A DNA stretch of 64,000 bases. Source: Amphibalanus amphitrite (taxonomy: Eukaryota). The translations under genes were made by a program, and so were the position numbers. The notes under the pieces were generated by a model. That model did no database searches. It was not told the DNA's origin and was given only the letters and a program-made list of their open reading frames with translations. The DNA lies in the NCBI RefSeq assembly GCF_019059575.1, contig NW_024881521.1, positions 665,297 through 729,296 of the forward strand. The letters run 5' to 3'. This document shows, piece by piece, positions 1-64,000 of the stretch. Numbering within the stretch: the first letter of the stretch is position 1; the number at the start of each line of letters is the position of its first letter.

Positions 1-2187
1 CGGAGTCGCTGGGAGGACGTCCCACCTTCCGCGGAGGAGTGCCGGTCACCTTCATACCGGGGCGGGTCTTCTTCCTGCGGGCACACAGGTCGCTAGGGTC
101 AGCCAAACAGAAAGTCAGACGATTTTTTTGCAACAGAAAGCAAAATGAGACGGACCTACAGACACACAAGACGTTGTGATGCATGCAGCGTGAAGCAGAA
201 ATCAACCCTCAACACAGCTTCAGAAAATCATGGTAAGTCCGATTGAATGAACTTCTTCGCTGGGAGTGGGACATGCCAAACTAACGTCACAACGCTTAAA
301 GTCATCAAGACGATATTAAAGAGAGTTGCGGCGACTCAATGGACATATAACGCGACATTTCTGGTCATTCATCGGTGAGCCAAATAGCGCGAGTAGCTGT
401 CTGGGGCTTGACTTAACCTAGTGTTTTTCGTGTTGAATGAGTCATGTTAGACAATTTGAACTGGCCAGGCGAAATGGAGAATTTGTGCGACATCAGACGA
501 CTCATGAAGCCCGTCTAGTGAAGGTGATATTAGTCCATTGCTCGTACTCTCGTGGATGTACAAATGACAATCACCGGCCATGCCATCTGCCCTAAAGATC
601 GTCAATGATTAAGTAACCAAATGTTGTGTTATGGTTATGTTCCCCGTAGTATGTCGGGCTCCCGTTCCTCAAGATTCCCGCACCTCAAAACCTGACCACA
701 GACCAATCAGCTAGTCGCAGGAACGGATGCCGACTCTCGCACTGCTGCCTTTGTTCTCCTGCCTTCATCAGGGGTGCGGAGCCGCAGCCGGAGCCGTCTG
801 AAATTTCCACGGCTCGGCATCCCTGACCTTCATACGTTCCCCGCGGATCTTCATATGGAATTTTCCGCTCATCAGGTCACCCAGTGTTTGAAGGGTGCCT
901 CTCGAGCAGCCCCCTCCCCGCCGTCCCCCAGTCGTCCTAAATCTGACTCCACCACCGGCCCGACTACGTATCAGCCGCGACAGGTGTTTGGTCGCCACGC
1001 CACAATAGCCGACACTGGCGATGGGGTGGCGCGGGGGTCGTCTCTGCCGCGGCGGGAGGCGACACACCGCGGCCATACTATCCTATGTAGACCGTCTCAT
1101 ACCGGCTTGAATACGCGGCCATGGACAGTCTTATACCGGCCCGACTACCGTTGCCCGCTTGGTGGCTCCGCCAACACACGGCCGCCACCCCTCCGTGAGG
1201 GCTCACCGTGCTTACCGAAAAAATACATATATTGCTTCAGAGACAAACTAATCTCACCATTCAAACAGGCATTAATCTCACCATATATTCAGGATCAGGT
1301 TTGCAGCATTTAAAGGATAAGGTTTAACAAACATACAAAAAAGGGTATTGGAAATACAAGGCGGCGGGCTGGTGGCGTTCAGGCCATTATATTATTTTGA
1401 GGACAAGGCCTCTGGTGTATTCCGATTAAGTTAAGCAGGCTCATTTAAAGTCAGAAACATGCGTTCACACATACAATCGAAATTACATAGAATACAACAG
1501 CACTTGAGGCGCATTCACATCAAATTAGTATGCCAGGGAAACAGGCAAGCAAGCTCGGGTTCCACGCCATTGAGCACCGGACAGTTCATACCACCACCAC
1601 CAAGTTCATTTTTTTTTTTCCGGGGAGCGCACTCGTATATACACACTCACACAAAACAACATCCAAAAACCAAACATCATAGCAGATAACCCAGCCCGAA
1701 TTAGAGCATTCCCCATCCGAACCCATAACATGCGGCATGCAGGCATGCAAAAAGTGCTCAAAATCAACGACAAGACAAACAAAAGCGTGCAACATCAGAA
1801 GCATTCAACATCAGCACCGGCCTCAGATATATTGAGCTCGGCCGAATTATAAACAATTGTCCATAAGAATTACATGAAAAATAATAAGTTTACAAGAAGC
1901 GCACTGAACACCTACTGTCACCGAAATCAGCTAATTTGTATTGCATTGCGGCATTGTACCACCCGTTTGAACTAGATCGCCAGGATACCAATAAATTTGT
2001 ACCGGTTTCCTGAGGATCACCGCGAGCCCTTCCCTGATAATATGACAACGCCTGATACCATTATCCACATCAGCAAACATATCACAACTCCCGCACCGCC
2101 ACCACCAGCCACCGAGCCGTGTTCACCGCACCCACCCCGGCCGAGCAGCCAGCGGGGCCCGGAACAGGCGGCACACAGCACACCAAC

Positions 2188-2798
2188 TCACTTGATCTCC
2201 TCCTGGAAGACGGGCAGGCAGCGCTTCATCAGCTCGCGGCCCGTCATCCAGCCCTTCTCCCAGAGGGGCAGCACGTCCGTGTCCAGGAACGTCTTGAGGA
2301 ACTCCTCCACAGAGCCCTGCCGCTTCTTGAGCATCTTGAACGAGTGGGCGCGTACCTCGATGACACGGTGCAGGTGCTCCCTGTGAGCGGAGAGCGGGGA
2401 GGTCAGAGGGGAGAAGGTGCCGATTTGAGCTGGAAATTTAATGAGACAACGAATGAGTGAATGAATGAATGAATAAATGAATGAATGAATGAATGAATGA
2501 ATGAATGAATGAATGAATGAAGCTAAAACTAAATACAGACACACCATCAAAACACTCTACACAGTTCAGCCAACTGAATACCCACCCCATCCAAACCATC
2601 CCTCCCCTGCCAGGCGCAGAATGGCCAATCAATCCAGTCGACGCACAATAGAGCCCCACTGATTACCCCCACCCTGCCCAGTCCCTTTATTTCACTCCAC
2701 CTGGTGGTATCGTTCCAGCGGAACCGTTTCCTGGGCAGGGCGGGCGGCTTGGCGTCGGGCGCGCCGGCCGGCTGCTCGGCCTTCTTCGAGTCGGGCAT
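2188..2798 (-). CDS. Two-exon gene for a ~96-aa small protein of unknown family (MPDSKKAEQPAGAPDAKPPALPRKRFRWNDTT|R|EHLHRVIEVRAH...WEKGWMTGRELMKRCLPVFQEEIK*)
   Basis: Exon 1 is 2701..2798 and exon 2 is 2188..2380, both on the minus strand. The donor is ACCAG|GTGGAG and the acceptor is CTCACAG|G. The junction is phase-consistent (AG + G = Arg). The stop TGA sits at 2188-2190. Both ORFs (2547..2798 and 2188..2550) are GC-rich. The intron holds the (AATG)n microsatellite. The product is not identified. Confidence 0.45.
2448..2521. repeat. (AATG)n / (TGAA)n microsatellite, ~18 units, one interrupting unit
   Basis: A direct read shows gaatgaatgaatgaataaatgaatgaatg... It lies inside the intron of the 2188-2798 gene. 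Confidence 0.95.
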
Positions 2799-3224
2799 CG
2801 GCAGCTCCCTGTCGGCCGGAGCGGGTCAAATACTGCACGGTATACCGGGTATGGTACGGCGAATATTAAATATACTGCAAGCAGAGCCTATCGTGGCATG
2901 CAGCTTAAATTCTAGGAATATGTGAACGAAGATCATGGGTCACATTGTGTTGCATATTGCACAGTTATGTTGAATTCATTCTCTCAAAAAAGTGGGAAGT
3001 TATATCCACTATGAGTATCAACATCAGAGCCTAGGCACTATATTGAAGATTCTTCACCAATCTTATGAGCCAAGTCTTCTGAGCTACCACACAATCTGTT
3101 GCTAGCGCTAGCTTCTATTATGAATTCTAAAGCTGACTAGTATATGAACACGTCCCCACACGCCGGCAGTATTATGTGCAACACTGAGGGCCCAAAGAAC
3201 AGCGTGCAGCCCGATTATGAACAT

Positions 3225-3292
3225 GGTGATGATGGTGATGGTGATGATGACGATGACTATGACGATGACGATGACGATGAACTGCAGCTTGC
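3225..3292. repeat. Imperfect (GATGRY)n trinucleotide-phased repeat
   Basis: The sequence reads gatgatggtgatggtgatgatgacgatgactatgacgatgacgatgacgatga. Confidence 0.8.
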
Positions 3293-4290
3293 GGAAATGT
3301 AGTTAGGGGTGACGATGGAAGTTCACTTCAGCTGAGCACAGACTGTTCGATGCATTTAATTTACTGAGTGCCACCGAGTAAGCTAGGCTGCTACAGCTAA
3401 GACAGACACTGCTTCACTTGAGAAAGCTACAGCAGCATCAGCCCAGCAGCGGCAAGGGCGGTAGTGGCAGCGGTGGCGGCGGAGGCAATCAGCGGTCCAC
3501 AGTGCCGTCGCCACTGTCACGCTCTAGCCCAGCTCGGGTCCTACCGGACCCCTCGGTGGCAGTAAAAAAGGACGGACACCGGCTGGTGGGCGTCCCGCCT
3601 CCTTCAACCTCCACCGTGCTCCGCGTGTCAGTTAGTACACAGAGTCACTCTCACATCGCCACAACCGTCACAGAGATGCAATATTGACGAACGTCCGGCA
3701 ACGCTGCAAATAAGGAATCGAGGCACCAGTCTGTCCATCGACAGAGCGGCCGCCAAAATCGAAAAACCGCGTCGAAACTCGTCGCCCAACGCCGTAGACA
3801 CTCCTGATTTTGGCTGCAAATCAAATATTGCATCTCTGAGTTGCACCCCACACCAGACACACAAACCAAAGAGGCGCCAGCAGGCAGAGTAAAGAGGAGC
3901 ACCATAACCGACCCACACCCAAGCAGCTCCACTCCCTTCCTCTCTCTGAGAGGTTCACTGCGTGTGCTCTTACCAAAATTGGTAATACAGCTCCCAGTAA
4001 TTGTTGGGGCTGCGCAGAGAATAGGCACAGCTCAGAATACGGCCTAAAAGGCGAATTTAACAACTGGACCAGCATACGGCAACGCGGCATCGCGAACAGA
4101 ACGGTTTCTGTCTTTTGACTGACGATACTGCTGTTCACATCTTATGCAACGCTCAGGTTAAATATGGAAATAACTTTACACCCATGAGAAACGGACAAAA
4201 AGTAACCTTAAACTATCGCAAAATGTAATGGGGTTTCGAAGGAAACTACGGGCAGCGTTTCATAAATTGTATCAAAAAAATGTCACTTAC

Positions 4291-4371
4291 TTGGCTTCCA
4301 TGACCTTTTTGCAGTCCTCAGCATATCTCTCCTTGAGACCGGGCATAGTTGCTGCGATGGATTCCTTCAAC
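4291..4371 (-). CDS. Candidate internal coding exon (…LKESIAATMPGLKERYAEDCKKVMEA…) of an unidentified minus-strand gene
   Basis: The acceptor is CTTTTGACAG|G and the donor is GCCAA|GTAAGT. It lies within minus ORF 4287..4685. It is 81 nt long, entering in phase 1 and leaving in phase 2. No partner exons were found. Confidence 0.3.
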
Positions 4372-5034
4372 CTGTCAAAAGAAGACATGCCAAACATCAG
4401 CATACGATTATACACAAAAGCAAGAGGCCCCGGTCTCGATATTAGGTCGTATACCAGACGGAAGGGGATATCGCGACGCGTTGACCCTGCTACCAGTTGG
4501 CATTCACGCGATAGCTGCATACTGCAACGCGGAGCAGGCATTTCCGGTGGCACCAGCGGTATAACTGTGATTAACGACCCAAGACACCACACTGCCGAGA
4601 GGTTAACAGTCGCGCAGCACATGAACGAGGCATCGGCACGGGGCACCCGGCAGCGAACCATGGTTAGACAGTAAACACTATACACCGCCTTCCGGGTTCT
4701 ATGCCGGAGTCAGCGGATATAGCGGGTCCGCTCGAAAATCTGCCATCGAGCCGTCCTTACTCAGACTGTCTAGACAATAAACCTTACCGAGCCTGGCTAA
4801 TATTTTGAACCATGAGCCGTCCCTCGCTCTGTCTAGCCACATAGCCACCTATACCCTCTCCCGTCTGACCTGTTGAGCGGCCGCCGTATGACAGTCTTCT
4901 CCTCATCCAGTACCAGCTGTTTGGCCCGTTTGATGAGTGTCTGGGTACCACAGGGCAGGTGGGCCGCCAGATGTAGGTACACCGCCTGCCGGTCGTTTCT
5001 CCGCAGCTCCTGCTGACATCGTAGCTCGATACTG

Positions 5035-5390
5035 CAGCGGAAGGGGACGGGGAGAACGGGGGTTAATACACGCGGTGATTCCAGTCCCTGATCCCTGGAT
5101 CGAACAGCATAAGATCGATACCTATGACTGGGCGGAAGGAGAAAGAGGAAACGGAGGTTTACTACACATGGCTATTCGAGTCCCTTGGTCGGACAGTATT
5201 GCGTCGATAATGAGGCCAATGGGAAAAAGGGGGAGGGAGGTGGGTTGATACACTTAGCGACCCCAGCGTCCAGCCCCTGGGTCGGTCAATACCAAGTCGA
5301 TAATGAGGCAAATGCGAAGGGAGGGGAGCGGTGAGCTAATATACTGATTCCCTGGATCGAAACAGCTCGATACATCAACGGACGGGTACA
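5035..5390. repeat. Tandem repeat, ~110-bp unit x ~3 (GATAATGAGGC-AATG-GAAGGG…TAATACAC…GATTCCC-TGGATCGAACAG)
   Basis: Three degenerate direct copies are visible by eye. Confidence 0.5.
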
Positions 5391-5575
5391 GGAATGGCCA
5401 AGGCATTGAGACGTGCTTCCGGGTCCTGTGGCACCGCATCGGTTGCTGAGCTGATATACTGGCATATGAAAGTACTGCTACATCATCACTCAACAACTGC
5501 AATTCAACATCTAAAAAGACTCAGTTTCCGAACACCAAGTCTCACCAGTCAACCTAGCTATCCCTCCCACCCGAC

Positions 5576-7370
5576 TCACTTGAGCAGCATCTTGTTGACC
5601 TCGGGCGTGAAGAACTTCATCTTTCCCTCTCCACTGCGACCGGCCAGCTCGGCGGCCGCCTTGATGGCGGTGACGAGCTGCGCCAGCTCCGGAGTCAGGT
5701 GCGGCAGGTCGTCCTCGGAGGGGCGGCGGCACCGCTCCGGCTCCGGCTCCGGCTCTCCCTCGGTTCCCTCCGGCTCGGCGCCCTCCTCCTCGTCCGAGCT
5801 GCTGCTGCTGTCGTCACCGCTGCTGTCGTCGCTGCTGCTGCTGTCGCCGCCGCTGTTACTGGACGAATTGTTGGCTGTGGGCAGAGGAGAAGTGGTCAAT
5901 TGTAATAAGGCTGGTCTTCGGGATGTTCCCAGGTGGCCCAGCAATAAAGCCGGCCGGCAATGGGCTTAGGGCTGGCTAAAAAGTCGGTCACGAAAGCGGT
6001 GTGAAAAAGGAAAAGTAAGTAGTTATGACTGAAAACTGAGCATAATTTTCAAGACATCGACTGTTGACGTTATAAAACCAGCGCTGAGTAACATTAGCCC
6101 TGCATACACTCTTGGCTGATTCAACTCACTGTTGGACGATGACGAGACCTTCCTGGCGGCGGGCGGGGGCGGCGGTGACGACCGCTCGGCACCCCCTGTC
6201 GCCGGCGACGAGCCGGCCTGGCGCGCCGCCGCCGCCACAACGTGGGCGATCGTCTCGTCCATCGAGTCGCGCGAGCCGTCATGACCGTTGGTCTGGGCGG
6301 TGCCATTCGTGGGGGCCTCCGCGGCTGGAAGGAGAGAAGATACGCGTCAGTTTATAATTCAAGTATGGATATGGTCACTGGAAGACGTGGGATGCAGACA
6401 GAGAATGAGGGAAAAGACAGGGAAGGACACATTAATCCGTCGGGAAAATCACAGAACGGGTGATTCCCTGTCGACCTGACACCTCAATTACTGCAGCAGG
6501 CAGCTTTGGAACGGGTAGCGTCCACAGCAGGAGCACGGTGACCTCATAAATCAAGGCACCGACTTTCTGACGCTCGACTACCCGCACTGCGTTATTTCGG
6601 TCCATGCCTCGCAACCTCGCAATCCCAACAACGGAAATGACCCTTTCAGTGGTGTTCGCTCAAGCAACGGCCGTTCACCTCCGCTTAAGTTGACAAAAAT
6701 AACACCAAGACGCCGCGCAGCAGACCGTACAGCCCGCCGTCTCCCCTAGCCCGACACCCACCAGCAGCTGTCCACGGCACTCCACTCCACACATTAATCA
6801 TTACATCCCAAAAAGCCCACATCTGAATCCGCGCCCACCGCGCATCATGAGTTCCAGTCCAATATAAGCGTGCCCTGACTTTAACTGGATTAGCGAGGAC
6901 ATTTGATCGTTTATGGGGTCATATAAATGGTTTACTCGATCATACTCTAGTCTCATAATCAGTACTCTAGATCATACTCGATCATGCCGAATAAAATCCA
7001 CAAATCCCAGCTTACCATTGACGGTCTCCGCCGCCGGTTCTGCCGCGGCCGCCGGTGGCTGAGCCGGGGGCGGCGTCTCGGCGGCCCGCTGCAGCTCTCT
7101 GTGCGCCTTCTTCTGCTCCAGCAGCTCCTTGACTGTCAGCGACGGCTTCTTCTTGAGCAGGCCGTCGATGGCGCGTCGTTTCTTCTTCTGTAGCAGGCTG
7201 GGGTCCTTCTTGGGCGGCCGGCCGAGCCTCTTTCGCGGCCGCTTCACACCGGGCTCCTGCTCCTCGCCAGTGGTGACGTCGTCGTCTGCGTCCGAGCTCA
7301 GCCGGCGCACCTGGCCGGGAGGGGGGGGGGGGGGAGGGGTGTCAGCATCGGCCGCTACCAACCGCGCCAT
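5576..7370 (-). CDS. Three-exon gene: AT-hook-containing, Ser/Asp/Glu-rich acidic nuclear-type protein (~282 aa)
   Basis: Exons on the minus strand are 7016..7370 (ATG at 7370), 6130..6324 and 5576..5874 (stop at 5576-5578). The donors are AATG|GTAAGC and ACA|GTGAGT. The acceptors are CTTCCAG|CC and CCCACAG|CC. All junctions are phase-1 consistent across three ORF-track frames (6972..7370, 6023..6262, 5576..5944). It has an AT-hook-like KRPRKRLGRPPKK, an acidic poly-Ser/Asp tract, and a C-terminal LTPELAQLVTAIKAAAELAG…FFTPEVNKMLLK. Confidence 0.55.
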
Positions 7371-8457
7371 TCACAGGTGTACACGCACATGCTCACCATG
7401 CAGACGGGCAGCGGCGGAAAACACACCGCCGCAGCTACAGTGCACTACGCACTGCTGTTGATAGCTTTACAACACAAAACACCCATACGCCGCTTGTGCC
7501 CGGCAGAATTAATGAAATCACAGAGTACCTAGCTTAACCCGCGCCCCAGTGGCGGTCTCAGCCAACTTCGCCCTAGTGAGGGGGGGGCATATGTTACCAC
7601 CCACCTCTAACTCAAAAACTAAGAGGGCTAGAAAGACGCGGTAAAAAGCAGTCGATAGCTCTCAATGTGTACGTTTGAAAGTATTTCAGTCATTTTTTAT
7701 CTTAGAGCAATATTGGGGTCACCAGAGGTCATCAAAGGTCAAAATCTGCCAATGGTCATTATATTTTTCAGAAAATATGCCGTTTTCTCAGGATCAATGG
7801 TAGCTAGAAAAACGCATGGAAAAGCAATCGATAGCTTTTGAACTCTTCTTTTGATAAAGTCATTATCAAAATTGACCTCAGGTCAACGGTTTAGCCTCCA
7901 GAGGGCAAAAACTCCAAAAATAGCTGTTTTTACGAAAAGTGTTTTTCGACAATAACTTTCGATTACAAAAAGCCACGACATTTTTATTGCCAGAATCGTG
8001 TTCCTCTCGCCGAGACGCGTCGAATGAACTATAATTTGACCTTGAAAGGTCAACTTGAAAATTTGACCTCAGGTCAAGGTCATGACCTGGCCGGAAAAGG
8101 TCATGTTGCATATCAATCGATGCGTCTCAACAAGACAAACACAATGAGACCATCTCCAGCGTTCTATCTCTTTCCAATCGCGAGTTATTGGCAAAAATCT
8201 GTTTGTAGCCTCAAATGACCTCGGATGACCTTTCTAGAGGCTATCAGCAAAAATGACACCTTGGTCATCACGGGTGGTCCAAATCATTGTGATTCTGAAA
8301 TATTTGGACTGTTCCTTTGCGTACACACGGATCTAGAGGCATTTTCATTTTTCTCCAATGACTTGTAATGGAAAAGTCACGCCACTGACCTGGCCTTAGG
8401 TCACAGATATAAAAAATCGGAGATATACAAATTGTAGGCGCTCATAACATCATGCAA

Positions 8458-8873
8458 TCCACCAAGTTAGAGGTGGCAAAATGTGGACCCGAGGACCCGG
8501 TCCAAAGAACCAGTCTGGACCCATATGGGTCCAGACCGGTTCCTGGAAATTTTCTGACGGGTCCAACCGGGTCCTAACATTAACTATACATCTTGCACAC
8601 TGCACATTATTGCAAAATATGAAGTGAATGAAGTGAATGTTTCTTTGCACACAGTAGCTCACGAGTATTCCCAGTGGGAAAAGGCTGTTTTACATGATGC
8701 AACTAATGATACCCACAAGTAGTTTGTATTAATTGACTTTTGGGGAACGGGTCCAACTGGTTCCGATTCCAACTAAGACCGGGTCCGACTGGTTCCAGAA
8801 ATGTCCAGCCGGGTCTGGTTCGAGTCTGGTTCCCAAAATTTTCATCTTTTGCCACCTCTACACCAAGTTTAAA
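8458..8873. mobile_element. Inner ~415-bp MITE nested in the 7534-9537 element
   Basis: The termini are ACCAAGTTAGAGGTGGCAAAA (8458-8481) and its inverted counterpart TTTTGCCACCTCTACACCAAGTT (8851-8873). Confidence 0.4.
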
Positions 8874-9113
8874 ACCTTTCTGACAAACACTGCAAGCTGG
8901 ACATGATTGCAAACTTTGTTTTAGGCTTGGTCAGTTAACTTGACCTGGTGACCTGACCTGACATGACCTGGGGTCAAAAATTTCACACATTGTCCAAAAT
9001 TGATGTACTAAAAGCTACCCCAAGCGGCGCGGCGCTATGCGCCGCGGTTTTTTATTCACACGCCAAAAACGCGACAGGGTGGTAACATATGCCCCCCCCC
9101 CCACTGGGGCGAA

Positions 9114-9532
9114 GGCCGCCCCACACTGGACCTCGCATGCGGGTTGCGAGTTTTTGGTTTTTCGGGTTTCTTTCAAATCAAATAATACAATCTAAGCTGA
9201 GTGACCCACAATACCATCTAACAAGCGAGTCTGCATGTTTTTAGCATGCGAGCCAACTTGCATCGCATTCCAAAAGTTGATTTTGAGTCAGCTTTAGATT
9301 TTCCCCGCTGCGAGGTCTGCGAGTTCTGCGAGGTTTGCGGGGTTTTCGTTGAAGTCGAATTTTGGTTGGTTGCACTGGTATTGCGAAATTTTTCTGAAGG
9401 TGTACCGGCTTCATTGCATTCATGAAGTTACCATAAGGGAACGGTCTAATCACTCTATGAATTAGTATTATGCCCTCAAACTCAAAACCCGCAAACTCGC
9501 AACCCGCATGCGAGGTCCAGTGTGGGGCGGCC
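9114..9532. mobile_element. ~420-bp foldback/MITE with a perfect 37-bp TIR (GGCCGCCCCACACTGGACCTCGCATGCGGGTTGCGAG)
   Basis: The 37-mer at 9114-9150 and its exact reverse complement ending at 9532 were read directly. It is followed by TTAA. Confidence 0.5.
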
Positions 9533-9713
9533 TTAAATCAAATCCACAAATATTAGCCAATCGAAAGTCCAGACACCACTAAATTTATTACCTGATGTTC
9601 CTGTAAAAGAACAATCAAAACACCAACAGACTGTCCCAGTGTCCAATGTCCGCTGTGTTGACCCTATACCACCTCAGGCTCCCGGAGGTGGTCCCCTTCC
9701 CGGCTCCACTGAC

Positions 9714-11098
9714 CCGTTTCCGTCTGGCGGGCGGCGGCCGGCCCGGGTCGGCGCCATCAATCAGCTCCAGCCGCAGGGCACCGCGGTTGATGTAGAACCC
9801 GCCGAACTCAGGACGCTGGTTGGACGGCAGGTCCTCCTCGTGCTGTCGAAGGAGATATTACGCAGGTCAGGTCACTAGGCCAGGTCACCCAGGTTAGGTC
9901 ACTCGGGTCAAAGCACTTCTTAGCTGTTGGCACAATAGGTTGGGTTTAATTTGACGTTATGTAAGTTTTCATACCTATGCACTTGCACTTATGTTAGGCT
10001 ATAGGCATTATAGCAGCAGAATTGCCAACTGCCCCTACAATAAGACCCATTGGCACTCTCAACCATTCGACACATAAAAATTCCGCTATGACCAATGTCA
10101 AATAAATACATCCACAGTTACAACAGCTAACTCAGTAAAATACCGAGTAGTCCACTGACCAACAGAGACTGTGTATTGGACACTAACCACGTCCGAGTTG
10201 TCGATGAAGGGGTCGTTCTCGTCGTACCCCTGGCCCAGCTCCGACACATCACGGTGCTTCTTACGCTGCATACCGTCACCGGTGCCCTGAGAAAACAGCG
10301 ATAGGAGAGGGGTCAGGTTTTGTTGAAGGAACCTGTGAAACAGCAGTGGGACGAGGGTAAGACGTCGTACTAATTTTAGGGTTTATCATTTAAAACGGAG
10401 AATATGGCATGGGGACAGCAGTTGTTTACAGGCACACCAGTGTATCAAAGCTGAGCTGTCAGGAGCACTATCAATCCAGTCGCTACGTCTGACCAGCTCC
10501 GCCTACCAGCGCGGGTAAACAGTAGTCTGGTTTTCCGTCGAGAGGTAGACACAACACAGGCCACTCAGTATCAGCTGACTGGCACCGTTCAACGATTAAA
10601 GCTACCTGGTCCGAGGTGAGGGTCGTCTACCCAAACATTTGTCCGTGCGAGTTATTTCATCGCGACATTGATCGCATGATTACGAAGGAAAAACATCCAA
10701 AACGTAATTAATATCATAGAATAGATCTGGATATTGCTGGAATAAAAGTTCCCTGATGCAGTGCGGACCCTACCTTCAAAAATAATCTTTAATATTTTGC
10801 TTCATCCGTGCTACTACTCAAAATCCAATCACATTTTTAAAGTTATCAAAAGTTGGCATGCGCTCTCCAGGAAACCGAACCAGTTGCATCACACTGTACC
10901 ATCTGTTCCATGATCTATTACGGACATACATCGCCCCAAACTGTAGGGGCTCAGACCCGGCCGTCTCCGCCGGCAGAGACTCACGTATTTCTCCTCGAAG
11001 CGTCGCGCAATCTCCTTGACATTGTCATCGCTGTCCCCGAACGGATCGTCGGGCGGGTGCACGCCGTTCGCCTTGACCTTGTGACGCACATGCTTCTC
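9714..11098 (-). CDS. Three consecutive phase-0 coding exons of an unidentified acidic (nuclear-type) protein. The gene is incomplete at both ends
   Basis: Minus-strand exons are 10985..11098 (EKHVRHKVKANGVHPPDDPFGDSDDNVKEIARRFEEKY), about 10191..10286 (GTGDGMQRKKHRDVSELGQGYDENDPFIDNSD) and 9714..9842 (HEEDLPSNQRPEFGGFYINRGALRLELIDGADPGRPPPARRKR). The acceptors are CGCGACAG|, TTTTCTCAG| and CTTCGACAG|. The donors are |GTGAGT, |GTGGTTAGT and |GTCAGT. Two exons were anchored by ORF-track arithmetic; the middle exon may be off by 1 nt. Confidence 0.45.
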
Positions 11099-11999
11099 CT
11101 GTCGCGCGAGAACGGGGGTAGGTACCGGTGATATTTAGAACAGGCAGCGGTCGCCCGGAGATGACTTCAGCACGAGGGAAGTCGTCCACCCGACATCCAG
11201 ATCATAACTGATACACTGGAGGTGAATTGTGCACCGAACAGACAATCGTTGGCAGGCACTGTTGGGCGTTAAAACATGACACTGAAGATAAAAACACCAA
11301 CAAACTGATACCGATAGGGGGTGGAAAATAACGAGAGCATTTCATTGAACTAAGAAGGCTTACCAAGGCAGTGAGAATAAACAAAAAAAAAACTATTCGG
11401 AGACCGTGTGGGAATTCCGATCAGTGAACAATGAACAAGGCATTATTAGCGAAATCCTACTAATTACATCGGCATTTAATCACCGACATTGGTTCATAAA
11501 CCAACTCCCAAGAGATAGTAATGAATGACCCTGTAGAAAAAAAGTCACTTATGGTAGCAATTGAGACGGGCGGGCGCCCCACAGTCCACACTGCACACCG
11601 ACGAACGAGGTCATATTACAATAATTAATGTAGATTGCAGGAATGAGGAACTGGACAATTGAATTAATGTTGTTATTTATGTGATAAACGGTGCACATGA
11701 AGTGTGTTGGCGGAGGTACAGCGAATAGGGAACAAGTTTGTGATCGTAGAATCCGTTCGAGAAATCTTTCAATTGGCTGAGAAGTGGTTAGATTGGCATG
11801 GAAATAAAATGCTGTTTTTAACATGAAATCCATTATCCAATTTTTACACCCACAAAAAGTCCACGCCGGTTTTCAGTCAGCACCCCCCCCCCCGCAGAAT
11901 ATCATCCGAAACCCCAGAAAGATGAGCGACGTTTGGATTCGTTCAGTAAGCACAAGTCATCTGTACTGAGCTACGACAGACACGTGTCGTTACGATGCA

Positions 12000-12900
12000 C
12001 ACTGGCACACCTGTCACCACCCTCCCTTCCTTCCCTGCCCTGCCCTCCGCCCGTCCCCCTCTAGCGCACACCTCCGGGCGCCGGCCGCCAGCCCGCTACG
12101 GCCGCCGATCAGCTGACCGGCCTTCCCCTCCCACCCCTCCCCGCCGCCGCCGCCGCCAGACCCATGACGTCACCCGCCAGTTCCCACTGAGCGGCGTACC
12201 CCCCCCCCCCCTCCGGCCGGCCGACGGCTCCGGTCACGGAGAGGGGGGGCACCTTTGTCCCTCTACGCCCGCCCGCCATCCGACCGCGCGCGGCGCGCCG
12301 CACACGATCGTACCGGCGGCGGCTCCCACGACCGCCGGCGGGCGTGCCACGCTCCGCCCCCGCCGCCGAGGCCCCGCCCCCGCCGCGTGGCAGCTCTCCC
12401 ATGACCGGGTCGGTACGATCGATAATGGCCCTGCACCCGGCGACCCGGTCCGAGCGAGCGGCACCCTCCGCTGACCCAGCCCGTCCGCCGTCCGTCACTC
12501 GCCGCCACCACCGATCACACCCGGCGGCACCGCCCCGGCCGGTCACGTGACCTGCACACGGCGACACCCGCCAGCGGGCCGGCGGCCGAGCGCGCCAGGT
12601 TTTACCGCCACCCGGTCACTTCTCTCCCGCCGAGCGACGTCCGGTGGCGGCCCGCCGGCTCTGAGCTCGGTCCCACTCGGTTCAACAGCACCACACCGTT
12701 CCTGGGAGCTGCACACCGCGCGGCCACAGAGAAAGTCGGCTTGATCGTCTGTCTGACCATCCCAGACCGGTGACGGTGACGGTCAGACGGCAGTACCGGT
12801 CGGCCCCCAGGCGGGAACAGAGGGACAGGCGACGGTGTCCGGCGGGCCACCGCGGCTGCGGGATCGATCACAGATGGGAGCTGGGTCTGATTGGAAATAC
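12000..12900. promoter_or_regulatory. CpG-island-like GC-rich block (~70% GC) with a palindromic CRE (TGACGTCA, ~12165) and a palindromic E-box (GGTCACGTGACC, ~12541). Candidate promoter/5' region of the upstream minus-strand gene
   Basis: CpG density is very high and ORFs overlap in all frames on both strands, which is typical of non-coding GC-rich DNA. It lies 0.9 kb upstream (in minus sense) of exon 10985..11098. Confidence 0.3.
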
Positions 12901-13530
12901 TGACAGCCAGAAAAGCACCGAGTGGGTGGGTTCAGGACAGGTCAGGTCAACTCAGTAATGTTAATTAAGTGTTTGTCCTAGACGACCAAACATAAAGGCT
13001 CATAGTATGGCTAAAATTAAACAAGTCCTGAATTCATTAATTATATATGAAAAGCATGAACAATGAATTTCTTCTAGTAGGGTAAGCATTAAAAATGAGG
13101 CATTGTGATTGACATAAGGTTCAGTGCTTTCCAAATTGCAGAGATTCTATAGGTAGTATTTAAGCAGCCAGTGGCAGCACCAGGTGAAGCCTCACAATAT
13201 GAGGTGCATGGTTTAATAAAATATAGATACTGCTGCAATAGAAAGGCAGGTTAGCATTGCAATTTAAATTGTCAACATGACAAAACAGAGCCCATCCATT
13301 ACAACCCAATTTGGCCCACATTCCACAGTATGCCCACTGCTCTCCCACTCCACAACCAAGTGAAAAACATGGCTGCTCTGGCTGCCATGGAGCAGGGACA
13401 CAGGATCACCATAGATATACCAGAAACCATGTAGCAATAGAGGAAAAATAAACCCAACACCAAGCAACATTGCACTGTGGCACCATAGCACACATCATTG
13501 GACGCAGAAAACTTTTCGCGCCACACTGAC

Positions 13531-13698
13531 CTTTTCTTTGGATACTAGATCCAAGTAGCTAAACTCCGAGTAAGTTTCCTTGGTGGTTTCCTGAAGGGTA
13601 AGCTCAAACCGTAAACTTCTGGCAGGTTTCTTGCTCTTCTGTTCACTACCAGCTGACTTTGGAGCACTGAGAAGTACCGCAGTTTTTGGCTCTGCCAT
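13531..13698 (-). CDS. Candidate first coding exon (MAEPKTAVLLSAPKSAGSEQKSKKPARSLRFELTLQETTKETYSEFSYLDLVSKEK|)
   Basis: A true ATG at 13698-13696 has context AGAACATGG. The donor is AAG|GTCAGT. A palindromic NRF1-like GCGCATGCGC lies ~160 bp upstream. The downstream exons were not resolved. Confidence 0.3.
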
Positions 13699-13860
13699 GT
13701 TCTTTCATCACTGCCGGACACATCTATCCTTCGACTTACGGCAGCAACGAAGTTTTTCGGCGTAGAGGCTCTAAATCTCACACAATCGTCCACAACACCA
13801 GCACTCTCCCCATACACGACTCACATTCTCGCCATGTTTACAAATCACCTGGTACCCCTA

Positions 13861-13872
13861 TGCGCATGCGCG
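13861..13872. promoter_or_regulatory. Palindromic GCGCATGCGC (NRF1-type) motif
   Basis: The exact motif sits ~160 bp upstream (in minus sense) of the candidate ATG exon. Confidence 0.3.
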
Positions 13873-15117
13873 ACGGTTACCATGGTTTCACTACGGTTAA
13901 TATAAGTTTACAATAAAAGAGTAAAATTGAAGGCCTATTTTTTCCATAAGCAGTCGATTAAAAGAAAAGCTTACGTGATAATTGATGCTAAATATTGCTA
14001 ACGATCAATGTTCCTTTGCAAAACATCGAATGTCCCAAAAGTTTCATCAAGTAACAAAAAGATGGATAGTGCTGGTTTGGATATTAAATGGAGTCTAAAA
14101 GAGGAAAACAATTGTCAATACCTACTGGAAATTTAAAACCAATTTTGACCAACAACTAAATTTTTCCGAATAAAAATGCATAATATTAGGAAAATAGCAC
14201 ATTTGTAGAACAAAATGCAGTTCGACTCTAAATTTAGCACTACCAAACATACAGCTCTTAACCTTCCTTTTCCGGTCGTGAGAGGTGAGTGGATGTGGTT
14301 AGGGTCTTCGTCCTATTGCTGATTTCTCAAATCGCTTGGAAATGTGCTTGTTCGTCAGTGGGCGGCTCTGATTGGCCATGTACGTGTGTTCCACTTAATT
14401 CCTGTAGTAGTTTCATTTAGAATTGCCCATGCTAAAAGAGCAGCGCGTCGTGTTTGTCTGTAAGTGCACGTTTTGATGTAGTTTCCATGTAACGATAAAG
14501 AAACTAGCGCTAGGGAGCCCTGCGCATGTGGAAGTGCAAGGAGGTACCTACTTTCGACTGACTTGTGTATGGCATTCCACTGACTGGTCGGGATCAGTGT
14601 GTTATTTTGGAGCTGAAATATCGCACTGGGGCCCTCTTACAGCCTTTGCCGGCGCTGCGCGCGCTGCTATCACATGTCAAATTTGTCTTCCATGGAGACA
14701 TCAACAAAGTTGTTTATCCAACACTACCACACTGACCCCATACATTTACAAAATGTGATAGCAGTGTGGTACCAGTGTCCAGTGAAACACTGCCCTGTTG
14801 TTGAGACGTGGAAGTGGCATGCTACATTAGTTGAGTTTATGAATTAAGGGATAGGGCTATGTATGGATGAATGTGTTAATGCATGCATCAACATCACAAG
14901 CCTTCCACTTACAGCTTGGTGATACCTACTGGCTCATGCTGCTTCTTGGCTGCTTGAGTCATGAGTGCTTGCCATAAATAATGCTCTGTCATAATAAATA
15001 AATAATCAAACCTCTGCCTGCCATAATACCATACCTCTGCCATAAATAATAAGGTATATGTCAAGTTTAGGTCCTAACTACAGTTGTGACGCTGTTGATA
15101 CAAATATGTAACAGCAA

Positions 15118-15215
15118 ACATTTTAGGTTTTAGGTTAGGTTGTAGGTAGGTAGGTTTTAGGTTGGTAGGTACTTATAGGTAAGTAGGTAAGGTTAGGTCA
15201 GGTTTGAATGATTTT
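15118..15215. repeat. Degenerate (TTAGG/TAGGT)n-like minisatellite
   Basis: The sequence reads ttttaggttttaggttaggttgtaggtaggtaggttttaggttggtaggtacttataggtaagtaggtaaggttaggtcaggtt. Short CCTAACCTAACC tracts also occur at ~26060. Confidence 0.6.
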
Positions 15216-16469
15216 CTTTTATTTGCGAGACATACAAGTATCATTTTTGGATTCAGGATGTCAAATAATTTAGAAAATATGAAAAATATATCAATGAAAT
15301 CTGCTTAGGACTTTATCTTGACATTTACCAAGTAATAATAGATAAAAGTGTATTTGGGCTGGGTCTGGCAGGTCATACTGATAATTTCACATTGAACAAT
15401 GGACTAATGATAATTTCCCAAAACAACAGACTGGCTGGCTAGCTGTGCTTGCTTTGCCTATATCCTGGATAATATACTACCAAAACTTATTATTCCATGT
15501 AATTTTGCATTGAAAAAGGCTCCTCAATGGGGGTCAAAATATTTGCCATCATTTAAATAAAAAATACATTTACTCTTGAGACTCTGAAAAGTATACCATT
15601 AACTTATCAACCTGAGTAAAAGATAAAATGACTTTAAAGTCCCACTTAATATACTACCAGTTATCAGAATATGCTAAGTTTCTATATAGGTTGATGCCTA
15701 TATTTTTGGGATGAACTATTGACTTAACAGTAGCCTCTGTGTTAGTGTCTAGTAACCTACTTTTCTGATGATCTGCGTAATTTTGATTGTTCTAGTTTGA
15801 TGTACACCTAAGGCTGAAGATACAGTGACTGGCTGTTGCTCCACCAGTGCTGCCGTGCAAAGGAAAAAAAGGGTGAGGTGATTTTAATACATTTTTTTAT
15901 ATTTATATCAAATGAAAGCTCTTTTCGAGGCGAATTCAATGGTGTAGTTCATAAGCATTATTGAATAAAAATTCATGCCGAAAATCTAAATTTGAAAGTT
16001 GGCATTAAGCCGTGAGTTGGAATGCCACACAAAATTGGGTTTTGGTCGTGTGGAAAAAAGCCGTGAAATCTCACCCTTTTTTTCCATGATCTTGAGTGCT
16101 GGCGATGCAATGGAAAAAAAGGGTGAGATAAAGCGTGCTCCGGGACTGAGAGTGCCTGTGGTGAAGAGTATTTGGCGAGTTTTAATTGACTGACAGTTTT
16201 TAAGGGCATATTTGGATATTCAGACAATGAAATAGCACTACAGTTTGTGAGCACGATTGCACAAGCATTTTTCATAATGTTAGGTCGCAAAAGCTTACTG
16301 ACAATTAGCCCGCCAATTTAAAAACCCACCAAATCCTCCTTACACATCGCCGTACTACGCGTAGTAAACAGCACGCGCGGGCGGCTGGCAGACGTCTGGC
16401 GCGCTAATCAAACGTAAAGCGAAGCAATTCTCCCCGAGTTGGTGCCTTTATCCCTGCCTTTTTACAAAT

Positions 16470-19400
16470 ATGGGTAAAAAACGCAAATCAATCTCATCCG
16501 CTGAGTGTGATAAAAAACGCAAGAAGATTTCGGAAGCGCCGACTGGCTCCGATTTCATCCGAAGGAGAGGAGTCGTACACGTTCGAGTGATTTGGGAAGA
16601 TAAGACCGCTGGTGAGTCACATTACTCGCCATTGAATGCACTGAAGTGTGAGGAAGAAATCGCTGTTGGGTCGCGGGTGCGAATGAGGCACGGAGGCCGG
16701 GAGTGGTTTGGAGCGGTGGCCAAGAGCTCCAAGACTCGCCAGAGCCTTGTGGAAGGTAAGGGACATTGACCCGATATGAAAGGCATGCCAACTCCTCAAA
16801 TTTTAGCTGATATGGGTTACAGGAGTAGCCAATTCAATTGTGTAGAGCACCATGGAATGTATAAAAATAATGCAGAGCTGCAGCGCCTTTGAGAAGGTTA
16901 CGTGTGAAAAAATGATATGTCGCTTATGCTATGCTAATGACAAAATGGCAATGCGTAGTGGTTCAGGAGACTGACAAAAAAAAAAATGTGTTCGGTGCAG
17001 AAATTCCGGATGATGATATGCCGCTGGCGATTGTACGTGAACGGCAAAGGTCATCTAATCCCGTGTCTGACAACCTCACCGATCTTGCCGGAAGCAGTTC
17101 GAGTTCCTGTCCCGTCCTTGATTCAGCAGCCCTGAGTCAGGTGAGAGAGCTAATTGTTCGTGACATTATCAACCTGTAACTTGTAAGCTGCATGAAGGCT
17201 CGCAGCAAAAGCGGTTAAAGATACTGATGTAAAATGGCATTGGAGATTTATCCATTAAAGCTTAATAAAGCGATAAATCGCATCAAATTTTGATTCTTAT
17301 GCTGTTCATTACATCAACACAATCTACGAGTAATATTCCATTAAGTGTTTGGGCATATTTTTGGCAACTCAAGACACTACGGTAGAAAAATAATAGCAAA
17401 TTAAGACCCGCTCCTTCAGTTGGTTATGGGAGTGTCGGATTTTTCGTTTCCTTCATAATGCTTGCAGATATTTCGTACAATCAATGATTTGACTTGTCAT
17501 GGATATCGATTAAAAAATACTTTTTTTGTACAGGTGCTCTCCCCGGCGGGCAGCTGCGACCCGGCCGCGGAGCAGGGCGTGACCCCGTCCGGTGGCCAGG
17601 GGACCTCTGCCGCCGAGCAGGGGACCTCTGCTGGAGAGCGGGCCGTGGAGCAGGGCGTGACCCCGTCCGGTGGCCAGGGGACCTCTGCCGCGGAGCAGGG
17701 GACCTCTGCTGGAGAGCGGGCCGCGGAGCAGGGCGTGACCCCGTCCAGTGGCCAGGGGACCTCTGCCGCGGAGCACGGGACCTCTGCTGGAGAGCGGGCC
17801 GTGGAGCAGGGCGTGACCCCGTCCGGTGGCCAGGGGACCTCTGCCGCGGAGCAGGGGACCTCTGCTGGAGAGCGGGCCGCGGAGCAGGGCGTGACCCCGT
17901 CCGGTGGCCAGGGGACCTCTGCTGGAGAGCGGGCCGCGGAGCAGGGCGTGACCCCGTCCGGTGGCCAGGGGACCTCTGCCGCGGAGCACGGGACCTTTGC
18001 TGGGGAGCGGGCCGCGGAGCAGGGCGTGACCCCGTCCGGTGGCCAGGGGACCTCTGCCGCCGAGCAGGGGACCTCTGCTGGAGAGCGGGCCGCAGAGCAG
18101 GGCGTGACCCCGTCCGGTGGCCAGGGGACCTCTGCCGCGGAGCACGGGACCTTTGCTGGAGAGCGGGCCGCGGAGCAGGGCGTGACCCCGTCCGGTGGCC
18201 AGGGGACCTCTGCCGCGGAGCAGGGGACCTCTGCTGGAGAGCGGGCCGCGGAGCAGGGCGTGACCCCGTCCGGTGGCCAGGGGACCTCTGCCGCGGAGCA
18301 GGGGACCTTTGCTGGAGAGCGGGCCGCGGAGCAGGGCGTGACCCCGTCCGGTGGCCAGGGGACCTCTGCCGCGGAGCAGTGGACCCCGACCGCGGAGCAG
18401 GGGACTTTTGCAGTGGAGCAGGGCGAGACTCCAGCCGCGGAGCAGGGTACCTCAGCCGCGGAGCAGGGCGGGACCCCAGCCGCAGAGCAGGGGACCTTCG
18501 TCGGGGAGCAAGACCCCTGGGCTGTGTCGACAGAGGTCGCGACTCATGACGTGATTGGTCTGACTGACATAAATAACCTAGTTGATCCGGGACCTTTTGA
18601 TTTCCTGCGACTCCTGGATACGTCCGGCAGTGACATGTCGTCATTCAACGATGTACCCCTCGCTGACCTATCGATTGCTTCCTCTGGTCCCTCTGGTACC
18701 GGCGCAGCAGGTGATAGTGACATGGCCCCTATGGCCCCGCCCCACCCACGTAGCGCCGCTCATGCGTCTAGCTGGGGAGGCTTTCCGACAGCACACACCG
18801 CAAATGTCGATCCAGACGACCCGAACCCACGGTCCATGGACTGCGGTGGAGATGGACTTGACGCTGCCTCGATTAGCACCCACGGGGCTTCTTCCTCAGT
18901 AGATGGGGCATCCGATGCTCCTCGTCCGACAACGGTGGGCAGTCACACGGGCGCAAAAAAACGAGCTCGTACTCAGGAACACCAAATTCTGGGCTTTAAA
19001 CAGAAGCATGCAGTCCGTCCCATGCCTCCTGCCTGCAGCAATCGCACGTGCTCATTCGGTTGTGCCACTCACTTCAGTGAAGAACAACGCCAGGCCATCA
19101 ACGAGGCCGTCAATTCACTTTCAAGGGAGGCTAGGATGCAGTGGTACGCCACTCACGTGCGAGACATTACTCCCATTGTCACTGACAGCCCACCACTCAC
19201 CAACACCGCATCTGCCAAGCGGCGCATCATCGCCTACCGTCTCCCTGTAGCTGGAGAACAGGTCGATCGAAGGGTGTGCAAGGAGTTCTGTCTCACAACC
19301 CTCGGCTTCGCAGCGAACAATGACGGTCCGATCATATCTGCCGTGGGACGACTCATCCCAAAGCAGGACAGGCGGGGGCGCGCGGCAAACCCGGTGGCAG

Positions 19401-20623
19401 CCAGACTCGAGGACGAGCTGCAGCGGCACATTGAGCGGTACCGTCCGATGGCACCGCACTACCGCTACCTGCACGCCCCCAGACGCCGATATCTCGCACC
19501 GGACCTCAACGCAGCTGTGATGTACCAGCAGCTTGTGGAGGAAAAGGGCAAGATCTGCTCTTACGAGCGGTTTCGCAAAGCGCTGCGAAGTGCCAACGTG
19601 TCGTTCGCTCGCTTAGGCCAAGAAGAGTGCGAGATATGTACTGCATTTGACCACCACGTGAAAACTTGCTTTGAACATGAGTCGTGCAGCACGTGCCAGG
19701 AACACGCCGCCCACCACGATCGCGCCGAACAGGCTAGGGCAGAGTACGCCCGAGACCGCGAAACCACAGCGTCAGCAGAGTCGCACCTGATTGTTTCCGT
19801 GGACATGATGAGGGTCGCTCTCCTTCCCATCCTCCCTCACAAAGTGTGCGTATTCACCCCGCGACTTGTAACTTACAACGAGACTTTCGCGCCGTTGGGA
19901 GGAAAGGGGGCTGTGTCCGTCTTGTGGCACGAGGGCGTGTCTGGCCGAGATGCACCAGACGTCGCTTCAACATTCATAAAGTTCGTGGAGCTGAACCACA
20001 ACACGAAACAGTTCACCTTCTGGGCAGATAACTGCTCTGCCCAAAACAAAAACTGGACCTTGCTCTCGGCTCTTCAAAATTGTGTCAACAGGAGCGATCT
20101 TGCAGTCAAAACCATCACAGTCAAGTTTTTAGAGAAGGGACATACTAGTATGTCTGCTGATGCGGTGCACCAGGTGGTGAGCAAAAAACTTTCAAAATCT
20201 AGTGTGCGTGTGCAAGACTTTCGGGACTACGTTGTGGCATGTGAGATGGCGGGCTCAGTGCATGTGATGGCGCCGGGAGATTTTTTCGATGTCAGCAGTG
20301 GGGTGAGCGCTACGAAGCTGAAGCGTCTCGCTGATGAGGAGAAGCGACCGCTCCTGCGGGAAATAAAGGTCGTTCAGGTGCGGCGGGACGACGACCGACT
20401 GTACGTGAAGGTTGTCCATGGGCACCCAAAGTGGTCGGCTTACGACCTTTTCAAAACAACTTTTATTCCATGTGAGCAGCCAGAGAGGCGAACGACTCCC
20501 AGGGGGGTTAACAAGGAAAAGTTGGCCAAAATCATCAACAACCTAACACCTCTTATGGATGGTCATAAGACCGCCTTCTGGCTATCCCTCAACGGGACAA
20601 ACGTCCGTGACCTGATGGGATAG
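16470..20623 (+). CDS. Three-exon gene. It has an N-terminal basic/NLS exon of unknown fold, a 26-aa tandem-repeat linker, and a C-terminal HTH + pogo-type DDE_1 transposase domain
   Basis: Exons are 16470..16755 (ATG; donor GAAG|GTAAGG), 16959..17140 (acceptor GCGTAG|; donor CAG|GTGAGA) and 17534..20623 (acceptor TTTTTTTTGTACAG|G; stop TAG). The phases are consistent. The ORF-track 'M' at 17462 is TTG inside the intron. DDE motifs were read directly: SVDMM (pogo NmDEtg), FTFWADNCSAQNKN (pogo lLDNcssH) and FLEKGHTSMSADAVHQ (pogo fLPpNtTsklQPlDqg). Confidence 0.5.
17566..18510 (+). repeat. 78-bp coding minisatellite, ~11 units encoding AAEQGVTPSGGQGTSAAEQGTSAGER, degenerating at the 3' end
   Basis: A direct read shows a near-perfect 78-bp periodicity. 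Units differ by single synonymous or conservative changes (S/F, Q/H) and a few 57-bp short units. Confidence 0.9.
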
Positions 20624-20639
20624 GCTGCTGCCTAGCCGT

Positions 20640-20960
20640 CAATAACACGAAAGATGGCTGAGCTGACCAGTGAAATGTTTGAAGTGGTGTTCAGTTTGTA
20701 GTCGTATCGACTGTTTTGATGTTTTATAGCCGTCAATACTACGGAAAATGGCTGAAATGTTTGAATGTTTGTATTCGTGTCGACTGTTTGTATCGACTGT
20801 TTTCATGTTTGTAGCCGTCAATACTACGGAAAATGGCTGAAATGTTTGAATGTTTGTAGGTATTCGTGTCGACTGTTTGTATCGACTGTTTTGATGTTTT
20901 ATAGCCGTCAATACTACGGAAAATGGCTGAAATGTTTGAATGTTTGTATTCGTGTCGACT
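20640..20960. repeat. Tandem repeat (~115-bp unit x ~2.7) immediately 3' of the transposase stop
   Basis: The unit is GCCGTCAATACTACGGAAAATGGCTGAAATGTTTGAATGTTTGTATTCGTGTCGACTGTTTGTATCGACTGTTTT(G/C)ATGTTT(T/G)TA. Confidence 0.8.
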
Positions 20961-21263
20961 GTTTGATGTTTTAGCAGGATTCCGTAATACAGGAATGACG
21001 AACTATTTTGTTTAATTCTGTATAAGGTTTAATGTGGTTAATGTTTAAGACATGTAATAGGTAGGTAATTACGGACTATCAGCTATGATAAAATGGCATT
21101 TTCCCAAACCTAGGATGCAATATGCAGCCATCTAGGCATGCAGACTAATTGCGTATTATTCGTCGGACGAATATGATGTCTACCACGTCCGCGTCCTACC
21201 AGTATCAACTTAATGAGACCAACCGCCCGCCCTTAAGCTAGGTCAAACACTAGTTAAACCCAG

Positions 21264-21291
21264 ACATTCATTCATTCATTCATTCATTTAC
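21264..21291. repeat. (CATT)n microsatellite
   Basis: A direct read shows cattcattcattcattcattcatt. Confidence 0.9.
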
Positions 21292-22438
21292 GCGTCTACC
21301 CTTTTCTTCCACACCGCCAAATGTTTAATAGTTCGTGGCAAAAAGCCGTGAAATCGCTTGATCACCTGACGGCTTTTTTCCACACCGCTTGTTGGAAATT
21401 TCGCAAGCCAGTTACAAAGGAAAAAAAAAGATAGGCATTTTAAGCTTATCTAAGAAAACATTACACGATTATATTAGTATCAGAAGAAACATTGAAACAT
21501 GACGTTTTGTTTGGTACCAAAATCGTCATTCTGACGTGTGGCACTTTAAAGTTATAACTCATTTTTGGTCGCGACAACCTTTTGGTCCCTCCTGTGAAAT
21601 CAATTTTTGGCCAGACAGGATCTCACCCTTTTTTTCCTTTGCACGGCAGTGTGACATTAGCGTTCATTATGTTGGTGTAGCATAAATTTTTATTATAAAT
21701 GGTCACATTTTCTATTGGCAATTACTTAATGGGCAGGGTAGGATGATTTTTGATGTCAAACAAATATTGAACTTTGTAATGAGGTCGCGGGTTGGTTGAC
21801 CACAGGCGCAGCTGGATGGCTATGTATGATACCTACTGTCCCACTGTTGAATGGGATGACTGTGATGTCAAATTTTTATCTTTGGGTGAGATGTTGGGCT
21901 CTAATTTTTTCAGGTAAAATTTATTTTCTTAAGCTCAGACATTATCTTATCAAACCTAACCTTCCCTTATCTTAAGTCTCTACCAAACCTGCTCTTCACC
22001 TGTCTTACATATATTCATTCAAACCTTACCTATTACTTAATTTGTTGGGTGAAAAGGACTTGGGGGTCGGGTTGGATTTCATTTGGTTATGTTTCAGCTA
22101 CCTTGGCATCTCGCCAGTTTTCATTTGGCATCATAAACCATCATTCTGCCGCGATAAGGGCATTCAGCGGTGATCTCATTGAGCTTAAAATAAGGGACAT
22201 ACGTTTGTTCCTCTCCAACGTGATATATGGACATTGACTACCAGAAACAAAAATATTGAAACTTCTGATGTTGCCTGTAACTTCTATCTGTTGCATGGTG
22301 ATGACATTTAAATTAGCCATATCTAATCATTTTACTAAAACTAATTGTGCAATTCACAGAACTCTCAGGATTTGCACTTGTTTTGTAATGCATAACAACA
22401 TGTTCAATATTGTCTTGTTACAGACCAAATAGGCCAAG

Positions 22439-25069
22439 ATGGGAGCCTACAAGTACATGCAGGAGTTATGGCGCAAGAAGCAGAGTGATGTGATGCGTTA
22501 CCTGCTGCGCGTGCGGATGTGGCAGTACCGCCAGCTGAACAAGATCCACCGCTGCGTCCGGCCCACCCGCCCTGAGAAGGCGCGGCGTCTCGGCTACCGG
22601 GCCAAGCAGGGTATGAGCACTGTGCTGTCAATGTTGGGTGTATTTGCATGTTGCTAACTCTGATACCTAGTAATATTATGGCCAATTGTTGAAGCTAGAT
22701 TTTAGTAATGTGTAAGTTGGTGGAACTGGAGGATGCTGCCAGCTACTTCCATTATGCTATTGAGAATGTTTCTTCACACTCAAAGGATAATATGCATTCT
22801 TTCTCTGTGTAAGGACCGCATTTTATTCATAGTGTTGTCTTAAGGAGAGAAAGTACAGCAACTGACGGCTTACCAACCTGGCTCATGTTGCATATTGGGC
22901 CGGGGTGGAGCTTGGACCACATTTGTATTTTGCACCCTACTGCCTTCATGTAGCCATCAATTGTTAATTTGCCTAGTCTGTTGTCCATATTTATTCATCT
23001 TCAAAATGAAAGATGAAGTGCCAAGTTTGACGGTCGTTTTTCCGTTCCCAGGATACGCCATCTACCGCGTTCGCCTGCGCCGCGGAGGCCGCAAACGCCC
23101 GGTGCACAAGGGCGCCACCTACGGCAAGCCGGTGCGCCAGGGAGTGAATGAGCTGAAGCTCAACATGAACCACCAGTCGGTGGCCGAGGGTCGCGTCGGC
23201 AAGAAGTGCAACGCGCTGCGTGTGCTCAACTCTTACTGGGTTGGCCAGGACGCCACCTATAAGTACTTCGAGGTGATTCTCGTCGATCCCGCGCATAAGG
23301 TGAGCATAGGGTATGATTGGTGGTTGAAGGGGTGGAATGTTTGATTCGTGGATGGGAGAGCTGAGGGAGGGCGATCGCGATGATGCTGATAGGATTTTTA
23401 TCGGGGTCCGCGGCAGTGGTGCCGATTTTTTGATGTCTTTATCGTTGGTACGATATTTCTTGTTCATGGGCGCGTTTCTTCCATATATAGGACGCATTTA
23501 GCGGTGCCGACCAAGTTCGATTAAAGGTAGTGTGCCACCTTTGAAAGATTTCCCATTTTATTTTTCCTAGGATAAGAAGCTTCTGTTTTTACCTAATATC
23601 GCAAAAAAAAATCAAAAATGGGCCTGGAATAGTGCCTTTTTCGCCTAAAAGTTTTTCGGTTTTTAGATATGTATAACAACTGTAGTGGGCTCACCTGCAA
23701 ACAGGCGTCGGGCAACAATCGCGAATGCGGCGCACTTGTGACAATAAGCAAAGGTCATTATAGTGTTACGACCATACGACGTACGGGAATGAGTTATCAG
23801 CTGTCTAATCGTAGACAACACAATGTCGAGCCTTAAACTGTAAGCCCGTATTGGTATTGTTTCGTTTATTTGGCTGTCAAACATTATTTATGGTTTGAAA
23901 TATGATTTTATGTAAAATAATTGATATGAAAAAGCCGTCTTATAAGTTATGACCCCATTTCACAACACGCAAGTGGCAGAAATGACAATGATCAGCTGAC
24001 GCATTGTTCTTGGCCGAAGTCAGAGCGCGCGGCCCGACGCACCACGCGTATTTGGAAATTCCGACCTCGACGAGCATCAGAAGCCACCTAACAGGCGTGT
24101 TCGAAACCGCAGGAGATGATGATGAACGGGTTTATCGAAACTTGATTGGATGAGCATATCGGTAATAGCGATTTCAGTGTGTGCATTTATTGTTCATAGT
24201 GGTGTGAAATGTGGTTGGGGTACGACCGACAACCCGTCGGGGCGAATTTCGCACTGGGGTACTCAAAATTTGAAGAATTTAAGACGTTTCCATGAGTTTT
24301 GAAGGTATGGATAAGTTCTAAAAATCCGGTTCTCCTTATCTGGGCCATTATCTCCATACGGTCCAAGAAAGCTGGCACACTACCTTTAAATGTCGTTATT
24401 TTTGTTTTGGAACGGGACGTCATAGAACCTTATTTCTTTCTCAGTGTAAGGACCACATTTTATCTATAGTGTTGTCCTAAGGAGAGAAAGTACAGCAACT
24501 GACGGCTTACCAACCTGGTCCATGTTGCATATTGGGCCGGGGTGGAGCTTAGACCACATTCGTTTCCTGGACTCATCCTTAACGCTGTCATTGCCGACTT
24601 CCGAGAAGTTGTCTTTTCAGCAGATGGGAGATACGAATCGTTCCTGCTAAGGTTGACGTGATTGCGGTAGGATTTGGTCTCCTGGCTGTTCCTCTCCTGA
24701 GCTTTTTTCAATGATCCAAACCTACTTCTTGTTGAGAAGCCAGAATGTTCGATGTTTGCATCACTACTATTTCACGTCCTTCGCCGAGTCGCCATAACGC
24801 ATGACCATATATATCCCCGCCCGCCGCTCTCTCCCACCTCGACCCGACTACTGACGCCCGTCTCTCCTCTACAGGCCATCCGCCACGACGCTAAGATCAA
24901 CTGGATCTGTAACGCCGTGCACAAGCACCGCGAACTGCGCGGCAAGACCTCGGCCGGCCGTAAGCACCGCGGCATCGGCCACGGACGCAAGTTCAACAAC
25001 ACCAAGGGTGGCTCGCGACGGGCCAACTGGCTGCGACGGAACACGCTCTCGCTGCGCCGCAAACGTTAA
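22439..25069 (+). CDS. RPL15: 60S ribosomal protein L15 (eL15), 204 aa, three coding exons
   Basis: Exons are 22439..22610, 23052..23299 and 24875..25069. The donors are CAGG|GTATGA and AAG|GTGAGC. The acceptors are TTCCCAG| and CCTCTACAG|. The translation [32 protein letters not shown]…AKQG|[17 protein letters not shown]…DPAHK|[40 protein letters not shown]…RRKR* is colinear with eL15 over its full length. The acceptor TTGTCTTGTTACAG 16 nt upstream of the ATG suggests an upstream 5'UTR-only exon. Confidence 0.92.
22795..22925 (+). ncRNA. Intron-1 copy of a ~125-nt paralogous element; candidate box H/ACA snoRNA
   Basis: It is ~90% identical to the copy at 24432-24560 in intron 2 of the same gene. 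It has a 5' hairpin (CTTTCTC…GAGAGAAAG), a hinge ACAGCA (ANANNA), a second GC-rich hairpin, and an ACA 3 nt from the conserved end (GGACCACATTT). Confidence 0.35.
23525..24385. mobile_element. ~860-bp TTAA-flanked MITE with a 13-bp TIR (AGGTAGTGTGCCA) inside RPL15 intron 2
   Basis: TTAA lies at 23521-23524 and 24386-24389. A perfect 13-bp inverted repeat abuts both TTAAs. No coding capacity was found. Confidence 0.4.
24432..24560 (+). ncRNA. Intron-2 copy of the same candidate H/ACA snoRNA-like element
   Basis: See 22795-22925. The substitutions between copies preserve the 5' stem (CTTTCTCTG/CAGAGAAAG-type pairing retained). Confidence 0.35.
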
Positions 25070-27085
25070 ATTGCCCTATTGCCGTCCGCCTAATGTTGCC
25101 ACTGTCGCGGCCGCGGGTCTTCGTGACAAAAATACACGCTGCTCAGAGCCGGGAGCGCCTTGTTTTGTGGGATAGAGGGGTGAGGTTACGAGAGTTTAGG
25201 AGTCAGAGAGGGTGACGAAAATGAGGGGCAAGGGAGGGACAGGGGGCTTGGCTGCAGCTGGTGGTTTTGCCAGTGAATCTGGTTCGGAGGTAGTACGAAC
25301 GCCGATTTCATGCGAAATTGACTGGGCTATCAGGGTGTCCAAATGGAAATCGCTGTCATTAGTACGCTCTGTCTGTACAAACTATTTGTCGTTGATACTC
25401 GGTGCTCAAATATTCGTAACAGCTGTATGTAACGACGATATCGTTCGCGCTCACTTGGAACGCATTGCCCCCTACGTAGCTCCGCGAAAGCTAACGTGGC
25501 TAACGCAAGAGTGGCGCCACCTGTTTGACCAGTCTAGGGTACAAAGCTCTGGTTTACGTCCTCGCCGCTAGTCATTTGATGGATAAACTCAACTGACGTG
25601 AACCAGTGAAGCTTAGCTCCAGTCAGCTTTTGCTCAAGTATGATTGCACTTGTATCATGCTTTGCTCAAGTATTAAAAACCTATTCTGATTCCTTGTCCT
25701 TGCACCTTCGCAGACTCAGACGCCCATTTGGTGCACCATAAGCCAAAGTCTCTTGGCAGACGCCGTGCTTGATTAGTTATCGTGTTTGTATGCTCTTGTC
25801 ACTGCCAATCGGGAAGTTTGCTGTCGCTATTTTTACCATGCACGTCCTGTGGTATCTTCATTGGTCCAGCGACCACCGGTCATGAGTTCGTGAGATAGAT
25901 AACTACTGGTCAGCAGGCCGCCGAATTCTGGCTCGGCTGGTGGCTGGGGATGGGATGAATAGAACCCAGCCCTCAGCTGAAGATCAGAAGCTGAAACAAA
26001 TGCCTGAAGTATAGTTTTATCATGACATTATACACACCTGGCTGGCTGGGTTAGTATTTGGCTGGCTAGAACCTAACCTAACCTACCTGGCATGACGTGG
26101 CTGTCTGTGTATGCCTGATGTCTCATATGCAGTGTGCTGTTATCAGTCGTCAATTTTTTTTAGTGGGAGGGAGAAGTCCCATGTAACTTGTCTCACTGAT
26201 GATTAAGTGCGGTCCTGGTATCGTTCGCAAGGCTCATCAGAATCTCGCTGTTAATAATTGATCCTACATGTATGTATCGAGCAAACGGTCTGGATCATTT
26301 ATACTCTCGTTGCCACAACACTGCATTACTGCTCACAGATCGATGAGGGCCACGCTGTCGAAATCGCACCTCTATGCTGCATATCATGTGACAGGCAATG
26401 CATACCTGCCATCCGATCATGAGTTCTCGGGTTAATGCTAGTGCACCGTTACTGTCGAAATGCATAGATGTGCTTATAAATCGCAGACTGCTCTACTCAG
26501 TTCCCCAGTCATGTGTTTAGGCTTACCCCTCCAATGTCTGTCTCAACATGATTCAGTGTCATCAGGACGCCGCTCCGTTACTCAGAAATAGGTACGTCAT
26601 GGCGGCATTTGGATGATGTCATGCGGTCGCTCGACTGGAAATGGGGAAGATCTGTGACCGCTCTGCGTGTCATATAATTTGTATACACCGGTGACTTTTT
26701 TCGCAAGAACGATGCCAGAGCTGAAAGGTGAGTATCGGGCTGATGGGTTGGGACTTATGAAGCATCGTATGTGACGCATGGACTACTCGTTCGTATGTGA
26801 CCCTAACTGTGGATTGGGAACTCTGTCACGTGGGAAATGGTTTGGTGTTTTAGTTTACAGAGACGAAAGTTTTACGTTTTTACAGCTGTTTTGTTTACAG
26901 GTGTTCAGCCGGAGTAGTGCTGACTGCTGGTGTGTGGAAGGAAGATAAACCTGGTGTGTGGAAGGAAGATAAACAACCGAAGAAGCCGCTACTTTGCTTG
27001 GAAGACGATAGCCATCAGTTGAAGCGTTCGTACTGCGACCTCGGTAAGTAAATGCATCGTGAAAAGTCGTGTTGTTTCACGTGAG

Positions 27086-27218
<133 letters not shown>

Positions 27219-27553
27219 GCTATGCCGAGCTGCATCGATTTTACCGGCGCCCGGCGGGTCGCGACAGGCCCGGCCGCCGTCGCCCGCCGCCGCCAAGGTC
27301 GCGCCATGCACCCACCGGTCACCGGCCCCGCCGCGCGGTGCCTGTCTGTTCAGGCGGCAGCGTCGGCGTCGGTCGAGACGGGCACGTCCTCGGCTCGCTC
27401 AGCGGTGCCGGGTGCGCTGTGACGAATCCCGGCCTAGCTGCCGTGCCGACGGGACCGACCGGCTGTGTGCCTGGAATCGCCCCTGCTCCGGCGGCGGCGC
27501 CGACACGCCCTTTCGAGCGGCCGGCTGGCAGCCACTCGCTCGGCCGCGGCGCC

Positions 27554-27659
27554 ATGAGCAAGAGACGCCGCTGTCCGCCGGAGGAGCCCCAGTGCCGGTC
27601 CCGGTCTCGGTCTCGCTCCCGCTCACGGTCCCGGTCTGCCTCGCCGCTGGACTGCCGAC
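27554..27659 (+). CDS. Candidate first coding exon of an RS-domain-like protein (MSKRRRCPPEEPQCRSRSRSRSRSRSRSASPLDCRQPG|)
   Basis: A true ATG at 27554 lies inside a GC-rich island directly downstream of (CT)63. The donor is CCTG|GTAAAT. The downstream exons were not resolved. Confidence 0.25.
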
Positions 27660-30600
27660 AGCCTGGTAAATCCGCCGCCCCCGGCCCCCTGAGTGCGCCC
27701 TCTCGTCATGTGGTGCAACTCCGGCGGCCCGTGCCGCGTGGTCCGCCCGCCCCGTGACCGGCCGTGGTGTATGCTCAATGATAGCAGGTCCTGTAGAGAA
27801 TGTCGTTATCAGTGGGCAGTATTGGGTGCGCCAGGGGGCGGCTGCTCGGAGTTGCACTGCACTGACGTTTGGACGTCCCGGTCTCTGAACGTGTCATGTC
27901 AGAGGACCGTAGTTTCTCCATCAGAGACCCCGCAGAAGGTGTGTGAGTGTGCATGTGTGCGTGTGTGTCTGTCGTCCTGTGTCCGCCCCTGCTCGGGTCC
28001 GATAGCGGAATGCGGGAGTGGGCGTGTCGAGATCGGTCGGGCGGGCTGTGTGGTCACACGGCTCATTGTGGTATAGGCTGGGGCTCAGTGGGCGGCAGAC
28101 GGTAGACGCTCAGGTGAGTATATCGGTCCCTTGTCTTTTACTGTCTGATTGCTAGTCCAGGCAAATATGTCGACCTCCAGACTGACAACTGGGTACTGAA
28201 TGTCCGACCTTGGTATGACTATCTCCCATAACGAGTAACGACGCCCTCCCCCTGATTGCCCCGCTCAGGTCGTGTCGCCGTATAAATTGTACCGTGTCGC
28301 TCTGTTCTGTTTATATTCGCAATCGCTGTGAGTTATACATTGCACAACGTGGTGGTCCCTGTGCGCTGGCGGTTGTCATGTGGATATTTCACCACCATAG
28401 TGCAAGCTGCCAGCGTTGGGCGCCCTGCTTATGCTAAGAGATCGCAAACTGATGTGCTTGGACAACATCATTATAAAAGTTTCTATTCCAGCCTACTTGT
28501 GAAAGGATATGTGAATCTTGGGACGTATAAGGCATCGTAATTATTTCTGAAGATAAAGTAGTCTGGAACTTTTATTGTGTTTGTAGTTGATACGATACTA
28601 CATAAATATCTTTCATTTTTACAGCTGCCATTGTGATCGGTCCGACCAAAGTTCGCCGAGCTCCGTTTTAACTTTTACTGCCTCTACACTCTACAGCCCT
28701 GTGTCCCGCCGCTGCGGGCGGTCTGTGCGGCAGCGGCGCCGTCCGCAGCGTGGCCGCCGGGCCGTGACCGTCCATTCCAGGCTGGCGGGACTCCCCGGGC
28801 TGTCAGAACTGTCCTACCCCTCCCCCGGACCGAGCCGGGCTGGCGCTGTCACCGCTCCGTCGCTAATAGCCCCCACTGACGCGGCCGGCCGGAGCGCTGC
28901 GGTCCCTTGCAGCGGGCAACCAGAGGTCATGCTTCTGCCGGGGACAGACACCGGTTGGACTGGTATGAGGTGTGATCAAGTCCAGCATAGTCCGACAGAC
29001 TGCAGACTGGGACGACGTTCAGACTGTCTCAGTGCGGGTACTGTCCCAGGCTCCAGAGTTCCAGGTCTGAAGCTGTGGATCCCGAGTCGGCGTCTTTTCC
29101 ATGGCCAGGTCGTTCTGAATGCTAATCAGTGGCCTAACATTGAGTCCATGTCTGAGCAGGCTGCATGAAGTATTGACCCTGTCTGAGCCAGCCATGACGG
29201 TGCGAGTCTGGGCTATTCACGGAAACGCCTCCGGGCGGTAACATCATTACATTGCAGGTTCGGGGAACCCGTGAGCGGCGTCACAGGTGTCCTTGATAAG
29301 CATAAGGTCTGGTGGCTACATTACTCCTGTTGGTAACCATTTGCGCCTTGCGGCCAGATAATGTGTAGTTGCGCTGCCAATATTCCCCAAACTCTTTGAG
29401 GAGCAGCGGTGCTGGCTGCAGACAGCTTCGAGCTCCTTATCAGATGTCGAGATGTCCTCTCAGTGGGGTGCTGTCCGCGATAGACCTTGACGTCTCAGCT
29501 GCTGAGCTTTATCAAAAGGCTCTGACATCTGACATCCGGCGCTCGCCCCGTCGTCCGTGTGGTAGGAGCTTATGCTCACAACTCTCAGGCCGGTTGCCGT
29601 GCTGACTTGGTTATGATCTCATCCATCCGCCTCATCTATATTTATAGTCCACGCTCCTCGAAGTGCGCCGCTCGACGTTGAGCAATCCGGCCGCTCGTAC
29701 GAGCCTCGACCACCACTGCAGCGCTGGCCGGCTTCCATCTCCGGCCGCGGCCTGTCCGCACGCTGCCGGGATGAGGTGATCCGCATACCTACCAAAACCG
29801 CCTGCAGTGCGTTGGGACTTCCCCAGCCTCCCAGAGCCGGAGCTGATTCACGGATTTGCCCAATGCCATCTCATCTGGCGGATGCCCGCCCTGGCCGGGC
29901 GGACGGCGCCGCCCCTCCGCGCGGTTGCGCCACCTCGTGTCCGTCGACAGAGGGCGGTCTGCCGGTCCGACGGCCGCCGTCCGAACAGCACAGTCGGGCG
30001 AGCCGCCGACTGGGCCGGCTGCGTACGGAAGTACGGGACGGACGGCAGCCGACTGTACGGACGGTGACGGGTCGGTCGGTGTACGGATCAGGTGAGCCCC
30101 GGGGACTGCCGAGCTGGCTGATCCGCGATCTTACTACGAGGGTGCCGTGAGGGCTGGGGTTGGAGCCAAGGCTGCTTTACCACTAGCGGTGTTGGGTTAG
30201 GACGAAACTCGGTTTCAGTGGTCTTTGTTTGGGTCGGTAACCCAGGTAACAATCGGCGTGCCTGGTTCTATCGGAACCCTAGATCTGACGCACATATCAC
30301 AGGATGTGGAGTCGGTTCACCCTCGTTCGCACTGTGGTGCTATGCTATTCCGCCGTAGCTGTTGTGACGTGTCGTCCGATGACCTTGAAAGCACCCAGCA
30401 GCAGCCCGGCATGGCGCCGGGTGGGCCGCGCAGCCGGACCCCTGGCTGCTGAGCTGCAGACAGTGACAAACTATCGTCGGGTGACTGGCGAATGGCGAGT
30501 GGATCCAAGCACCCATCCACCCGCCTGAATGGCATGCATTATGATTAGATATACCTATCATATAATCCAAGAAAGTATGGAAGGTCAGTTGCCTGAACTC

Positions 30601-32760
30601 CAGCGCTTCGCAGTTCCCGGCTACTCTTCTTGGGTCAAGTTTGCGGCCGTCTGAGTCGCATCACGGTCCGTAAACCCTGAAATGGCCAGATCCAGACGGT
30701 TGGCCGTCGGGCTCAGATGTCCGTAGCGCCAGCCGTTCAATACTCACCGTCCCATGCGGAGCTGGTCCGATAGGCGGCCGGTCGGTCGTCTGTTTGGGCC
30801 TGTCGCTCTGACGTCATAGCTGACGTATACGACGGAAATTCCACCGCCGATATGGGGATGCTGGTGGAGAAAAAGTGGCTGAGTTTGCTCTAGGGTGACG
30901 TCATCAGGCACCAATAGCTCGGATCGCGAGTTGGTACTTGGTAGAAGCAGTTTCTGTGGAGCGGATCTCGATAACAGCCGTCTCCGGTTGATGCCAGCTC
31001 GAAGCAGCTGCACTGAAAACGCAATATTAATTGCAATATTTATGCAAACGAAACTCATCAATAGGGACAACCAAAGTGGGGTGTTTTACAACACCCGTAA
31101 TGTAAAACGCCCCGTTTGCAGGGGTCTTGCAAAAGCTCATTCTTGCCGGAATGCAACATCCGAGTGCCTTGCATATTATTTTGTTCAATAATCTGAAGAT
31201 AACACTTTAACAAAATACCCAAAGACGCATGGTGAAATAACCGGTTTAGCGGTGACACACCGTTTTTCCTTAATGGGGTCGTTTTGGACGGTTCTCCCCT
31301 CCCTATGTGTTCATTTGGTGTTTCTTTGAAAAGCATGCCAATGAAGGGTATTGACTGTATTCAGGGACTTCGCCCCCCCCCCCCCCCCAAAGTAGCACTC
31401 GCTCGGTGAACCTGCCATGGAGATCGCATTCATGCCACCATTATCGACCTGTGCCGACGTGCTCCCACCCATTCCCTTCACCTGACCCGCCGCCCCTCCC
31501 CTGGTCTGGTGACCCGCATCAATTAGGCACCACGGGGTTGTCACGTTTACCACACCCAACAGCGCGGCCCGACCCCACGGCCGGTGCTCCTAGCTGGCGT
31601 GTGGTCGTCCACAATCCATACAGGGGTGTATTGACGTGTCGTTAGCCTACACGGACGGTGGTGGCACCCGTCGGGCCCTCCGAGGCCACGTGGCGTTACC
31701 AGGACGGCGGGCAAACATTCACGGATTGGTACCGGTACGTACGGCCGGTGGCCCAGTCTAAGTGTTCGTTCTGGTCTGAGCCGACGGTAGACGGTGCCGG
31801 TGGGGTGAGGACAGTAAAGGACAGCAGACGGTTAATACTGCACGGAACACGGAACAGTGCACTGGTGCACTGCGAATGCTGAAATTGCTGTTCGATCAGG
31901 AGGAACAGGAATCGCAGATGGCATGTAAGACCCCATTGACTAGATGTTTTCCTGTGCTTGTCGACAGCTAACGTGTTGTGGCTGATCCTTTTACGGGTCA
32001 TGAATTTAACTGCTCTCTTCAAATTCGTGCTTTATTGTGACGCACTGGTAACGTATGTCGTATTCGCTCGTCAATTTATGTTTCCCGTTCTCCACACTCG
32101 TGGTTCGTTATCGCCCAGTCGGCACCCGACCATCTGTCCAAGTACCCCCGTCGGCCCGCGGCCGTCTCTCACAGCTATCCCGTAACTCCTCACATGAATC
32201 GGCGGCTCCCTGCAGTTGGCCTCCCATCGGGCCGGCCGATGACTGGACTTGAAGACTGGCTGGGTGCCAGGGCTCGGCCAAACTGGGATGTTTGTCCTCT
32301 GGCCGGCCGGCCGGCGGGGCAGGTGATTCGTACCCAGACCCGGGAGCGGCAGACGGTGGCGGGGTGTATGCACGGTCACGTCTTCTGTGCCGTGTTTCAG
32401 ACTCTGTGTAGTAAGGCGTTCGTGCCAGGGAGTGTGAGCAGTGTGGTCGCGGATCGGTGTGAGCCATTGTATATTGTGTCGCGGGGGCCCTTATGGCCTT
32501 GGACGACCTGCAGCTGCTGAACGAAGCAGCTGAAGGTAGGACAGCCGTGAGCGGTGAGTGTGGGGTGTATCCGACACCGGTAAGTACACCTCGTGTCTTT
32601 TGCTCCGCAGTGTCAGTCAACCCGTGAGCTAGGAGCTGGCGTTTGTCTACGATATGTTTTACCCCATTCGGCCAGCATCTCCGTACCTATTAAGTGTTAA
32701 TGTCGTTTGTCTTATGCATCTGCCTGTCTGACCGCCCACCTCCCTCTCACAGCGATCAAG

Positions 32761-35700
32761 ATGAGTAAGAAGGACAGTTCCAGTTCGTCGGACAGCCTGT
32801 TCCGCATCCCTCCGCACTACTATGTGCACGTGCTCGATCAGACGGCCAACGTCACCCGGGTCGAGGTCGGACCGCAGACCTTCATCAGGAAGGACAATGA
32901 ACGGTAAGTGGGCGTTCGAGCGGCATCTCAGACAGAGACAGTCGGGAATTGGAGGGATTGAAGGGTGGGGTAGATATTCTCATGAGTATTCTACGAGCAG
33001 TATGTTCCGTAGCGACAATGATGCAAAAGTTGCTCATGAACGTCGGCTAGTTGAAGAGTGTATTTCCCAGTCTTTGTGTCCGCTGTGTGGGCGGGTCGGC
33101 CATATTGCCGGCTCGTCGGAGAGCCGGGGGGTCGCGCCGCGCTGGAGCCGGGACCGGGGATGGGACGCGCCATGTGGCCGCTCTCCGCCACACCCTGGAT
33201 CGATACGGAGAGCGCCCGACATTTCGGCGGCGTGTCCAGGCCCGAGTTCACCCGTCCGACTGGGGATCGGACGCTGCGGCCGGGCGCCATCTGTATGGGA
33301 GATCGGGTACTAGTGCGGCTGGGAGCTGCCAAGCTCTCATGGTGTAGGTCAGGGCAGGATAGGTGGCGCAGCGGGCCGAGGAGCTCGGGCTTCAACTCCC
33401 TCGTTTTGCGGTCACTGTCAATAACGGTGACCGTAGAAGAGCTGTGCTTGTCTAATTCTATCGTATAGTTTCCCGTCTCGGTTTCAACCAAAATGTGATG
33501 ATGTGCTCCTCAAACCCGCTAATGTTTCGAGACTTATTATTGGCCGTCTGTCCTGACCCTGTCCCGCTCCGTCTCCAGGGTCATCGTCGGCCCGAACGCC
33601 ATGGTGGTGGTGCCGCCGCGCCACTACTGTGTCGTCGAGAACCCGGTGGTGCGCGGCGAGGACGGTCAGGTGGTGTGCGACGCCAGCGGCCAGGCGCGCC
33701 TGCTGCACGCCGACACGGAGGTGCGGCTGCACCAGGACCCATTCCCGCTGTACCCGGGCGAGAAGCTCAGCTCGGCCGTGCTGCCGCTGAAGGTGGTCCC
33801 GCCCAACAAGGCGCTCCACCTGCGCGCGCTGCGCGAGTTCAAGGAGGGGGAGGTGGTGCGCTCCGCCGGCGATGAGTGGCTGTTCGGGCCGGGCACCTAC
33901 GTGCCGCGTCCGGAGGTCGAGGAGGTGGCCGATATCAAGGCCATCATCATCGGGCCGAACCAGGCGCTCCGACTGCGGGCACGACTCGAAACCACCGACT
34001 GGAAGGGCCAGAAGCGGGTGGCCGGCGAGGAATGGCTGGTGACCAGAGTCGGCGCCTACATGCCCGGCGTCTACGAGGAGGTGGCCAAGATGGTGAACGC
34101 TCACGTGCTGACGGAGAAGACGGCTCTTCTGGTGCGCGCCACTCGCACCTTCACCGACAGTCGCGGCGTGCGCAGGAAGAACGGCGAGGAGTGGCTGGTG
34201 CGCTTCGACGATATGGAAACGTTCATCCCAGACGTGTACGAGGAGGTGGTGGAGGAACGCGAGGTGACCACCCTCACCAGCCGGCAGTACTGCGTCATCT
34301 GCGACCCGGTCGGGCCGGACGGCAAGCCGCAGCTCGGCCAGCGTCGGCTGGTGCGCGGTGAGAAGTCGTTCTTCCTGCAGCCCGGTGAGACGCTGGAAGA
34401 CGACGTCCGCGACAACTACATCCTCCAGGAGAACGAGGCGCTGGTGCTGCGCGCCGGCGAGGCGTTCACTGACAACACAGTGACGCCGCCGGTGACGCGC
34501 CGGCCCGGAGACCGCTGGATGGTCACCGGGCCCGTGGAGTTCGTGCCGCCCATCGAGGTGGAGGTGGTCGTCCAGCAGACGGCTATCCCGCTCGACCGCA
34601 CCGAGGGTATCTACGTGCGCAACAACCGCACGGGCGAGGTGCGCGCCGTCTGTGGACAGACCTACATGCTCACCCAGGACGAGGAGCTGTGGGAGAAGGA
34701 GCTGCCCGCCAGCGTGGTGGAGCTGCTGCGTACCGACGCGCTGGCCGACCGCGGCGGCTACCGGGAGCTGAGACGGTCAGCGACCAACAAGAGCCATGAC
34801 GAGTTGAGCGACCGCACCCGCGTCATCACCTACCGCGTGCCGCACAACGCAGCCGTTCAGGTCTACGACTACAAGGCGAAGCGGTCGCGCGTTGTGTTCG
34901 GCCCCGACCTGGTGATGCTGGAGCCGGACGAACAGTTCACGCAACTCTCCCTGTCCGGTGGCAAGCCCAAGAAGCCCAACACGATCCGGGCGCTGTCGCT
35001 GCTGCTCGGACCCGACTTCTGCACTGATATTGTCACTGTCGAGACGTCCGACCACGCGCGTCTCTCGCTGCAGATTGCCTACAACTGGCACTTTGATGTC
35101 GGCAACAAGACTGCCGAGGATGCGTGCAAGATCTTCAGCGTGCCTGACTTTGTGGGCGACGCGTGCAAGGCGATCGCGTCTCGTGTGCGCGGCGCCGTGG
35201 CGCAGCGACCATTCGATGACTTCCACAAGAACTCGGCCAAAATCATCCGGCAGTCTGTGTTCGGTCTGGACGACGCTGGCAAGGTGCGCAAACAGTTTGT
35301 GTTTCCGCAGAACAACCTTGTGGTCACCTCGATCGACATCCAGAGTGTGGAGCCGGTGGACCAGCGGACGCGCGACTCGCTCCAGAAGAGCGTCCAGCTG
35401 GCCATCGAGATCACCACCAACGCTCAGGAGGCGGCCGCCAAGCACGAGGCCGAGCGCACGGAACAGGAGGCGCGTGGCCGACTCGAGCGGCAGAAGATTA
35501 AGGACGAGGCGGCCGCGGAGCAGGCGCGTAAGGAGCTCGTCGAGCTGCAGACGGCGTGCGCGGCCATCGAGAGCACCGGTCAGGCCAAGGCCGAGGCGCA
35601 GAGCCGCGCCGAGGCGGCCCGCATCGAGGGAGAGGCGGCCGTGGAGCAGGCCGGCCTGAAGGCGCGCGCCGCCAACATCGAGGCCGAGTCGGAGCTGGAG

Positions 35701-36018
35701 CGGCTGCGCTCGGCGCGCGAGGCCGAGCTCAAGTACACCGAGGAGAGCAACCAGCTGGAGATCGCGCGTTCCAAGGAGATGGCCAACATCGAGATCGAGA
35801 AGTTCCAGCAGATGGTGTCGGCGATGGGCGCCGAGACGTTGAAGGCCATGGCCACTGCTGGCGGCGACCACCAGGTGCGCATGCTGCAGAGTCTGGGCCT
35901 GCAGTCCACGCTCATCACCGACGGACGCACTCCCATCAGCCTGCTGAACACCGCCCAGGGCCTGGTGGGACTGGGCCAGGCGGCCGGGACCGAGTCGGCC
36001 GTCCAGCGGCCGCGCTAG
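32761..36018 (+). CDS. MVP: Major vault protein (MVP), ~860 aa, two coding exons
   Basis: Exons are 32761..32903 (ATG; donor ACG|GTAAGT) and 33579..36018 (acceptor TCTCCAG|G; stop TAG). Exon 1 ([47 protein letters not shown]) matches the MVP N-terminus. Exon 2 carries the MVP repeats (…GEEWLV…), the shoulder domain and the C-terminal coiled coil. Long stretches are near-identical to vertebrate MVP (KSFFLQPGE…, [35 protein letters not shown]…[10 protein letters not shown]…[22 protein letters not shown]). The ORF-track 'M' at 32707 is TTG. Confidence 0.93.
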
Positions 36019-36478
36019 GCCGCAGAGCGCCGCGCGGCGCCACGCGACTAACTGCCCAGGTGGTCCGCCCGACTAACTGCCCAGGTGGTTGGATTCCTGG
36101 TCAGCCGAGATTTTGCACGGTCTCCTCTGTGATTTTGAATTGAAGACATCCCAGACTGGAAGAGAAGAGATGCCAGTACAAGACGCGTCTCGTACAATTT
36201 TTTGTTTTTGGAAGCGATTTTCCACTGTCTGACGCCTACAACCAGCGAAACCGTGAGCCGTGCCACCAGATTTTTGCCGGGACGAATTACGGTTTAATTT
36301 AATCTTCCAACCGCAGAGTCTAGTCTCGATGTATGAGAGTGGGTAGGTTACCTGTCCTGTGTTTTCCATAGTCACGGGTGACGGCTGGGCTCCTAGCCTC
36401 CTAACAGCACTCACAAGTTCCACTCCACTAGACCTGGCGAGTGCTGCAGGTAGTTTCGCGAGTGCGGCGTACGTTTAA

Positions 36479-37647
36479 CCCGCGCCCCGTAGGGGGGGGG
36501 CCGAAACGGCCCCCCTGTCCTTTTCGGTCGATATCTCCTAAACGGCTGGAGATATCGCCACTAAACTTTCAGGACCCCTCCGGGCATCAATTTTACACAT
36601 TGTGACCAAAAATTTTTCCAGAGGCTGTGGTAGGTTGGCCACAAATGACGTCAGAGTGACGTCATGTTCTGTCATTTTCGACCGAAAAAAGACCTTCGCG
36701 AGAAGACCTGTCAGGCCTACAGCTTTGAAGATACAGAAAAATGATCAAGACATAAAAGGTGTAGAATTGACAGGGCTACAAAACTGCTATCTCGGATTTT
36801 TGAAATTTTTGAGTTTTGATCCCCAAAAATCAAAAAAGCATTTTTTTGGATATATTAGCCAAAAAATCCAAAAAGTTTTTTGAGTTTCGGAAAAACCGGA
36901 ATATATGTGATAGTACCTACCGTCTTCTATCTACATACCAAATTTCAGATCGATACCTCGTTTTTTGGCCAAGTTATAGCGAAAAAACTGTTCAAAAATG
37001 ATGACGTCAAATTTTCAAACTCAATTTTTGGCAATTCTAGAAATCGTAGAGCAAAACAAAGACCACCATTAGACTCCCCGTGACGAGCTGCATCGAATGG
37101 ATACCCATTTTATGCAAAAATATCAACTTTGAAATTTGACCTAATTTGACCTGACCTTGACCTGACCTTCACCAAAACGTGACCTAGGCTGGCCCCAAAG
37201 GCTGCCTAACCCACATAATCGCATTTATCATGTAAAATGGACCATAAAACATGTATCACACGACACATTCATATTGTGACCCCCGGTGACCTGACCTCGC
37301 TGTGACCTGACCTGGTATCAGTGACCTCAGATAGCAAAGTATGTGTTTGACGAACAATATACCATCGATGGTTTTCAACAAATTACCAATTTACTCGATT
37401 TCACAGCACATTTCTTGAATTGCCTGTGAACGGTGAAAATCTGACCTTTGACCTGACCTGTGACGTCATCGGTTTGACCTAGGTCAATGAAATTTGGTCA
37501 CAAGGTAGTTCCCGGGTAGGGCTATCAAACGCCGTTTGAATTTTGAAAATCGGCCGGTAACTTTCCGAGATCTTAGGGGGGGGCCGAAACGGCCCCCCCC
37601 CCCCCCTACGGGTGGTAGGGTCCGCCGGTAGCCCTACGGGGCGCGGG
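36479..37647 (-). mobile_element. ~1.17-kb TTAA-flanked non-autonomous TIR element (piggyBac-like target preference), CCCGCGCC family
   Basis: The termini are TTAA|CCCGCGCCCCGTAGGG…GGCCGAAACGGCCCC (36475…) and …CCCTACGGGGCGCGGG|TTAA (…37651). The interior has GACCTGACC/GGTCAGGTCA palindromic motifs and a TGACGTCA motif. It is the same family as, and inverted relative to, 56300-57476. Confidence 0.7.
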
Positions 37648-38921
37648 TTAAAAGACCGCAGCATTCATTTCAGAGTGCTGCTCGCCAGCTTTCGCCTGTA
37701 AGCACGGGTCCGTTCCAACGGTAGATGATGCCTGGTGACTGTCTGCCTCGCTCGAGCCCCCCAGCTCCCGACCCAGCCTAGGCTCCTGCCGGGGTTCGCT
37801 CGCGTCCATGTGTGCTCTTATCTACTGCCGCTTGCCTCGGAATAGGGTGCTAGGAATACGTGAGTCCCATGTAATCGTCACGTGATAGTTGGTTGCGCAC
37901 TAGGGTGATTTGTCCGTGCCGTGCTGGTTGGTTCGCGTCCGCAGAGTTGGCTGTGGCTGAAGTGCGCTTCTGGCAGGGTGTGCTGCTTTGTAGGCGTACA
38001 GCTCGGCGCCTAATGCCATTATTGTAGTCTTTGTGTCCGCCTTGTGTACTTGTTGTCTTCTAAAGAACATAATACAATATAAAATAGTAAGGGAAATTTA
38101 TAATGCTTGATGAAATGATCAGTACGCCAAGATGGCCTAGAAAACAGAATAGCATTCGGAAATAGAATCTCATTTCAGTTTTGTTTACTTATTCACTATT
38201 CTTACTCCTTAGAACAGCTAGCATGCACATAAAATCAAAACGAGGCTGTTTCTGCTCGTCAACCACACACGGTATCGTACATTGTCGAATGTCAGGCGTC
38301 TCCCGGGCGCTCCAATTTCTGTTTTTGGAATTCGACAACAGACATGCACTAATTCCACTGAAAACGATGCAGTACCGCCAAGCCTCAAATGTCGACCGCA
38401 GAGCTCAACCTGAATCGTTGGATAAAACATGCTACATAGGAGTCGTTTGACGGCTCGTTAGGCTCACCCGGGCAAACTGGTATAATATGTCCTGGACGGC
38501 GCATTTGCCTCTGAGGACAACATGGTGCATGTAACATAATGCCACTGTCGCCAGTGCCGAGCTGAGCCAGCCTGGGTGATATAACCGGTCGGTCACTGCC
38601 CTATTTAGAGTTCGACACATCATCAAACGCGAAGAGCTGCTCTCTGTCAGATACCTTACCTCTGGACCGTTTACAGCTGACTTCAGTCACAGTACTAACC
38701 CTAACATCGTACATAATAGTAGTACATATACCTAGAAGTGAGTTAGACTCAATCACTGTACCAGCTATCACTTGTCTTCAATGCCACGTCACGCTCCCAT
38801 CGTATCTGTGATCACGACTTGACCTGTGTCCGTGTCACATGATCAGTGTCACGGTGTCACCTGCCCTGACCTGTACACGGTGTTTCCTGACCTTTGACCG
38901 TGTCACCTAACCTGACCTGTG

Positions 38922-41900
38922 TCACAGTGTGACCTGACACCGGTCGAAGGTGGCCACACAGTCGGCTCCGCGCCGTCCCTGCCTCATGGCCAGCAGATGG
39001 TCGGAGGGAGACGCCTCAGGCAGCAGCAGTGACAGCAGCAGGCCGCCCGTATACGTCAGCGCTGAGTGCAGTGCTGACTGCGAGCGGGCCTTCTGATTCA
39101 GCTCACACAGCAGACGGCGACCGCACTGCGAGCCCGCCTCCCTGCGGACAGAACGGTAACTAGTGGTTCATCGAATGACCGCTAGGTGGACAAATACGGT
39201 ACCGCTTCTCGCTGCTAGAAATATACACAAATCGAGCTGTTTCAAGATAATTGCTGGCATGCTATGGTTAAAATTAAATCACCTCTCTATGGGCTCCCTT
39301 GACCCTCCCCTTCCCCGCCCCGGCACAAGATGCAACTACCGAAACCGTGCTCCTCTCGGTAAGCCCCTCGTCTCTCGCTGCCCTCACCCATCCCACTCAC
39401 CCATGCATCCACACTGTGATCATGTTGAGGCCGATCTCCAGCAGACTGTTGATGTACTCGCCGATGATTCCCGGCCCGGGGAGCAGCACCTCCCGGCCTG
39501 CCGACGCTTCCTCATCTTCCAACTCCGCCAGGAGTCTGTCCCAGCGGTCCGGCGGTGTCGCCCATCGCAGCAGCTCGGGACCCAGCAGACGGCCCCAGAG
39601 ACCGCCGGCGGACCGGCCGCCCCCGCCGCCCGCCAGAGCGTCGTTGATGGCGTCGAAAAGGAGGACTCCCAGCGCGAGCACCGCTAGCGTGACCAGCGAG
39701 TTACCGGCGCCAGTTATTCTGTGGGTCAGGTTTCAGTCTGTCAGCGAAGGAGCGCCGATCGCCGATCATCGTCTTGTGAAGTTCATCGAGCTACAGGGTG
39801 TCCCATAAGTTCGTTCTCACATTATGTTTGCATGTGAAACAGAGTACATTGCGTTTTAATATATTTATGACCCCTCAATGTGCTCCCCATTTAATTGGCA
39901 AACACATGAATACATGCTGCGGCATGCCAAACGGCATGTTTGGCTGCATAGCAGGCTTAAAGTTAACCCAGACTGACTTGACATGCGCCGTGAGCTCCTC
40001 GAGGCTGGAACAGCGCTACGCTTCGACGAGCCTCAATTTCAGCATAACCAACAAATTTTTATGAAATTTTGATCCAATGAGGTGCCTGGCATGTGATCTT
40101 GCCACAAACGCCTGTCACAGTCTCCTTGCACCGCTTTTAAGCTTTGCTTGACCTGTGCACTGATGCACTGTCTTGCCTGAAGATGGGCCTACGACCTCCC
40201 GGATGCCATTTTCTCCTCTATAAATATGTTCATACTCGCGGTTCGAGTTCAGCTTGAGGGCTGAAACTCCTCCTAGATGTTCTTGGAAAAACATTCTGTT
40301 TCTCAAAACTGTTTCTGGGTTGCCACTTGCAACTTGGTCAACTCCAGAACGCCTATAACCCCACAACACACTAACACAGTGACCTGGCCTTTTGCATAGG
40401 AACATAACGGGACGAAACGGAGGCCTCCTCCTCCGCCCTTATGGGGTTGTATTCGGGTTTGGACGGGTGTTTCATCTCGAACGTGGACTAGTTAGTCCTG
40501 ATGACCTGGTTGATGTCATCAGCCCTCTGTTTTGTTTAGCCTCAGACATAACGAAACTCATGTTTGGCCATTTTAAGACGTTTTTGACTGTTTTGTGCCC
40601 TCCGTTAAGCAAAGCTTAAGTCACCTTGAGTTATGTACCCCGAAAGAACACTCTTAGACAGCTGGTAATCCATCCTGAAAAGTCTGCTTACCAACTTTGT
40701 AACCCTTTGACCTTTTTGATGCCACTTTGGCGCCACACAGTTTTGGCCACTTGGCTCACTCCTGAGGGCTGACTGGAAAGAGGATAAACTTGTAGTGACT
40801 GACTCCCGACAAATCATCGGCGTCACTTGCTGACTGTGCGTCCAGTTAGCGATGGGCATTGGCTACAGACTGGTAGGCCTCAATCACCCTCAATCGTCGC
40901 GAATGGTCACGTGCTGACTAAATACTGAGACGTACCCGTATCGGAGACCTCTATGTTGCGGCGTTAGCCGTCTCTGTAGGAAGCGGGCTCTATAGTAAAA
41001 ACTATTTTGTCTACAGAAATTAGCTAATGTGGAGCATATTTCTACCAGCCATGGCAACCACGTAAGCTCAGTTACGAACCAATTTCAGCGTGCCTTTAAG
41101 CAAGAGAGCCTAAAAACGTAAAATTTAGGTGAGAACGAACTTATGGGACACCCTGTATATTGGGCAAGGCCCTTGTAAAAAGCGACTATTCTGCTGGCAG
41201 GAGTTATAGTGAAAGCTATTTTTTTAGACAAATCACCCGCTACAAGGCGTCATGACTTAACTAAGCATGTTCTACGGACAGTCTTAAGCAGGCGAGCTCA
41301 GGTTCAGCCTACCTACCTCATTTGCGAGTCCAGCCTCTGTGACAGCTTCTGTCGGACCAGCTGGATGCGAGCGCTGATGTCTTCCAGTCGCTCCGTCAGC
41401 TCGGAGCTGGGTGGTTCAGTGGGGAGCTGTCCAGGGGCCGTCTCACGGCCTCCCCCGCTGCCGGCGGGATTTGGACCGGGCTCTGGCCATGGCTCTGTCT
41501 GAGGATGGATCTCCGGGGGCTCCGTCTGAAGATGGGGCTCTGGGTGGTGTTCCGGCCACTCCTGGAGCTCTGAGTGTTCATTTGGAGGATCGGACTCCGA
41601 CTGGAGCTCCAGGTCGACTCCTGGTCGGCGGTCTATCGGAGTTTCTGGTCGCTCTGTCTGATGCTCCGGGTGCTCCGTCTGAACGTGAAGCTCCGAGTGC
41701 TCCGAGTGCTCTGACCAGTGCTCCGTCTGAAGGCAGTGCTCCGGGTGCTTCGTTTGGTAATTTACCCCGGCGCTCGCCTCCGTGGGTACGGTGACCTCTG
41801 AAACCATTGTGGTCCTCTCTACCTGACCCTCCACGCCTGGCTCAACAGTGCTCGGCGGTTGGCCGGTGGTGACAGAGACAGGCGGCCTCCAGACTGGCCA

Positions 41901-42203
41901 GGCCGTGTGGGAGCGAAGGAGACTGGTCACAACCTGAACCTCTCCGGGAGAATGCAGGCTGCTCGAACCAGGCTTAGAAGGGCTAGATGTTGTTACCGGG
42001 CTAGATCTGGTAGAAGTTGGGTCCTCCGGTCGGAATTTGCTGATTCTGCTGATTCGGAGTGGAGCTCTTCTGAGCCGCACCAGCCGTTGAACGTCACCAC
42101 TTTGAGCACTGACCGTCCCGGCCTCAGCCAGCAGTCCTCCCAGCACTGCTGCCATCAGCAGCACACGAGTCAGCTCCGACATCGACATGATGTTCACTGG
42201 CAC
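38922..42203 (-). CDS. Three-exon gene for a predicted type I membrane protein (~474 aa): signal peptide, His/Glu/Pro-rich repeat ectodomain, one TM helix, cytoplasmic tail
   Basis: Exon 1 is 41317..42203 (ATG; signal MSMSELTRVLLMAAVLGGLLAEAG; repeats EHSEHSELHVQTEHPEHQTERPETP; donor GAG|GTAGGT). Exon 2 is 39401..39718 (acceptor CCCACAG|A; TM LVTLAVLALGVLLF; donor CATGG|GTGAGT). Exon 3 is 38922..39141 (acceptor TGTCCGCAG|G; stop TGA). Both junctions are phase-consistent (AG+A = Arg; GG+G = Gly). The 1.6-kb intron contains a Tc1/mariner-type MITE. Confidence 0.45.
39794..41155. mobile_element. ~1.36-kb TA-flanked MITE with a perfect 27-bp TIR (CAGGGTGTCCCATAAGTTCGTTCTCAC); Tc1/mariner-type
   Basis: The flanks are TA|CAGGGTG…CACCCTG|TA (TA at 39792-93 and 41156-57). 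It has no intact transposase ORF and sits in the intron of the 38922-42203 gene. Confidence 0.65.
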
Positions 42204-44289
42204 TGACGCGGTGTGACGCCGAGCGCCGCTCTACCGACCAGTGCAGCGGCAGGCACGACCGCACGGTGATCTACCTAATCGGGTCTGACCGCCGTCCGAC
42301 CGCATCCGACCGCGACCCAGTCATCCAGTGATCAATGTCCGACCGCCAACCGGTCCCCGTCTACCTACAGCACAGACACAGGTGACGAATTATGGACCAC
42401 CTTCCACAACAGATCACTGACTCTCCCGCGCACCGAAACACACAAACAAACCCAGAAACCGGCTGCAGCTTAAACCGTCCTCGATCGGCTCAGGTAAGCC
42501 GAATTCTCGTGCACTGATCTACCGGTCGAGAGGTCAATGCTCGGTGATATGTCTTCTAGATTCGCTGAATCGGTCGCCACTGAGCACAGTCACTATTCAA
42601 CTCTCTCCCCAGCCCGTTGTCAACCGCTTCACGCTATCTCCGTCAGTTCGCTCAGCTGCCACCAACCACACTCGGCGACCGAGCTCTCCGACGATTCGGC
42701 GCCATTCAGCGCTGCCTCTACCAGCACTCTGAGCCAAGCACCATCCGGAGCAGACCGGAGCAGCCGCCGAGCGCCGTGACGCTCCGTGCCCCCGCCCCCG
42801 GCTCCCGGAGCGTCACGGATGGGTCATGGCCCGCGTCACGGCCGTCACGACGTCACGGTGTGGGTTACCGCTGTGCTGGATTCGCGAGAAGGGACTGCAG
42901 AATGCATAATGAGGTGACAAAAGTTCGTATGCCTTTTCGCACATTAATAGCTGCATTTTTGAACCAAGCGTTGTACGGTACACGCTGCACAGCGCACACT
43001 GCGTTAGGTAACGAGCCCTTTCCCCATGGACCCCACTTATAAACGGGTACTCGATACCAATTGATACATGCTATATGGCAGCTACATATAAGCCATCGGC
43101 TGTTGTAAATGGCATACCCTAACCTCGAGGAAATACTATTATTCGAAGTGTCCTGACTGCCTATACGGATTGAATGCAGCGTCGGAGCTTCCACCGGCCC
43201 AGACGACCACGTACCGTTTGATCTCAGAAGCTCACCGCCTCCGCACATGATCCCTAATTAATTACGCCTAACTAGCCATAAACCACTCCCTTCGGCGCGG
43301 TGTCGACTGCGGCTCGGTCACGGTAGCGCCGCCAGTGCGCCACATACGCCGCCGATGCGCAGCAGTCCCGTCTTCACGGCGGACGGCGGAGCATGACGGC
43401 CGCCGGTCCCGAGCGGAAAGGTAACGGGACGGGTGTCAGGAGCGGCATATCGTGGGCGCCACGGGACACGATAGAGGAGCGCAGGGCGCGGCCGGGGTAC
43501 CGAAATCAAGGTACGGTGAGAAGAAGCCGAAATATATGAGCAGTGACGGAAGTGCCACCGGTCGTGGCAACTGGCACAGAGACCGTATGACGTGATGGTT
43601 GGGTCGTGCATAAACATAACCGTGCTAGCTGGATGTAACACGGAACCGCGTGCATCAGAAATGATCGGATGTCGTGTTCCGTCGACCATCTGCTGTGGAA
43701 ATGTTCAGATGTGCATTCATGGCATTAGTAGGTAGTGCATCTCTGGCGGATGCCATCTGTTCTAAATTCTGGCTGTGCTGTCGGTCGTGGTTACGCTGTT
43801 CTCCCGTGGTGGTGAGTGTGCACCGTTTCACTGTTCCAGTGCATTTCAATGACGAATGGGACGCGCTCAGACAGACCCAGTTCGTCTGTCATGCATATCG
43901 TATGGAGACAGACGGGGATTGACCCAACAATCAACATATTATCGGGCTGACTGGAAAAGAGGTCACAAAGGCAACGAGTGGCTGATCAGAGGAACCCAAG
44001 CATGAAACTGTCATGTGTACCTATTGTGTAGGCATCTTGTGTATCGTATCATTTCAAACCGTCAAGTGAATTATGCACGATACCCGATAATGATTATTTC
44101 GCAACGTAGGTTCAGTATTAAGATATTTGCAAACGCTCTACGAGTACGTACCTTTTAAGCTATACCTATATGTATATGAAGAGCAAAAAAATTGAGATGC
44201 TACATCACTGAATTTTTTTACGATCCAGAAAACGTTGCAAGGCCTGATATGCAAACAATCCTAACCGTTTTAACAACTTTTTCAAAGGA

Positions 44290-44700
44290 TGTTTAGATAA
44301 GTATTAAATGTGTGAAGGGGTAAGGGGCGTAATACGGCTTTTAACGTTTAAGCGGCTACAATATCTACGATTATAGGTACGGCTAATACTATCAGGTGCA
44401 TTAAACGTCTAAAAAATGTTTGAACGGCTTATAACTTAAGTTTTCAATTAGACGTTAAAACGACCATTTGATGTTAAAGAGACGTATTAATTTTTGTGAG
44501 TACTGACAATGATAGATAGGCGGCTAGTTAGCATTTAAACCGCTTTTAATCATTTTCACGGCCTAAATATATTTAAACGGCTAGAAGACCTTTAAAGGGC
44601 AACTCAAATCAACGTTTAAACGACCTTTAGACGTTTTAATGTCTAGTAAAACGTTTAAACGGCTAAAAGACGTCTCACAATTTCTAATCGTATTTAGAAG
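44290..44700. repeat. Cluster of ~10 degenerate copies of an ACGTTTAAACGGCT-like 14-mer
   Basis: A direct read shows repeats such as aacgtttaagcggct, gtttaaacggct, gcatttaaaccgct, caacgtttaaacgacc and aaacgtttaaacggct within an AT-rich stretch. Confidence 0.4.
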
Positions 44701-46775
44701 TCCGTCGAGTGGTAAGTGGTAACGCAAAACGGTTTTGTCTTCATTAGACAGAAAAATGCTTTTTTGAAACTAGCTACTCATCTGTCATGGTAACTAACGT
44801 TTAAATAACTAGCTTTCGGAAATCGGAATATTGATCAAATAATCTTAACGTCCACCCAGACGTTTCAAACTTCTACCAAGGATTACGTGTAATATTTCCT
44901 ATATATTTTGTGCTTCCAAATCGTCTAGTTAGTCGCACACGAAAGTCAGGAGTGCCGCGCACGGTGAGAAGAGCCACCCACCCTCTCTCAATCGGTCACT
45001 TCGGAGGAAAAGAGTCCCATTGAAATTGTTCTCTGTCGGGTGTCCCGCTGGGACGATTGTCAGCCGACTGCCAAGAGCGATTTGCTGGTTCTTAGCATGA
45101 AGATTGAGGATGGCATCGCTTAGAAGCGGCCAGTCAATGCACAGGAACTGACGTCTCTTTCCTGGTAGACTGTTCCGCACTACACGCGTGATTGCGGCGC
45201 AGCATGATCCCTATATCGCACGGATGCCGAACAATCTACAAAACAAATAGCTGTTTAGAGCGAAAAGTCCAATAACTTATGCAATTGATCGCTTGGCTGT
45301 TTCTGGGCATACCATGTGACTCTCGGCTGTTGGGTACTGCTGAGCGTCACCTGTGTGGTCCGGGCCATATATGAGTATGCACCTATGCATAGTGTCTGAA
45401 GCACCATTCTTCGTTCTCAGAGCAGAGGGCGCTGGCCGTTGGACCTGGACGTTCTCCAACCTTTGTGCAGCAGATGGCGCTATAGATACCTACTCAGTTC
45501 AGAGCTGGACGCGTTTGCCTTGGTTGTATTCACCAGCCACCATTGGAGGTGGTAGTCTGGTAGGTGGCATTGGTTGCCACCCTTTCTCAGACAGCCGTGA
45601 CATGGAGACAGGAGACCCATGCTTTAGGATCACTTACGTATATTGCCTAAAGAAGTGACCATTTCAGTCACCGTTCCGTGCTTTTATCCTCAGGATACTG
45701 AAATCCTTCTCCTCCACGCCGCAACCCCTCTCCGGGCTGGACAGGCAACTTTATCTCATGCGGGCTGCTCCCTTGGAGCGGCACCGCTGCTCCCGAGGGA
45801 GCGCACCCCGTAGCCGGGTGCAGTGAGTGCCTTGGGGCTGGGTGGCCTGTCCTCTGGACGGGCTCAGCCCCGGCGACTCACTAGGGTGCCTGCCCAGACC
45901 AATGTCTCCCCCTTTATCCTATCATCCTCCCGGCTCTGAAATGGTCCCATTGGACCGAAAGGGCCTAACCCAACAAAACAAAAAGAAAACAAACAAAACC
46001 ATTTCAGAGCCGAACGATGATAACAGGGACGTAGCAAGGGGGGCACGGGGGCCATGGCTCCCTCCCCTTGTAGGCAAAAAATGATACAAAATTAAATAAA
46101 AGATAATAAATAAAAACAGCTGCACCACACATCCAAAAATAGTGGGCCGAATCCGAGAAGCTTTCCTTTTTTGGAGGGGTACGACACTAGGCCGCGACCT
46201 GTGGCCCCTCCCTAAGCAAAATACTGGCTTCGTGCCTGGATGATAAAGCCAAGAGCGACATCACAAAGAAACGTTACCGATCAGTGGGTGACCGCGGCTC
46301 AGCCGTGTCCCGAGGACGAGGGCGAGCCTCTAAATACAGGCAATCTATTTTTAGGTGGGATCTTATACGTGGGCATGCCTACTTGCATTTAATTCTGAAA
46401 GAGAAAAGTTTTAAAATAACAATTTTTTTTTTCAGATCAAATTTAATCTCACTGTAAGAAACGGTGTTGACTATTAATCGATGAATGTCGCCCCATTCAT
46501 ACGCAAAACATTTGGTCATTTCACTATATACCCGCATGCACCGCAGCAAAACGACAAACGAGCACAGACCAATGGTCAACCAACTTGCATGCAGCATCTC
46601 TAAACATCACGGAACGAAACACCCACACGCAAAAATACACGAACATAGCTATGGAATAATAACAATATAACCAGTAAAACGCCTTTTGGGCGAAGAACGA
46701 GCGAGCGAGATAGTGAGCCCTGCACGTGCGGAAGGGCGAGAGGGTGCTTCCAACGGGCTTGCGCAAAGCACCCTT

Positions 46776-46990
46776 CTAACTGGTCGCTAGCGGTGTGCCA
46801 AATTTGAACGCAATCGGCCCAGCCGTTCCTGAGATCTGGAAGCGGCATTCTGCACGTGCGCACGTGCAAACGGGGTCCAAAATGACTTTTGCACGGCACC
46901 CTACTAACTGGTCCCCAACCGTGTACCAAATTTGAGCGCAATCGGCCCAGCCGTTCTCGAGATCTGGAAACGCCCCCTGCACGTGCGCAC
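46776..46990. repeat. Tandem duplication of a ~110-bp module (…AACTGGTC…CCAAATTTGA(A/G)CGCAATCGGCCCAGCCGTTC…GAGATCTGGAA…GCACGTGCGCACGTGCA), with further diverged copies to ~47440
   Basis: Direct read. The ORF 46600..47160 spanning it is not credible coding. Confidence 0.6.
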
Positions 46991-47445
46991 GTGCAGTACC
47001 ACCCTAATCGCAACACATGGGAATGCATTGCCTGGTGGGTGCCTACCTGTATGCCAAGTTTCAGCGAAATCGCCCCAGTAATTACCGAGTTACTGAAATG
47101 GGAACAAATTTGGCACCTCTTATTGTTGTATTTTGCACGTGCACTGGGGGTGACCCACATGCATCGAGACTATCCTATTTTGGGTAGAAGGGATGCTGCT
47201 ACCCTACAAAAATTACCGCAAGTCAATCGCCCAAGCGGCTGCTGAGATATGAGCCTCTCAAAATCACTAATTTTGCAAAACAGCTTGAACACCCTTGACT
47301 TTTCACGTGGCACGTGCCACGACGGTCACTGAGATGTATCAAAAGTAGTCAATTACGGGGTAGAAGGGATGGGGCTACCCAACAAAAAAGACCGCAGGCC
47401 AATCGGTCCAGCGGTTGCTGAGATATAAGCCTCTCAAAAGCGTTA

Positions 47446-47472
47446 CAGGCCGGGCCGGGCCGGGCCGGGCCG
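47446..47472. repeat. (GGGCC)5 microsatellite
   Basis: Direct read. Confidence 0.8.
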
Positions 47473-50400
47473 CTCATACTGAGATTTTTCCGTTATATTG
47501 AAAAGACTCACTTCGCTCGCTGCGCTCGCTCGCTCGTAATAAATGTCTGATAAATTTGCAAATTAACGCACGATCGATGCTCGCTCACCATGCATTTGGC
47601 ATGAGTAATAAATTAAAGTTGTACTCTTTCCTCCGACTAATATCCTATCTAAAGCTCAGCAGCGAAAAGCCAGCACACCGCGCTGGCTCATCCCGGTTTA
47701 TCAACGCAGGAGAACGTCGCCTCACAGCGTCCTCCCGTCCTGGCCTCCAGGACGGCGGCCAGCTTCTCCCACAGAGAGACCTCCGCCGTGGGGATCAGGG
47801 ACGTCCCGACACTGTGAAAGGGGTCTCTGGTCAGTACGGGAACGGGGTCAAACATTAAACAATGCCATCAGCGAGAGATTACATTTTTTTGTCAGCCAAT
47901 TGAAATATTCTTTTCTTCATCCAAAATTATCTCGTGAGAAAATACTTTAATTATTTGGTGTACCTATTCGAGACCGAGTATCGAACGGCTACGTAATAGT
48001 CAGCGCCATGTCCGATATCTTGAATAAACGCTATTTACATGCATACGAGTCATTTGGTATTCCCAGAAACAGCCAAGCGATCAATTGCATAAATTATTGG
48101 ACTTTTCGCTCTAAACAGCTATTTGTTTTTTAGATTGTTCGGCGTCCGCGCGATATAGGGATCATGCTGCGCCGCAATCACGCGTGTAGTGCGGAACAGT
48201 CTACCAGGAAAGAGACGTTAGTTCCTGGAGCATTAACTGACCGCTCGTAGGTATATGTGCCTACCATATATCAAGGGCGCCCTTTAAAAGCACCTACATA
48301 TATTTCCGACATTTTGAATACCTTGATTTATTATTAATCCATTTCCTACTTCAAAATGCATTAATTACCTAAGCATACAATTACCCACTATGCAACCAAT
48401 GCCCTTCGCCCCTCCCCCCCCCCCCCCTCTCGACACAAACATCGGTCTTTTTGTATCGGTTCCGTTTACCGTCTCTCACCTGACGAGGTTATAGATGAGT
48501 CCTTTGTAGACCTCCTGCTGCTGCGCTCGGCTGTTGAGCTGACAGAGCCGGCGGGCCACGCAGCCTGACCTCTCCAGCACCAGCAGCCGGGAGGTGCTCA
48601 GCAGCGCCTCGGCTGCCAGCTCGGGCACCTCGTCCACGCTGCCCAGCAGGAAGGTCAGCTCGGACCAGAGTCCGACCTCTGCGGCACCTCCGTCTCTGCG
48701 GCCTCCGGTGCCGCCGCCCGTACCCGTGCCGCCGCCACCGATCGCCTGCTGTACCAGCAGTAACAGGAACGTGCCGAACGCTAGGAAACTGAGCCCCGTG
48801 AGCAGCATCCCGAAACTGGGGAGCAGCATGCCGCCGCCGCCCCCGTAGCCCATGGACGACCTGGCTGTCGCCGCGAGCAGACGGTTAGCCGGCCGCGCTA
48901 GGGACCGGGGCACGAGCGAGGGCGCCGCAGGGCCGGGCACGGTCAGCGCAGCGAGCATCATTGTCCTCCACAGACGCCGGGATGGAAACTTGGAGGACCT
49001 AGAGGTGATTGCCATAGCTCGCAGCACTGTCACAAGTCAACAAGTCGACTGGCAAGATATGTGCACTTCCATGCGCGCTTACACTTCAACGCATACGAAA
49101 GACCAACTCGCACTTCTTCAATTGAAGCACACACAAGAAACACCCGCTGGGCGGCATGCACAAATCTGACGCGATTGAGCCATGTGCGGCGCGTCCGGGA
49201 CGGCTGCGGCGCACGTCCGTCCCGGCCGTATAGTGCAGGTGAAGTCTCACTCAGGAGCGCACAATTGACAACCGTTCTGGTACGGTGGTGACGAGGCGGA
49301 GCATTGGCGGCGGTGGCAGCGGCAACAACAGGAACGGCGAATGGGCGCACGGCGAACCCAGTCGACCGGGAGTCCCGGTGATGTGATGGCGGTGATGGCG
49401 GTGAAGATCCTCAACTGTGACCGGGTAACGGATGGGCGCAGCGACCACAAGTGGTTGATGCTTGCGTGAAGGCTATATGTAGTGGCAGACGGTTGGAAAC
49501 TCACGTGAGGAAGGTCTCCCATGCGTGCTGGTTTGGAAATTCCAGTGCAAAGAACTTAAAACACAGCTCGGCGCTCGCCCATCGCTCATAGTAGTTTCAC
49601 GGCTTGTTGCGGGTCAAAATGTTTCATTTTAATTGGTAAGCTTTCAATTGGTCCACTTTCAAACATTCATCAAAATTCGATCATCAGCATAATCTATCAA
49701 TTTGTGCGCACACCAGTAGCCGATATTAGCTACGAATGTCGTGCCGTCTTTATAATGCAATGACATATATGTCATTGCCCACCCACCTATATGTGTACAC
49801 ACGCATGTGTGTATAAATAAATGTATGCGTGGGAATGGCGCGATCTGTTGTTTACCGTTTTGTACGCTATACCGCGCCATTCGCAAATGTCCCACAGTCG
49901 ACTGCAAGCCCACCGTCTATGCGTCGTGCATACTTGGTGCATATGCCGCCTACACATCGTGCCTATAGCTTCAGCAATGTCTTATGGCACATACCGGCCC
50001 GGCAGAACGGTCCTCACTGTTAGGCGCTTACGCCAACGACTTCAGAATACCTCACCGCGACGACACGCTACGTTAATTATGGGACATTAGCCAGCATGAC
50101 ACTGGTTCGCTACGCACCGTCCTCGCTCGGGGAATTACGCCAAATTACGGCTGAAAAATGGGGCAAAATGAGCATCACAACAAACTCGAGCCCTCCTTCG
50201 CTATATGGTGTTCCACTCACAGCAGTGTGCTATCATTCCTTATTGCAGTTCGTGATATGGATTCATTGGACAAATAAAATAATGCAGTCAATAACATCAG
50301 AGCTAATGACGTCTTTTCTATCGTTCCATTTTCCTCTCAACAGTCTCAGCCATCATATTCGCATCACGCACGCCCTTGTATGAATGGCATGCGTTTCGTC

Positions 50401-51293
50401 TCGCTCCAGTTTTGTCAAAAGCCATGAAAATTATTGCTGCACTTTTAACGTGTTATGTGAGTCGGCTCTCCGTAATGCACAATAAATAAAGACGTCAAAT
50501 AATAAACGACGTTTATTATATGAACATGCTAGGCCTGTTCTTTCATATAAGCGCATGATCGAACCATTGAAAGAAAGAGAAACATAATAAATTAACATAC
50601 ACTTAATTGAATCATATGTCCCAATGCGTAAAACATTCAACAAGTTAAACACTGTTCAATACACTATTAAAGAGACACGGCACTACCCTCTGCGCTATTT
50701 TTATCGTGGCGTTAAATTCACGCTCAGATAACATAAATACTTGAACGAATTATAAAGACCCTAGGAATTAAGCGATCTGATAATTGCAAAAACATTTAAC
50801 AACATAAAAAGGAGCGTAGTGAATCTATGTCCCGCCATCCCAACTCTACTGTCACAGAGCCGTCTCGTTACATGGATTTGGAGCCACTACCCGAATGTAC
50901 TCCACGAAAAATATGAAGCTAGCCTGTTGACCTAGTCCGTCTCGTCTCCATTTGTCTCTCCATCTGCAGAGCAAGACGTGCAACGACCATGAATCTAATC
51001 TGCAAACAGTAGTCGGAACAAATGCCTTGCAAACAGACAGTCACGGTAAATAGCTCGGTCTGGCCTCAGAGTGCAACAATAACTCCAGACGAGAAACTCA
51101 GACGATTTAAATGACCCTGTTTTTGCAGCGACTGTCGACGGCCCACAGCCAGCCCGTGACCCGGGCCCGCAGTTGGATTTGTAATGCCACTAAACATAGA
51201 TTATATGGTGTCGTTTACACTGAATCAGCTGACGACCAGTTTGTGCAGGCCCGCGCGACTAGATGATCTCTGCCACCTGACCTTGACCTGACC

Positions 51294-54200
51294 TCAGGTC
51301 GGGTCAGCTGAGCAGCTTTCTGCGGCACGAGACCAGCACGAGAGGTCGCTGCTGTCGTCCGTTGCGTCCCATAGCGAAGCTCCCAGACTCAGGAGGTTCC
51401 AGACGGGTGCATCGCTCATGGCTGACTGAACCGCCCTGTAAAACGGTAAAATAAGCTGAACAGGGTCTACGTAATTTAGCGATGGAAAACCGCTAAAGCA
51501 TATGTAAACAAGCTTTCCAAACAAATATCTTTTGTTCCCAGTATTGTATAGGGCAGGCTAACACCGAAAATGATAACATTGATAACGACACAAAATTTGT
51601 TTATTATTAAAACTTAAATACCTCATTGTTAAAATTTATAAATGCTTGCAGTACATATATGAATGCCCTATCACATAAAGTTACATAATAACATTTAGCA
51701 ATAATTCTTTGAAACGCTAATTTTAAATTGAAGTGCCCCATTATACGGTTAGTTAACAATCTCCGGGGGTACTCACAGTACGGCGATGGCGGCGGCGATA
51801 TCGGCTGGGCTGTCGACCCTGGCCCTCAGCTCGTGACACAGCGCCAGCGGGCGGCAGGTCAGGTCATCGGGCAGGGCGGCGACGGAGCCGGACAGCGAGC
51901 GGTAGGTGCCCAACAGGTGACCCACGGTGCTGGAGCCGGAGGGACAGGTCTGGTGGCTAATCTCGTCAGCAACCTCTTCACCACTTCCTTCAGCAAGGTG
52001 GTCAGCGTCTTCAGAAGCGTTTGCTTCGCTTTGGTCAAGATATTTGGTGGTGATGTTGGTGGCATGTTCTTGCTGCTGTCTGCTGGCTCCTTCAGCGTCA
52101 TCAGTCAGGCCGTCTGTACAGCGTTCCGTCAGGATCTCTAGCTCGCGGAGCAGTCTGGATCCTGCGCCCGCCACCTGACCTCCTCCCTCCTGGGTCAGCG
52201 CGTCCACCACCCAGAGGTTTGCGGTGGTGTTACCAAGCACCTCTCCAAGGGCCACGGCACGCTCCGCCGCGAACAGCGCGAACGGAAGAACAACGAGCGC
52301 CGAGAGAAGGCCGTCCACCACCGACGACCTGCCGGTACCGGCGGGCAGACCGGCTCGGTCCTGGAGGATCGTCGAGTCCGGCTCACCCCAGTCCGTGTAT
52401 TGCAGCACCTGACCTCTCTCATCAGCTCTGGTCCTATCCCAGCGCTCATCGCGCCTCAGAACACTTGGCAGAAGTGGGAATCGAATGGAGGGAACTCCCC
52501 AGTTGAGTGACGGGAATGTCGACATGCGCCGGAGGAAGCCTCCTAGCAGACCCATCTGCCAGTCGTACGCGGCGCGGAACGGAGCGCTGAGCCAGTCGAA
52601 CGACGGGAACCGGTGCTCGGCCGGCCTGTGTGGCCTGTGAGGCCCGTGAGGTCCGTGAGGTCTGTGAGGTCTGTGAGGTCTATTGGGTCGGCGAGGATGG
52701 TCAAACTCGTCCAGCGTATCAGTTTCGGCCGGTGCCGTGCCGTAGTCCACTTCTGTGACCGGGTCGAGGGTGTGTGCGTCTAGAGCTGCCTCGCTCACGG
52801 CGCCGAAGCCGGAGACCTGCGGTGTGTAGGTAGTCGGAAACGGCTGGACGTCTATGGGCTCGGAGGGCCGTGTCCCATCGCGACGGTTCGGCGACCCGCG
52901 TAGAGTCGGCAACTGAGAGTTGTAGGGAGGACCGTACATCTGGCTTGGTCGTTTCCTGGGAGCTCCATATGTTTGACTGGGTCTGCTTGGAGTGTTGTAT
53001 GAAGAGCTTGGCTTGGAATTCGGAGCACCGTTAGACGCGCTCGACGTAGACTTCGGTGGTCCGTATGATGCTTTGGGTTTACTCTTTGGTGGTCCATAAG
53101 ATGTCTTGGGTTTTGACTTCGGTGGTCCGTACGAAGCATTTGGTTTGGATTTAGGTGGCCCATACGATGCGTTTGGTTTAGACTTGGGTGGCCCATACGA
53201 TGCATTTGGCTTAGACTTTGGAGGTCCATACGAAGAGTTTGGCTTCGACTTCGGTGACCCATGCGATGGTTTCGGTTTTGCTTTTGGTGGTCCATACGAT
53301 GGTTTTGGTTTTGCCTTTGGTGGCCCGTATGATGGCCTTGGCTTTCGTTTGGGCTTGGGAGGCCCATACGAAGGTCTGGGCCTTCGCTTAGACTTTGGTG
53401 GTCCATATGAAGGTTGAGGCTTTCGCTTGGGTTTCGGAGCTCCGTACGAAGGCCTTGGCCTGGGTGCTCCATATGACGGTCTTGGTCTCTTGCGACGTCG
53501 ATGGGGTCTGTTCCTGTTTCGCCTGACGTGTCGCTCGTACCACCAGGGCGTCCTCCATGTCGTGAGGTACTCCCAGGAGGGGAACAGTCTGCGGATCCTC
53601 CTCCTCATGCCGTTCCAGATGCGGGACATCCGGGATACTATGCCGGCCCTCGGTATGGAGCTGGCTGCGGTCTGGTCTTCGTACCTGTACTCGTTGTCTC
53701 CGGCCGACCACCCGGAGTCGGAGCTAAACGCCGAGTCGTAGTCGCCGAGCTCGAGTCCATTCACTGATTCCAGCGCGTCCTGACTGGATTCGGCCGTCAG
53801 ATCAGGGTCGCCGTAGATGGGGTGCGTGTCGGCCGTCTTTGTGATGACCAGCCACTGAGAGTCGCTGGTGCCCAAGTCACCTTTCGCCGAACCACCCGGA
53901 CCAGGACTGGAGCCGAGCATTGGGGTCCACTGGAGGCTGTCGGCACAGGTACTGCACGGACCCAGTGGGGATCCGTCGTCTGACGGCCCTAAAATGGTGG
54001 AGGCGGTGGCCAGCTGATCCTCCAGGAATGGTTCCGAGCCGGCCTCGTAAGGGGCCTCCAGCCCCGTCTCCGCCACACTGGTGACTTCGGTGACCTCTGT
54101 GGCCTCGGTGCTGACCTCTGTGACGTTCGGACGGCGCAGCATCTCCTCGAAAATCGTGGCGAGCGTGTCTCGAACAGCCTCCTTAAAGCCGGTCCCGTTC

Positions 54201-54700
54201 GTGTCATGTTTCGTGCCGGTATCAACGATGGCTGCGTCACGTGCAGTCAACGAGGTGATGTATGATGTGAGGTTATCCACACGGTGAGCCGACAAGCCGT
54301 CTTTCGGTGGTGTGTTTGGGTATCCTAAACTGTTGACCTGCCTTAGGTCATCCCCTGCCGGCCAGGGCCACCCACGCTCCGGGAGACGGTAGCCGCTGAC
54401 CAGGTCGTCCTGTCCCCGCGCTGTACTCTCTCCAGCTCCGCCATCCTCTGAGATCTCCTCGTCATCCTGCCACTGTATGACCCAGTCTGGACCGGCTGAC
54501 CTGTCCACGGACATGTACCGCGATGGGGACAGGGCCGAGGCCACCGTCAGCGCGGCGGCTGAGCCGGAGCCGTGGTGTAGCAGCAGATCAGACAGGGTGG
54601 CTGGACCGAACACCGTCACCTCGTAACCTGGGCTTAACGTCAGCAGCGACAGCAACAGTGGAAGAACGGCCAGCGGCGATGGCTGCAGAAGGCGCACCAT
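51294..54700 (-). CDS. Secreted Lys/Pro-rich tandem-repeat protein. The main 2.9-kb exon is 974 codons. A possible spliced 49-codon terminal exon lies downstream
   Basis: The main exon is 51777..54700 (ATG at 54700) with a signal peptide MVRLLQPSPLAVLPLLLSLLTLSPG. About 20 units of (P)SYGPPK(S/A)KP(K/N/R) were read in the protein, followed by a (RPH)n tract. The in-frame stop TGA (51773-75) overlaps a consensus donor ACT|GTGAGT. A downstream acceptor CCGTTTTACAG|G opens an in-frame 142-nt exon (51294..51435) ending in TGA. That gives two alternative C-termini (974 aa unspliced, ~1021 aa spliced). Confidence 0.55.
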
Positions 54701-55187
54701 CGTCGAGCTAAAAGGCGAGACAGGTGGAGGGTTTCGCCCTTAAACCACGGAGCTTCACTTTTCACTGGAATTACATACCGATTTTGGTTGCGTCACGATG
54801 TTCAAGGTGACACACAAGGCTCAACCATGGGTCCAGTTTTCGATCCGTTCTTGATTGACTCACACCACGTCAGTGCCCGTCATTCTACACCTTCCAGATA
54901 ACACCGTTCAGTTCAACCTCACTCTCGGCGTCCAACTCAGGAGTCAGCACCGTCGCTGCCGGCGGCAGTGCTGCCTCGACGCGACTGGTCACGGGCCGGG
55001 TCAGGACCCCGGAAGGTCCGGCCTCCGCCCCGCCCCGGCGCCCACACTCGCTACCGCTACCACCACCAGCGGCCCGAGCAGCCATTAGTTCACCCAAACG
55101 CAGCTGGGGCGTGCAACTGGTGCGCCGGTGGCACGGGGCCACGGCACCGGACCAGTGGGACACGGCCGGCCACGGGCGGCGACGGAA

Positions 55188-55275
55188 CCGTCACGAAACG
55201 GTCCGAGCCGGAGCGCAGCGGCACGGAATCGGTCACGGAATCGGTCACGGAACGGTTACGGAAACGGTCACGAAT
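55188..55275. repeat. Degenerate 12-bp tandem repeat (CACGGAATCGGT)n
   Basis: The sequence reads cggcacggaatcggtcacggaatcggtcacggaacggttacggaaacggtcacgaatggtcac. It sits in a GC-rich block with a GC-box CCGCCCCGCCCC at ~55025. Confidence 0.5.
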
Positions 55276-56299
55276 GGTCACCGAGCCGTCATGGAGCCGA
55301 GACGGAAACGGCGAGGAGTCGTCACGAAAGCAACGGCAAGTATACAGTTGTATATTTACACAAGCTGGACAGAGTCACAAGACAGCCTGGTGTATCGTCA
55401 ACATCACGCGAACATAAGACAAAAAGTGAAATAATGAAACGACTGTTACGTTCTGAATGGCATGTCGGAGGCATGCGTGAGCATGAAAATGGTGGATCCT
55501 GGGTGACCTGGATCAACTCACAAACCTCGTGCGTGCGCTGGTCGCACGGTGCATCGAAGATAGCGCTACACCGCTCCATCATTAGAGTCCGAAGAGGCGC
55601 GCCCGAAGGAGGCCATCTGTCTCAGAGACTGTGGCCGCTCGGAGCGGATTGTCACGAGTCGTTAGACGGCGCTCGTCACTCACTAACACGCACTCCGTCA
55701 CAGTGAGTGATTGAAACTCGAAGAAACTCCCCGCGGCGGCCAACAAACGGCCTGGCGCGTGTAAAACAATCACGCAGCTGGCAGCCGTCCGTGGAACATA
55801 AATTGTAGGCGAGCGCTAAACGATCTCTTCTCTAGCTTCTAAGTAGACGCGACCCACATTCATGATAAAAAATGAGCAGCAAAAGCGTTATTTTATTAAA
55901 ACATATGAGAGCAATGCGACGGTAATAGCTGGCTAAATTGCTACCACCCAAATTACATTATTCATCAATCATCATCTGTCCAAAGAACGCATTGCAAATT
56001 GTACACATGTGTTATGCAGTGCACAATGCACATGGTTATAGTTGCAAATTTGAACCCGGCTAATGATAACGCACATAAAATAAATTGCATTTTCTCGCAG
56101 CTTCGATATCCTAATTCTCCGATAAACGGGGTCAGACGTCCTCCAATTTCACTCATTTCCTACCGTTGAAGTCCGGAGTGCGAATAAAACTGTTTGTAGA
56201 TTTTATCATTATATATCTCTGAAACAAGATAAAGCATTGTTTAGCCGATACACTTGGTAAAAAATAACCACTGAAGGGTTTAACGGTCAAGTTCTTTAA

Positions 56300-57476
56300 C
56301 CCGCGCCCAGATGGGGTCTGCCGAGCAACGCGGTCTGATGGGGGGGGGGGGCATTTTGGCCCCCCCCCTCAGATCTCGAGAACCACACAACATAGCGACA
56401 AGCGGTAAACGGTGTTGGATAGCCCCAACGGGGAACTTCCTTGTGACCCAATTTCATTGACCTCGGTCAAACCGATGACGTCACAGGTCAGGTCAAAGGT
56501 CGAATTTTCACCGTTTACAGGCATTTCAAGAAATGCGTTGTAAAATCGAGTAAAATGCATTTCATTGAAAATCATCGATGGAGAAATGTTCTTCAAACAC
56601 ATATTTTGCTATTTGAGGTCACTGATACCAGGTCAGGTCACAGAGGTCAGGTCACTGGGGGGGGGGGGGTCACAATATGAAAGTGTCGTGTGATACATGT
56701 TTTATGGTCCATTTTGCATGACAAATGCGATTATGTGGGTCAGACAGACTTTAGGGCCAGCTTAGGTCACGTTTTGGTCAAGGTCAGGTCAAGGTCAGGT
56801 CAAGGTCAGGTCAAATTAGGTCAAATTTCAAAGTTGATATTTTTGCATAAAATGGGTATCGATTCGATGCAGCTCGTCACGGGGAGTTCAATGGTGGTCT
56901 CCGTTTTGCGCTACGAGGTCTAGAATTGCAAAAAAATTGAGTTCAAAAATTTGACGTCATCAATTTGTAACAGTTTTTTCGCTATAACTTGGCCAAAAAA
57001 AGAGGTATCGATCTAAAATTTGGTATGTATATCGAAGAGCGCAGGGACTATCACATATATTCCGGTTTTTTCGAAATTCGAATTTTTTTGGAATTTTTTT
57101 GAGTTTTTCTAAAAAAATCATTTTTTTATTTTTGGGGGTCAAAATCCACAAATTTCGGAAATCCGAGATAGCAGTTTTGTAGCGCCGTCTTTTCTCTACA
57201 CAACCACATAAAGAACTTTAAAATTGCTTGCTAACTGTAGAATTGGTGAGCGTTTCAAGATGTCATGTTTTTTGCTCATTTTTGCTCGAACATGACCTCA
57301 GTTTGACCTCAATAACTCCTGACCTGAGGTGACCTGTGACTTGAAATTTTGTGTGAAGGTGTCAAATTGATGCCCGGTAAGGTACCAAAAATTTGGCGGC
57401 GCTGCGCGCCGCCGTTTTCTCGCTATTTAAGAAAAACCACAGGGGGGGCCAAAATGGCCCCCCATCAGGGCGCGGG
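56300..57476 (+). mobile_element. ~1.18-kb TTAA-flanked CCCGCGCC-family MITE, second full copy
   Basis: The termini are TTAA|CCCGCGCCC… (56296…) and …GGGCGCGGG|TTAA (…57480). The interior is colinear with, but inverted relative to, 36479-37647. This includes the conserved block …FEFRKNRNICDS…YQI(S/L)DRYL(V/F)FWPSYSEKTV… seen in ORFs 36816..37001 and 56960..57151. Confidence 0.7.
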
Positions 57477-60400
57477 TTAATTTAGTTTATAAATGTGCCT
57501 ATACGTTACTGGGTTCCCGTTTAAAATGTACCTACCTCGAAATGAAAACTGTTACTGCGCTTGCCGCATTAAATACGTTTAAAATGTGTAGAGTCGGCGC
57601 GGTTACAAAGGTTACTTGATAATCTGGAATATCAAACGTCTCTTACAATAATGATAAAATAGCCGAAAAGTGTTTTATTTATAAAATTTAGGTGCATGCA
57701 TCATATATAGCGATGAGATGTTTCCATGAATTATATTGTGAACATTACACAATGCCTCATAATGTTTATAGCTAGCCTAATTGAATCACAAATGTGCTTT
57801 GCCAACCACATCGTACCGTAAGTGCGCGTGCAGGTGGTGTCCGAGCGGCCCCAGCAGAGTGCAGGCCACTCTTAAACCACACTCGGCCTCCTCTCGCTCT
57901 GCCGAGAGTCCTCGGCGGCGGCGTCCTCTCCTCTGAGGACAGCCATTCTCGGAGGACGGAGAGACAGGAGGACTGCCGTGAACAGCGAGCGACCTGCGGC
58001 ACAATGCCGTAACCGGCAGTAGGTATATGTTGATCGGACGAAAGTTATATTGATCGGACTGCTTATTTGCTAATGAACATATCATATACTTATCACAAAA
58101 ACATAAATATAAAATTACTAGATGTAGAATTATTATATAACAAGGATATTATACGGCAACTACTAACATTTCTGTAGGTAACAGTATAAGTAAAGTGAAT
58201 CGAATGAATCGACCGATTAATCGAATCGATTATCGTACCAGCTGCGGACCATGTCCTCCAGCTCCCGCTGCCTCTCCTTCATGTGAGCCCGGAACGACCT
58301 GCGCCGTCTCCGTCTCCGTCTCCGTCTCCTTCGACGGCCCGGCGGCATGATGTTCACCTGTGGGTAGAGAGAGAGAGAGAGAAAAAAAAAAACGGTGCAT
58401 GCAACATGTTCAACTTGCTGCTTTAAATACAAGTGAAGCAGAGTGTCTGCTGGAAGACCTATAATGTGCAGATTAAACGGTTGGACATTTCTTTCTTATC
58501 GTACATCAATAAACAATAATAAACGGTTATACAATAATAAACGATTGATTATCAAACGTTAAACGGTAGAATCCATAAATAATTACACGCCAAATTGATG
58601 GTTTTTCACAAAACTTCATAATTATTAAGCATGTAAGGTGCTTATCCAAAAATTCGAATGAAATTGCCTCTAATATATCATATAAAATATATTTCCAAAA
58701 TATATTTGATGTAGGTACTTTGTTACTTTATTATTCGAAGGACATCCTTACCTGATTTGCGTTGTTGCTGTTCAAGTTGGCGTTCACATTATTATTGTCC
58801 AGATTGTTGTTATTATTATTGTTGTTGTTATTATTGTTATTATTGATGTTGTTATTGATATTCAACACCAGCGTCATTATGCCCACGACGAAGCTGAGAT
58901 AGTTGAAGCTGTTGAATCCGGACAGAATTCCGCCTGTGTTCACACACGGTCGTTTCTTGTTGTTTTTCTTCATGTAGAGGACGGGCACGCGGCGCCGGGT
59001 CCTCGAGCGCAGCCCGAGCCTCTCTGTCGCTGTGGTGGAGTTGGTCACAGGTGCTCCGACCTGCCGAGGCTCCTGCAGCTCTCCAGGGGATGTAAGGGAC
59101 CGGTCAGGGATCAGACCCTGCTCCTCCCAGACTGCAAGGTGCCGGGACAGCTCCGTTTCGAGCTGCATCTCCAAATTTGTCACTGACCCACCTACCTCAG
59201 CCACTGCTGCAGATCCACACACTGTCCACTTTGTCCACAACGCCCACAATGTCCACACTGGCCACACCGCCCACATCCCGCTGGAACTGCGGACCGACAG
59301 ACCATGCATGAACCTCGATCCACCGCCGCCAATAATCGGTCACCGAATCGCTGAACGCCTCTGAGCTACACCCGACACAGCCAGCGGGCATGGCAGCCGG
59401 CTCGACTCTCAAGGAGTGCTGACAGCTCGGCTCGCCGGAGTTGCAGTCCGCTAAACTCGGCACCACGCTAACGGTGATGTTCGCAGACCGTTCTATAGAC
59501 CTGGGTGTTACGAGTGGTGTGCGCCTACTCAACGGTATTTAGGCATAGCGTACCTAACCGTTCACATCCTGCAGCGATGCTGCATATACCTACCGGAGAT
59601 TGACGATTGTAGTGACTCCGTTCACGAGGAGAACTGGAGAAGATGGATTCAGGATTAGGTAAGCGGAACATAGCGGCACAACGATTATGTTCTCTAGTTC
59701 ACGCATGGTTAGACGGTCACCACCTGGGTCCTGGGCTGTTAGACGGATATATAGAATAAAACTAGGACAGTGAGCTCAGCGGTGACCGGACCCGTGCTAG
59801 ACCGGGCTCTGCTCGGCAGGACCGGGGCTAACCTTCCCCTATGTGAGCTCCACGAAAAAAAAAAACTGCGAACTGGCCCATGAGTGACAGTGTCTCTGTA
59901 ACGGAACCGAGCGATTACCCGCTGTATGGAAGGCATGGGTTCAGACTTCAGACACTATTGGGCCGGACCGTTTCAGACCGCGGGCCCGGCCCGTAAGCGA
60001 ACAGGTCATGGTCTGATTCTGCCCACGACCGTGAGGACCGGGCCAGCAAGGTCTCAGTCCTCACCGATTGTAGATAACCATACCGGTCAACGGCAAAACA
60101 GACCATCTCTGACTGGGCCTTATCTGACCAATGTATCTCAATAAAAGATTGTGGCTACCGCCTACCACACCGCATACGGCACAGGAACTTCGCTAACTAA
60201 GCGTGCCCTTATCGGCCTCTCTAAACAGACACTCTAGTCTCTGGCCAATATAACCGATCATCTCTGACTTAAGCACTGTAAGTGCAAACGAAAGAGAGAA
60301 GTCGGCACGGTGAGCCTTTCTGATGATGCTCCTATTGAATCGCATAATGCTGGGGACGAGTCCAGCATTATCCGCATAATGCTGGACTGAATAGATGCGC

Positions 60401-60871
60401 TCTTTCTCCATATTTTATTTAGTAGCAGATACCTTCTACTCACTCTACATGTATTACGCATCTGCTACGTGCACTGGCGCAAACATTTTTGCGTGTTTCT
60501 TCATGTTGTTATCTACATTTGGTATTTAGGTTCAGGTTAGGCTTGTTATTTACAGTCTACAGGTACCATTGAGGGTTTTATAGTGTCCTGAGTAGACTAT
60601 TTTAAGCATATTCATTGTCACACAAGGGTTTTATCAAGATTAGGATCCTGAGTCCCTAGACAGAGATTACCTATTACATTGATATTGATATTGATTAGGG
60701 CTTGGTGACAGTGATTGAAGCTTGAACTTGAATGTGCGATTCATCCCAATTCAAATTCCGAATTAGTAATTGGGAATAGACATTTTCTGCTATCATTTGA
60801 CATTTTTAACATGTTCTAGTGCCTCCCCAGTTTTTCATAATGGTCCCATGCTGATGTGTGTATGTTTCCAG

Positions 60872-62641
60872 AATCTCGAACTGTGGACATCACAATCATG
60901 AGTGTCTCCACAGAACAAGAAAGCACTGACTCAGAATGTCTGGTCCTAGGCGGTGAGGATGGTCATATTATTCAGGTATGGAAAACAAACAGATAAAATG
61001 TAACCATAAAATTATTAAGTAGAACATTTCGGTTAGTATGATTTCCTATTTAATCTTCTTTTGTGAATATTGTACCAATAAGTAAACATGTTGATATTGA
61101 TTGTTTAAGTACCTATCTGCAATGTGCATGTGTTGTATTGAATATCAACTGTTGTTAAGATGAATTTGCTTGATTAAAAAAAAAAAAATGCATTGTGACT
61201 GACATTTTTGGTAAATGAGTTTTATAACATCTGCTTCATGTCTTTTGATTTTCAGGTGCCAGGTTCAATCAACAAGCATTTGCGCCCCTACCAGCGGGAG
61301 GGGGTTCAGTTTCTGTACAGCAGGTACAGAGACAATGCTGGTGCCATCCTGGCTGATGACATGGGCCTTGGGAAGACCATTCAGTCCATTGCCTTCATAG
61401 CAGCCATCCTGCATAAATCAGGTTTGTGGGCTAATCCCAATGAACTCTGATATGATGTGTTGATAGATGGTAGGCAGTAGGCACTTGATCCAGAACTAGA
61501 AAACCATGTAAAAGCCCTGGCATTTTTGCATTTTTTATTTAAAACTTCAAGCTCAAGTCGTACTTCATACTTCATAGTCAACTCAATATGCATATGGTTT
61601 TTCCTTCCCACAGATATGAGTGTATAAGGTGTTTTGATGCCTAAGCTGCTTGTATAACACACCCAATATTTGTAATCATCCATGTTTCATGCAAAATGAA
61701 GCCCATGAGTCATGACTCATGACCATGACTCATGACTTTCATTTTGTCCCTGCTGTCTCCTACAGACCGCTCGGACGGCCGGAGCACGCCGCCGTTCCTG
61801 CGCAGTCTGGAGACGCTCGATGTCGCTCCGCCGCCGCCGCCACCTCGCCCGCCTCCCGTCCTCGTCATATGTCCCGCCGCAGTACTGTACAACTGGCTGT
61901 CGGAGCTCAACACATGGGGGACGTTCGATGTTGGTCTGTTCGTCAGGGACCGGAGGTGAGCGAGCGGGACTTAGGTACCAGAGCTTGGAACAAACGTGGT
62001 TGCTCACTCGTCCGTTCGTTTGTTGCTTGTTCGTTCGTTCGTTTGTTTCCCGTTTTATTTTTTTCACCGTCATTCGTTCATTTTCGTTCCTTTATGCGTT
62101 TTAATTTGATAATTATCAGTTATATATTCGTACGCTTGAGGATTCGCTCTTTCGTTCAAATGCTCTTTCATTCATTCATTCATTCATTCATTCATTCATT
62201 CATTCATTCATTCATTCATCCATTCATTTACTCATTCATTCTTGCATTCTTTCTGTCATTCATTCATTCATTCATTCATTCATACATTCAACCAATCAAC
62301 CAATCAACCAATCAATCCTGTTTCAGAAAATGAATTGCTTTGATTTACCAGTCGGAGGTGCCGATTCGCCTCCTTTGTTGCTGCCATGAAGGTTCTGACG
62401 CTTTCTCAAATTGTCCCCAAGGTCCGAAGTGCTGAGGGCGTCTCGGAACCGAGCCCTGGACGTTGTGCTCAGCTCGTTTGAGGCCGCCCGGGACCACGTG
62501 ACCGCGCTGAATGGTCCTGATTGGTCGGCCGTCATCGTGGACGAGGCTCACCGGCTGAAATCAGTGACGTCATTGGTGACACAAGCGCTGGGCGGCCTGG
62601 ACTGCCGGCGCCGCATCGGACTCTCCGGGACAGTGGTGCAG
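60872..62641 (+). CDS. ERCC6L2: ERCC6L2-like SNF2-family DNA helicase, 5' portion (four exons). The gene continues beyond the window
   Basis: Exons are ~60872..60975 (TGTTTCCAG|…ATG at 60898…CAG|GTATGG; low confidence), 61256..61421 ([55 protein letters not shown]), 61766..61955 (…[34 protein letters not shown]) and 62422..62641 (…[45 protein letters not shown]). The junction phases are consistent (G+AC, AG+G). The sequence is colinear with human ERCC6L2 motifs I-II ([13 protein letters not shown]…IVAPLSVLYNWKDELDTWG…[13 protein letters not shown]…RIGLTGT). Confidence 0.8.
62168..62325. repeat. (TTCA/CATT)n microsatellite followed by (CAACCAAT)n, in an ERCC6L2 intron
   Basis: Direct read. 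Confidence 0.9.
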
Positions 62642-63299
62642 GTGCGTCCCTTTGATGCATTTCTGACGTCTTTTTTATTGTACGCTAGCTGCGTACGAAG
62701 TTACTCTGTTTTTTTTTTTTTTTTGCGTTTTGCAGTTACCTGCTCTCTATAATTTTGTTGGTATCGATATGCTAAATGACTTCAAACTAAGTCTGTCTGT
62801 CTTCTGCCGTGAAAAGGAAAAGAAGCGTAACTCGCTTTTGACGATTTTTCAGGAGAGCGATTTTTCTGTTTTACCTTGTATTATCGTCGGTTCTTAACTA
62901 ATCAAAGAAAACTTGGTGTCAAACTGTTCGCAATACTGCACTGAACCTATCAGTGTTAATATTTTTTACGTGGCATATAAGATATTGCTAGAAAATGGTG
63001 TAAGGTGTTTTTGCTTTTCACTCGATGCTCAAATTGCAGCGAGGCATGTAGGGAAGAAAAGCGTAACTACATTCACTCCAGTCCGGCAACCGTATGTGCA
63101 GCGCGCGGCTCCATAGCGAAATGCAAAAGAAGCGTAACTACGTAGTTACGCTTCTTTTGCTTGCGAGATCTTATGGTATCGGCAAATATGCGGTGTTTCA
63201 AATACGCCAGGACGAAAACGTCGTTTCTCCATTTCGGATGCCTAGATGCCTTTCAAAATAGCTCACGACTTTTCATGCTAAAACTTCATGCTTCATTCT

Positions 63300-64000
63300 T
63301 AACAATCGCGGCCGTCAGGTCGCCAACTTCGGTGCTGGCAGGTCAGACAGGCTGGACGGCCGCGGGGTCGCCTATACCGGTGCTAGCAGGCCGGACGGCC
63401 GTGGGGTCGCCTATACCGGTGCTAGTAGGCCGGACGGCCGTGGGGTCGCCTATACCGGTGCTAGCAGGCCGGACGGCCGTTGGGTCGCCTATACCGGTGC
63501 TAGCAGGCCGGACGGCCGTGGGGTCGCCCCTGTCGGTGCTGGCAAGTAGGGCAGGTCGAGCGGCCGCCTCCTTCGGTGCTGGCAGGTCGGGCAAGCTTGG
63601 CGGCCATATAGTCAGCTCTGCCGGTGCTGGCGGGTCGGGCGGCCGTGGGGTCGCCTCCGCCGGTGCTGCAAGGCCAAGTGGCCGTGGGGTCACCTCCAGT
63701 CCTTGGGTGCTGGCAGGTCAGGCTTCCTTGGGGTTGCCCCTGTCGGTGCTGGGAGGTCGGGCAAGCCGGGCGGCCACGTTGTCGGCTGTCGCCTATGTTG
63801 GTGCTGGGAGGTCGGGCAAGCCGGGCGGCCGTGGGGTCACCTCTGCCAATGCTGGCGGGTCAGGCGGCCGTGGGGTCGTCTTTGCCGGTGCTGGCAGGCC
63901 GGAAGGGCGTGGGCTCAACTCTGCCGGTGCTGGCAGGTCGGGCGGCCGTGGGGTCGCCTCATTTCGTGCTGGCAGGCCGGGTGGCCACGTTTTCGCCTCT
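63300..64000. repeat. 39-bp minisatellite (GGCCGTGGGGTCGCCTATACCGGTGCTAGCAGGCCGGAC), ~17 degenerating units, running off the window end
   Basis: A direct read shows the periodicity. The ORF 63343..63693 (-) is just the repeat read as (GDPTAVRPASTGI)n. Confidence 0.9.

Follow-up and report, generated by a model that had tools for sequence, protein, structure and literature searches.

Sola transposases are reportedly of the DDD type. In the classification by Majorek et al., 2014 (PMC3985635), Sola1 is family E.10. PMC3845634 describes a 4-bp target-site duplication with a preference for AWWT as the hallmark of Sola1 (citing Bao et al., 2009), and a terminal inverted repeat (TIR) that begins with GGACCGT in insects. 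Curated bivalve Sola1 elements have a mean length of 5445 bp (PMC10294476). No biochemical study of the Sola1 superfamily was found in the literature searched.

Here, a locus in 64 kb of DNA of the barnacle Amphibalanus amphitrite (the window, meaning the whole stretch that was analysed) was compared to these systems. A preliminary description had proposed a TIR-bounded transposon with a spliced, chimeric transposase gene of the pogo type. According to our analysis, positions 15850-21649 very probably constitute a structurally intact, autonomous cut-and-paste Sola1 DNA transposon. Overall, the element is an ordinary member of this large, known superfamily; its only uncommon feature is a possibly Tudor-like N-terminal β-barrel. 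All features are summarized in Table 1.

Table 1. Features of the probable Sola1 element, in window coordinates (".", no strand assigned)
Feature	Position	Strand	Details
Whole element, Sola1-superfamily DNA transposon (probable)	15850..21649	+	5800 bp; ends set by perfect TIR
Left TIR, CTGCCGTGCAAAGGAAAAAAAGGGTGAG	15850..15877	+	28 nt
Left subterminal repeats	16001..16129	.	GGAAAAAAGCCGTGA-type and GGAAAAAAAGGGTGAG-type motifs; presumed transposase-binding sites
Exon 1	16470..16755	+	residues 1-95 in 286 nt; conserved β-barrel domain preceded by a Lys/Arg-rich N-terminus (GKKRK...KKRKK)
N-terminal five-strand small β-barrel, Tudor/SH3-like (predicted)	16548..16733	+	about residues 27-88
Intron 1	16756..17000	+	GT...AG, 245 nt
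Exon 2	17001..17140	+	140 nt; conserved (I/V)PDDD(M/V/L)PLA motif
Intron 2	17141..17533	+	GT...AG, 393 nt
Exon 3	17534..20623	+	residues 143-1171; includes stop codon
Tandem-repeat linker	17563..18497	+	residues about 152-464
Conserved Sola1 transposase region	18959..20620	+	residues 618-1171; 71 homologs; AF2 pLDDT 90
CxxC...CxxC...H cluster	19628..19714	+	C841, C844, C860, C863, H869; just upstream of catalytic core
RNase H-like catalytic core	19784..20197	+	DD44D spacing
Predicted catalytic Asp codons	D899 19802-19804; D974 20027-20029; D1018 20159-20161	+	
3' non-coding tandem repeat	20704..20965	+	85 nt x 3
Right subterminal repeats	21335..21385	.	inverted pair GGCAAAAAGCCGTGA (+) and GGAAAAAAGCCGTCA (-)
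Right TIR	21622..21649	-	28/28 complementary to left TIR

Termini and gene structure

The perfect 28-bp inverted repeats reported earlier were recovered. Allowing up to three mismatches, the TIR sequence was found twice in the window, compared to 0 expected from shuffles. Because the match to four diverged relatives (L001, L003, L004, and L005) ends exactly at CTGCCG / CGGCAG, bases 15845-15849 and 21650-21651 lie outside the element; they show no complementarity to each other, and the CAGTG/CA leader previously attached to the repeats has to be removed. The terminus CTGCCGT is common to L001-L005 and to the distant P0021 family (35% amino acid identity), and was kept in 7/7 related elements of which an end could be seen.

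Both ends carry subterminal repeats, which we presume to be transposase-binding sites. Eight of the nine matches to the subterminal motif in the window lie within ~290 bp of the two element ends. On the left, motifs of the GGAAAAAAGCCGTGA and GGAAAAAAAGGGTGAG types lie at 16001, 16052, 16070 (minus strand), and 16112, and the array includes a 20-nt palindromic pair (16068-16087 / 16110-16129). Equivalent arrays were found in L003, L004, and L005.

The gene was predicted from the sequence as three exons joined in frame, with GT-AG borders at both introns, which together with the TIRs bears out the idea of a TIR-bounded DNA transposon with a spliced three-exon gene. The encoded protein comprises 1171 amino acids instead of the 1140 stated before, and the reading frame is open across 3516 nt with 0 internal stops. 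The relative L001 has introns at both positions and in the same phases, and its exon 1 is equal in length and phase to that of the window gene; its intron at the position of intron 1 has 513 nt and could not be aligned.

The 26-amino-acid repeat linker was found as described, with ~10.5 copies of a 78-nt unit (17563-18385, 95-96% identity) followed by degenerate units of 21-45 nt up to 18497. Six relatives (P0001-3, P0006, P0007, and P0009) have tandem repeats at the site of the window linker, but these are unrelated and rich in Pro, Ala, Gly, and Thr. The linker of the transposase is a disordered, hypervariable tandem repeat.

Superfamily assignment of the transposase

The earlier assignment of a DDE/D-type transposase to the C-terminus was supported. 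In an alignment of 50 sequences, D282 and D357 (D899 and D974 of the full protein) were invariant and D401 (D1018) was conserved in at least 90%. The AlphaFold model (pLDDT 90) displays a compact RNase H fold in which an insertion domain is absent; D899 is located on β1, D974 just after β4, and D1018 at the start (N-terminus) of α4. The columns of the CxxC...CxxC...H cluster were invariant or near-invariant in family alignment A1, and the cluster is presumed to be a zinc-binding module. The transposase proper is predicted to combine helical and zinc modules with a compact DDD core of the RNase H-like type. All family-invariant residues are retained in the window copy. A search for a solved structure of a relative found none.

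Supplementary file 5 of Majorek et al., 2014 (PMC3985635) supplied the catalytic core of Repbase Sola1-1_AP, which served as reference for Sola1. This core matched the window protein by BLASTP (E 1e-13) and family profile A1 by hhalign with a probability of 99.4% (E 2.2e-21, 117 columns), compared to 3.6% for Sola2, 0.3% for Sola3, 0.1% for TIGD1/pogo, and 0.6% for mariner as controls. The motifs FDL, DNC..QN.N, and LE.GHT were in register. Both proteins share a homologous core with the signatures D...DNCxxQN(K/R)N...LE(K/R)GHT; as the Sola1-1_AP fragment stops before the third Asp, only the first two Asp residues were directly aligned. DUF7869 was the sole Pfam match of the window protein (30.5 bits vs. 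a cut-off of 26) and also the only one of the Sola1-1_AP core, and it was found in 48/50 relatives. Other shared traits are the TIRs and the great length (~5.8 kb; bivalve mean, 5445 bp). The flanks would be compatible with a short duplication of 4 bp.

Alternatively, the element might stand for an unnamed superfamily of its own, as a sister group of Sola1. It is just 27-30% identical to the Sola1-1_AP core, the termini read CTGCCGT and not GGACCGT as in insects, the flanks do not fit AWWT, and the gene adds a conserved N-terminal β-barrel exon. The hypervariable linker is a further difference from Sola1. With the hhalign score, every signature motif in register, the same single Pfam domain, CCGT common to both termini at positions 4-7, and flanks that would suit a duplication of ~4 bp on the other side, we consider a sister superfamily improbable and retain Sola1.

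The motifs SVDMM, FWADNCSAQNKN, and FLEKGHTSMSADAVHQ, regarded as pogo-diagnostic in the preliminary description, are present, but according to Pfam and hhalign they are not pogo or DDE_1 motifs. They are Sola1 signatures, which corrects the misclassification. An atypical pogo/Tigger element of the Tc1-mariner-pogo group, with a DDE_1 core, acquired introns, and foreign N-terminal modules, would explain the superficial motif likeness (DNCxxQ vs. DNAxxH, HTSxxxxD vs. TSxxQPxD). The compact RNase H-like DDE/D core without insertion domain and the cut-and-paste architecture bounded by TIRs are likewise shared with pogo/Tigger and Tc1/mariner. The window protein, in contrast, has no sequence or profile similarity to these groups. 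DDE_1 (PF03184) gave no match in the window protein at E ≤ 10 and none in 50 family members at E ≤ 1, and DDE_3, HTH_Tnp_Tc5, HTH_Psq, and CENP-B_N gave none in the same 50 members at E ≤ 1. Neither the N-terminal 142 nor the C-terminal 707 amino acids matched CENP-B-type, HTH_Tnp_Tc5, or Psq domains in Pfam. One relative showed a non-significant match to Transp_Tc5_C (E 0.018). The TIGD1 core, used as positive control, matched DDE_1 at 6.4e-38, yet reached just the above 0.1% against the window family. Furthermore, the spacing between the second and third Asp is 44, the gene has introns, and TA is missing from the flanks (see below). The preliminary description had itself named the lack of a significant DDE_1 match as grounds for giving up the pogo reading; because no such match was found, this reading is refuted. 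Pogo/Tigger identity was rejected, and even the atypical variant is scarcely credible.

The transposase family of this Sola1 element comprises 22,304 cluster representatives (50% clustering). Recognition of Pfam DUF7869 as the Sola1 transposase core helps to annotate these ~22,000 clusters of 'uncharacterized proteins' from animal genomes and metagenomes.

Target sites, copies, and mobility

The 4-bp flanks of the window element (AGTG / TGTG) agree at 3/4 positions. Agreement was 3/4 for L011 (TATA/AATA), 2/4 for L003 (AGCG/AGTA), and 1/4 for L005 (AGCG/AAAA). No pair is identical, but pooled matches amount to 9/16 compared to 4 expected (binomial p 0.0075), and to 6/8 for the two youngest copies (p 0.004). 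AWWT fits none of these four flank pairs. Alternatively, both young copies may be read as having an exact 3-bp duplication with a 1-nt offset at the right end. The TA target-site duplication expected for a pogo element did not materialize: a TA flank was absent at nine junctions examined, with left flanks ending in GTG, GCT, GCG, and GCG and right flanks starting with TGT, AGT, AAT, and AAA. TA was seen at the left edge of L002 only, where the flank consists of 2 nt.

For transposition, the transposase would bind two kinds of putative DNA-binding sites, namely the TIRs with their CTGCCGT termini and the subterminal repeats of the form GGAAAAAAG(CC/GG)GTGA, and then pair the two element ends. 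The predicted DDD site would cleave the ends and join them to a new target, probably with a short stagger, which is about 4 bp in Sola1.

A second copy (L006) is 97.5% identical to the window element over exons and introns. The clade is mobile, since three copies of the P0021 family, 99% identical, have three different left flanks. L001, L002, L003, L004, and L005 combine CTGCCGT termini, subterminal repeat arrays, and exon 1. In total, one barnacle RefSeq protein and seven other elements, TIR-bearing or related, possess exon 1. Comparison of exon 1 with L001 and L004 gave a dN of 0.17 and a dS of 1.5-1.7 (dN/dS ~0.1); L002 vs. L003 gave a dN/dS of 0.12. In the transposase region, pN was 0.19-0.24 and synonymous sites were saturated. 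Judged from these ratios, the exons are under purifying selection. The occurrence of exon 1 across the relatives and its constraint, the intron positions and phases common to L001, and the presence of a repeat linker at this site in full-length relatives speak against both a chimeric gene and a recently domesticated fusion.

Domestication in a wider sense, namely a transposase fusion with a cellular function that is merely located between old repeats, would account for the intact reading frame under purifying selection and the added reader-like N-terminal domain, and a barnacle paralogue, P0009 (LOC122382234), carries the annotation of an ordinary gene. Active transposon families, however, also show purifying selection between diverged element lineages. 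The perfect TIRs (28/28), the subterminal arrays at both ends, the same gene held within TIRs with differing flanks in L001, L003, and L005, the 97.5% identical second copy, and another related element end in the same window all favor a transposon, and we regard a host gene as very unlikely.

A Sola1 copy that looks intact but is no longer mobile, that is, a recent relic, is a possibility to be taken seriously, if not the one we favor. The mismatch between the 4-bp flanks would fit, as would the recovery of just one other copy fragment of the exact family. The identical TIRs, the open reading frame, the retention of all invariant family residues, and the close identity of the other copy argue against a relic. 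The window copy is complete (perfect TIRs, open 1171-aa ORF, intact catalytic triad) and therefore a possible starting point for tests of Sola1 transposition.

The N-terminal β-barrel

In chromoviruses, the integrase carries a chromodomain. The retroelement Gypsy-10_Ec32 has a C-terminal Tudor domain, which a 2025 paper presents as the first report of a Tudor on a transposable element (PMC12477816). The window protein resembles both in joining a small reader-like β-barrel to an integrase or transposase of the DDE type, with a possible likeness in tethering by analogy only. It differs in that the barrel is N-terminal, belongs to a DNA transposase, and has a putative binding role.

The N-terminal segment quoted in the preliminary description is present. 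Its reader-like character was partly borne out, as a small β-barrel with weak likeness to a chromatin-reader fold. The AF2 model, built on 4 sequences only, has five strands with a mean pLDDT of 73 (core ~80-86). Foldseek placed the Tudor domains of ARID4B and RBBP1 first, followed by Sac7d and SH3 domains, with a weak best E-value of 0.32. In Pfam, one member weakly matched BAHCC1-like_Tudor (E 0.088), and a PDB profile search with the barrel returned nothing relevant. Comparison of 8 sequences gave nine invariant residues (W42, D44, G48, H51, Y52, R69, V70, W79, and G81). Of these, W42, Y52, and W79 together with H51 and D44 would be compatible with an aromatic cage for methyl-lysine or methyl-arginine.

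Among 336 proteins, none outside the barnacle-associated clade had the barrel, which is the only feature of the element that might hold new biology. By analogy, it could be a Tudor-type reader of chromatin or DNA that tethers the Sola1 transposase to particular chromatin and biases the landing site of the element. In addition, the one-base offset at the right junction of the young copies could reflect an unusual, asymmetric end-processing. We offer both ideas as speculative and rather unlikely. If true, tethering by the barrel would be the DNA-transposon counterpart of the chromovirus chromodomain.

Elsewhere in the window, the end of a second related element was observed. A neighbouring MVP exon is 100% identical to the A. 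amphitrite protein, in agreement with this host.

Assignment of the element to Sola1

The preliminary description had interpreted the element as an atypical pogo-type transposon with a DDE_1 core. In Pfam searches, the window protein matched none of the domains DDE_1, DDE_3, rve, HTH_Tnp_Tc5, Psq, and CENP-B at E ≤ 10, and the 50 aligned family members matched none of them at E ≤ 1. The catalytic core of human TIGD1 (Tigger), serving as positive control, matched DDE_1 at 6.4e-38. As neither the protein nor its relatives gave a significant DDE_1 match, the finding that the description itself had named as refuting it was obtained. In hhalign comparisons against the family profile (the 50-sequence alignment), the TIGD1 fragment reached a probability of 0.1% and a mariner core 0.6%. 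None of the junctions inspected showed a TA duplication. Based on the missing DDE_1 match, the TIGD1 comparison, and the lack of TA duplications, a pogo/Tigger identity was rejected.

The sole Pfam match of the window protein was DUF7869 (PF25273; 30.5 bits, cut-off 26), which was also detected in 48 of the 50 relatives. The RNase H-like core of Repbase Sola1-1_AP (family E.10 of Majorek et al., 2014, supplementary file 5, PMC3985635; printed as ...VAVFDLEKV...FSFYSDNCGGQNRN...FLERGHTQS) matched the window protein in BLASTP (E 1e-13) and the family profile in hhalign (probability 99.4%, E 2.2e-21, 117 columns), the latter pairing the motifs FDL/VDM, DNCGGQNRN/DNCSAQNKN, and LERGHT/LEKGHT. The cores of Sola2-1_HM and Sola3-1_HM, from the same file and against the same profile, reached 3.6% and 0.3%. 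In Pfam, the Sola1-1_AP fragment matched DUF7869 alone (E 1.1e-5); DUF7869 therefore represents the Sola1 transposase core. For the features of Sola1, the comparison relied on secondary literature and a single supplementary alignment.

A literature search for the name 'DUF7869' yielded no paper, and a PDB sequence search with the transposase gave nothing at E ≤ 10. The family comprises 22,304 representatives at 50% clustering (E ≤ 1e-3), or 3,974 at E ≤ 1e-30, and its named relatives are 'uncharacterized proteins' from barnacle, brittle star, and starfish. The name Sola1 has designated a superfamily since 2009. For the most part, the outcome moves the element from 'atypical pogo' to 'ordinary Sola1'. 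The window element is a new, well-preserved Sola1 member of a barnacle-associated lineage, which is set apart by its own termini, a target preference that is not clear-cut, and an additional barrel at the N-terminus.

Gene structure and protein domains

The features located in the window element and its relatives are summarized in the table.

Coordinates of the window element and of related elements on other contigs
Feature	Sequence	Position	Remarks
Left and right TIR	window	15850-15877 / 21622-21649	28 nt, 100% complementary, CTGCCGTGCAAAGGAAAAAAAGGGTGAG
Subterminal short repeats	window		GGAAAAAAGCCGTGA and GGAAAAAAAGGGTGAG, inside both ends
Three-exon gene	window	16470-16755, 17001-17140, 17534-20623	GT-AG at both introns, in frame
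Linker tandem array	window	17563-18385	78-nt (26-aa) units, 95-96% identity, one 57-nt unit
CAG-type left-flank site	window	15845-15849	
Element	L001	1476-7255	
Left end	L002	3	
Element	L003	1126-6848	complete, TIRs 93%
CAG-type left-flank site	L003	~1121-1125	
Right end	L004	7038	
Element	L005	7689-13365	relative of 43% identity
CAG-type left-flank site	L005	~7676-7688	

The three-exon gene and the 26-aa repeat linker of the preliminary description were both recovered. The gene model encodes 1171 aa with one stop, the terminal one, and the linker array passes into degenerate units of 21-45 nt, reaching 18497. Within its 3' non-coding portion, the element contains an 85-nt tandem repeat in three copies (20704-20965, + strand); a related but shorter unit is located at 20633-20661.

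The nearest proteins are 62-72% identical, and their contigs, from ENA metagenome assemblies, bear the same kind of element. The gene on L001 likewise consists of three exons: exon 1 has the same length as in the window (286 nt), and exon 2 measures 128 nt vs. 140 nt in the window, with a phase common to both. The L001 introns (513 and 607 nt, GT-AG) are unalignable with those of the window, and the reading frame is open over 858 aa. The exon-1 peptide was found upstream of the transposase ORF on L001 to L005. It also occurs in L006, a copy fragment of 97.5% identity, and N-terminally in P0009 (LOC122382234; BLASTP E 3e-13), a barnacle protein annotated by NCBI. Judged by these sequence comparisons, the window gene is not chimeric, contrary to the initial reading, and can be regarded as a conserved, spliced transposase gene. 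For exon 1, dN was 0.17 vs. a dS of 1.5-1.7; in the transposase region, pN was 0.19-0.24 with synonymous sites saturated, and the comparison of L002 with L003 gave a dN/dS of 0.12. In every full-length relative, a Pro/Ala/Gly/Thr-rich tandem repeat separates the transposase from the N-terminal part, and the sequences of these repeats are unrelated. The linker position is therefore conserved, whereas the repeats occupying it evolve fast and are presumably disordered.

L006 (ENA ERZ23498364, 1574 nt) is 97.5% identical to the 5' part of the element (window 16023-17610), introns included, with one substitution in exon 1 and four and nine in the two introns. It is either a further copy or this very element, sequenced from another barnacle sample. 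The contigs L008 (17577-17671) and L007 (5574-5840), which encode distant relatives, also showed a non-LTR retrotransposon ORF (Exo_endo_phos and RVT_1) and a DEAD-box fragment; these metagenome contigs are therefore eukaryotic, repeat-rich DNA.

Residues 618-1171 were modeled with AlphaFold2 from the 50-sequence alignment (mean pLDDT 90). The model exhibited the canonical order beta1-beta2-beta3-alpha1-beta4-alpha2-beta5-alpha4, and beta5 is followed by alpha4 without an intervening insertion domain. In alignment and model, the invariant D282 is located on beta1 and the invariant D357 just past beta4. D401, which at least 90% of the sequences share, stands at the start of alpha4 and is followed by the invariant H404. 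These aspartates correspond to D899, D974, and D1018 of the full protein (spacings of 75 and 44 residues) and form a complete DDD, RNase H-like core. Upstream of it lies a conserved CxxC...CxxC...H cluster.

The model of the N-terminal part rests on four sequences (mean pLDDT 73, core ~80-86) and depicts a small barrel of five strands. The residues W42, D44, G48, H51, Y52, R69, V70, W79, and G81 are invariant in eight sequences. Foldseek ranked the Tudor domains of ARID4B and RBBP1 highest (probability 0.90 and 0.77). Sac7d, SspB, and SH3 domains came next, and the best E-value was 0.32. Pfam returned nothing significant for this domain; one member matched BAHCC1-like_Tudor at E 0.088. The earlier term 'reader-like' is therefore a reasonable description of the modeled fold class (SH3/Tudor-like barrel), while membership among Tudor domains is not established. 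A domain HMM run on 336 proteins detected P0009 and two exon-1 ORFs alone; as most of these proteins are single-ORF calls, in which an upstream exon would be missed, the absence of the barrel elsewhere is merely suggestive. A Tudor domain on a Gypsy element was called the first Tudor reported on any transposable element (2025, PMC12477816), and the possible reader domain is the single lead with some novelty.

Termini and target site

The element is an intact TIR-bounded unit. Its inverted repeats are perfect over 28 nt, as originally noted, and at ≤3 mismatches only two sites were found in the window vs. 0 expected in shuffles. The 'CAGTG/CA leader' initially counted as part of them is not complementary. 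Similarity to four diverged relatives breaks off precisely at the left CTGCCG and the right CGGCAG, which places the leader bases outside the element. The leader as real terminus was also rejected, being present on the left side alone and missing from the right ends. All five elements on L001 to L005 share the ends CTGCCGT...ACGGCAG, and the P0021 family (protein 35% identical) likewise begins with CTGCCGTACTCTGGCAGAAAGAAG. No convincing TIR pair was found on L008. Copies of the P0021 family that are 99% identical exhibited three different left flanks; elements of this clade are thus present at different sites and have moved recently.

Eight of the nine window matches to the subterminal motif fall within ~290 bp of the ends, and equivalent subterminal arrays are present in L003, L004, and L005. 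From their sequence and placement, the repeats GGAAAAAAGCCGTGA and GGAAAAAAAGGGTGAG are presumed transposase-binding sites.

The target duplication is the weak point. For Sola1, a 4-bp duplication is reported, with an AWWT preference described as a hallmark (PMC3845634). The 4-bp flanks (left/right) were AGTG/TGTG in the window, TATA/AATA in L011 (a complete P0021-family copy), AGCG/AGTA in L003, and AGCG/AAAA in L005; none of these pairs is identical and none is AWWT. Nine of the 16 positions match vs. four expected (p 0.0075), and six of eight do so in the two copies with intact TIRs, window and L011 (p 0.004). L007 was excluded from this count, as its imperfect end placement gives 3/4 or 1/4. 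With these matches, the flanks appear compatible with a 4-bp Sola1 duplication. In both young copies (window and L011) the mismatch falls on the first of the four bases. GTG at 15847-15849 recurs at 21651-21653 in the window, and ATA at 250-252 recurs at 8076-8078 in L011, each after one extra base (T and A, respectively). Another reading of the young-copy flanks is thus an exact 3-bp duplication (GTG, ATA) with a single additional base on the right side, a geometry common to two families that are merely 35% identical. A 2-bp duplication was rejected (TG/TG in the window alone, not in L003 or L005), and an 8-9-bp duplication was not found.

Of the four close relatives whose left flank is in view, three showed CAG(C/T)G or CAGAGCG directly outside the left end. 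The L005 flank, ACGGCAG-AGCG-CTGCCGT, resembles a right end abutting a left end across 4 nt. The CAG-type flanks could reflect a preferred target, the scar of a tandem or nested insertion, or asymmetric processing of the ends.

Proposed transposition and other features of the window

By analogy with established DDE/D cut-and-paste transposases, the basic N-terminus would take the transposase into the nucleus, and binding of the TIRs and subterminal motifs would fall to the helical/zinc region that precedes the core. The transposase would then synapse both element ends, and D899, D974, and D1018 with a divalent metal would carry out excision, followed by insertion with a short stagger. More speculatively, the barrel might anchor the complex on chromatin or DNA, and a role as flexible spacer is conceivable for the repeat linker.

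A second, related element starts at 62804 (+ strand; CTGCCGTGAAAAGGAA...) and continues past the window end (64000). Its left end reads ...gtctgtctt|CTGCCGTGAAAAGGAAAAGAAGCGTAACTCG, and GAAGCGTAACT subterminal motifs follow, including a palindrome at ~63120-63160. From ~63320 to the window end extends a 57-60-nt tandem repeat with the + frame GSPIPVLAGRTAV..., similar to the Pro-rich linker of P0009. As no exon-1-like ORF was found between TIR and repeats, this element may be a deleted derivative or belong to a different lineage.

The ORF at 33601-36018 (+), a large exon encoding major vault protein (Pfam matches: Vault repeats, MVP_shoulder), shows 100% identity to 'major vault protein-like isoform X6 [Amphibalanus amphitrite]'; the window thus originates from this barnacle. 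A 975-aa ORF at 51773-54700 (-) matches Pfam Mucin-like (E 1.8e-16) and is probably a host gene exon. Blocks with an unusually high G+C content were located at 12001-13000 (0.71) and 27001-28000 (0.66) vs. a background of 0.33-0.55.

Follow-up and report, generated by a model that had tools for sequence, protein, structure and literature searches.

Each of the two introns of the RPL15 gene of the barnacle Amphibalanus amphitrite contains a copy of the same short element, which raises the question of what kind of element is kept twice within one ribosomal-protein gene and what it might do. The stretch of DNA analysed here (64 kb; in the following, the window) had been given an initial annotation in which the pair was read as candidate intron-encoded H/ACA snoRNAs. 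That reading is supported by the fold, by orthology in both introns, by invariant pocket arms, and by complementarity to rRNA. Taken as a whole, the best explanation, and one that we hold with high confidence, is that both elements are paralogous intron-encoded box H/ACA snoRNAs guiding two rRNA sites.

Two copies of one element in the introns of RPL15

The spliced three-exon RPL15 gene translates into eL15 of 204 amino acids, and Pfam PF00827 was matched on homologues. Both exon junctions are supported by intronless cDNA contigs of a related species (L001-L007), which break there; the closest RPL15 relative (P0002, 94%) is represented only by intronless, chimeric metatranscriptome contigs, which confirm the junctions and carry no intron sequence. 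Another relative, P0001 (L008), gave no useful information. Of two further contigs located by synteny via the neighbouring major vault protein gene, one from a barnacle (L130) ends ∼2 kb short of RPL15, and in the other, from Pollicipes (L131), RPL15 is absent within 10 kb.

Table 1. Positions, within the window, of the host gene, the two snoRNA copies and their boxes and guide arms.
Feature	Position	Strand	Remarks
Host gene RPL15/eL15	22439..25069	+	exons 22439-22610, 23052-23299, 24875-25069
RPL15 intron 1	22611-23051	+	441 nt, GT-AG
RPL15 intron 2	23300-24874	+	1575 nt, GT-AG
snoRNA copy 1 (intron 1), predicted mature, 128 nt	22797..22924	+	repeat, alignment, fold, covariance model, cross-species ends
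snoRNA copy 2 (intron 2), predicted mature, 128 nt	24434..24561	+	as for copy 1
5' pocket, 5' arm	copy 1 22806..22811 (UGUGUA); copy 2 24443-24448 (AGUGUA)	+	predicted to pair with SSU rRNA UACACA, 3' of target U
5' pocket, 3' arm AAGG	copy 1 22842..22845; copy 2 24479-24482	+	predicted to pair with SSU rRNA CCUU, 5' of target U
Box H ACAGCA (ANANNA)	copy 1 22855..22860; copy 2 24492-24497	+	directly after 5' hairpin
3' pocket, 5' arm GCUUACCAA	copy 1 22868..22876; copy 2 24505-24513	+	predicted to pair with LSU rRNA UUGGUAAGC
3' pocket, 3' arm GUGG	copy 1 22905..22908; copy 2 24542-24545	+	predicted to pair with LSU rRNA CCAC
Box ACA	copy 1 22919..22921; copy 2 24556-24558	+	3 nt before predicted 3' end; invariant in 8 copies

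A repeat search returned 22797-22935 and 24434-24572 as a direct repeat (91% over 139 nt), and blastn aligned 22797-22926 with 24434-24563 at 93.1% identity over 130 nt (E = 3e-52). The pair had been described as ∼90% identical and oriented like the host gene, one copy per intron, which holds, and the coordinates then assigned differ from those refined here by no more than 2-4 nt. Over the 128 nt of the predicted RNAs, the copies are 93% identical; the sequences flanking them are unrelated to each other. The elements are situated ∼127 and 313 nt from splice sites, that is, at variable distances.

On the plus strand, both copies adopt a hairpin-ACAGCA-hairpin-ACA+3 fold (minimum free energy of copy 1, −42 kcal/mol), and on the minus strand they fold no better than shuffled sequences (z about −0.3 and −0.8). 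Every motif initially described, namely the CTTTCTC/GAGAAAG stem (in the RNA, CUUUCUC/GAGAAAG, the lower stem of the 5' hairpin), the ACAGCA hinge, the G+C-rich second hairpin and the ACA, was found in both copies, and the differences between the copies are indeed compatible with the stem, where they keep pairing through G-U. The covariance model scored copy 1 at 146.9 bits and copy 2 at 151.9 bits. A CAB box (UGAG) in the apical loop, the criterion for a scaRNA, is not present in any of the eight copies checked; UGAG does occur in four of the eight, within the 3' strand of the upper stem, and in neither copy of A. amphitrite.

Folding and comparison with Rfam had been proposed as a check on the assignment, and each proposed check that was run spoke for it: hairpin-hinge-hairpin-ACA is found in both copies and all orthologues. 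No Rfam H/ACA family matches. None was obtained at E <= 10 with the region and the orthologous loci (nine copies), the SNORA64 model (which we take to be RF00264) included, and at the gathering threshold no snoRNA family matched anywhere in the whole window. Because of this lack of a matching family, membership in the H/ACA class rests on features, not on homology; the barnacle RNA is absent from Rfam, yet an ordinary member of a class that is well known. A true TIR transposon lies immediately beside copy 2. The only Rfam match in the region, to the archaeal C/D RNA sR3 (24112-24146; 18.9 bits versus a threshold of 41), falls inside a transposon and was treated as chance.

Conservation across barnacles

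In L132, L133/L134, and L135, three further barnacle sources, RPL15 likewise has the element in intron 1 and in intron 2, each time in sense orientation. Cross-species conservation begins 2 nt upstream of the 5' stem and ends at ACA+1, beyond which the flanking intron is unalignable; a stop 1 nt past the ACA agrees with what a 3' end at the predicted position ACA+3 would lead one to expect. All orthologues individually fold as hairpin-hinge-hairpin-ACA, and the RNAalifold consensus agrees. Copy 2 groups with the intron-1-type copies, being 93% identical to copy 1 and 91% identical to the intron 1 copy of L133.

Across eight related copies (alignment A3), only one of the 29 columns comprising guide arms and essential box positions varies, compared with 14 of 21 in the apical loops (Fisher p = 1.5e-6) and 19 of 58 in the stems (p = 0.002). 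In the 5' arm of the 5' pocket, columns 11-15 are invariant and column 10 holds either U or A; the 3' arm of that pocket and both arms of the 3' pocket do not vary at all. Box H reads ACAGCA or ACAUCA, with A59, A61, and A64 invariant; of the three N positions, column 62 (G/U) alone changes. Pairing is kept in 96.6% of 232 stem cells, versus 35-54% when the partners are slid against each other. Covariation is mostly one-sided (wobble): changes in 10 pairs are one-sided via G-U and those in two pairs are two-sided, and owing to 37 G-U cells pairing on the opposite strand falls to 81%. The structure score was reached by 15 of 500 shuffles, which for eight related sequences is only suggestive. 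This distribution of changes points to an RNA whose guide arms and boxes stay fixed, whose stems change by way of wobble intermediates, and whose loops are free.

Guide pockets, predicted rRNA targets and alternative readings

Both hairpins contain an internal-loop pocket with two arms that can pair with rRNA around an unpaired U-N. Targets were scanned on real rDNA of yeast type, mammalian type and one further eukaryote (L100), and modified sites were taken from human modification maps; eukaryotic LSU rDNA was also sought in viral contigs, with no matches. Among ∼1380 uridines, one clear best site emerged for each pocket. The 5' hairpin would pair with CCUU-[U]-G-UACACA of SSU rRNA through 4 + 6 = 10 bp in copy 1 and 9 bp in copy 2. 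Its predicted target U is equivalent to human 18S U1692 and belongs to the conserved CCCUUUGUACACACCGCCCGUC stretch, close to the SSU rRNA 3' end. In human, the T1 fragment CCCUU[Psi]G contains Psi1692, which is 98-100% modified (PMC6182160, supplement) and whose numbering was checked. The 3' hairpin would pair with CCAC-[U]-U-UUGGUAAGC of LSU rRNA through 4 + 9 = 13 bp, all of them Watson-Crick, around a U that is equivalent to U1847 of human 28S rRNA and forms part of the U-run of helix 39. According to literature modification maps, Psi1847 is modified to 95%, and BACS separates it from Psi1849 (PMC11541003). An assignment of the LSU site to the vicinity of human Psi1731 or yeast Psi960 was discarded, as the site falls at Psi1847/1849 by the coordinates of the supplement.

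When weighted scores were restricted to the pockets as delimited by the conserved stems, a null that replaced a looser first one, the score of the 3' hairpin was matched by 7 of 3000 shuffled and 7 of 3000 random arms (0.23%), and that of the 5' hairpin by 27 of 3000 shuffled and 56 of 3000 random arms (0.9-1.9%). Under the loose null (arms of 12-14 nt, G-U given the weight of a full pair), 18% of shuffles attained the match of the 5' hairpin, which taken alone was thus not significant. In H/ACA RNAs, the canonical distance between the top of the pocket and the box is 14-16 nt. From the upper stem of the 5' hairpin to box H there are 13 nt, which puts the box at the 14th nucleotide, and from that of the 3' hairpin to the ACA there are 14 nt, which puts it at the 15th; both distances fit the rule. 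The RNA very probably directs two conserved, predicted conversions of uridine to pseudouridine in rRNA.

The reading that fares best among the alternatives accepts a genuine H/ACA snoRNA but assigns it other targets or a single active hairpin: the 3' hairpin might be structural only, another LSU uridine (the equivalent of Psi1849/yeast Psi1124) might be modified, or the substrate might not be rRNA. Much of the 3' pocket is self-complementary; GGCU/AGCU and CCA/UGG pairs close it in the minimum-energy and RNAalifold folds, and opening it leaves a lower stem of only ∼4 bp. Moreover, the uridine modified in the same run of yeast is Psi1124, which lies 2 nt further 3' than the predicted one, and U1122 is not modified there; an alternative register for the Psi1849 equivalent, with two G-U pairs and a box distance of 16 nt, can be drawn from the sequence; and the 18% obtained under the loose null speaks for this reading as well. 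However, this alternative register leaves four guide nucleotides unpaired at the top of the pocket, whereas the canonical one combines 13 Watson-Crick pairs with the expected box distance. The arms of both pockets are invariant in the eight copies while the loops vary, and both predicted sites correspond to highly modified human pseudouridines. Other targets or one active hairpin are therefore improbable.

Still less credence is due to a conserved intronic cis-regulatory structure of RPL15, acting in splicing or autoregulation (e.g., bound by eL15) rather than as a guide in trans. Some ribosomal-protein genes are autoregulated via intron structures, and a stable sense-strand structure conserved within the introns of such a gene would suit this reading. 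But the same element is found in two introns at variable distances from splice sites, its H/ACA boxes are all present and canonically spaced, conservation does not extend outside the 128 nt, and the bases conserved most are unpaired ones in the internal loops, which are complementary to two rRNA pseudouridylation sites; a regulatory role in cis is accordingly very unlikely.

That a dispersed repeat (SINE, MITE, or snoRNA-derived retroposon) landed twice in RPL15 is the least credible reading and is largely refuted: near-identical copies with unrelated flanks, one of them adjoined by a transposon, could be taken in its favor, but both copies are positionally orthologous in the three other barnacle sources, the covariance model detected none beyond two per RPL15 gene in 147 kb of barnacle DNA (the 64-kb window plus 83 kb from elsewhere), 241 million metagenome records yielded a single chance match, and inspection of the sequence flanking the element revealed no poly-A tail, target-site duplication, or terminal repeat. 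By blastn, too, no third copy was seen in the window, which speaks against the dispersed SINE that would have refuted the initial annotation. The metagenome scan, conducted with the guide/box pattern, returned no true homologue; its sole match (L129) resembles the element in the pattern alone and has no RPL15 in its vicinity.

Proposed function, evolution and comparison with known guides

If both elements are H/ACA snoRNAs, as we conclude, established intronic snoRNA biogenesis suggests that each is transcribed within the RPL15 pre-mRNA and bound cotranscriptionally by the H/ACA proteins (dyskerin/Cbf5, Nop10, Nhp2, and Gar1). Exonucleolytic trimming of the spliced intron would then leave ∼128 nt, beginning 2 nt upstream of the 5' stem and ending 3 nt downstream of the ACA, and the resulting RNP would isomerise both target uridines in barnacle pre-rRNA. 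As the specificities of the two copies are identical, they would act redundantly or additively (dosage), and a ribosomal-protein host would couple the supply of snoRNA to ribosome production. The duplication is old, because it is common to at least four barnacle lineages; later gene conversion has probably exchanged sequence between the copies, which would account for their being 93% identical in A. amphitrite. No homologue of the element was found in the RPL15 genes of shrimp and brine shrimp; the RPL15 host and the sequence family appear specific to barnacles. We tentatively suggest, as a scenario that could well prove wrong, that a barnacle-lineage H/ACA family joins two ancient specificities (the equivalents of SSU Psi1692 and LSU Psi1847) in a single RNA, its modules having been re-assorted and re-hosted, and that two RPL15 copies are kept by ongoing gene conversion, concerted evolution thus preserving copy number as a dosage device linked to the expression of ribosomal proteins. 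In other animals, the two specificities may reside on separate guides, of which that for human 18S-1692 (SNORA64) was the only one identified here.

No concept in the field is changed by these snoRNAs. They add a well-supported snoRNA annotation for a crustacean group that Rfam does not cover, and for which no snoRNA papers were found in a literature search. In addition, two specific barnacle rRNA pseudouridines are predicted, at ribosome sites modified in human, and the pair may serve as a small, clear example of H/ACA guide evolution, with paralogues probably homogenised by gene conversion and a host that differs from that in other crustaceans. For genome annotation, the case illustrates that snoRNAs missed by Rfam models are recoverable from their features and from comparative evidence.

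Human SNORA64 (U64) is a box H/ACA snoRNA guiding 18S Psi1692 (PMC7760958); SNORA70, considered for the same site, was dropped as wrong, since the literature names SNORA64. The barnacle RNA resembles SNORA64 in class, in architecture and in being intron-encoded, and its 5' hairpin is predicted to address the same target U (CCCUU[Psi]GUACAC), but the two are without detectable sequence or structure homology (Rfam SNORA64 model included). It differs further in its predicted second specificity, for the LSU Psi1847 equivalent, and in its host gene, that of SNORA64 presumably being RPS2, which likewise encodes a ribosomal protein. With regard to this second site, yeast snR5 guides 25S Psi1124 (= human Psi1849) in helix 39 (PMC5699541 and PMC8307265). 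The name of the human 28S Psi1847 guide was not found in literature searches. snR5, the human Psi1847 guide(s), and, by prediction, the barnacle RNA direct an H/ACA pocket to the same rRNA segment, CCA[C/U]UUUUGGUAAGC, with snR5 modifying a U two positions further 3' than the one predicted in barnacles. The barnacle arrangement itself consists of one snoRNA per intron, in sense orientation, within a ribosomal-protein host, with paralogous copies in successive introns.

The RPL15 host gene and its intronic elements

The exon junctions of the RPL15 gene are matched exactly by breaks in the intronless cDNA contigs of a related barnacle (L001-L007; 85-91% nucleotide identity). The best named RPL15 protein match was only 77% identical, because the RPL15 protein of this barnacle is missing from the searched collection. 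The initial annotation had placed ~90% identical paralogous elements in both introns, oriented as the host gene, and proposed them as candidate intron-encoded H/ACA snoRNAs. Duplication and orientation were both confirmed: a repeat search of the window returned a direct repeat (22797-22935 and 24434-24572, 91% identity), blastn gave 93.1% over 130 nt (22797-22926 versus 24434-24563), and the copies lie in sense, one in each intron, the distance to the 3' splice site downstream being 127 nt for copy 1 and 313 nt for copy 2. Their flanks share no similarity, and blastn found no third copy in the 64-kb window.

Features of the RPL15 region and element copies in related barnacles
Feature	Source	Position	Strand	Remark
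RPL15/eL15 exons	window	22439-22610, 23052-23299, 24875-25069	+	translation is the 204-aa eL15
RPL15 introns	window		+	441 nt (intron 1), 1575 nt (intron 2); GT-AG ends
Copy 1	window	22797-22924	+	intron 1, 128 nt
Copy 2	window	24434-24561	+	intron 2, 128 nt
TIR element	window	23519-24391		873 bp, RPL15 intron 2; 22-nt terminal inverted repeats TTAAAGGTAGTGTGCCACC... / ...GGCACACTACCTTTAA, TTAA at both ends
Major vault protein gene	window	33601-36018 and ~32724-32908	+	single-exon ORF at 33601-36015, 100% identical to isoform X6 of the acorn barnacle A. amphitrite (NCBI)
Element copies	L132	5016-5142 (intron 1); 6794-6920 (intron 2)	host
Element copies	L133	171-296 (intron 1); 976-1102 (intron 2)	host
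Element copies	L134	1-48 (intron 1); 728-854 (intron 2)	host	intron-1 copy partial, at contig end
Element copies	L135	357-484 (intron 1); 2427-2553 (intron 2)	host

A dispersed repeat, such as a SINE in many unrelated loci and orientations, is very unlikely on the DNA searched. A covariance model built from the eight copies (R1, a narrow model with an effective sequence number of 1.09) was run over 147 kb, comprising the window, a further 83 kb of barnacle DNA and the cDNA contigs. It recovered only the expected RPL15 copies, every one in host orientation with a score of 135-152 bits, against 18 bits for the next match. A pattern of guide and box elements only had one match in 241 million metagenome records, without similarity outside the pattern. 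Features of dispersed repeats are absent from the element.

Intron 2 owes most of its additional length to an element with terminal inverted repeats (TIR), which ends 42 nt upstream of copy 2. The window holds one copy of it, nothing similar was found in the RPL15 loci of the relatives, where introns 2 are otherwise unalignable with that of A. amphitrite, and its appearance is that of a species-specific, non-autonomous DNA transposon; its TTAA ends we take to be a piggyBac-type target site. Within it, a weak match to the archaeal C/D-box family sR3 (24112-24146, +), carrying GAUGAUGA and a CUGA-like motif, scored 18.9 bits (E = 0.077; gathering score 41) and was judged to be chance.

RPL15 is followed, ~8 kb downstream, by the major vault protein gene. 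The two may also be linked in another related barnacle, whose contig (L130) stops ~2 kb short of the expected RPL15; in Pollicipes pollicipes (L131) the linkage is absent, with no RPL15 within 10 kb. Two further ORFs were observed. One of 1053 aa (17462-20623, +) has a tandem repeat (AEQGVTPSGGQGTSAAEQGTSAGER...) as its N-terminal third and a C-terminal part that looks like a transposon protein; the other, of 975 aa (51773-54700, -), with a long PSYGPPKSKPK-type run and PHRPHRPH repeats, may encode a secreted structural protein. The metatranscriptome contigs L001-L007 are chimeric, one RPL15 ORF being fused to TCP1 chaperonin, RPL23/uL14 or ubiquitin-eL40, with the fusion point at or close to the equivalent of the 5'-UTR acceptor site at window ~22422. 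L005 carries GATTGTCTAACAG at the junction to the next gene, presumably the Oikopleura spliced-leader 3' end. The fusions are probably assembly artefacts.

Conservation and history of the pair

Relatives were sought with the naive 149-aa ORF (22895-23341), which comprises exon 2 and read-through into both introns, in a protein collection that includes ORFs called on raw genomic contigs. The top matches were three barnacle exon-2 fragments (P0241-P0243, 90-98% identical) from contigs L132 (ENA, 41 kb), L133 and L134 (identical sequence in two ENA metagenome assemblies) and L135/L136 (TARA). Every relative contig of sufficient length carries the element in each of the first two introns, oriented as the host gene, which indicates that the two-copy arrangement is older than the divergence of these lineages. 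Aligned with 40-nt flanks, the nine copies correspond over a span that opens 2 nt ahead of the 5' stem and closes 1 nt past the ACA, and flanking sequence beyond it is unalignable; limits this sharp are the pattern that would be expected of an RNA trimmed to its protein-protected core. The RPL15 genes of shrimp (L137) and brine shrimp (L138) contain neither a homologue nor the guide motif. Thus, RPL15 as host looks specific to the barnacle lineage, as far as the narrow model R1 can tell. In the intron-1 copy of L133, the 7-bp lower stem of the 5' hairpin contains two mismatches (UAGUAUCUC replacing UUCUUUCUC), and the R1 score is the lowest of all (135.5 bits); this copy may be decaying, tolerated given the intact intron-2 copy.

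In the 5' hairpin, the intron-2 copies of L132, L133 and L135 have in common an upper stem of their own type (GGGCAAUGC...GGGUUGUCC), whereas the A. amphitrite intron-2 copy has the upper stem of the intron-1 type (alignment columns 19-37). Its identity is 93% with the intron-1 copy of the same gene and 91% with that of L133, but no more than 80-86% with the remaining intron-2 copies. Columns 62, 98, 103 and 107, in the 3' half, vary between species and are identical in both copies within every species. The exchanged stem and this within-species agreement indicate, as read from the alignment, gene conversion between the introns, or concerted evolution of the two copies; the 93% identity thus reflects homogenisation, not recent duplication.

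Fold and predicted rRNA targets

On the + strand, both copies fold as proposed into a 5' hairpin (lower stem CUUUCUC/GAGAAAG, internal loop, upper stem), the hinge ACAGCA, a G+C-rich 3' hairpin and ACA plus 3 nt, with energies of -43.8 kcal/mol (z = -2.3) and -41.9 kcal/mol (z = -1.6); on the - strand, folding is no more stable than in shuffled sequences (z = -0.3 and -0.8). RNAalifold independently returned the same architecture. In a functional model of 29 pairs with both pockets open, standard pairs occupy 96.6% of the 232 cells from eight distinct copies, compared with 35-54% when partners are slid by 1-3 columns. Because 37 cells are G-U and the same pairs are only 81% paired on the opposite strand, the functional strand is +. 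Ten pairs changed on one side, retaining pairing via G-U, and two on both (22-39, and 87-103 as U-A, U-G and C-G); the covariation score was reached by 15 of 500 column shuffles, which, in eight related sequences, is suggestive, not decisive. The distribution of variable columns appears more telling: one of 29 in pocket arms and essential box positions, against 14 of 21 in apical loops (Fisher p = 1.5e-6) and 19 of 58 in stems, nearly all pair-preserving (p = 0.002). The invariant unpaired bases of the internal loops, for which structure offers no explanation, have the appearance of guide sequence.

No Rfam family, H/ACA models included, matched the element at E <= 10, none reached its gathering score anywhere in the window, and homology to a described snoRNA family was not detectable. 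The copies have no conserved CAB box, the feature that marks scaRNAs. All defining features of box H/ACA snoRNAs that are open to sequence testing are present; judged by these, the elements are real and their initial interpretation as candidate snoRNAs is supported.

Eukaryotic rDNA for the target scan came from contaminated "bacterial" assemblies: a complete S. cerevisiae-type unit (L017; 18S 1800 nt, 25S 3396 nt) supplied standard yeast numbering, L050, L067 and L085 the mammalian-type 18S 3' end, and L100 the CCAC variant of the LSU site found in human 28S. Such contigs were observed in >120 species-representative bacterial/archaeal assemblies (L009-L128), among them Cellulomonas telluris NZ_QXFN01000006.1 (L017), Nocardioides agariphilus (L050) and Mucilaginibacter phenanthrenivorans (L067); they are contamination, possibly useful for database curators to know of.

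When every U was tested in canonical H/ACA geometry, each hairpin had a single clear best site. That of the 5' hairpin is SSU U1628 (yeast numbering; ccuu-U-G-uacaca), with 10 (copy 1) and 9 (copy 2) Watson-Crick pairs and 7 at the runner-up site; that of the 3' hairpin is LSU U1122 (cca[u/c]-U-U-uugguaagc), with 13 pairs (entirely Watson-Crick when the CCAC variant is used), and no other rRNA site passed the scan filter. Under a first null (12-14-nt arms, G-U scored as a full pair), 18% of shuffles attained the 5' match, which taken alone is unremarkable, and 1.6% the 3' match, which is moderately unusual. Under a second null, which used a weighted score and arms confined to the loops between conserved stems, the score of the 5' hairpin was attained by 27 of 3000 shuffled and 56 of 3000 random arms, and that of the 3' hairpin by 7 of 3000 of either kind. 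The upper stems are spaced 13 nt from box H and 14 nt from the ACA, so that box H starts at the 14th nucleotide and the ACA at the 15th, both inside the canonical 14-16 nt of H/ACA RNPs.

Comparison with known guides and host genes

In mammalian-type 18S, 177 nt follow the SSU target; as human 18S is 1869 nt long, the target corresponds to human U1692. This position is pseudouridylated to 98-100% by mass spectrometry (RNase T1 fragment CCCUU[Psi]G, 1687-1693; PMC6182160 supplement). For the LSU site, fragment coordinates give human 28S as A1845 C1846 U1847 U1848 U1849 U1850 G1851 G1852 U1853, with Am1858 nine nucleotides past U1849 (PMC6182160 supplement). Yeast Psi1124 lies equally nine nucleotides ahead of Am1133 and is thus the equivalent of human Psi1849, which makes the predicted U1122, the first U after CCAC, human U1847. 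The latter is a pseudouridine (95%; PMC6182160 supplement), and BACS separates Psi1847 from Psi1849 (PMC11541003). In human, the uridines at both predicted sites are thus modified almost completely. With about 100 pseudouridines among the ~1400 uridines of rRNA, two such coincidences are unlikely by chance, and by analogy with human the equivalent barnacle positions would be pseudouridylated.

The predicted target of the 5' hairpin equals that of human SNORA64, the guide of 18S Psi1692 (PMC7760958). In contrast, yeast snR5 guides Psi1124 (PMC5699541, PMC8307265), whereas the barnacle 3' pocket is predicted to select the equivalent of U1122. As predicted for barnacle RPL15, introns of 27 Drosophila cytoplasmic ribosomal protein genes host snoRNAs (PMC2246290, which also has a paper on multi-intron H/ACA clusters among its references), a standard arrangement in arthropods. 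The barnacle element is accordingly best described, as a prediction from its sequence, as a previously undescribed snoRNA of the well-known type hosted by introns of ribosomal protein genes.

Follow-up and report, generated by a model that had tools for sequence, protein, structure and literature searches.

A barnacle gene for the major vault protein (Amphibalanus amphitrite): a retained first coding intron and probable 3'-biased loss of the introns downstream

The closest described relatives of the barnacle gene considered here code for the vertebrate MVP/LRP proteins (rat and human; PDB codes 4V60, 7PKZ and 9Z4W). The protein from Amphibalanus amphitrite shares with them the family, the Vault-repeat and shoulder architecture and a colinear cap region, but it is missing the Glu of the WLFEGPGT motif and its linker is divergent at around residues 430–460. 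Human MVP has a first exon upstream of the ATG, and the barnacle gene likewise has upstream leader exons. [quoted passage not shown]

The MVP genes of copepods, which like barnacles are non-malacostracan crustaceans, are also intron-poor (LsMvp1–3 of Lepeophtheirus salmonis and TCALIF_04082 of Tigriopus californicus). Each LsMvp transcript has three exons (PMC11219742), and in LsMVP1 an intron is placed right at the start of the CDS, with the start codon alone on exon 1, an arrangement comparable to the barnacle leader intron. All ancestral coding introns are absent from L. salmonis MVP1, which carries one lineage-specific intron of 54 nt in phase 0 at the position of barnacle residue 160, where none of the other taxa has an intron; the MAKER model of the Tigriopus gene is single-exon. 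The copepods do not have the phase-2 intron at residue 48 that the barnacles keep, and their intron loss is equal to or greater than that of the barnacle. L. salmonis has three MVP paralogues, while in barnacles a single gene is seen, along with a second, identical copy in the assembly at RefSeq. A TEP1 homologue is reported from L. salmonis (PMC11219742), and MVP was found in the cement secretions of both barnacles (PMC4619306, supplement) and sea lice (PMC11219742).

The barnacle gene also resembles the classical cases of 3'-biased intron loss, in the exact removal of an adjacent block of introns, in the retention of the 5'-most introns and in being an expressed, conserved gene. It is the same in kind, but the block is large (at least 11 introns) and the event is old. 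A model of reverse-transcriptase-mediated intron loss with a 3' bias was reportedly put forward by Fink in 1987, and Mourier and Jeffares (2003) and Roy and Gilbert (2005) are said to have surveyed such losses.

The MVP gene model spans 32761..36018 on the plus strand of the window, the 64-kb stretch of DNA that was analysed, and comprises two coding exons with a CDS of 2583 nt and a product of 860 amino acids (Table 1). The product is 100% identical to the RefSeq “MVP-like isoform X7” of A. amphitrite (XP_043230411.1 / XP_043246395.1), and the gene model and this identity bear out the first-pass description of a single coding intron with 812 codons in one exon; exon B begins with 1 nt of codon 48, followed by those codons. 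The sequence of the coding intron is unique within the window.

Pfam recognizes all five MVP domain families in the 860-residue protein: the vault repeats, far over the gathering cut-offs, as Vault (four stretches, 1.5e-63), Vault_2 (two stretches), Vault_3 and Vault_4, and MVP_shoulder (PF11978) at residues 525–642 (1.9e-53). The MVP chains in the PDB give a single colinear alignment (query 9–848 to chain 3–853, E = 0), in which residues ~640–848, the cap-helix and cap-ring region, align without large gaps, also to the 140-residue C-terminal fragment 9z5n_B. Domain content and alignment together identify the gene as that of the major vault protein of A. amphitrite, the canonical vault-shell subunit, colinear with its vertebrate counterpart as originally proposed. 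Assembly into a 78-subunit vault particle is likely in view of the high identity over the regions that form the interfaces. The Rfam scan of the 64-kb window matched zero families, neither a vault RNA nor an intronic snoRNA being present among its results.

Table 1. Features of the MVP locus, in window coordinates; ^ marks a splice junction here and in the text
Feature	Position	Strand	Remarks
Isoform X5 first exon	27896..27938	+	In-frame ATG to donor aag^GTGTGT
Isoform X1 first exon	29863..30091	+	In-frame ATG to donor cag^GTGAGC
Isoform X4 first exon, 3' end	31918..31924	+	ATGGCAT^GTAAGA; rebuilt CDS matches X4 protein exactly
Proximal alternative first exon	32493..32553	+	From in-frame upstream ATG; two donors
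Leader segment of exon A	32753..32760	+	8 nt, acceptor (cag^CGATCAAG) to ATG
Coding exon A	32761..32903	+	ATG 32761 to first 2 nt of Arg48 (MSKKD...KDNE-R); same as RefSeq X7
Sole coding intron	32904..33578	+	675 nt, GTAAGT...CTCCAG, phase 2 inside Arg48
Coding exon B	33579..36018	+	2440 nt, aa 48–860 and TAG stop

Intron positions, quoted here as barnacle residue/phase, come from an in-house exact spliced protein-to-genome mapper, with L. salmonis solved by hand. The MVP genes of the chelicerates Limulus and Centruroides contain 14 coding introns each, those of the millipede Chamberlinius and the hemichordate Saccoglossus 12 each and that of the cnidarian Nematostella 16. Nine sites are common to the cnidarian and the arthropods (153/1, 228/0, 307/0, 485/2, 551/2, 598/0, 669/2, 750/0 and 813/0) and two further sites (~351/0 and ~401/0) are common to bilaterians; the barnacle gene has none of these, that is, at least 11 ancestral introns are absent. 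Exon B covers every site of the 11–15 introns that other animals carry there. The intron at 48/2, on the other hand, has the same position and phase in Amphibalanus, Pollicipes, Limulus, Centruroides, Chamberlinius and Saccoglossus (6/6 bilaterians). At 12/12 ancestral intron sites inspected, the two barnacle proteins align without a gap, and the indel nearest to the lost sites is a one-residue deletion located 3 residues 5' of 153/1. This mapping against MVP orthologues, which the first-pass annotation had proposed as a check, identifies the barnacle coding intron by position and phase as the retained ancestral first coding intron, and marks at least 11 ancestral introns downstream of 48/2 as lost without a scar.

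The pattern has two features of cDNA-mediated block loss: of the ancestral coding introns only the first survives, with all downstream ancestral introns absent, and no codons are inserted or deleted at the 12 former sites. Amphibalanus MVP is most likely a functional single-locus gene shaped by reverse-transcriptase-mediated, 3'-biased intron loss. In an ancestor of thoracican barnacles, a cDNA copied from the spliced MVP mRNA, primed at its 3' end, would have recombined with the resident gene. All introns beyond the first coding one would have been erased exactly; that intron, the leader intron and the promoter region would have remained in place. The intron pattern argues for cDNA recombination as the mechanism and suggests one loss event rather than several. 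The pattern may also stem from eleven exact deletions in the genome, each independent of the others and spread over several hundred million years.

Stepwise loss, in which at least 11 introns were removed singly or in small groups, through separate cDNA conversions or exact genomic deletions in a high-loss lineage, appears improbable. The copepod states are in its favor: they are related to that of the barnacle but non-identical, with L. salmonis missing 48/2 and having the new intron at residue 160 and Tigriopus having none, which proves that at least some further intron changes were independent. Barnacle genes also average 4.84–5.79 exons, under many animals (PMC8220330). However, the complete loss is already common to all three barnacles sampled, and the survivor is exactly the 5'-most intron, as predicted by one 3'-primed conversion but unlikely under position-independent loss. 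Moreover, the MVP introns of the millipede Chamberlinius have shrunk to ~60 nt, yet 12 of them are kept, showing that intron reduction alone does not remove introns.

The same end state, with contiguous 3' introns missing and 5' introns kept, could be produced by a semi-processed retrogene: reverse transcription of a partly spliced transcript in which the leader intron and intron 1 remained, placement of the copy at a new site with a promoter acquired or carried along, and later loss of the intron-rich parent gene. The flanks leave room for such a move, as the tblastx comparison of the barnacle MVP loci (Amphibalanus, Pollicipes and a third barnacle contig, L006) gave only sub-30-bit noise with no conserved flanking genes detectable, and the neighbor genes differ between the loci compared. 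This course is nevertheless unlikely, since it needs more steps, namely the exact retention of the two 5'-most introns, promoter capture and parent loss, and the leader exons, spread over 4.9 kb, resemble a native promoter region. A poly(A) tract or target-site duplication is not visible either, though neither would be expected to survive from so old an event.

The preferred reading, recombination of a cDNA with the resident gene, preserves in a weak sense the processed-copy origin considered in the first-pass annotation, as introns would have been erased through a cDNA. In the strict sense such an origin does not fit: all parent introns would be gone from a processed retrocopy, whereas the ancestral 48/2 intron and the conserved leader intron are both present, there is expression as well as purifying selection, and Pollicipes has the same structure. 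No run of at least 8 A occurs within 2.5 kb downstream of MVP (the densest A window, 19/30, is 2 kb off), and the 3' end of the gene shows no target-site duplication. A dead retrocopy or pseudogene is rejected on the grounds of an ORF intact in three species, of dN/dS of 0.12–0.16 and of the detection of peptides.

A second, intron-rich MVP locus combined with a lack of expression of the present one had been named as the sign of a retrocopy. No second copy, not even a divergent one, is present within the 64-kb window, and no other A. amphitrite MVP cluster was found among the best 120 homologues per search, save a mis-modelled copy of the same locus; the homologues listed have at least 63% identity to the barnacle query, and a divergent intron-rich paralogue below that level would lie outside them. 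Indels in the assembly have led to a faulty GenBank model, KAF0307365.1. Each RefSeq MVP isoform has two accessions on two contigs, indicating a second locus with identical products in the RefSeq assembly, which is probably a haplotig.

The first-pass annotation had further suggested that MVP merely reflects a genome poor in introns, pointing to other long single-exon genes of the window as the same pattern. Two other long uninterrupted ORFs of 1053 and 975 amino acids are indeed present, but one is TE-like (DUF7869) and the other mucin-like. Genes of both kinds are usually single-exon, and the two ORFs have no bearing on the question. RPL15, located 7.7 kb upstream of MVP in the same window, codes for 204 amino acids in three coding exons with two coding introns, and A. 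amphitrite genes have 5.79 exons on average, the mean exon measuring 280 bp (PMC8220330). Together these figures contradict genome-wide intron paucity, the chance of which is close to nil.

The leader intron ends at the acceptor CTCTCACAG^CGATCAAGATG at 32752^32753, 8 nt before the ATG. This acceptor, predicted from the start, is real: it fits all six RefSeq isoforms recovered from X1–X7, every mapped N-terminally extended isoform joins there, and the pyrimidine tract and cag 8 nt before the ATG are kept in all three barnacles. Upstream of it are at least four alternative first exons, at ~27.9, 29.9, 31.9 and 32.5 kb, which span 4.9 kb; the most distal is that of X5, 4814 nt upstream of the acceptor. 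One of the two donors proposed earlier, GCTGAAG^GTAGGAC at 32535^32536 in the proximal first exon, is the X6 donor, while the other, CCG^GTAAGTAC at 32579^32580, is a perfect consensus donor but is used by none of the isoforms mapped; if spliced, it would make a 32-codon upstream ORF with a TGA stop overlapping the main ATG. Isoform X3 uses a different donor of the proximal first exon, GTGAGCG^GTGAGTG at 32553^32554.

The RefSeq models X1, X3, X4, X5 and X6 read the leader exons as coding, with 5–79 extra residues. The X1 extension, 76 residues rich in Arg, Pro and Gly, looks like a translated leader. As the N-terminal extensions are not conserved in the two other barnacles, the leader exons probably act as leaders, which makes the earlier functional guess of a non-coding first exon a reasonable one. 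The leader intron it implied is real, but the leader is not one exon; there are at least four alternatives, coding according to RefSeq. Isoforms X1 and X3–X6 are probably leader-exon variants rather than real protein isoforms, and their leader ATGs would not be the physiological MVP start. MVP is transcribed from several alternative leader exons, all spliced to the one conserved acceptor ahead of the conserved ATG.

The two-exon MVP CDS is also found in Pollicipes pollicipes (locus L001, exon A at 13921..14063) and in the third barnacle contig, L006, with 92% amino acid identity (exon A at 6107..6249), and the ORF is intact in all three barnacle species. The dN/dS of Amphibalanus MVP is ~0.12 against L006 and ~0.16 against Pollicipes, values that show a gene under purifying selection. 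GC3 is 0.89.

RefSeq already contains this gene with its protein and exon structure, and a published phylogeny of ecdysozoan MVPs includes the one from this same scaffold (PMC11219742, supplementary file 2); neither the gene nor the kind of event is new. Vault biology gains little from the barnacle structure. It is a very clean example in which a single ancestral 5' intron survives and at least 11 conserved introns are erased. Among non-malacostracan crustaceans the intron state of MVP might be used as a structural character in phylogeny, and since the gene was lost altogether in Malacostraca, Branchiopoda and winged insects (PMC11219742), it would be one of few structural characters available. 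It is conceivable, if rather doubtful, that the intron block was lost once, in the common ancestor of Thecostraca and Copepoda, and that copepods dropped 48/2 later; if true, this single loss would count as a rare genomic change in favor of the contested “Hexanauplia” grouping.

MVP is unmentioned in the main texts of the barnacle cement papers examined, and within the searched supplements it appears only in file 7 of Wang et al. 2015. There, mass spectrometry of A. amphitrite cement samples identified a transcriptome contig coding for a long internal stretch of MVP (PMC4619306, supplementary file 7), and these peptides and this contig show that the Amphibalanus gene is expressed. With MVP reported in the cement of both barnacles and sea lice, a correct gene model is useful for work on barnacle adhesion.

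The major vault protein (MVP) gene has a complete two-exon CDS, the exons being separated by a 675-nt GT..AG intron of phase 2 that falls inside Arg48. The 860-aa product matches all five Pfam MVP families (Vault, Vault_2, Vault_3, Vault_4 and MVP_shoulder) and aligns with MVP chains from the PDB as a single colinear block (query 9-848 vs chain 3-853, E = 0). A search of a large protein collection returned a 100% match to the “major vault protein-like” product of the acorn barnacle A. amphitrite, and RefSeq isoform X7 (XP_043230411.1 / XP_043246395.1) is exactly the 860-aa sequence. The two-exon model, the Pfam and PDB matches and the RefSeq identity bear out the first-pass annotation, which had described an MVP gene with one coding intron; the exact identity to X7 indicates that its facts were right, yet that the gene had been annotated before. 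A published phylogeny of ecdysozoan MVPs already includes the MVP of the same RefSeq scaffold (PMC11219742, supplementary file 2). The locus is a known, annotated gene and the evolutionary event of a known type, tidy rather than surprising: the observation was confirmed, while its interpretation held only in part.

Features of the MVP region, in window coordinates
Feature	Position	Strand	Remarks
Uninterrupted ORF, 1053 aa	17462..20623	+	sole Pfam match DUF7869, E = 6e-07; TE-like
RPL15 (ribosomal protein L15, 204 aa), 3 coding exons	22439..22610, 23052..23299, 24875..25069	+	same window
X5 alternative first exon	3' end 27938	+	isoform mapped to window
X1 alternative first exon	3' end 30091	+	isoform mapped to window
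X4 alternative first exon	3' end 31924	+	isoform mapped to window
X6 alternative first exon	3' end 32535	+	isoform mapped to window
X3 alternative first exon	3' end 32553	+	isoform mapped to window
MVP CDS, complete, 2 exons	32761..32903 + 33579..36018	+	gene model
Uninterrupted ORF, 975 aa	51773..54700	-	Pfam Mucin-like repeats, E = 1.8e-16

The MVP loci of seven further species were compared, their exons being mapped with an exact protein-to-genome walker. There are 16 coding introns in the cnidarian Nematostella, 12 in the hemichordate Saccoglossus, 14 in each of the chelicerates Limulus and Centruroides, 12 (each about 60 nt) in the millipede Chamberlinius, and one in each of the barnacles A. 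amphitrite, Pollicipes pollicipes and a third represented by a contig (92% aa identity). Projected onto one alignment, nine intron sites are common to the cnidarian through the arthropods, and two additional ones to bilaterians. All six bilaterians, both named barnacles among them, have an intron at the first site, barnacle residue 48 (phase 2), and the two-exon CDS recurs in Pollicipes and the third barnacle, with introns of 331 and 1050 nt, respectively. From this projection and the shared two-exon CDS it follows that barnacles have kept only the 5'-most ancestral coding intron and lost all downstream ones (at least 11). The barnacle protein is gap-free in the alignment at every lost site. 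The Glu of the WLFEGPGT motif, invariant in the seven other species compared, copepods to cnidarian, is missing from both barnacles (WLF-GPGT, about 33.89 kb); the deletion lies three residues 5' of the lost intron site 153/1.

Genome-wide intron paucity, one of the two explanations offered initially, is contradicted by RPL15, a same-strand gene 7.7 kb upstream of MVP with introns of 441 and 1575 nt, and by the published figures for A. amphitrite (5.79 exons per gene, exons of 280 bp on average; Ip et al. 2021, PMC8220330), against which the 2440-nt MVP exon is an outlier. The long single-exon neighbors cited as showing the same pattern are uninformative on intron density, being TE-like and mucin-like; the 1053-aa ORF is probably the “transposase” and the 975-aa ORF probably the “secreted protein” of that description.

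The other explanation, a processed-copy origin, was not borne out as far as a free-standing retrocopy is meant: barnacle MVP retains the leader intron and the first coding intron, neither of which such a copy would have. No poly(A) remnant was found after the gene, and no second MVP copy within the 64-kb window. Recombination of the MVP gene with a 3'-primed cDNA, an established model of intron loss, would erase the downstream introns and spare the first coding intron, and the barnacle pattern is the signature expected from it. Directly after the stop codon, presumably in the 3' UTR, is an exact 20-nt direct repeat, CGACTAACTGCCCAGGTGGT (36045..36064 and 36070..36089, 25-nt spacing). A dispersed repeat of ~850 nt, presumably a transposable element, occurs as two inverted copies, 84% identical (36763..37604, + strand, and 56340..57195, - strand), the former beginning 0.75 kb downstream of the stop.

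The MVP ORF is intact in all three barnacles, with dN/dS of about 0.12 vs the third barnacle and about 0.16 vs Pollicipes, and its GC3 is 0.89. A transcriptome contig for this MVP was identified by mass spectrometry of A. amphitrite cement (“mortar”) samples (PMC4619306, supplementary file 7); it spans a long internal stretch, AGDEWLF to TIRALSL; one substitution was noticed, and the tail is frameshifted. The database contains just one further A. amphitrite MVP protein, KAF0307365.1 (741 aa), derived from this locus as it stands in the older assembly GCA_009805615.1 (VIIS01000581.1, L002 10001..13539), where frame-shifting indels are present; owing to these errors it is mis-modelled, and spurious introns and garbled stretches interrupt it internally. 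Every isoform is entered in RefSeq twice, under accessions of the XP_0432304xx and the XP_0432463xx series that belong to two contigs, so the RefSeq assembly contains a second copy with identical products, probably a haplotig.

RefSeq lists isoforms X1-X7, and the six compared (X2 falls outside the 90% identity cluster) vary at the N-terminus only. When mapped onto the window, the five extended isoforms, X1, X3, X4, X5 and X6, all join the acceptor ctctcacag|CGATCAAGATG at 32752|32753, precisely the one predicted for the leader, and X7 begins 8 nt further on, at the main ATG. The first predicted donor is likewise exact, as the end of the X6 first exon, while the second, 32579|32580 (CCG|GTAAGT), has a perfect consensus but is used by no reconstructed isoform; splicing from it would place the upstream ATG at 32493 at the head of a 32-codon ORF whose TGA overlaps the main ATG. 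In RefSeq, in-frame leader ATGs are read as N-terminal extensions of 5-79 residues. These have no counterpart in Pollicipes or the third barnacle contig, where the sole upstream similarity is the first coding exon itself, and the X1 extension, rich in Arg, Pro and Gly, is translated GC-rich DNA. The three barnacles have in common an MSKK start, a pyrimidine tract and a cag acceptor placed 8 nt ahead of the ATG, and a purine at -3 is present for the main ATG and absent for that at 32493. On these sequence features we read the extensions as alternative leader exons and not as real protein. The “non-coding first exon” proposed earlier is thus upheld in spirit, but there are several, and the public annotation treats them as coding. 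A homopolymer of ~15 C (31370..31390) lies between the alternative leader exons.

MVP is reported to have been lost in Malacostraca, Branchiopoda and Pterygota and to be present in barnacle and louse cement, and the LsMvp transcripts of the salmon louse Lepeophtheirus salmonis to have three exons each (PMC11219742). In LsMVP1 (L009 3001..6223) exon 1 ends with the ATG, its only codon, and the donor follows directly (ATG|GTAAGT); the gene has neither the 48/2 intron nor any other ancestral coding intron, and its one 54-nt intron lies at a site where no other species examined has one. The MAKER model of Tigriopus MVP is a single exon (QI string). Given the LsMvp, Tigriopus and barnacle gene structures, an intron-poor MVP is common to copepods and barnacles, through either one ancestral event or parallel events, and its intron loss is possibly usable as a phylogenetic character. 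Several full-length copepod-like MVP ORFs are also found on metagenome contigs of 10-77 kb.

Follow-up and report, generated by a model that had tools for sequence, protein, structure and literature searches.

The window, a 64,000-nt stretch of Amphibalanus amphitrite DNA analysed over its whole length, contains an exon at 33577-36015 that matches A. amphitrite MVP (major vault protein) at 100% identity and three copies, here called A, B and C, of a TTAA-flanked repeat. The borders TTAA|CCCGCGCC…GGCGCGGG|TTAA enclose both complete ~1.17-kb elements, A and B, which lie in opposite orientation; the MVP stop codon is 460 bp upstream of copy A. A sequence-only reading had placed these elements at 36479-37647 and 56300-57476, and we found its termini and coordinates to be exact and the opposite orientation correct; the gap between them, given there as 18.7 kb, is 18,652 bp. 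The features are as follows, where "short" and "long" refer to the distance between the terminal repeat and an adjoining palindrome.

7534..7537: TTAA at the left (long) end of copy C
7538..9111, minus strand: copy C, second subfamily, with the termini of A and B and a different interior
7538-7550: long-end terminal repeat of copy C
7551-7579: long-end spacer of copy C, 29 nt
8468..8860: hAT-like MITE, 393 bp, nested in copy C, with TAGAGGTGGCAAAA as its terminal repeat and CACCAAGT as its 8-bp duplication
9112..9534: 423-bp element abutting the damaged end of copy C; 39-nt perfect inverted repeats
36475..36478: TTAA at the left (short) end of copy A
36479..37647, plus strand: copy A, complete, 1169 bp, probable non-autonomous piggyBac-type element, short end on the left
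36479..36491, plus strand: short-end terminal repeat of copy A, 13 nt, CCCGCGCCCCGTA
36492..36515: short-end G-run/loop/C-run palindrome of copy A (GGGGGGGGGCCGAAACGGCCCCCC), abutting the terminal repeat with no spacer
36526..36560: second palindrome of copy A, close to its short end (GATATCTCC…GGAGATATC)
37576..37606: long-end G-run/loop/C-run palindrome of copy A
37607..37634, minus strand: long-end spacer of copy A, 28 nt
37635..37647, minus strand: long-end terminal repeat of copy A, 13 nt
37648..37651: TTAA at the right (long) end of copy A
56296..56299: TTAA at the left (long) end of copy B
56300..57476, minus strand: copy B, complete, 1177 bp, inverted relative to A
56300-56312: long-end terminal repeat of copy B
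56313-56339: long-end spacer of copy B, 27 nt
56340-56368: long-end palindrome of copy B
57442-57463: short-end palindrome of copy B
57464-57476: short-end terminal repeat of copy B
57477..57480: TTAA at the right (short) end of copy B

We compared all intact ends (n = 13) from the window and from loci L156, L157, L019, L052 and L004. Each of the 13 consists of TTAA, a CCCGC(G/C)… start and a G-run palindrome, and the hairpins that the sequence-only reading had noticed just inside the ends are G-run/C-run palindromes found inside every end. The one exception to TTAA flanking is copy C at its damaged right end. The motif TTAACCCGCGCC occurs five times in the window against an expectation of 0.39, a count reached in 0/100 shuffles; it matches both ends of A, both ends of B and position 7534. 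The terminal inverted repeat is 13-16 nt long and starts with CCC (consensus CCCGCGCCC-NNNN-GGG), and the two ends of an element match at 16/16 positions in L156_1, L156_2 and copy A, where the match is thus perfect over 16 nt, and at 15/16 in B.

The two ends of an element differ in layout. In every copy, the palindrome starts at nt 13-14 at short ends and at nt 41-44 at long ends, corresponding to a spacing from the terminal repeat of 0 nt versus 27-30 nt, and all four complete elements (4/4) have one end of each kind. In most long ends (7/8), the terminal repeat also recurs further inside as a direct copy, at an offset of 27-28; in copy A, this copy occupies the inner part of the long-end spacer, with 12/17 matches at an offset of 28. 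The interiors are less uniform. A colinear interior of ~1.1 kb had been claimed for A and B, but we found only ~860 bp in common (A 285-1126), at 84% identity, the longest exact match measuring 70 bp; the ~270 bp adjoining the short end are unrelated. The position equivalent to the second palindrome of copy A is occupied in B and L156_1 by a different palindrome, GGCGGCGCGCAGCGCCGCC.

Copy C had been described as a third, rearranged copy starting at 7538. An element does start there, but it belongs to a second subfamily rather than being a rearranged form of A or B, and its relative is L156:15848-16848. At its right (short) end, the palindrome and CGCCCCAGT remain, whereas CGGG is gone and, with it, the TT next to it in the flanking TTAA; judging from these missing bases, copy C is probably immobile. 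The family is old: the divergence between A and B is 16%, and a nested insertion and a broken end are present in copy C. The element next to this broken end, at 9112-9534, has GG…CC termini and a TTAA on its right (9533-9536), and by the terminus rule of PMC9587614 we classify it as a separate, putatively Kolobok-like TTAA element. L002 contains a polymorphic hAT-like element whose hairpins are likewise of the G-run/C-run kind; it was considered as a relative and rejected, its interior not being common to the barnacle piggyBac-type elements.

None of the elements encodes a transposase, in agreement with the sequence-only reading. Their longest open reading frames are 93, 77 and 77 aa, a Pfam search of these frames gave no match, and tblastn with an approximate T. 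ni piggyBac transposase query gave none, whether in the window or among 155 fetched loci. Scans of the window for tRNA genes and Rfam families were negative.

The second A. amphitrite assembly is 97-100% identical to the window and colinear through copy A, which is present in both assemblies with the same flanks and 99.7% identity (L002); both of its ends are the same as in the window. The 137-aa gene of L002 has no identical coding sequence in the window. At the copy A site, a contig from a related barnacle (L001) has no 1.17-kb insert; its anchors lie 558 bp apart, compared with 446 bp in the window minus copy A, and it is too diverged for base-by-base reading. An exact single-TTAA empty site was not found at this site, L001 being too diverged and the second assembly occupied. 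Look-ups with a mucin-like open reading frame, with frames beside copies B and C and, for copy A, with the MVP frame as its nearest large one gave no additional alleles. The sequence-only reading had also proposed that the inverted A/B pair is a substrate for inversion by ectopic recombination. This proposal is speculation and is without support, because A and B are 84% identical with no exact run above 70 bp and the second assembly is colinear.

From this anatomy, we conclude, with a probability of roughly 0.85, that these elements belong to the piggyBac superfamily as non-autonomous, MITE-like members without a transposase. The piggyBac-type assignment made earlier is supported by the TTAA flanks, the CCC…GGG termini, the 15-16-bp repeat, the asymmetric palindromes and the absence of coding capacity. 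Terminal inverted repeats of piggyBac elements span ~12-19 bp, and subterminal palindromic repeats are typical of many piggyBac-like elements, though not universal (PMC5381638). The type element, T. ni piggyBac (IFP2), targets TTAA and combines a 13-bp terminal repeat with a palindromic internal repeat of 19 bp, set off by spacers of 3 bp and 31 bp (PMC5381638, PMC2532691). The barnacle elements share with it the target, the CCC…GGG termini, a 13-bp terminal repeat and an asymmetric palindromic subterminal repeat, placed at 0 and 27-30 nt instead of 3 and 31 bp. They differ from it in lacking the transposase gene, in the sequence of the terminal repeat, where the two show no similarity (CCCTAGAAAGATA in T. 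ni, CCCGCGCCC… in the barnacle), in having a G-run/C-run stem where the T. ni palindrome is TGCGT…ACGCA, and in the additional direct copy of the terminal repeat inside the long end.

Two other origins were weighed against this one. Kolobok is the other TTAA-specific eukaryotic superfamily, and TTAA flanks are common to both (PMC9587614); the TTAA-flanked GG…CC element beside copy C means, moreover, that Kolobok-like elements may exist in this genome. Non-autonomous Kolobok elements would share the TTAA duplication, but Kolobok does not fit because its termini are 5'-RR…YY-3' (PMC9587614), whereas every end of our elements reads 5'-CC…GG-3', and the combination of a 13-16-bp repeat with a palindromic subterminal repeat at asymmetric positions follows the piggyBac layout. 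We regard a Kolobok origin as highly improbable. That the copies are segmental duplications or an immobile dispersed repeat, with the border TTAA part of the repeated unit, would agree with their age (84% identity) and with the failure to recover an exact empty site for copy A in L001 or the second assembly. Against this, similarity ends exactly at the TTAA, outside which the flanks are unrelated and no further duplication was seen; the same ends bound two subfamilies with unrelated interiors; contigs from other samples carry related copies at unrelated sites; a related species (L001) seems to have no insert where copy A sits; and one copy forms part of a nest of transposons, a usual setting for mobile DNA. 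Immobile duplication is accordingly an extremely improbable account of the family.

Under the piggyBac reading, a DDD transposase encoded elsewhere in the genome would move the elements in trans. Its DNA-binding domains would recognise the first ~16 bp, and its C-terminal cysteine-rich domains, as a dimer, would bind the adjoining G-run/loop/C-run palindrome. The unequal spacing of the palindromes would then give an asymmetric synaptic complex; in T. ni piggyBac, a cysteine-rich-domain dimer binds the palindrome and end asymmetry is required (PMC7351741). Excision would proceed via TTAA hairpins and be followed by reinsertion at a TTAA, which would presumably then be duplicated.

Five piggyBac types have been reported in A. 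amphitrite (PMC10813416). One of them, PiggyBac-5_Aamp, is an autonomous clade B element of 4728 bp with a 645-aa transposase (PMC10813416 Table S2) and 7 intact copies (PMC10813416); its sequence is VIIS01001574.1:14213-18940. It has TTAA duplications and a repeat, listed as 18 bp, that starts with CCCGC, CCTTC being given for the other end, and it is the only one of the five with a CCCGC start (PMC10813416 Table S2). Host species, the CCCGC start and the TTAA, in our elements a putative duplication, link it to the elements described here; it differs from them in its size, its coding capacity, its listed repeat length and the CCTTC given for its other end. A query built from machine-read (OCR) text of the PiggyBac-5_Aamp cysteine-rich domain (PMC10813416 supplement) found no candidate. 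We propose as a lead that the PiggyBac-5_Aamp lineage is the likely source of the partner transposase, the comparison being with a published description and covering 5 nt at one end.

MITEs are non-coding elements with terminal inverted repeats, usually shorter than ~800 bp and present in high copy number. The MITE label used in the sequence-only reading suits the non-coding interiors and inverted-repeat borders of the barnacle elements and sits less well with their length of 1.0-1.2 kb, which exceeds the typical size. We counted 3 copies per 64 kb in the window and 2 per 22 kb in L156. A metagenome scan for TTAACCCGCGCCCNNNNGG listed at least 120 matches, nearly all of them single chance matches, and among those listed only L019, L052 and L004 are true relatives; a viral scan gave 33 matches, all by chance. 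The coral CMITEs (PMC2872659) and Daphnia mPok (PMC4912750) are piggyBac-related MITEs that are likewise non-coding and tied to piggyBac-like machinery, and the CMITEs share the modular make-up, with families alike in some parts and different in others. Both are described as miniature, however, and conservation in CMITEs is higher in the interior than in the terminal repeats, whereas the barnacle subfamilies have conserved ends and differ in their interiors. As a published piggyBac survey of A. amphitrite deliberately left out MITEs (PMC10813416), the family is probably unnamed so far. Masking it would improve barnacle gene models; its element class, target and end layout are textbook piggyBac and carry little significance beyond annotation. 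The end design, with 0 versus 27-30 nt and an inner repeat copy, could be of interest for piggyBac end engineering if the partner transposase is active.

A further reading supplements the transposon explanation without replacing it, namely that formerly mobile piggyBac derivatives were kept as carriers of putative regulatory sites near genes (AGGTCA arrays and TGACGTCA palindromes). AGGTCA/TGACCT occurs 12-17 times per kb in 5/5 elements; the remainder of the window has 0.99 per kb, and shuffled elements have ~0.5 each. This enrichment is common to subfamilies with otherwise unrelated interiors. A, B and L156_2 each contain TGACGTCA 2-4 times, where ~0.02 would be expected. The closeness of copy A to the MVP stop codon and the presence of an element end on a polyadenylated contig (L052) also agree with retention near genes. 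The hexamers, however, belong to short tandem clusters of a (TGACC)n-like type, for which replication slippage could be the source, and we consider such retention very unlikely. It is likewise unlikely, though at slightly better odds, that the putative nuclear-receptor half-sites (AGGTCA; both subfamilies) and CRE palindromes (A/B type) may have spread hormone- or cAMP-responsive cis-elements beside barnacle genes, and that the 0 versus 27-30-nt ends with their inner repeat copy may be a natural "extra binding site" design. In the laboratory, an "extra binding site" end design raises piggyBac activity. If the regulatory reading were true, the family would be more than inert debris. Among other inverted repeats, one of 28 nt surrounds the DUF7869 open reading frame and is without TTAA flanks.

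The boundaries of two piggyBac-type elements in the window, copies A and B, are exactly those proposed by the sequence-only reading, and the two lie in opposite orientation, 18.65 kb apart. Both elements start with CCCGCGCC and end with GGCGCGGG, with TTAA flanking both sides, and the window contains five occurrences of TTAACCCGCGCC (0.39 expected), at the four A/B ends and at 7534. The elements and their neighbors are as follows.

36479-37647, + strand: copy A
56300-57476, - strand: copy B
7538-9111, - strand: copy C
8468-8860: hAT-like MITE nested in copy C (393 bp; terminal repeat TAGAGGTGGCAAAA; 8-bp duplication CACCAAGT)
9112-9534: element adjoining the damaged right end of copy C (423 bp; 39-nt perfect inverted repeats; GG…CC termini; TTAA on the right)

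When we aligned A with the reverse complement of B, the inverted, colinear interior described earlier was recovered, over ~860 bp (A 285-1126) at 84% identity and not over ~1.1 kb; the ~270 bp beside one end are unrelated between the two copies. Copy C had been taken for a rearranged third copy. Since its interior does not resemble that of A or B and it matches a complete 1001-bp element on a fetched contig (L156:15848-16848), it instead represents a second subfamily that shares these ends. At the right end of copy C, 6 bp are missing, namely CGGG and the next two bases, TT, which belong to the flanking TTAA. The family looks old, because A and B differ by 16% and copy C carries both a nested insertion and this damaged end.

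To describe the ends, we tabulated 13 of them from the window and the fetched contigs. All 13 consist of TTAA, then CCCGCGCCC (CCCGCCACC in one element), four variable bases and a run of G's. Each complete element has one short end, in which a G-run/loop/C-run palindrome directly follows the terminal repeat (from nt 13-14 of the element), and one long end, in which a spacer of 27-30 nt separates the two and the palindrome begins at nt 41-44. The terminal repeats of the two ends agree at 16/16 positions in A and in both complete elements of L156, and at 15/16 in B. Of the eight long ends, seven have a spacer that closes with a second, direct terminal-repeat copy (offset 27-28, 11-15 of 17 matches), a match that few or no shuffles equal; the exception, on contig L157, has an inner copy matching at only 9/17. 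The two ends and the inner copy of any one element carry identical or almost identical variable bases; these four bases differ among elements. Folded as single strands, the outermost 92 nt of the short ends are more stable than their shuffled versions (z = -2.7 to -4.9), and three of four short ends contain a second palindrome ~47-90 nt in.

TTAA duplications are made by two eukaryotic superfamilies, piggyBac and Kolobok, the latter with RR…YY termini (PMC9587614). Kolobok was rejected for the A/B/C family, as it requires RR…YY and these elements have CC…GG; the 9112-9534 element, with RR…YY termini and TTAA, fits the Kolobok rule. Elements of the piggyBac superfamily use TTAA targets, have 12-19-bp terminal repeats usually starting CCC, and in many cases contain palindromic subterminal repeats (PMC5381638). 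In the type element, Trichoplusia ni piggyBac, the terminal repeat is 13 bp long and an internal repeat of 19 bp is placed 3 bp from one end and 31 bp from the other (PMC5381638, PMC2532691); the barnacle elements share this layout but differ in sequence. In the piggyBac cryo-EM structure, the central domains bind the first 16 bp, a dimer of the C-terminal cysteine-rich domain binds the palindromic internal repeat, and the active complex requires end asymmetry (PMC7351741). Together, the TTAA flanks, CC…GG termini, palindromic subterminal repeats and asymmetric ends support the piggyBac-type assignment made from sequence. We found no description of barnacle MITEs in the literature searched, and this appears to be an undescribed but ordinary family of a well-known kind.

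As the sequence-only reading had it, none of the three copies encodes a transposase: the longest internal ORFs of A, B and C (93, 77 and 77 aa) have no Pfam match at E ≤ 1. A tblastn search with the T. ni piggyBac transposase gave no match in the window or any fetched locus. A piggyBac survey of small animal genomes that used the second A. amphitrite assembly (GCA_009805615.1) and left out MITEs reported five types in this species, of which only PiggyBac-5_Aamp has a repeat starting CCCGC (PMC10813416). This type is 4728 bp long, encodes a 645-aa transposase, is present in 8 copies (7 intact) and has 18-bp terminal repeats, one listed as CCCGC and the opposite one as CCTTC, with TTAA duplications (PMC10813416 Table S2). 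By its published description, PiggyBac-5_Aamp is a likely partner and a lead. In such a model, a piggyBac transposase made elsewhere would bind each end at its 16-bp terminal repeat and the neighboring palindrome, pair the unequal ends, excise the element via TTAA hairpins and reinsert it at another TTAA, which would be duplicated.

Copy-to-copy similarity stops precisely at TTAA; the flanks are mutually unrelated, with no duplicated sequence outside TTAA. Copy A is also present in a contig of the second assembly (L002), with the same flanks and 99.7% identity. At the corresponding site in a related barnacle contig (L001; major vault protein 92% identical), the anchors on either side are colinear and 558 bp apart, compared with 446 bp in the window when copy A is left out, so the 1.17-kb insert appears to be absent there; divergence hides the exact TTAA.

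For each of three other transposons, comparison of the window with L002 yielded a clean empty site, so this approach works for polymorphic insertions; these three transposon-sized differences fall within ~22 kb of shared sequence. A 1362-bp element at 39794-41155 is absent from L002 (empty site at 17380/17381) and is classed as Tc1/mariner-like because of its terminal repeat CAGGGTGTCCCATAAG… and TA duplication. A hAT-like 1.87-kb element (L002 3510-5381; 8-bp duplication TCCCGGTC; terminal repeat CAG[G/C]GGCGTA) is found in the second assembly but not in the window, where its empty site is at ~27880, and has no interior in common with the piggyBac-type elements, though it has G-run/C-run hairpins near its ends. 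The third, a 1272-bp insertion/deletion, occupies 20005-21276 in L002 and has its empty site at ~43757 in the window.

L156 holds two complete elements (15848-16848 and 17002-18173) and L157 a partial one ending at 6045; both contigs, from ENA sample ERZ25070917, were found via homologues of a transposon-like protein of the window. In a pattern scan of metagenome contigs, the matches listed were mostly due to chance; L019, L052 and L004 carry true relatives. L052 is probably a transcript, because it terminates in a poly(A) run.

Inversion between A and B by recombination had been envisaged. The pair shares only 84% identity, and no exact match between the two exceeds 70 bp. On both sides of copy A the second assembly is colinear, and neither comparison gave any sign of inversion.

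ORF 33601-36018 encodes a product 100% identical to [quoted passage not shown] (tblastn: residues 65-877 at 33577-36015, residues 15-65 at 32752-32904). Because of this identity, and because L002, from the same species, aligns with 24349-46018 at 94-100%, the window is identified as nuclear DNA of an acorn barnacle. The single exon 33577-36015 accounts for 813 of 877 residues at ~66% GC, and copy A, 460 bp downstream of the stop codon, may lie in the 3' UTR. A 975-aa ORF (51773-54700, - strand) has a Pfam Mucin-like match and 33-bp tandem repeats at 52975-53432; the distance from its start upstream to copy B is 1.6 kb. Long ORFs are scarce in the window, GC content is uneven, and tRNA and Rfam scans gave no matches.

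All five elements inspected (A, B, C and the two in L156), from both subfamilies, contain 12-17 copies of AGGTCA/TGACCT per kb, ~13-17-fold its density in the remaining window (0.99 per kb; shuffles, ~0.5 per element). A CRE-like palindrome, TGACGTCA, occurs 2-4 times per element in A, B and L156 17002-18173 (~0.02 expected). Slippage is the simple explanation for the AGGTCA/TGACCT enrichment, because the hexamers sit in short tandem clusters; a role in regulation or protein binding is also possible.

A 1053-codon ORF (17462-20623, + strand) begins with about twelve 78-bp (26-aa) tandem repeats in its first third, and its C-terminal half, which includes the transposase-like sequence ADNCSAQNKNW, matches Pfam DUF7869. 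We found no identical protein in the protein database. Contigs from ENA, JGI and Logan commonly encode homologues with 30-72% identity, and there is one annotated A. amphitrite paralogue. A 28-nt perfect inverted repeat without TTAA flanks (15850-15877 / 21622-21649) may bound this element. No clear target duplication was seen around a 3.1-kb element (45142-48227) with 181-nt inverted repeats (96% complementary, starting CAGGAACT). The window also contains (GAAT)n/(ATTC)n microsatellites at ~2440-2521, 21265-21290 and 62167-62290, and a GC-rich 39-bp minisatellite (63280-64000) reaches its end.

Follow-up and report, generated by a model that had tools for sequence, protein, structure and literature searches.

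In the barnacle Amphibalanus amphitrite, a region on the minus strand of a 64-kb stretch of DNA (the whole stretch that was analysed, hereafter the window) had been read in a preliminary description as three exons of one membrane protein gene with a transposon in its first intron. This raises the question of whether the region holds one gene or two neighbouring ones and, if one, what kind of protein it would encode and which of its parts are under selection. The gene model considered here consists of the following parts:

41317-42188, minus strand: coding exon 1 (aa 1-290 and two bases of codon 291; ATG at 42188), with the predicted signal peptide, a fast-evolving disordered region and a conserved juxtamembrane helix
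39719-41316, minus strand: intron 1 (1598 nt, GT..AG; 234 nt without the transposon and an extra TA)
39401-39718, minus strand: coding exon 2 (aa 291-397, codons partial at both ends), with a hydrophobic helix, a Gly-rich linker and the first helix of the C-terminal domain
39142-39400, minus strand: intron 2 (259 nt, GTGAGT...CGCAG)
38922-39141, minus strand: coding exon 3 (aa 397-469 and the TGA at 38922-38924), with the DM4_12 core

Once concatenated, the exons give 1410 nt that translate in frame into 469 aa followed by a stop, the splice donors being GAG/GTAGGT and TGG/GTGAGT and the acceptors CACAG/A and CGCAG/G. The spliced product corresponds letter for letter to the RefSeq protein XP_043230462.1 (LOC122385900), sharing its start codon, both junctions and its stop, without any sequence difference. 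Judging from the sequence, the region is very probably the complete coding part of LOC122385900, an ordinary protein-coding gene with three minus-strand coding exons. The gene is already known, its RefSeq entry being an "uncharacterized protein" that carries neither a name nor a domain description nor a remark on the transposon, and a literature search with the locus and protein identifiers returned no match. The in-frame joining of three minus-strand exons in the preliminary description was confirmed, with all coordinates exact and both introns of the GT-AG type, as was its view that the TAG in the open reading frame track (41313-41315) lies inside the exon 1 donor GAG/GTAGGT; the same reading overlooked, however, that the protein carries a DM4_12 domain.

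The splice sites were compared with those of four other loci, of which L004 belongs to a second A. amphitrite assembly (GCA_009805615.1), while L001, L002 and L003 are more distant orthologues. All four sites are kept in L001-L004, the end of exon 1 (ATGAG/GT) is identical across them, and intron 2 sits at the same position in L002, L003 and L004, where it is 196, 120 and 280 nt long, respectively. Between L001-L003 and the window the exons alone could be aligned, the introns being otherwise unalignable. Exon 2 shares 82-88% amino acid identity with the exon-2 open reading frames of L001-L003 and exon 3 shares 88-99% with L002-L004, while homologues of other crustaceans read through the exon 2/3 junction without interruption.

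A rival explanation would place two separate genes here, i.e., a secreted His/Glu/Pro-rich protein terminated by the TAG at 41313, next to a small DM4_12 protein made from exons 2 and 3; in agreement with it, GCA_009805615.1 annotates the neighbours FJT64_002294 (137 aa, ending ...LDSQMR) and FJT64_002295 (111 aa). In that assembly, however, a homopolymer run of exon 2 has one G too many, which breaks the frame, FJT64_002295 starts within exon 2 and FJT64_002294 in the middle of exon 1, whereas RefSeq unites the three exons at precisely the junctions given above. The four other loci keep both the phase-2 donor that follows ATGAG and the in-frame acceptor, the end of exon 1 (LTERLEDISARIQLVRQKLSQRLDSQMR) is conserved as strongly as exon 2, and in the homologues the equivalent helix immediately precedes the membrane helix within a single polypeptide. 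We consider two genes highly improbable, and the split annotation FJT64_002294/FJT64_002295 likely stems from this single-base homopolymer error of the older assembly. The importance of the single-gene model is mostly one of annotation, as the older A. amphitrite gene models divide one gene.

The nature of the protein was examined through its C-terminal part, for which AlphaFold2 gave the following feature:

38925-39477, minus strand: folded C-terminal helical domain (aa 372-469), split by intron 2

When the full-length protein was searched against Pfam with E-values up to 10, DM4_12 (PF07841) was the only match, and DUF1676 (PF07898) remained unmatched. The domain scored 23.9 bits in the full protein and 26.1 bits in exons 2 and 3 together (curated gathering cut-off 22 bits), the match running from aa 396 to 465 of the protein and from position 15 to 86 of the 86-position profile; among the relatives, the orthologue L002 reached 25.2 bits and a Cherax homologue (P0009) 23.2 bits. 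Four cysteines (Cys403, Cys409, Cys458, and Cys465) are invariant in a 14-sequence alignment (A1), and the AlphaFold2 model has five helices with a pLDDT of ~90 or more from aa 374 (query residue 112) to the C-terminus. The modelled helix bundle crosses the exon 2/3 junction, with its first helix coming from exon 2 and the others from exon 3. Exon 3, which had been taken for a mere tail, holds the DM4_12 domain, the best-conserved part of the protein, and the domain is, by its substitution pattern, under purifying selection (dN/dS 0.13-0.14 for aa 263-469 vs. ~0.4 in the N-terminal part).

An exhaustive HMMER search returned 25 matches. In a separate protein search, the full-length query yielded one match, with low-complexity candidates dominating, and the C-terminal query was more productive. 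The names of ten full-length matches were checked, all of them being uncharacterized pancrustacean proteins or unnamed transcripts, and the domain recurs in krill, crabs, crayfish, prawns, and a springtail, in proteins that are likewise uncharacterized. Most full-length relatives share the same order of an N-terminal hydrophobic region, a variable region, a hydrophobic helix, and a C-terminal four-Cys domain. With high confidence, we place the protein within the DM4_12 (PF07841) family, in a branch that is pancrustacean. The small uncharacterized clade of conserved architecture that is defined in this way offers a possible entry to the function of the domain.

DM4_12 has been called "function-unknown", and four Cys close to the C-terminus are described as conserved in its family (PMC12825958). 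The barnacle protein resembles PF07841 in scoring above the gathering cut-off, in having four Cys near the C-terminus and in its arthropod host; it differs in that the match begins only at position 15 of the profile, that the scores of the barnacle/decapod clade straddle the cut-off by small margins, and that a long disordered region and then a membrane helix precede the barnacle domain. The insect proteins Osiris 17 and Osiris 24 (DUF1676 and DM4_12) are likewise reported to combine a signal peptide and a transmembrane region with DM4_12 near the C-terminus (PMC12825958), but the likeness is one of architecture alone: since DUF1676 was not matched even with E-values up to 10, the barnacle protein is not an Osiris. 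The Dm412 retrotransposon has a similar name and is unrelated to DM4_12. Elsewhere in the window, a 975-aa Mucin-like open reading frame (51773-54700) was considered as a third DM4_12-type gene and rejected, as no four-Cys exon was found downstream of it by HMM and regex searches.

The position of the domain relative to the membrane depends on two predicted hydrophobic features:

42102-42188, minus strand: predicted signal peptide (aa 1-29, hydropathy heuristic), h-region VLLMAAVLGGLL, followed by VSA/QS
39643-39711, minus strand: predicted transmembrane helix in exon 2 (aa 294-316), GAGNSLVTLAVLALGVLLFDAIN

The N-terminal stretch aa 9-27 has a Kyte-Doolittle (KD) 19-residue mean of 1.82 and is followed by VSA/QS, its h-region (aa 9-20) reaching a KD12 of 2.68, and the orthologues L002 and L003, like the majority of homologues, have a hydrophobic region at the N-terminus as well; the signal peptide predicted earlier for exon 1 agrees with these values. 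The same holds for the single transmembrane helix predicted for exon 2, as there is one strong hydropathy peak (aa 294-316, mean KD 2.06, the highest in the protein), which is helical in the AlphaFold2 model and kept in 12 of the 14 aligned family members. A weaker peak (aa 419-437, KD 1.31) lies within the folded domain. With a signal peptide and one hydrophobic helix, a type I topology is plausible, and the DM4_12 domain would consequently be cytosolic, but the evidence on orientation is conflicting, since the four invariant Cys of the C-terminal domain (twin CX5C...CX6C) suggest disulfides.

It is possible, although on the whole doubtful, that the gene model is right and the DM4_12 domain is nevertheless luminal or extracellular and disulfide-bonded, in which case the helix would be no stop-transfer anchor or the mature domain would be cleaved free. 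Besides the four invariant Cys in their twin CXnC arrangement, such a location is favoured by the homologue P0014, which has a good signal peptide and only KD 0.54 at the aligned helix position, so that, having no membrane helix, its domain would be extracellular; P0012 likewise has no hydrophobic helix, and several homologues carry basic clusters (RKRR, RNKR) just upstream of the domain as candidate convertase sites. The barnacle proteins, however, have no dibasic site between helix and domain, and a cleaved signal peptide with a single helix of 20-23 residues at KD ~2 is textbook type I. In the springtail homologue (P0011), which has no separate signal peptide, the sole hydrophobic helix has a C-flank of +4, and the K/R-rich C-flanks of the decapod homologues range from +1 to +4; by the positive-inside rule, these flanks would make the C-terminal domain cytosolic.

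The region between the signal peptide and the membrane helix contains two further features:

42054-42065, minus strand: R-x-(K/R)-R motif RLRR (aa 42-45), followed by PLRISRI
41454-41756, minus strand: His/Glu/Pro-rich low-complexity block (aa 145-245) with five degenerate QTExPE-type units

The first takes the form RLRR, RLKR or RPKR followed by (A/T)PLRISRI in the window as well as in L004, L001, L002, and L003, and RLRR is a possible candidate for a proprotein-convertase site, at which cleavage would be inferred from the motif. The composition of the second is 12.9% H, 19.8% E, and 17.8% P. Its DNA repeats are degenerate, with five dispersed 36-nt units of 61-81% identity and a 9-nt x 2.4 array as the sole clean tandem, and at the protein level its units are five QTE(H/R/P)(P/W)xE motifs.

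The preliminary description had seen in the HPEH/EHSEH-type repeats a metal-binding-like ectodomain; the block itself is real, with degenerate repeats, but a conserved metal site is suggested by composition only and, as the block is missing from orthologues, is unsupported. We consider it unlikely that the block is a functional metal-binding ectodomain, e.g., for Zn2+, Ni2+ or Ca2+ in shell or cement biology. The 13 His and 20 Glu among its 101 residues, including the strings HPEH, EHSEH, and EHHPEPH, would fit such a role, as would its retention in both A. amphitrite haplotypes (the window and L004), but in L001-L003, the three orthologous loci that are more distant, it is missing or has only about one unit left, and it matches no Pfam metal-binding family. 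Between the two haplotypes, moreover, 10% of the exon 1 residues differ (dN/dS ~0.4), and single His positions vary (EHPEHQTE vs. ERPEPHIE). By all appearances, the block is a lineage-specific, fast-evolving low-complexity spacer.

Taken in order, the protein would start with a cleavable signal peptide. The luminal or extracellular region behind it evolves rapidly, is probably disordered and has expanded in this barnacle lineage into the His/Glu/Pro-rich low-complexity block. Next would come a juxtamembrane helix, which is conserved, a single hydrophobic membrane helix, and a Gly-rich linker, and the last part would be a compact all-helical four-Cys C-terminal domain, the selected and functional core. 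Most likely, it would act as a membrane-anchored protein of the secretory/endosomal pathway in which the DM4_12 module does the work and the N-terminal region is a variable spacer. We find it very unlikely that the barnacle-specific growth of a single QTExPE unit into a His/Glu/Pro-rich ectodomain gave a conserved DM4_12 membrane protein a new metal- or mineral-binding role, e.g., in the shell or cement, or that the domain is cytosolic in anchored and extracellular in secreted proteins.

The remaining part of the locus is the insertion in intron 1:

39794-41155, no strand assigned: non-autonomous Tc1/mariner-type element with terminal inverted repeats (TIRs), 1362 bp
39794-39820 and 41129-41155: TIRs of the element, perfect over 27 nt (27/27 identical; 0 chance matches expected)
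39792-39793 and 41156-41157: TA target-site duplication

In the window the element ends read TA/CAGGGTG...CACCCTG/TA, while L004 has an empty site with a single TA (CCCAATA-TA-GCTCGATG), and none of the orthologous introns 1 (238, 439, 275, and 338 nt) contains the element. This precise absence from the second A. amphitrite assembly points to a recent insertion polymorphism. The element inserted at a TA 159 nt 3' of the donor, and its other end lies 75 nt 5' of the acceptor; the splice signals are left intact, and the insertion is very probably polymorphic within the species.

The longest open reading frame inside the element has 96 aa. A remnant of a Tc1 transposase C-terminus, suggested by a likeness seen by eye, was dropped, as the three gene-sense frames gave no Pfam match with E-values up to 10 and tblastn with the SB10 and Mos1 transposases gave chance-level matches (E above 1). 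The TA duplication, the perfect TIRs starting with CAGGGTG, the lack of a detectable transposase, the precise empty site, and TIRs common to several unrelated interiors are all shared with non-autonomous elements of the Tc1/mariner type. MITEs usually stay under 0.8 kb. The TA-flanked element with 27-bp TIRs proposed earlier is present, but its designation as a MITE, which implies small size and high copy number, does not fit 1362 bp and one copy in the 64 kb of the window; neither there nor in L001-L004 was a second copy found, nor did an autonomous partner come to light. In a scan of metagenomes, eight loci had only the TIRs in common, and the three elements with both ends present were TA-flanked; elements bounded by the same TIRs were 1.0-1.2 kb long, with different interiors and no long transposase-like open reading frame. 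Between L005 and L008, the element is 98% identical and the flanks are different. The two assemblies of A. amphitrite document a barnacle intron in which a non-autonomous Tc1/mariner-type element is polymorphic, being present in one and cleanly absent from the other.

Concatenation of the three minus-strand exons gave 1410 nt (469 codons and TGA), and in an exact-sequence look-up the 469-aa product was identical to XP_043230462.1, so that the RefSeq start, junctions and stop are the same as those of the spliced model. The gene is thus already annotated in RefSeq and, with its domain in Pfam and a transposon of an ordinary type, the finding is an ordinary one. The features are as follows (slashes mark splice points):

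42188..41317, minus strand: exon 1, starting with ATG
39718..39401, minus strand: exon 2
39141..38922, minus strand: exon 3, ending with TGA
Donors, minus strand: GAG/GTAGGT (intron 1) and TGG/GTGAGT (intron 2)
Acceptors, minus strand: CACAG/A (intron 1) and CGCAG/G (intron 2)
39794-41155: non-autonomous element of 1362 bp in intron 1
39794-39820 and 41129-41155: perfect 27-nt inverted repeat (none expected by chance)

Both introns are in phase 2. The preliminary description had joined the three exons in frame and had assigned the TAG terminating the mechanical ORF 41313..42203 to the first donor; this structural reading was right, and the TAG falls within GAG/GTAGGT.

The junctions were compared in four loci, namely contig VIIS01000581.1 of the second A. 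amphitrite assembly (GCA_009805615.1; L004) and three more distant orthologues on contigs of ENA metagenome assemblies, of which one is from a Tara sample (L001, L002, and L003), which aligned to the window at the DNA level in the exons only. All four splice sites were found at identical codon positions with GT/AG kept, with intron 1 measuring 238, 439, 275, and 338 nt across the loci and intron 2 measuring 280 nt in L004, 196 nt in L002, and 120 nt in L003. The spliced models of L002 (456 aa) and L003 (460 aa) each had an unbroken reading frame, beginning with an N-terminal Met and a hydrophobic leader and ending, as in the window, in ...C(Q/K)VTL before the stop. L001 (k141_255572) starts with an Illumina adapter at 1-45 (GTGACTGGAGTTCAGACGTGTGCTCTTCCGATCT), hence the first residues of the protein called on it (P0001, MTGVQTCALPIL...) are an artefact. 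The annotation of GCA_009805615.1 has two genes at this locus, FJT64_002294 (137 aa) and FJT64_002295 (111 aa), a split that is probably due to one extra G in a G-run of exon 2 (L004 10648-10967; GCAGGGCC vs. GCAGGCC in the window), which lengthens the exon from 318 to 319 nt and breaks its frame; the extra G is a probable assembly error.

By BLAST, window positions 48000-43756 were 99.95% identical to L004 and the remaining compared region (43758-30037) 94-96%, so the window is barnacle DNA of this species but from another assembly or haplotype. In exon 1, dS was 0.13 and 10% of the residues differed between the two haplotypes. The drop in identity at ~43757 is abrupt, and the two assemblies apparently have a haplotype in common to one side of it but different, diverged ones to the other. 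At this position, ~1.5 kb upstream of the gene, L004 holds ~1.27 kb of additional DNA (6681-7954), a second large insertion/deletion between the two haplotypes or assemblies.

Intron 1 had been described as invaded by a TA-flanked Tc1/mariner MITE with 27-bp terminal inverted repeats (TIRs), of which all but the name stood: "MITE" is loose usage at 1362 bp, and "non-autonomous Tc1/mariner-type element" is safer. The filled site reads ...CCCAATA-TA-CAGGGTG...CACCCTG-TA-GCTCGATG... in the window and the empty one ...CCCAATA-TA-GCTCGATG... in L004, where positions 10578 and 10577 adjoin window positions 41156 and 39793, respectively (BLAST). The site in L004 is precisely empty and keeps one TA, which is the mark of a Tc1/mariner-type insertion; the perfect TIRs and the presence/absence difference within the species point to a recent insertion. 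The element is separated from the upstream donor by 159 nt and from the downstream acceptor by 75 nt, so that the core splice signals are untouched. No coding capacity was detectable in the element, and its interior matched nothing else in the window or in L001-L004. When metagenomes were scanned for the first 20 nt of the TIR, eight contigs were recovered, having only 27-38 nt in common with the window element, at the ends. Among themselves, these contigs fall into families of 1003-bp and 1200-bp elements flanked by TA (two of the contigs, L005 and L008, being 98% identical across the element with different flanks), and the metagenome elements checked showed no long ORF of transposase type. 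Since only the ends are shared and the families differ, one TIR type bounds several unrelated non-autonomous interiors.

Exon 3, previously termed the tail, is more fully described by the Pfam domain DM4_12 (PF07841, cut-off 22 bits), which matched aa 396-465 with 23.9 bits in the full protein, 26.1 bits in exons 2 and 3, and 25.2 bits in the L002 orthologue; neither DUF1676/Osiris nor any other family was reported in the Pfam scan of the 469-aa protein. An exhaustive HMMER search with aa 263-469 matched 25 proteins. Ten full-length ones were looked up by name; two of these are unnamed sequences from short Logan and JGI contigs, probably transcripts, and the others are uncharacterized proteins from a springtail and from krill, crayfish, swimming crab, spiny lobster, mantis shrimp, and prawns. 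The full-length homologues aligned continuously across the intron 2 position. In most members of the 14-sequence family alignment, an N-terminal hydrophobic leader is followed by a non-conserved region, an amphipathic helix, a hydrophobic helix, a linker, and the C-terminal domain (LPGxG...LNxITxW/Y...C-x5-C...GR-x3-C-x6-C), which reaches the protein C-terminus and whose four Cys are invariant throughout. The closest described architecture is that of insect Osiris 17/24 (signal peptide, transmembrane region, and a DM4_12 domain termed "function-unknown"; PMC12825958), but the Osiris-defining DUF1676 is absent from the barnacle protein. No paper mentioning this locus was found in the literature.

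For window vs. L002 or L003, dN/dS was 0.13-0.14 over aa 263-469 and ~0.4 in the N-terminal part, where amino acid identity was only 31-35%. The five barnacle loci all share a short N-terminal motif, R-x-(K/R)-R and then (A/T)PLRISRI, which resembles a proprotein-convertase site and at which the protein may be cleaved. Residues 145-245 contain 12.9% His, 19.8% Glu, and 17.8% Pro, and the coding DNA holds degenerate repeats (five 36-nt units of 61-81% identity and one 9-nt × 2.4 tandem). These agree with the HPEH/EHSEH-type repeats noted before, but their metal-binding gloss is not supported, as L001-L003 lack a counterpart of the block and show about one (K/H)TE(x)P unit vs. five in the window. 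We read it as a lineage-specific low-complexity expansion within a disordered spacer rather than as a conserved metal site.

In the hydropathy profile, exon 2 holds the strongest peak (aa 294-316), a weaker peak lies at aa 419-437, and an N-terminal h-region is predicted at aa 9-27, followed by VSA/QS (slash, putative cleavage point); the proposed signal peptide in exon 1 and membrane helix in exon 2 fit this profile. A cleaved signal peptide and one strong hydrophobic helix predict a type I protein with a cytosolic DM4_12 domain, the leading reading, which we hold with slightly better than even confidence. Alternatively, the domain would not be cytosolic: the twin CXnC arrangement of its four invariant Cys suggests disulfides, and in homologue P0014 a good leader is present but the aligned position holds no hydrophobic helix, which P0012 likewise lacks, so their domain would be secreted. 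However, the sole hydrophobic helix of the springtail homologue has a C-flank of +4, and those of the decapod homologues range from +1 to +4, which argues for the type I orientation.

The same (minus) strand probably carries a tandem paralogue ~6 kb upstream (49015..48480 and 47811..~47700). Its first exon encodes a hydrophobic helix and a Gly-rich linker, and ends in ...SGCVARRLCQLNSRA at a CAG/GTGAGA donor, with the next exon, which encodes ...GGRCEATFSCVDKPG*, following in frame; the family HMM matched it (E 1e-5), Pfam DM4_12 scored just 12.7 bits, below the cut-off, and its intron position differs from those of the gene studied. Also on the minus strand (51773..54700), a 975-aa open exon with a signal-peptide-like start and PSYGPPKSKP-type repeats matched Pfam Mucin-like (PF16058, E 1.8e-16) and ends at a GTGAGT donor directly after ...CRPLALCHELRA, similar to the DM4_12 domain start; a four-Cys exon was looked for downstream of it and not found. 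A Mucin-like gene is also present upstream of the orthologue in L002. On the plus strand, an 805-aa ORF (33576..36018) showed 88% DNA identity to a major vault protein gene (Vault/MVP Pfam domains) that adjoins the DM4_12 orthologue in L002 and L004, making the two genes neighbours in at least two taxa.

Follow-up and report, generated by a model that had tools for sequence, protein, structure and literature searches.

The gene LOC122393962 of the acorn barnacle Amphibalanus amphitrite is already annotated in RefSeq, yet its product is uncharacterised and bears only the name "uncharacterized protein". It is best explained as a gene of two coding exons on the minus strand, with an ordinary last intron, whose product would be a secreted, barnacle-restricted structural protein of the matrix or cuticle carrying a cross-linkable repeat. 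For this explanation taken as a whole we estimate a probability of about 0.55. The spliced product has 1021 residues and is identical over its full length (100%) to XP_043230385.1/XP_043246407.1 of the same species; searches with it also returned relatives from other barnacles. The window analysed is a stretch of 64,000 nucleotides, and the features located in it are collected in Table 1.

Table 1. Features of LOC122393962, in window coordinates
Feature	Position	Strand	Remarks
Coding exon 1	51777..54700	-	ATG 54700-54698; last two bases CT begin codon 975; from the open reading frame and RefSeq identity
Signal-peptide-like N-terminus, aa 1-25 (MVRLLQPSPLAVLPLLLSLLTLSPG)	54626..54700	-	cleavage inferred before YEV; rule-based
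Acidic N-terminal region, aa 26-355	53636..54625	-	pI 4.09; conserved motifs; CxxC pair C249, C252
Arg/Trp-rich basic linker, aa 356-408	53477..53635	-	pI 12; RIWNGMRRRIRRLFPSWEYLTTWRTPWW...; highly conserved
Tandem repeat tract, aa 409-593	52922..53476	-	~17 units SYG(P/A)PK(S/A)KP(K/N)x
(R/G)-P-H/N triplet tract, aa 671-693	52622..52690	-	RPN RPH RPH RPH GPH GPH RPH RP
Most hydrophobic segment, aa 794-812 (VVDGLLSALVVLPFALFAA)	52265..52321	-	Kyte-Doolittle 2.23; near-invariant in orthologues
Last intron	51436..51776	-	341 nt, phase 2, 32% GC, GTGAGT...TTTTACAG
Last coding exon	51294..51435	-	third base of codon 975 + 46 codons (AVQSAMSDAPVWNLLSLGASLWDATDDSSDLSCWSRAAESCSADPT) + TGA 51296-51294
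AATAAA, candidate poly(A) signal	50512..50517	-	first after the final stop, 777 nt downstream

Before splicing is taken into account, the gene appears as an open reading frame of 975 codons (54700..51773, minus strand), which together with its repeat array lies far beyond chance. The first-pass annotation had proposed that this frame ends in a splice donor followed by an AT-rich interval of 340 bp and an in-frame exon, and this is exactly the splice of the RefSeq model, with an intron one nucleotide longer and a last exon of one split-codon base, 46 codons and a stop. The downstream frame of 47 codons is not beyond chance when taken alone, as (61/64)^47, or ~0.1, of random frames would be equally open; it is validated because it is conserved in an orthologous barnacle locus. 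This locus (L001) has the identical donor, CT/GTGAGT (the slash marks the exon/intron junction), at the same intron position and phase. Its AT-rich intron is ~369 nt long, its last exon (14003-14147) has 48 codons and ends in ADPT and a stop as in A. amphitrite, and its first AATAAA lies 846 nt past the stop. The last exon of A. amphitrite (142 nt) and its counterpart share 57% of their amino acids with a 1-codon indel that keeps the frame, both cysteines are conserved, and the values of dN (0.264) and dS (0.758) give a dN/dS of ~0.35, indicating purifying selection. The nucleotide identity to the orthologous locus is 72% in the last exon and 44% in the intron. Because the last exon is conserved and under selection and the intron is not conserved, the spliced C-terminus is the functional one, and the 1021-residue protein is, judging from these comparisons, the functional product.

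At this locus the older annotation KAF0307362.1 is in error: the whole repeat tract is missing from it, as is another conserved segment, and what is left is joined to the neighbouring gene. The "introns" that it places within the reading frame, among them the one over 52640-53683, were rejected as annotation artefacts, since what they skip is conserved across three species, keeps the reading frame there and evolves under purifying selection. Its splice into the downstream gene was rejected as well: the acceptor near 48857 lies in GC-rich coding sequence without a pyrimidine tract, and falls inside a gene with an ATG of its own. The error matters for proteomic searches made against KAF0307362.1.

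The tandem repeat tract accounts for 185 of the 1021 residues (18%). Its units are, in order, 9, 13, 13 and 13 residues long, followed by ten units of 11 residues and then by units of 10, 11 and 13. The 11-residue units have the forms SYGPPKSKPNA and SYGPPKAKPKP, and SYG(A/P)P is found in 12 of the ~17 units; at the DNA level, TRF detects arrays with periods of 33 nt and 39 nt between 53047 and 53461. The tandem Tyr/Lys/Pro repeats reported by the first-pass annotation are thus present, while their description as ~20 decapeptides has to be amended in both period and number. The tract is rich in proline (28%), serine (18%), lysine (17%) and tyrosine (9%), with one tyrosine per 11 residues and two to three lysines in each unit, and its pI is 10.8. 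The repeats are coding, because the differences among the units are distributed over the three codon positions as 52/7/167, because the comparison with the orthologue gives a pN of 0.164 and a pS of 0.748, and because the tract, whose copy number varies, keeps its frame in three species.

Residues 516-592 of the tract belong to the arthropod Pfam family PF16058 ("Mucin-like"), with a score of 60.5 bits (E = 2.1e-16) against a curated gathering threshold of 28.7 bits; the two orthologues score 119.9 and 30.2 bits. The xPSYG(P/A)P motif of the family is found in tandem also in proteins of a crab, a psyllid and other arthropods, and some of these relatives have an 11-residue unit, for example SYGAPQAKPQD in one arthropod protein. 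The barnacle protein differs from them in its flanking N- and C-terminal domains and in its units, which are unusually Lys-rich and polycationic. One arthropod protein with PSYGPP-type repeats also carries DUF243, which we take to be the Tweedle cuticular-protein domain. PF16058 is in essence a low-complexity repeat model, and membership in it says little about function. A homologue search with the repeat tract as the sole query returned three further fragments.

The repeats can be compared with those of resilin, which have the sequence GGRPSDSYGAPGGGN in Drosophila melanogaster and AQTPSSQYGAP (11 residues) in Anopheles gambiae. A P-x-x-x-Y-G-(A/P)-P core is common to the barnacle and the insect repeats, the mosquito period equals the barnacle period, and in both cases a single tyrosine per unit is set in a Pro-rich, probably disordered context. 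The tyrosines of resilin form di-tyrosine cross-links, and consensus repeats of both resilin and mussel foot protein-1 (fp-1) have been described (PMC9999432). When aligned to (AQTPSSQYGAP)10, the tract runs in register with 43% identity over 108 residues and 1 gap, in a comparison whose E-values are inflated by the use of concatenated consensus repeats. The barnacle tract differs from resilin in its 17% lysine and its poverty in glycine, and its repeats are a minority of the protein. No match to the Rebers-Riddiford family (PF00379), whose chitin-binding domain separates the repeat regions of resilin, or to any chitin-binding family was found in a Pfam scan of the full protein. The resemblance to resilin lies at the level of motif and period, and homology is not demonstrated by it.

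The first-pass annotation had instead likened the repeats to mussel fp-1, in which Tyr is converted to DOPA and Pro to hydroxyproline. The two proteins do have in common that they belong to sessile marine invertebrates, appear to be secreted, and contain polycationic repeats rich in Lys, Pro, Tyr and Ser with KPSY and PP elements. The likeness does not hold in detail. The barnacle period is 11 or 13 residues and not 10, the sole 10-residue unit being degenerate; the barnacle unit has one tyrosine and the fp-1 unit two; and the repeats form less than a fifth of a near-neutral protein, whereas they make up nearly all of fp-1. Composition-adjusted BLASTP against (AKPSYPPTYK)12 yields a 31-residue alignment with E = 0.37, and without the adjustment 33 gaps are required over 140 alignment columns. 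The resilin consensus fits far better.

These comparisons bear on the possibility that the protein is an fp-1-like component of the adult or cyprid cement, in which repeats of lysine and tyrosine (possibly as DOPA) would displace water and ions from the surface and cure oxidatively. The host is a permanently attached barnacle, and the composition of the tract resembles that of the fp-1 unit AKPSYPPTYK (PMC9999432). Oxidases occur at the adhesive interface of barnacles (PMC8371367), and lysyl oxidase cross-links a cyprid cement protein rich in lysine (PMC8639568). An adhesive proteome paper cites the KAF series, in which the model of this gene is devoid of repeats, and repeat peptides might thus have been invisible to it. 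We nevertheless regard a role in cement as unlikely, if conceivable. Besides the mismatch in period, the negligible similarity to fp-1 and the small share of the repeats in a mature protein of pI 6.95, barnacle adhesion has been described as distinct from DOPA-based systems (PMC8371367). Accessions of LOC122393962 are not named in the main text of the literature searched, and strings of the SYGPPK type are absent from the supplements of So et al. 2016 and of a study of the M. volcano cyprid gland. The protein is neither Mr-lcp1-122k, which has 1082 residues, a pI of 11.67 and another N-terminal peptide, nor lcp2_57k. A word-indexed search and phmmer with the C-domain detected no similarity to the named cement proteins (CP19/20/34/43/52/57/100/105, Mr-lcp1-122k, lcp2_57k and lcp3_36k); their only matches were three barnacle proteins, orthologues or alternative models, and no named cement protein was among them.

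Outside the repeats, the N-terminus looks like a signal peptide when judged by rule, as the first-pass annotation had recognized: a basic n-region precedes a hydrophobic core with a Kyte-Doolittle value of 1.76, and the residues at -3/-1 are small. Both orthologues have the same N-terminal layout, with putative cleavage sites LSHA/HEV and LICA/YNV. The acidic N-terminal region (aa 26-355) matches no family in the Pfam scan. The (R/G)PH tract, which had been described as following the repeats, is indeed present, but it consists of 7 triplets and lies ~75 residues further on, beyond an acidic spacer; it forms a TRF array with a period of 9 nt at 52626-52681 and occurs with varying length in both orthologues. 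When the full protein was scanned against Pfam (E <= 1), the only hits were PF16058 and TetR_C, the latter spurious; no characterised domain, chitin-binding ones included, was detected. A structure model of the full protein, computed from an alignment of 3 sequences, is uninformative, with a mean pLDDT of 33.8 and no residue above 70, and suggests disorder at most.

Two roles are conceivable for the hydrophobic segment at aa 794-812, that of a buried helix and that of a membrane span. If it spans the membrane, the protein would be a type I membrane-anchored surface protein that displays its repeats outside the cell. The segment is the hydrophobic maximum of the protein over its 19 residues, and its near-invariance extends to all three species. 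However, the uncharged core, GLLSALVVLPFALFAA, has just ~16 residues between D796 and E813, and a basic cluster does not follow it. The six conserved cysteines and three N-x-S/T sequons downstream fit an extracellular location better, and the structure model, at low confidence, places the segment in a long helix (793-825). A membrane anchor is for these reasons doubtful.

The charges of the protein are arranged in blocks. The acidic N-terminal region (pI 4.1) is followed by the Arg linker (pI 12), the repeats (10.8), the spacer (4.2), the (R/G)PH tract (12) and the acidic, Cys-containing C-domain (4.5), and the mature protein as a whole is near neutral. Such large acidic blocks flanking basic ones, in a secreted-type protein with conserved cysteine pairs and in a calcifying animal group to which the gene is restricted, might be expected of a protein from the organic matrix of the calcified plates of the shell. 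In such a protein, the acidic Asp/Glu/Ser-rich domains would bind calcite or Ca2+ and the basic repeat chitin or acidic polymers. This assignment is quite unlikely, as the acidity of these domains is only moderate (D ~9%) and no runs of poly-Asp or poly-Ser occur in them, and the main texts searched, that of the paper on the A. amphitrite plate-matrix proteome included, contain no match to the accessions.

The restriction to barnacles is suggested by sequence searches. Exhaustive phmmer of the C-domain against 1.84 billion representatives returned three barnacle proteins only, and relatives of the flanking domains were detected in barnacles only. DM4/DM12 (PF07841, cut-off 22 bits) was considered for the C-terminal 4-Cys module and rejected, as the last 103 residues give no match here or in the orthologue. 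The product of the neighbouring gene scores below the threshold of this family (12.7-13.4 bits), and its similarity to the 4-Cys module is weak (11/38 identities, E = 0.022 for a single comparison). With the protein as query, tblastn revealed no internal paralogues elsewhere in the window.

By combining these observations, it is possible to outline how the LOC122393962 protein might work as a secreted structural protein of the extracellular matrix or cuticle. The structure of the gene, its conservation, the selection on its coding sequence and the family of the repeats are established, whereas secretion, disorder, cross-linking and the tissue of action are putative. The Pro-rich repeat would form an extended, disordered module. 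With its tyrosines and lysines, this module would be a target of oxidative cross-linking and, at the same time, a stretch that binds polyanions. The candidate chemistries are di-tyrosine formation of the peroxidase type as in resilin, lysine links made by lysyl oxidase, and quinone adducts. The conserved flanking domains might then mediate a barnacle-specific assembly. Both peroxidases and lysyl oxidases have been found in material from barnacle adhesive and cuticle (PMC8371367), and a Lys-rich protein of the cyprid cement gland of Megabalanus rosa, lcp2_57k_2F5, is a substrate of lysyl oxidase in vitro (PMC8639568). The latter is likewise barnacle-specific, secreted, Lys-rich and without homologues elsewhere, and provides a precedent for cross-linking through lysine. 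The two proteins differ in that lcp2_57k has 548 residues, a pI of 10.9, 12 cysteines and an even spread of charge, whereas the LOC122393962 protein is nearly twice as long, near neutral and charged block-wise; no sequence relationship between them was detected in the protein homologue searches.

It is tempting to speculate further that the protein is a barnacle-specific component of the adhesive/cuticle interface, whose resilin-like Tyr/Lys 11-mer would be a natural substrate of the adhesive peroxidases and lysyl oxidases, improbable as we consider this more specific role to be. If the protein does act there, it would be the missing substrate for oxidative cross-linking enzymes that have already been found in place, and its tract would be a natural polycationic variant of a resilin-type repeat, of interest to biomaterials research. 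Such a component may have escaped notice, as KAF0307362.1 lacks the repeat tract and is fused to its neighbour. On present evidence, LOC122393962 encodes an annotated, uncharacterised, lineage-restricted structural protein.

There remains the stop codon at the donor. The terminal TGA (51775-51773) is embedded in the exon/intron junction GTA CT/G TGA GT, just as the first-pass annotation had described. That annotation had further taken a stop codon doubling as a donor to be special and to allow two C-termini. The in-frame TGA arises because a phase-2 intron opens with GTGAGT: any unspliced GTGAGT or GTAAGT in this phase reads xxG TGA or TAA. As every phase-2 GTRAGT intron has this property, a stop at such a donor does not deserve to be singled out when other sequences are scanned. 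The orthologous gene is arranged alike, and a third barnacle sequence also has a stop within a donor, but at another position. With the last exon under selection and the intron not conserved, a truncated form from a retained intron is conceivable in principle only. A regulated switch, by which intron retention or intronic polyadenylation would yield a functional 975-residue isoform beside the 1021-residue form, is very unlikely: the TGA does come directly after the junction, the intron contains one AATAAA (51605-51600, 171 nt into it), and a retained-intron mRNA would probably be no obvious target of nonsense-mediated decay since this is the last intron, but the stop is automatic, neither AATAAA nor ATTAAA occurs in the intron of the orthologue, conservation favours the exon with its two cysteines over the intron, and the RefSeq annotation is the spliced form. 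The 975-residue isoform would lose the final 46 residues, including these two cysteines.

The open reading frame of the repeat protein starts with the ATG at 54700 on the minus strand and ends 975 codons later at the TGA at 51775-51773 (GTA CT/G TGA GT). A consensus donor, GTGAGT, starts at 51776, following base 2 of codon 975. The interval up to the acceptor is 341 nt long, contains 32% GC (about 58-60% in the coding sequence) and ends with TTTTACAG at 51436. Past the acceptor, the frame stays open for the split codon and 46 further codons until the TGA at 51296-51294. All coordinates and splice-site strings of the first-pass annotation were found to be correct, and the splice that it proposed is the one annotated in RefSeq: across all of its 1021 aa, the spliced product shows 100% identity to XP_043230385.1 and XP_043246407.1 of the acorn barnacle Amphibalanus amphitrite, named "uncharacterized protein LOC122393962 / LOC122385866". 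The gene is already annotated, although uncharacterised. The two RefSeq loci encoding the identical protein lie on two A. amphitrite contigs, reflecting a recent duplication or else a haplotype left uncollapsed in the assembly.

An open frame of 47 codons is, alone, weak evidence for an exon, as about 10% of random frames are equally long. At the sequence level, the reality of the last exon is settled by comparison with the orthologous barnacle locus L001 (ENA assembly ERZ25068762). There, an AT-rich interval of ~369 nt ends with TTTGCAG and is followed by a 48-codon exon (AAQSASSEDPLWSLLSLAASFWSATGDESGDQPCRTYTADSCPADPT, then a stop), which is 57% identical to that of the window, has a one-codon indel keeping the frame, and shares both Cys residues and the ADPT-stop ending. 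Nei-Gojobori estimates for the window gene and its L001 orthologue give dN 0.264 and dS 0.758 in the last exon, and dN 0.325 and dS 1.29 in exon 1. The nucleotide identity is 72% in the last exon versus 44% in the intron. These observations indicate that the last exon is coding and that the position and phase of the intron are conserved. The intron contains one AATAAA in the window (at 51605) and none in L001, and the first AATAAA follows the final stop at a similar spacing, 777 nt and 846 nt, respectively. The gene model is very probably correct.

The stop codon within the donor had been presented as having a dual use, with two C-termini possible. The splice itself stands, but the dual use is trivial. 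Any phase 2 intron with a GTGAGT or GTAAGT donor reads xxG TGA or xxG TAA when unspliced, so that the coincidence is automatic and carries no information. The donors of two other barnacle sequences confirm that the arrangement is ordinary: the frame of the ~50% identical L001 protein (P0003) finishes at the matching ...AVL, CT/GTGAGT, and that of the orthologue P0004, on the Tara Oceans metagenome scaffold TARA_SAMEA6022205 (L002), finishes at another position with CCA/GTAAGA, a phase-2 donor reading TAA. A functional truncated C-terminus is highly improbable, and nothing points to such an isoform. The P0004 ending (L002 4390-4435) suggests that the C-domain, in its variable acidic part, is interrupted by an additional phase-2 intron that A. 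amphitrite does not have. As P0004 was found in an ocean metagenome, its DNA presumably comes from larval or pelagic barnacles.

The repeats had been described as ~20 decapeptides. Parsing of the protein gives about 17 units of 9, 13, 13, 13, ten of 11, 10, 11 and 13 residues, and Tandem Repeats Finder reports periods of 33 and 39 nt. The dominant unit is thus an undecapeptide, SYGPPKSKPNA or SYGPPKAKPKP. The (RPH/GPH)n tract is present as seven triplets, but it lies ~75 residues past the repeats, beyond an acidic spacer. Eight 11-residue units differ from each other at 52, 7 and 167 sites in codon positions 1, 2 and 3, pN and pS against the orthologue are 0.164 and 0.748, and all three species keep the tract in frame, with copy numbers ranging between about 17 and over 40 units. 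By these measures the repeats are coding and under strong purifying selection. This argues against the tract being an annotation artefact absent from cDNA, yet one public annotation deletes it. The older model of the locus, KAF0307362.1 (FJT64_002293, 739 aa), treats aa 109-157 and aa 340-687, the entire repeat tract included, as introns, omits the 47-codon exon, and splices the donor at 51776 to the exons of the next downstream gene (48892-48482 and 47813-47691). In our judgement this model is an artefact: three species conserve the omitted segments in frame, the intron over the repeats is contradicted by the purifying selection, and the fusion acceptor lacks a pyrimidine tract and lies within a gene having its own ATG.

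The mature protein (107.8 kDa, pI 6.95) consists of alternating acidic and basic blocks (see table), and two of the six conserved Cys residues of its C-region are in the last exon. Pfam recognizes only PF16058 "Mucin-like" in the repeats (60.5 bits, cut-off 28.7) and no family in the flanks. The AlphaFold2 model from a three-sequence alignment is uninformative (mean pLDDT 33.8), compatible with extensive disorder.

Blocks of the repeat protein (aa) and neighbouring features of the window (nt, strand in brackets)
Feature	Position	pI	Character
Signal-peptide-like N-terminus	aa 1-25		
Acidic N-region	aa 26-355	4.09	conserved CxxC
Arg/Trp-rich linker	aa 356-408	12	highly conserved
Repeats	aa 409-593	10.8	P 28%, S 18%, K 17%, Y 9%
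Acidic spacer	aa 594-664	4.2	
(R/G)PH tract	aa 665-692 (block for pI; triplets 671-693)	12	
C-region	aa 693-1021	4.5	invariant hydrophobic helix-like segment 794-812
Tandem repeat	nt 55222-55281		CACGGAATCGGT, 5.2 copies, ~520 nt upstream of the ATG
Repeat	nt 55161-55185		CACGGCCGGC
Next downstream gene	nt 47691-49033 (-)		Gly-rich, hydrophobic segment
296-aa ORF	nt 41313-42203 (-)		
805-aa ORF	nt 33601-36018 (+)		single exon
1053-aa ORF	nt 17462-20623 (+)		
Simple-sequence stretches	nt 27059-27230, 58731-59309		

A word-indexed search found four barnacle entries spanning the flanks; its other matches, to a psyllid, a crab and unnamed proteins of arthropods or metagenomes, are at the repeat level only, and one of them contains DUF243, the Tweedle cuticular-protein domain. 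The repeat type is widespread in arthropods. When the C-domain (aa 695-975) was searched exhaustively with phmmer against 1.84 billion representative proteins, three barnacle proteins and no others were returned, so that the flanking domains are barnacle-restricted at the detectable sequence level. The tract was then compared with concatenated consensus repeats (checked in PMC9999432), a procedure that inflates E-values, so that the contrast is what counts. The 11-residue AQTPSSQYGAP of Anopheles resilin aligns in register (43% identity over 108 aa, 1 gap, composition-adjusted E = 1e-20, inflated), whereas the AKPSYPPTYK of mussel fp-1 requires 33 gaps in 140 columns and composition adjustment leaves 31 aa with E = 0.37. 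In motif (P-x-x-x-Y-G-A/P-P) and period the tract matches the arthropod resilin/PF16058 type and not the mussel decapeptide, and the likeness to mussel adhesive proteins suggested earlier is compositional only. The protein is not a resilin, as the R&R chitin-binding domain is missing; Lys is also far scarcer in resilin. Judged by sequence, it belongs to the arthropod PSYGPP/PF16058 kind of repeat proteins, with barnacle-specific flanking domains.

The best inference, with a probability of about 0.45, is that it is a secreted structural protein of the extracellular matrix or cuticle type. The regularly spaced Tyr and clustered Lys residues in an extended Pro-rich tract would then form a module for oxidative cross-linking and polyanion binding, and self-association would possibly be favoured by the alternating acidic and basic blocks. 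Barnacle adhesion has been described as distinct from DOPA-based systems, and material from the adhesive and the cuticle of barnacles has been reported to contain peroxidases and lysyl oxidases (PMC8371367). In vitro, lysyl oxidase acts on a Lys-rich protein of the cyprid gland (PMC8639568). A role as a cement component is unlikely. SYGPPK-type strings were not found in the supplements of So et al. 2016 and the M. volcano cyprid gland study, nor the accessions in the text of the searchable literature. Identity with Mr-lcp1-122k or lcp2_57k was ruled out. Membrane anchoring, which is compatible with the other readings, is improbable as well, and a shell-matrix protein is quite improbable. Unless expression or proteomics should locate this putative matrix or cuticle protein to the adhesive interface, its interest is modest.

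The CACGGAATCGGT and CACGGCCGGC repeats likely lie in the promoter or 5'UTR region of the gene. The downstream gene, which KAF0307362.1 joins to it, encodes a C-terminal C-x5-C ... C-x5-C module with a sub-threshold DM4/DM12 (PF07841) match (12.7-13.4 bits); a comparable C-x5-C ... C-x7-C layout is seen in the last 75 aa of the repeat protein, which match the downstream product weakly in a pairwise comparison (E = 0.022). The 296-aa ORF, with a signal-peptide-like start (…LLMAAVLGGLLAEAGTVSAQ), His/Glu/Pro-rich TEHPEH-type repeats and no Pfam family, may encode a further lineage-specific secreted protein, in the vicinity of the repeat-protein gene. The 805-aa ORF covers most of a major vault protein (Vault repeat and MVP shoulder domains, E 1e-63 to 1e-18). 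The 1053-aa ORF, with ~12 N-terminal AEQGVTPSGGQGTSAAEQGTSAGER-type repeats and a C-terminal DUF7869 match (29.7 bits), is probably a transposable-element-derived gene. One of the simple-sequence stretches is a long (CT/TC)n-type repeat reading as (SL)n, and the other is an ORF with a poly-Asn run.
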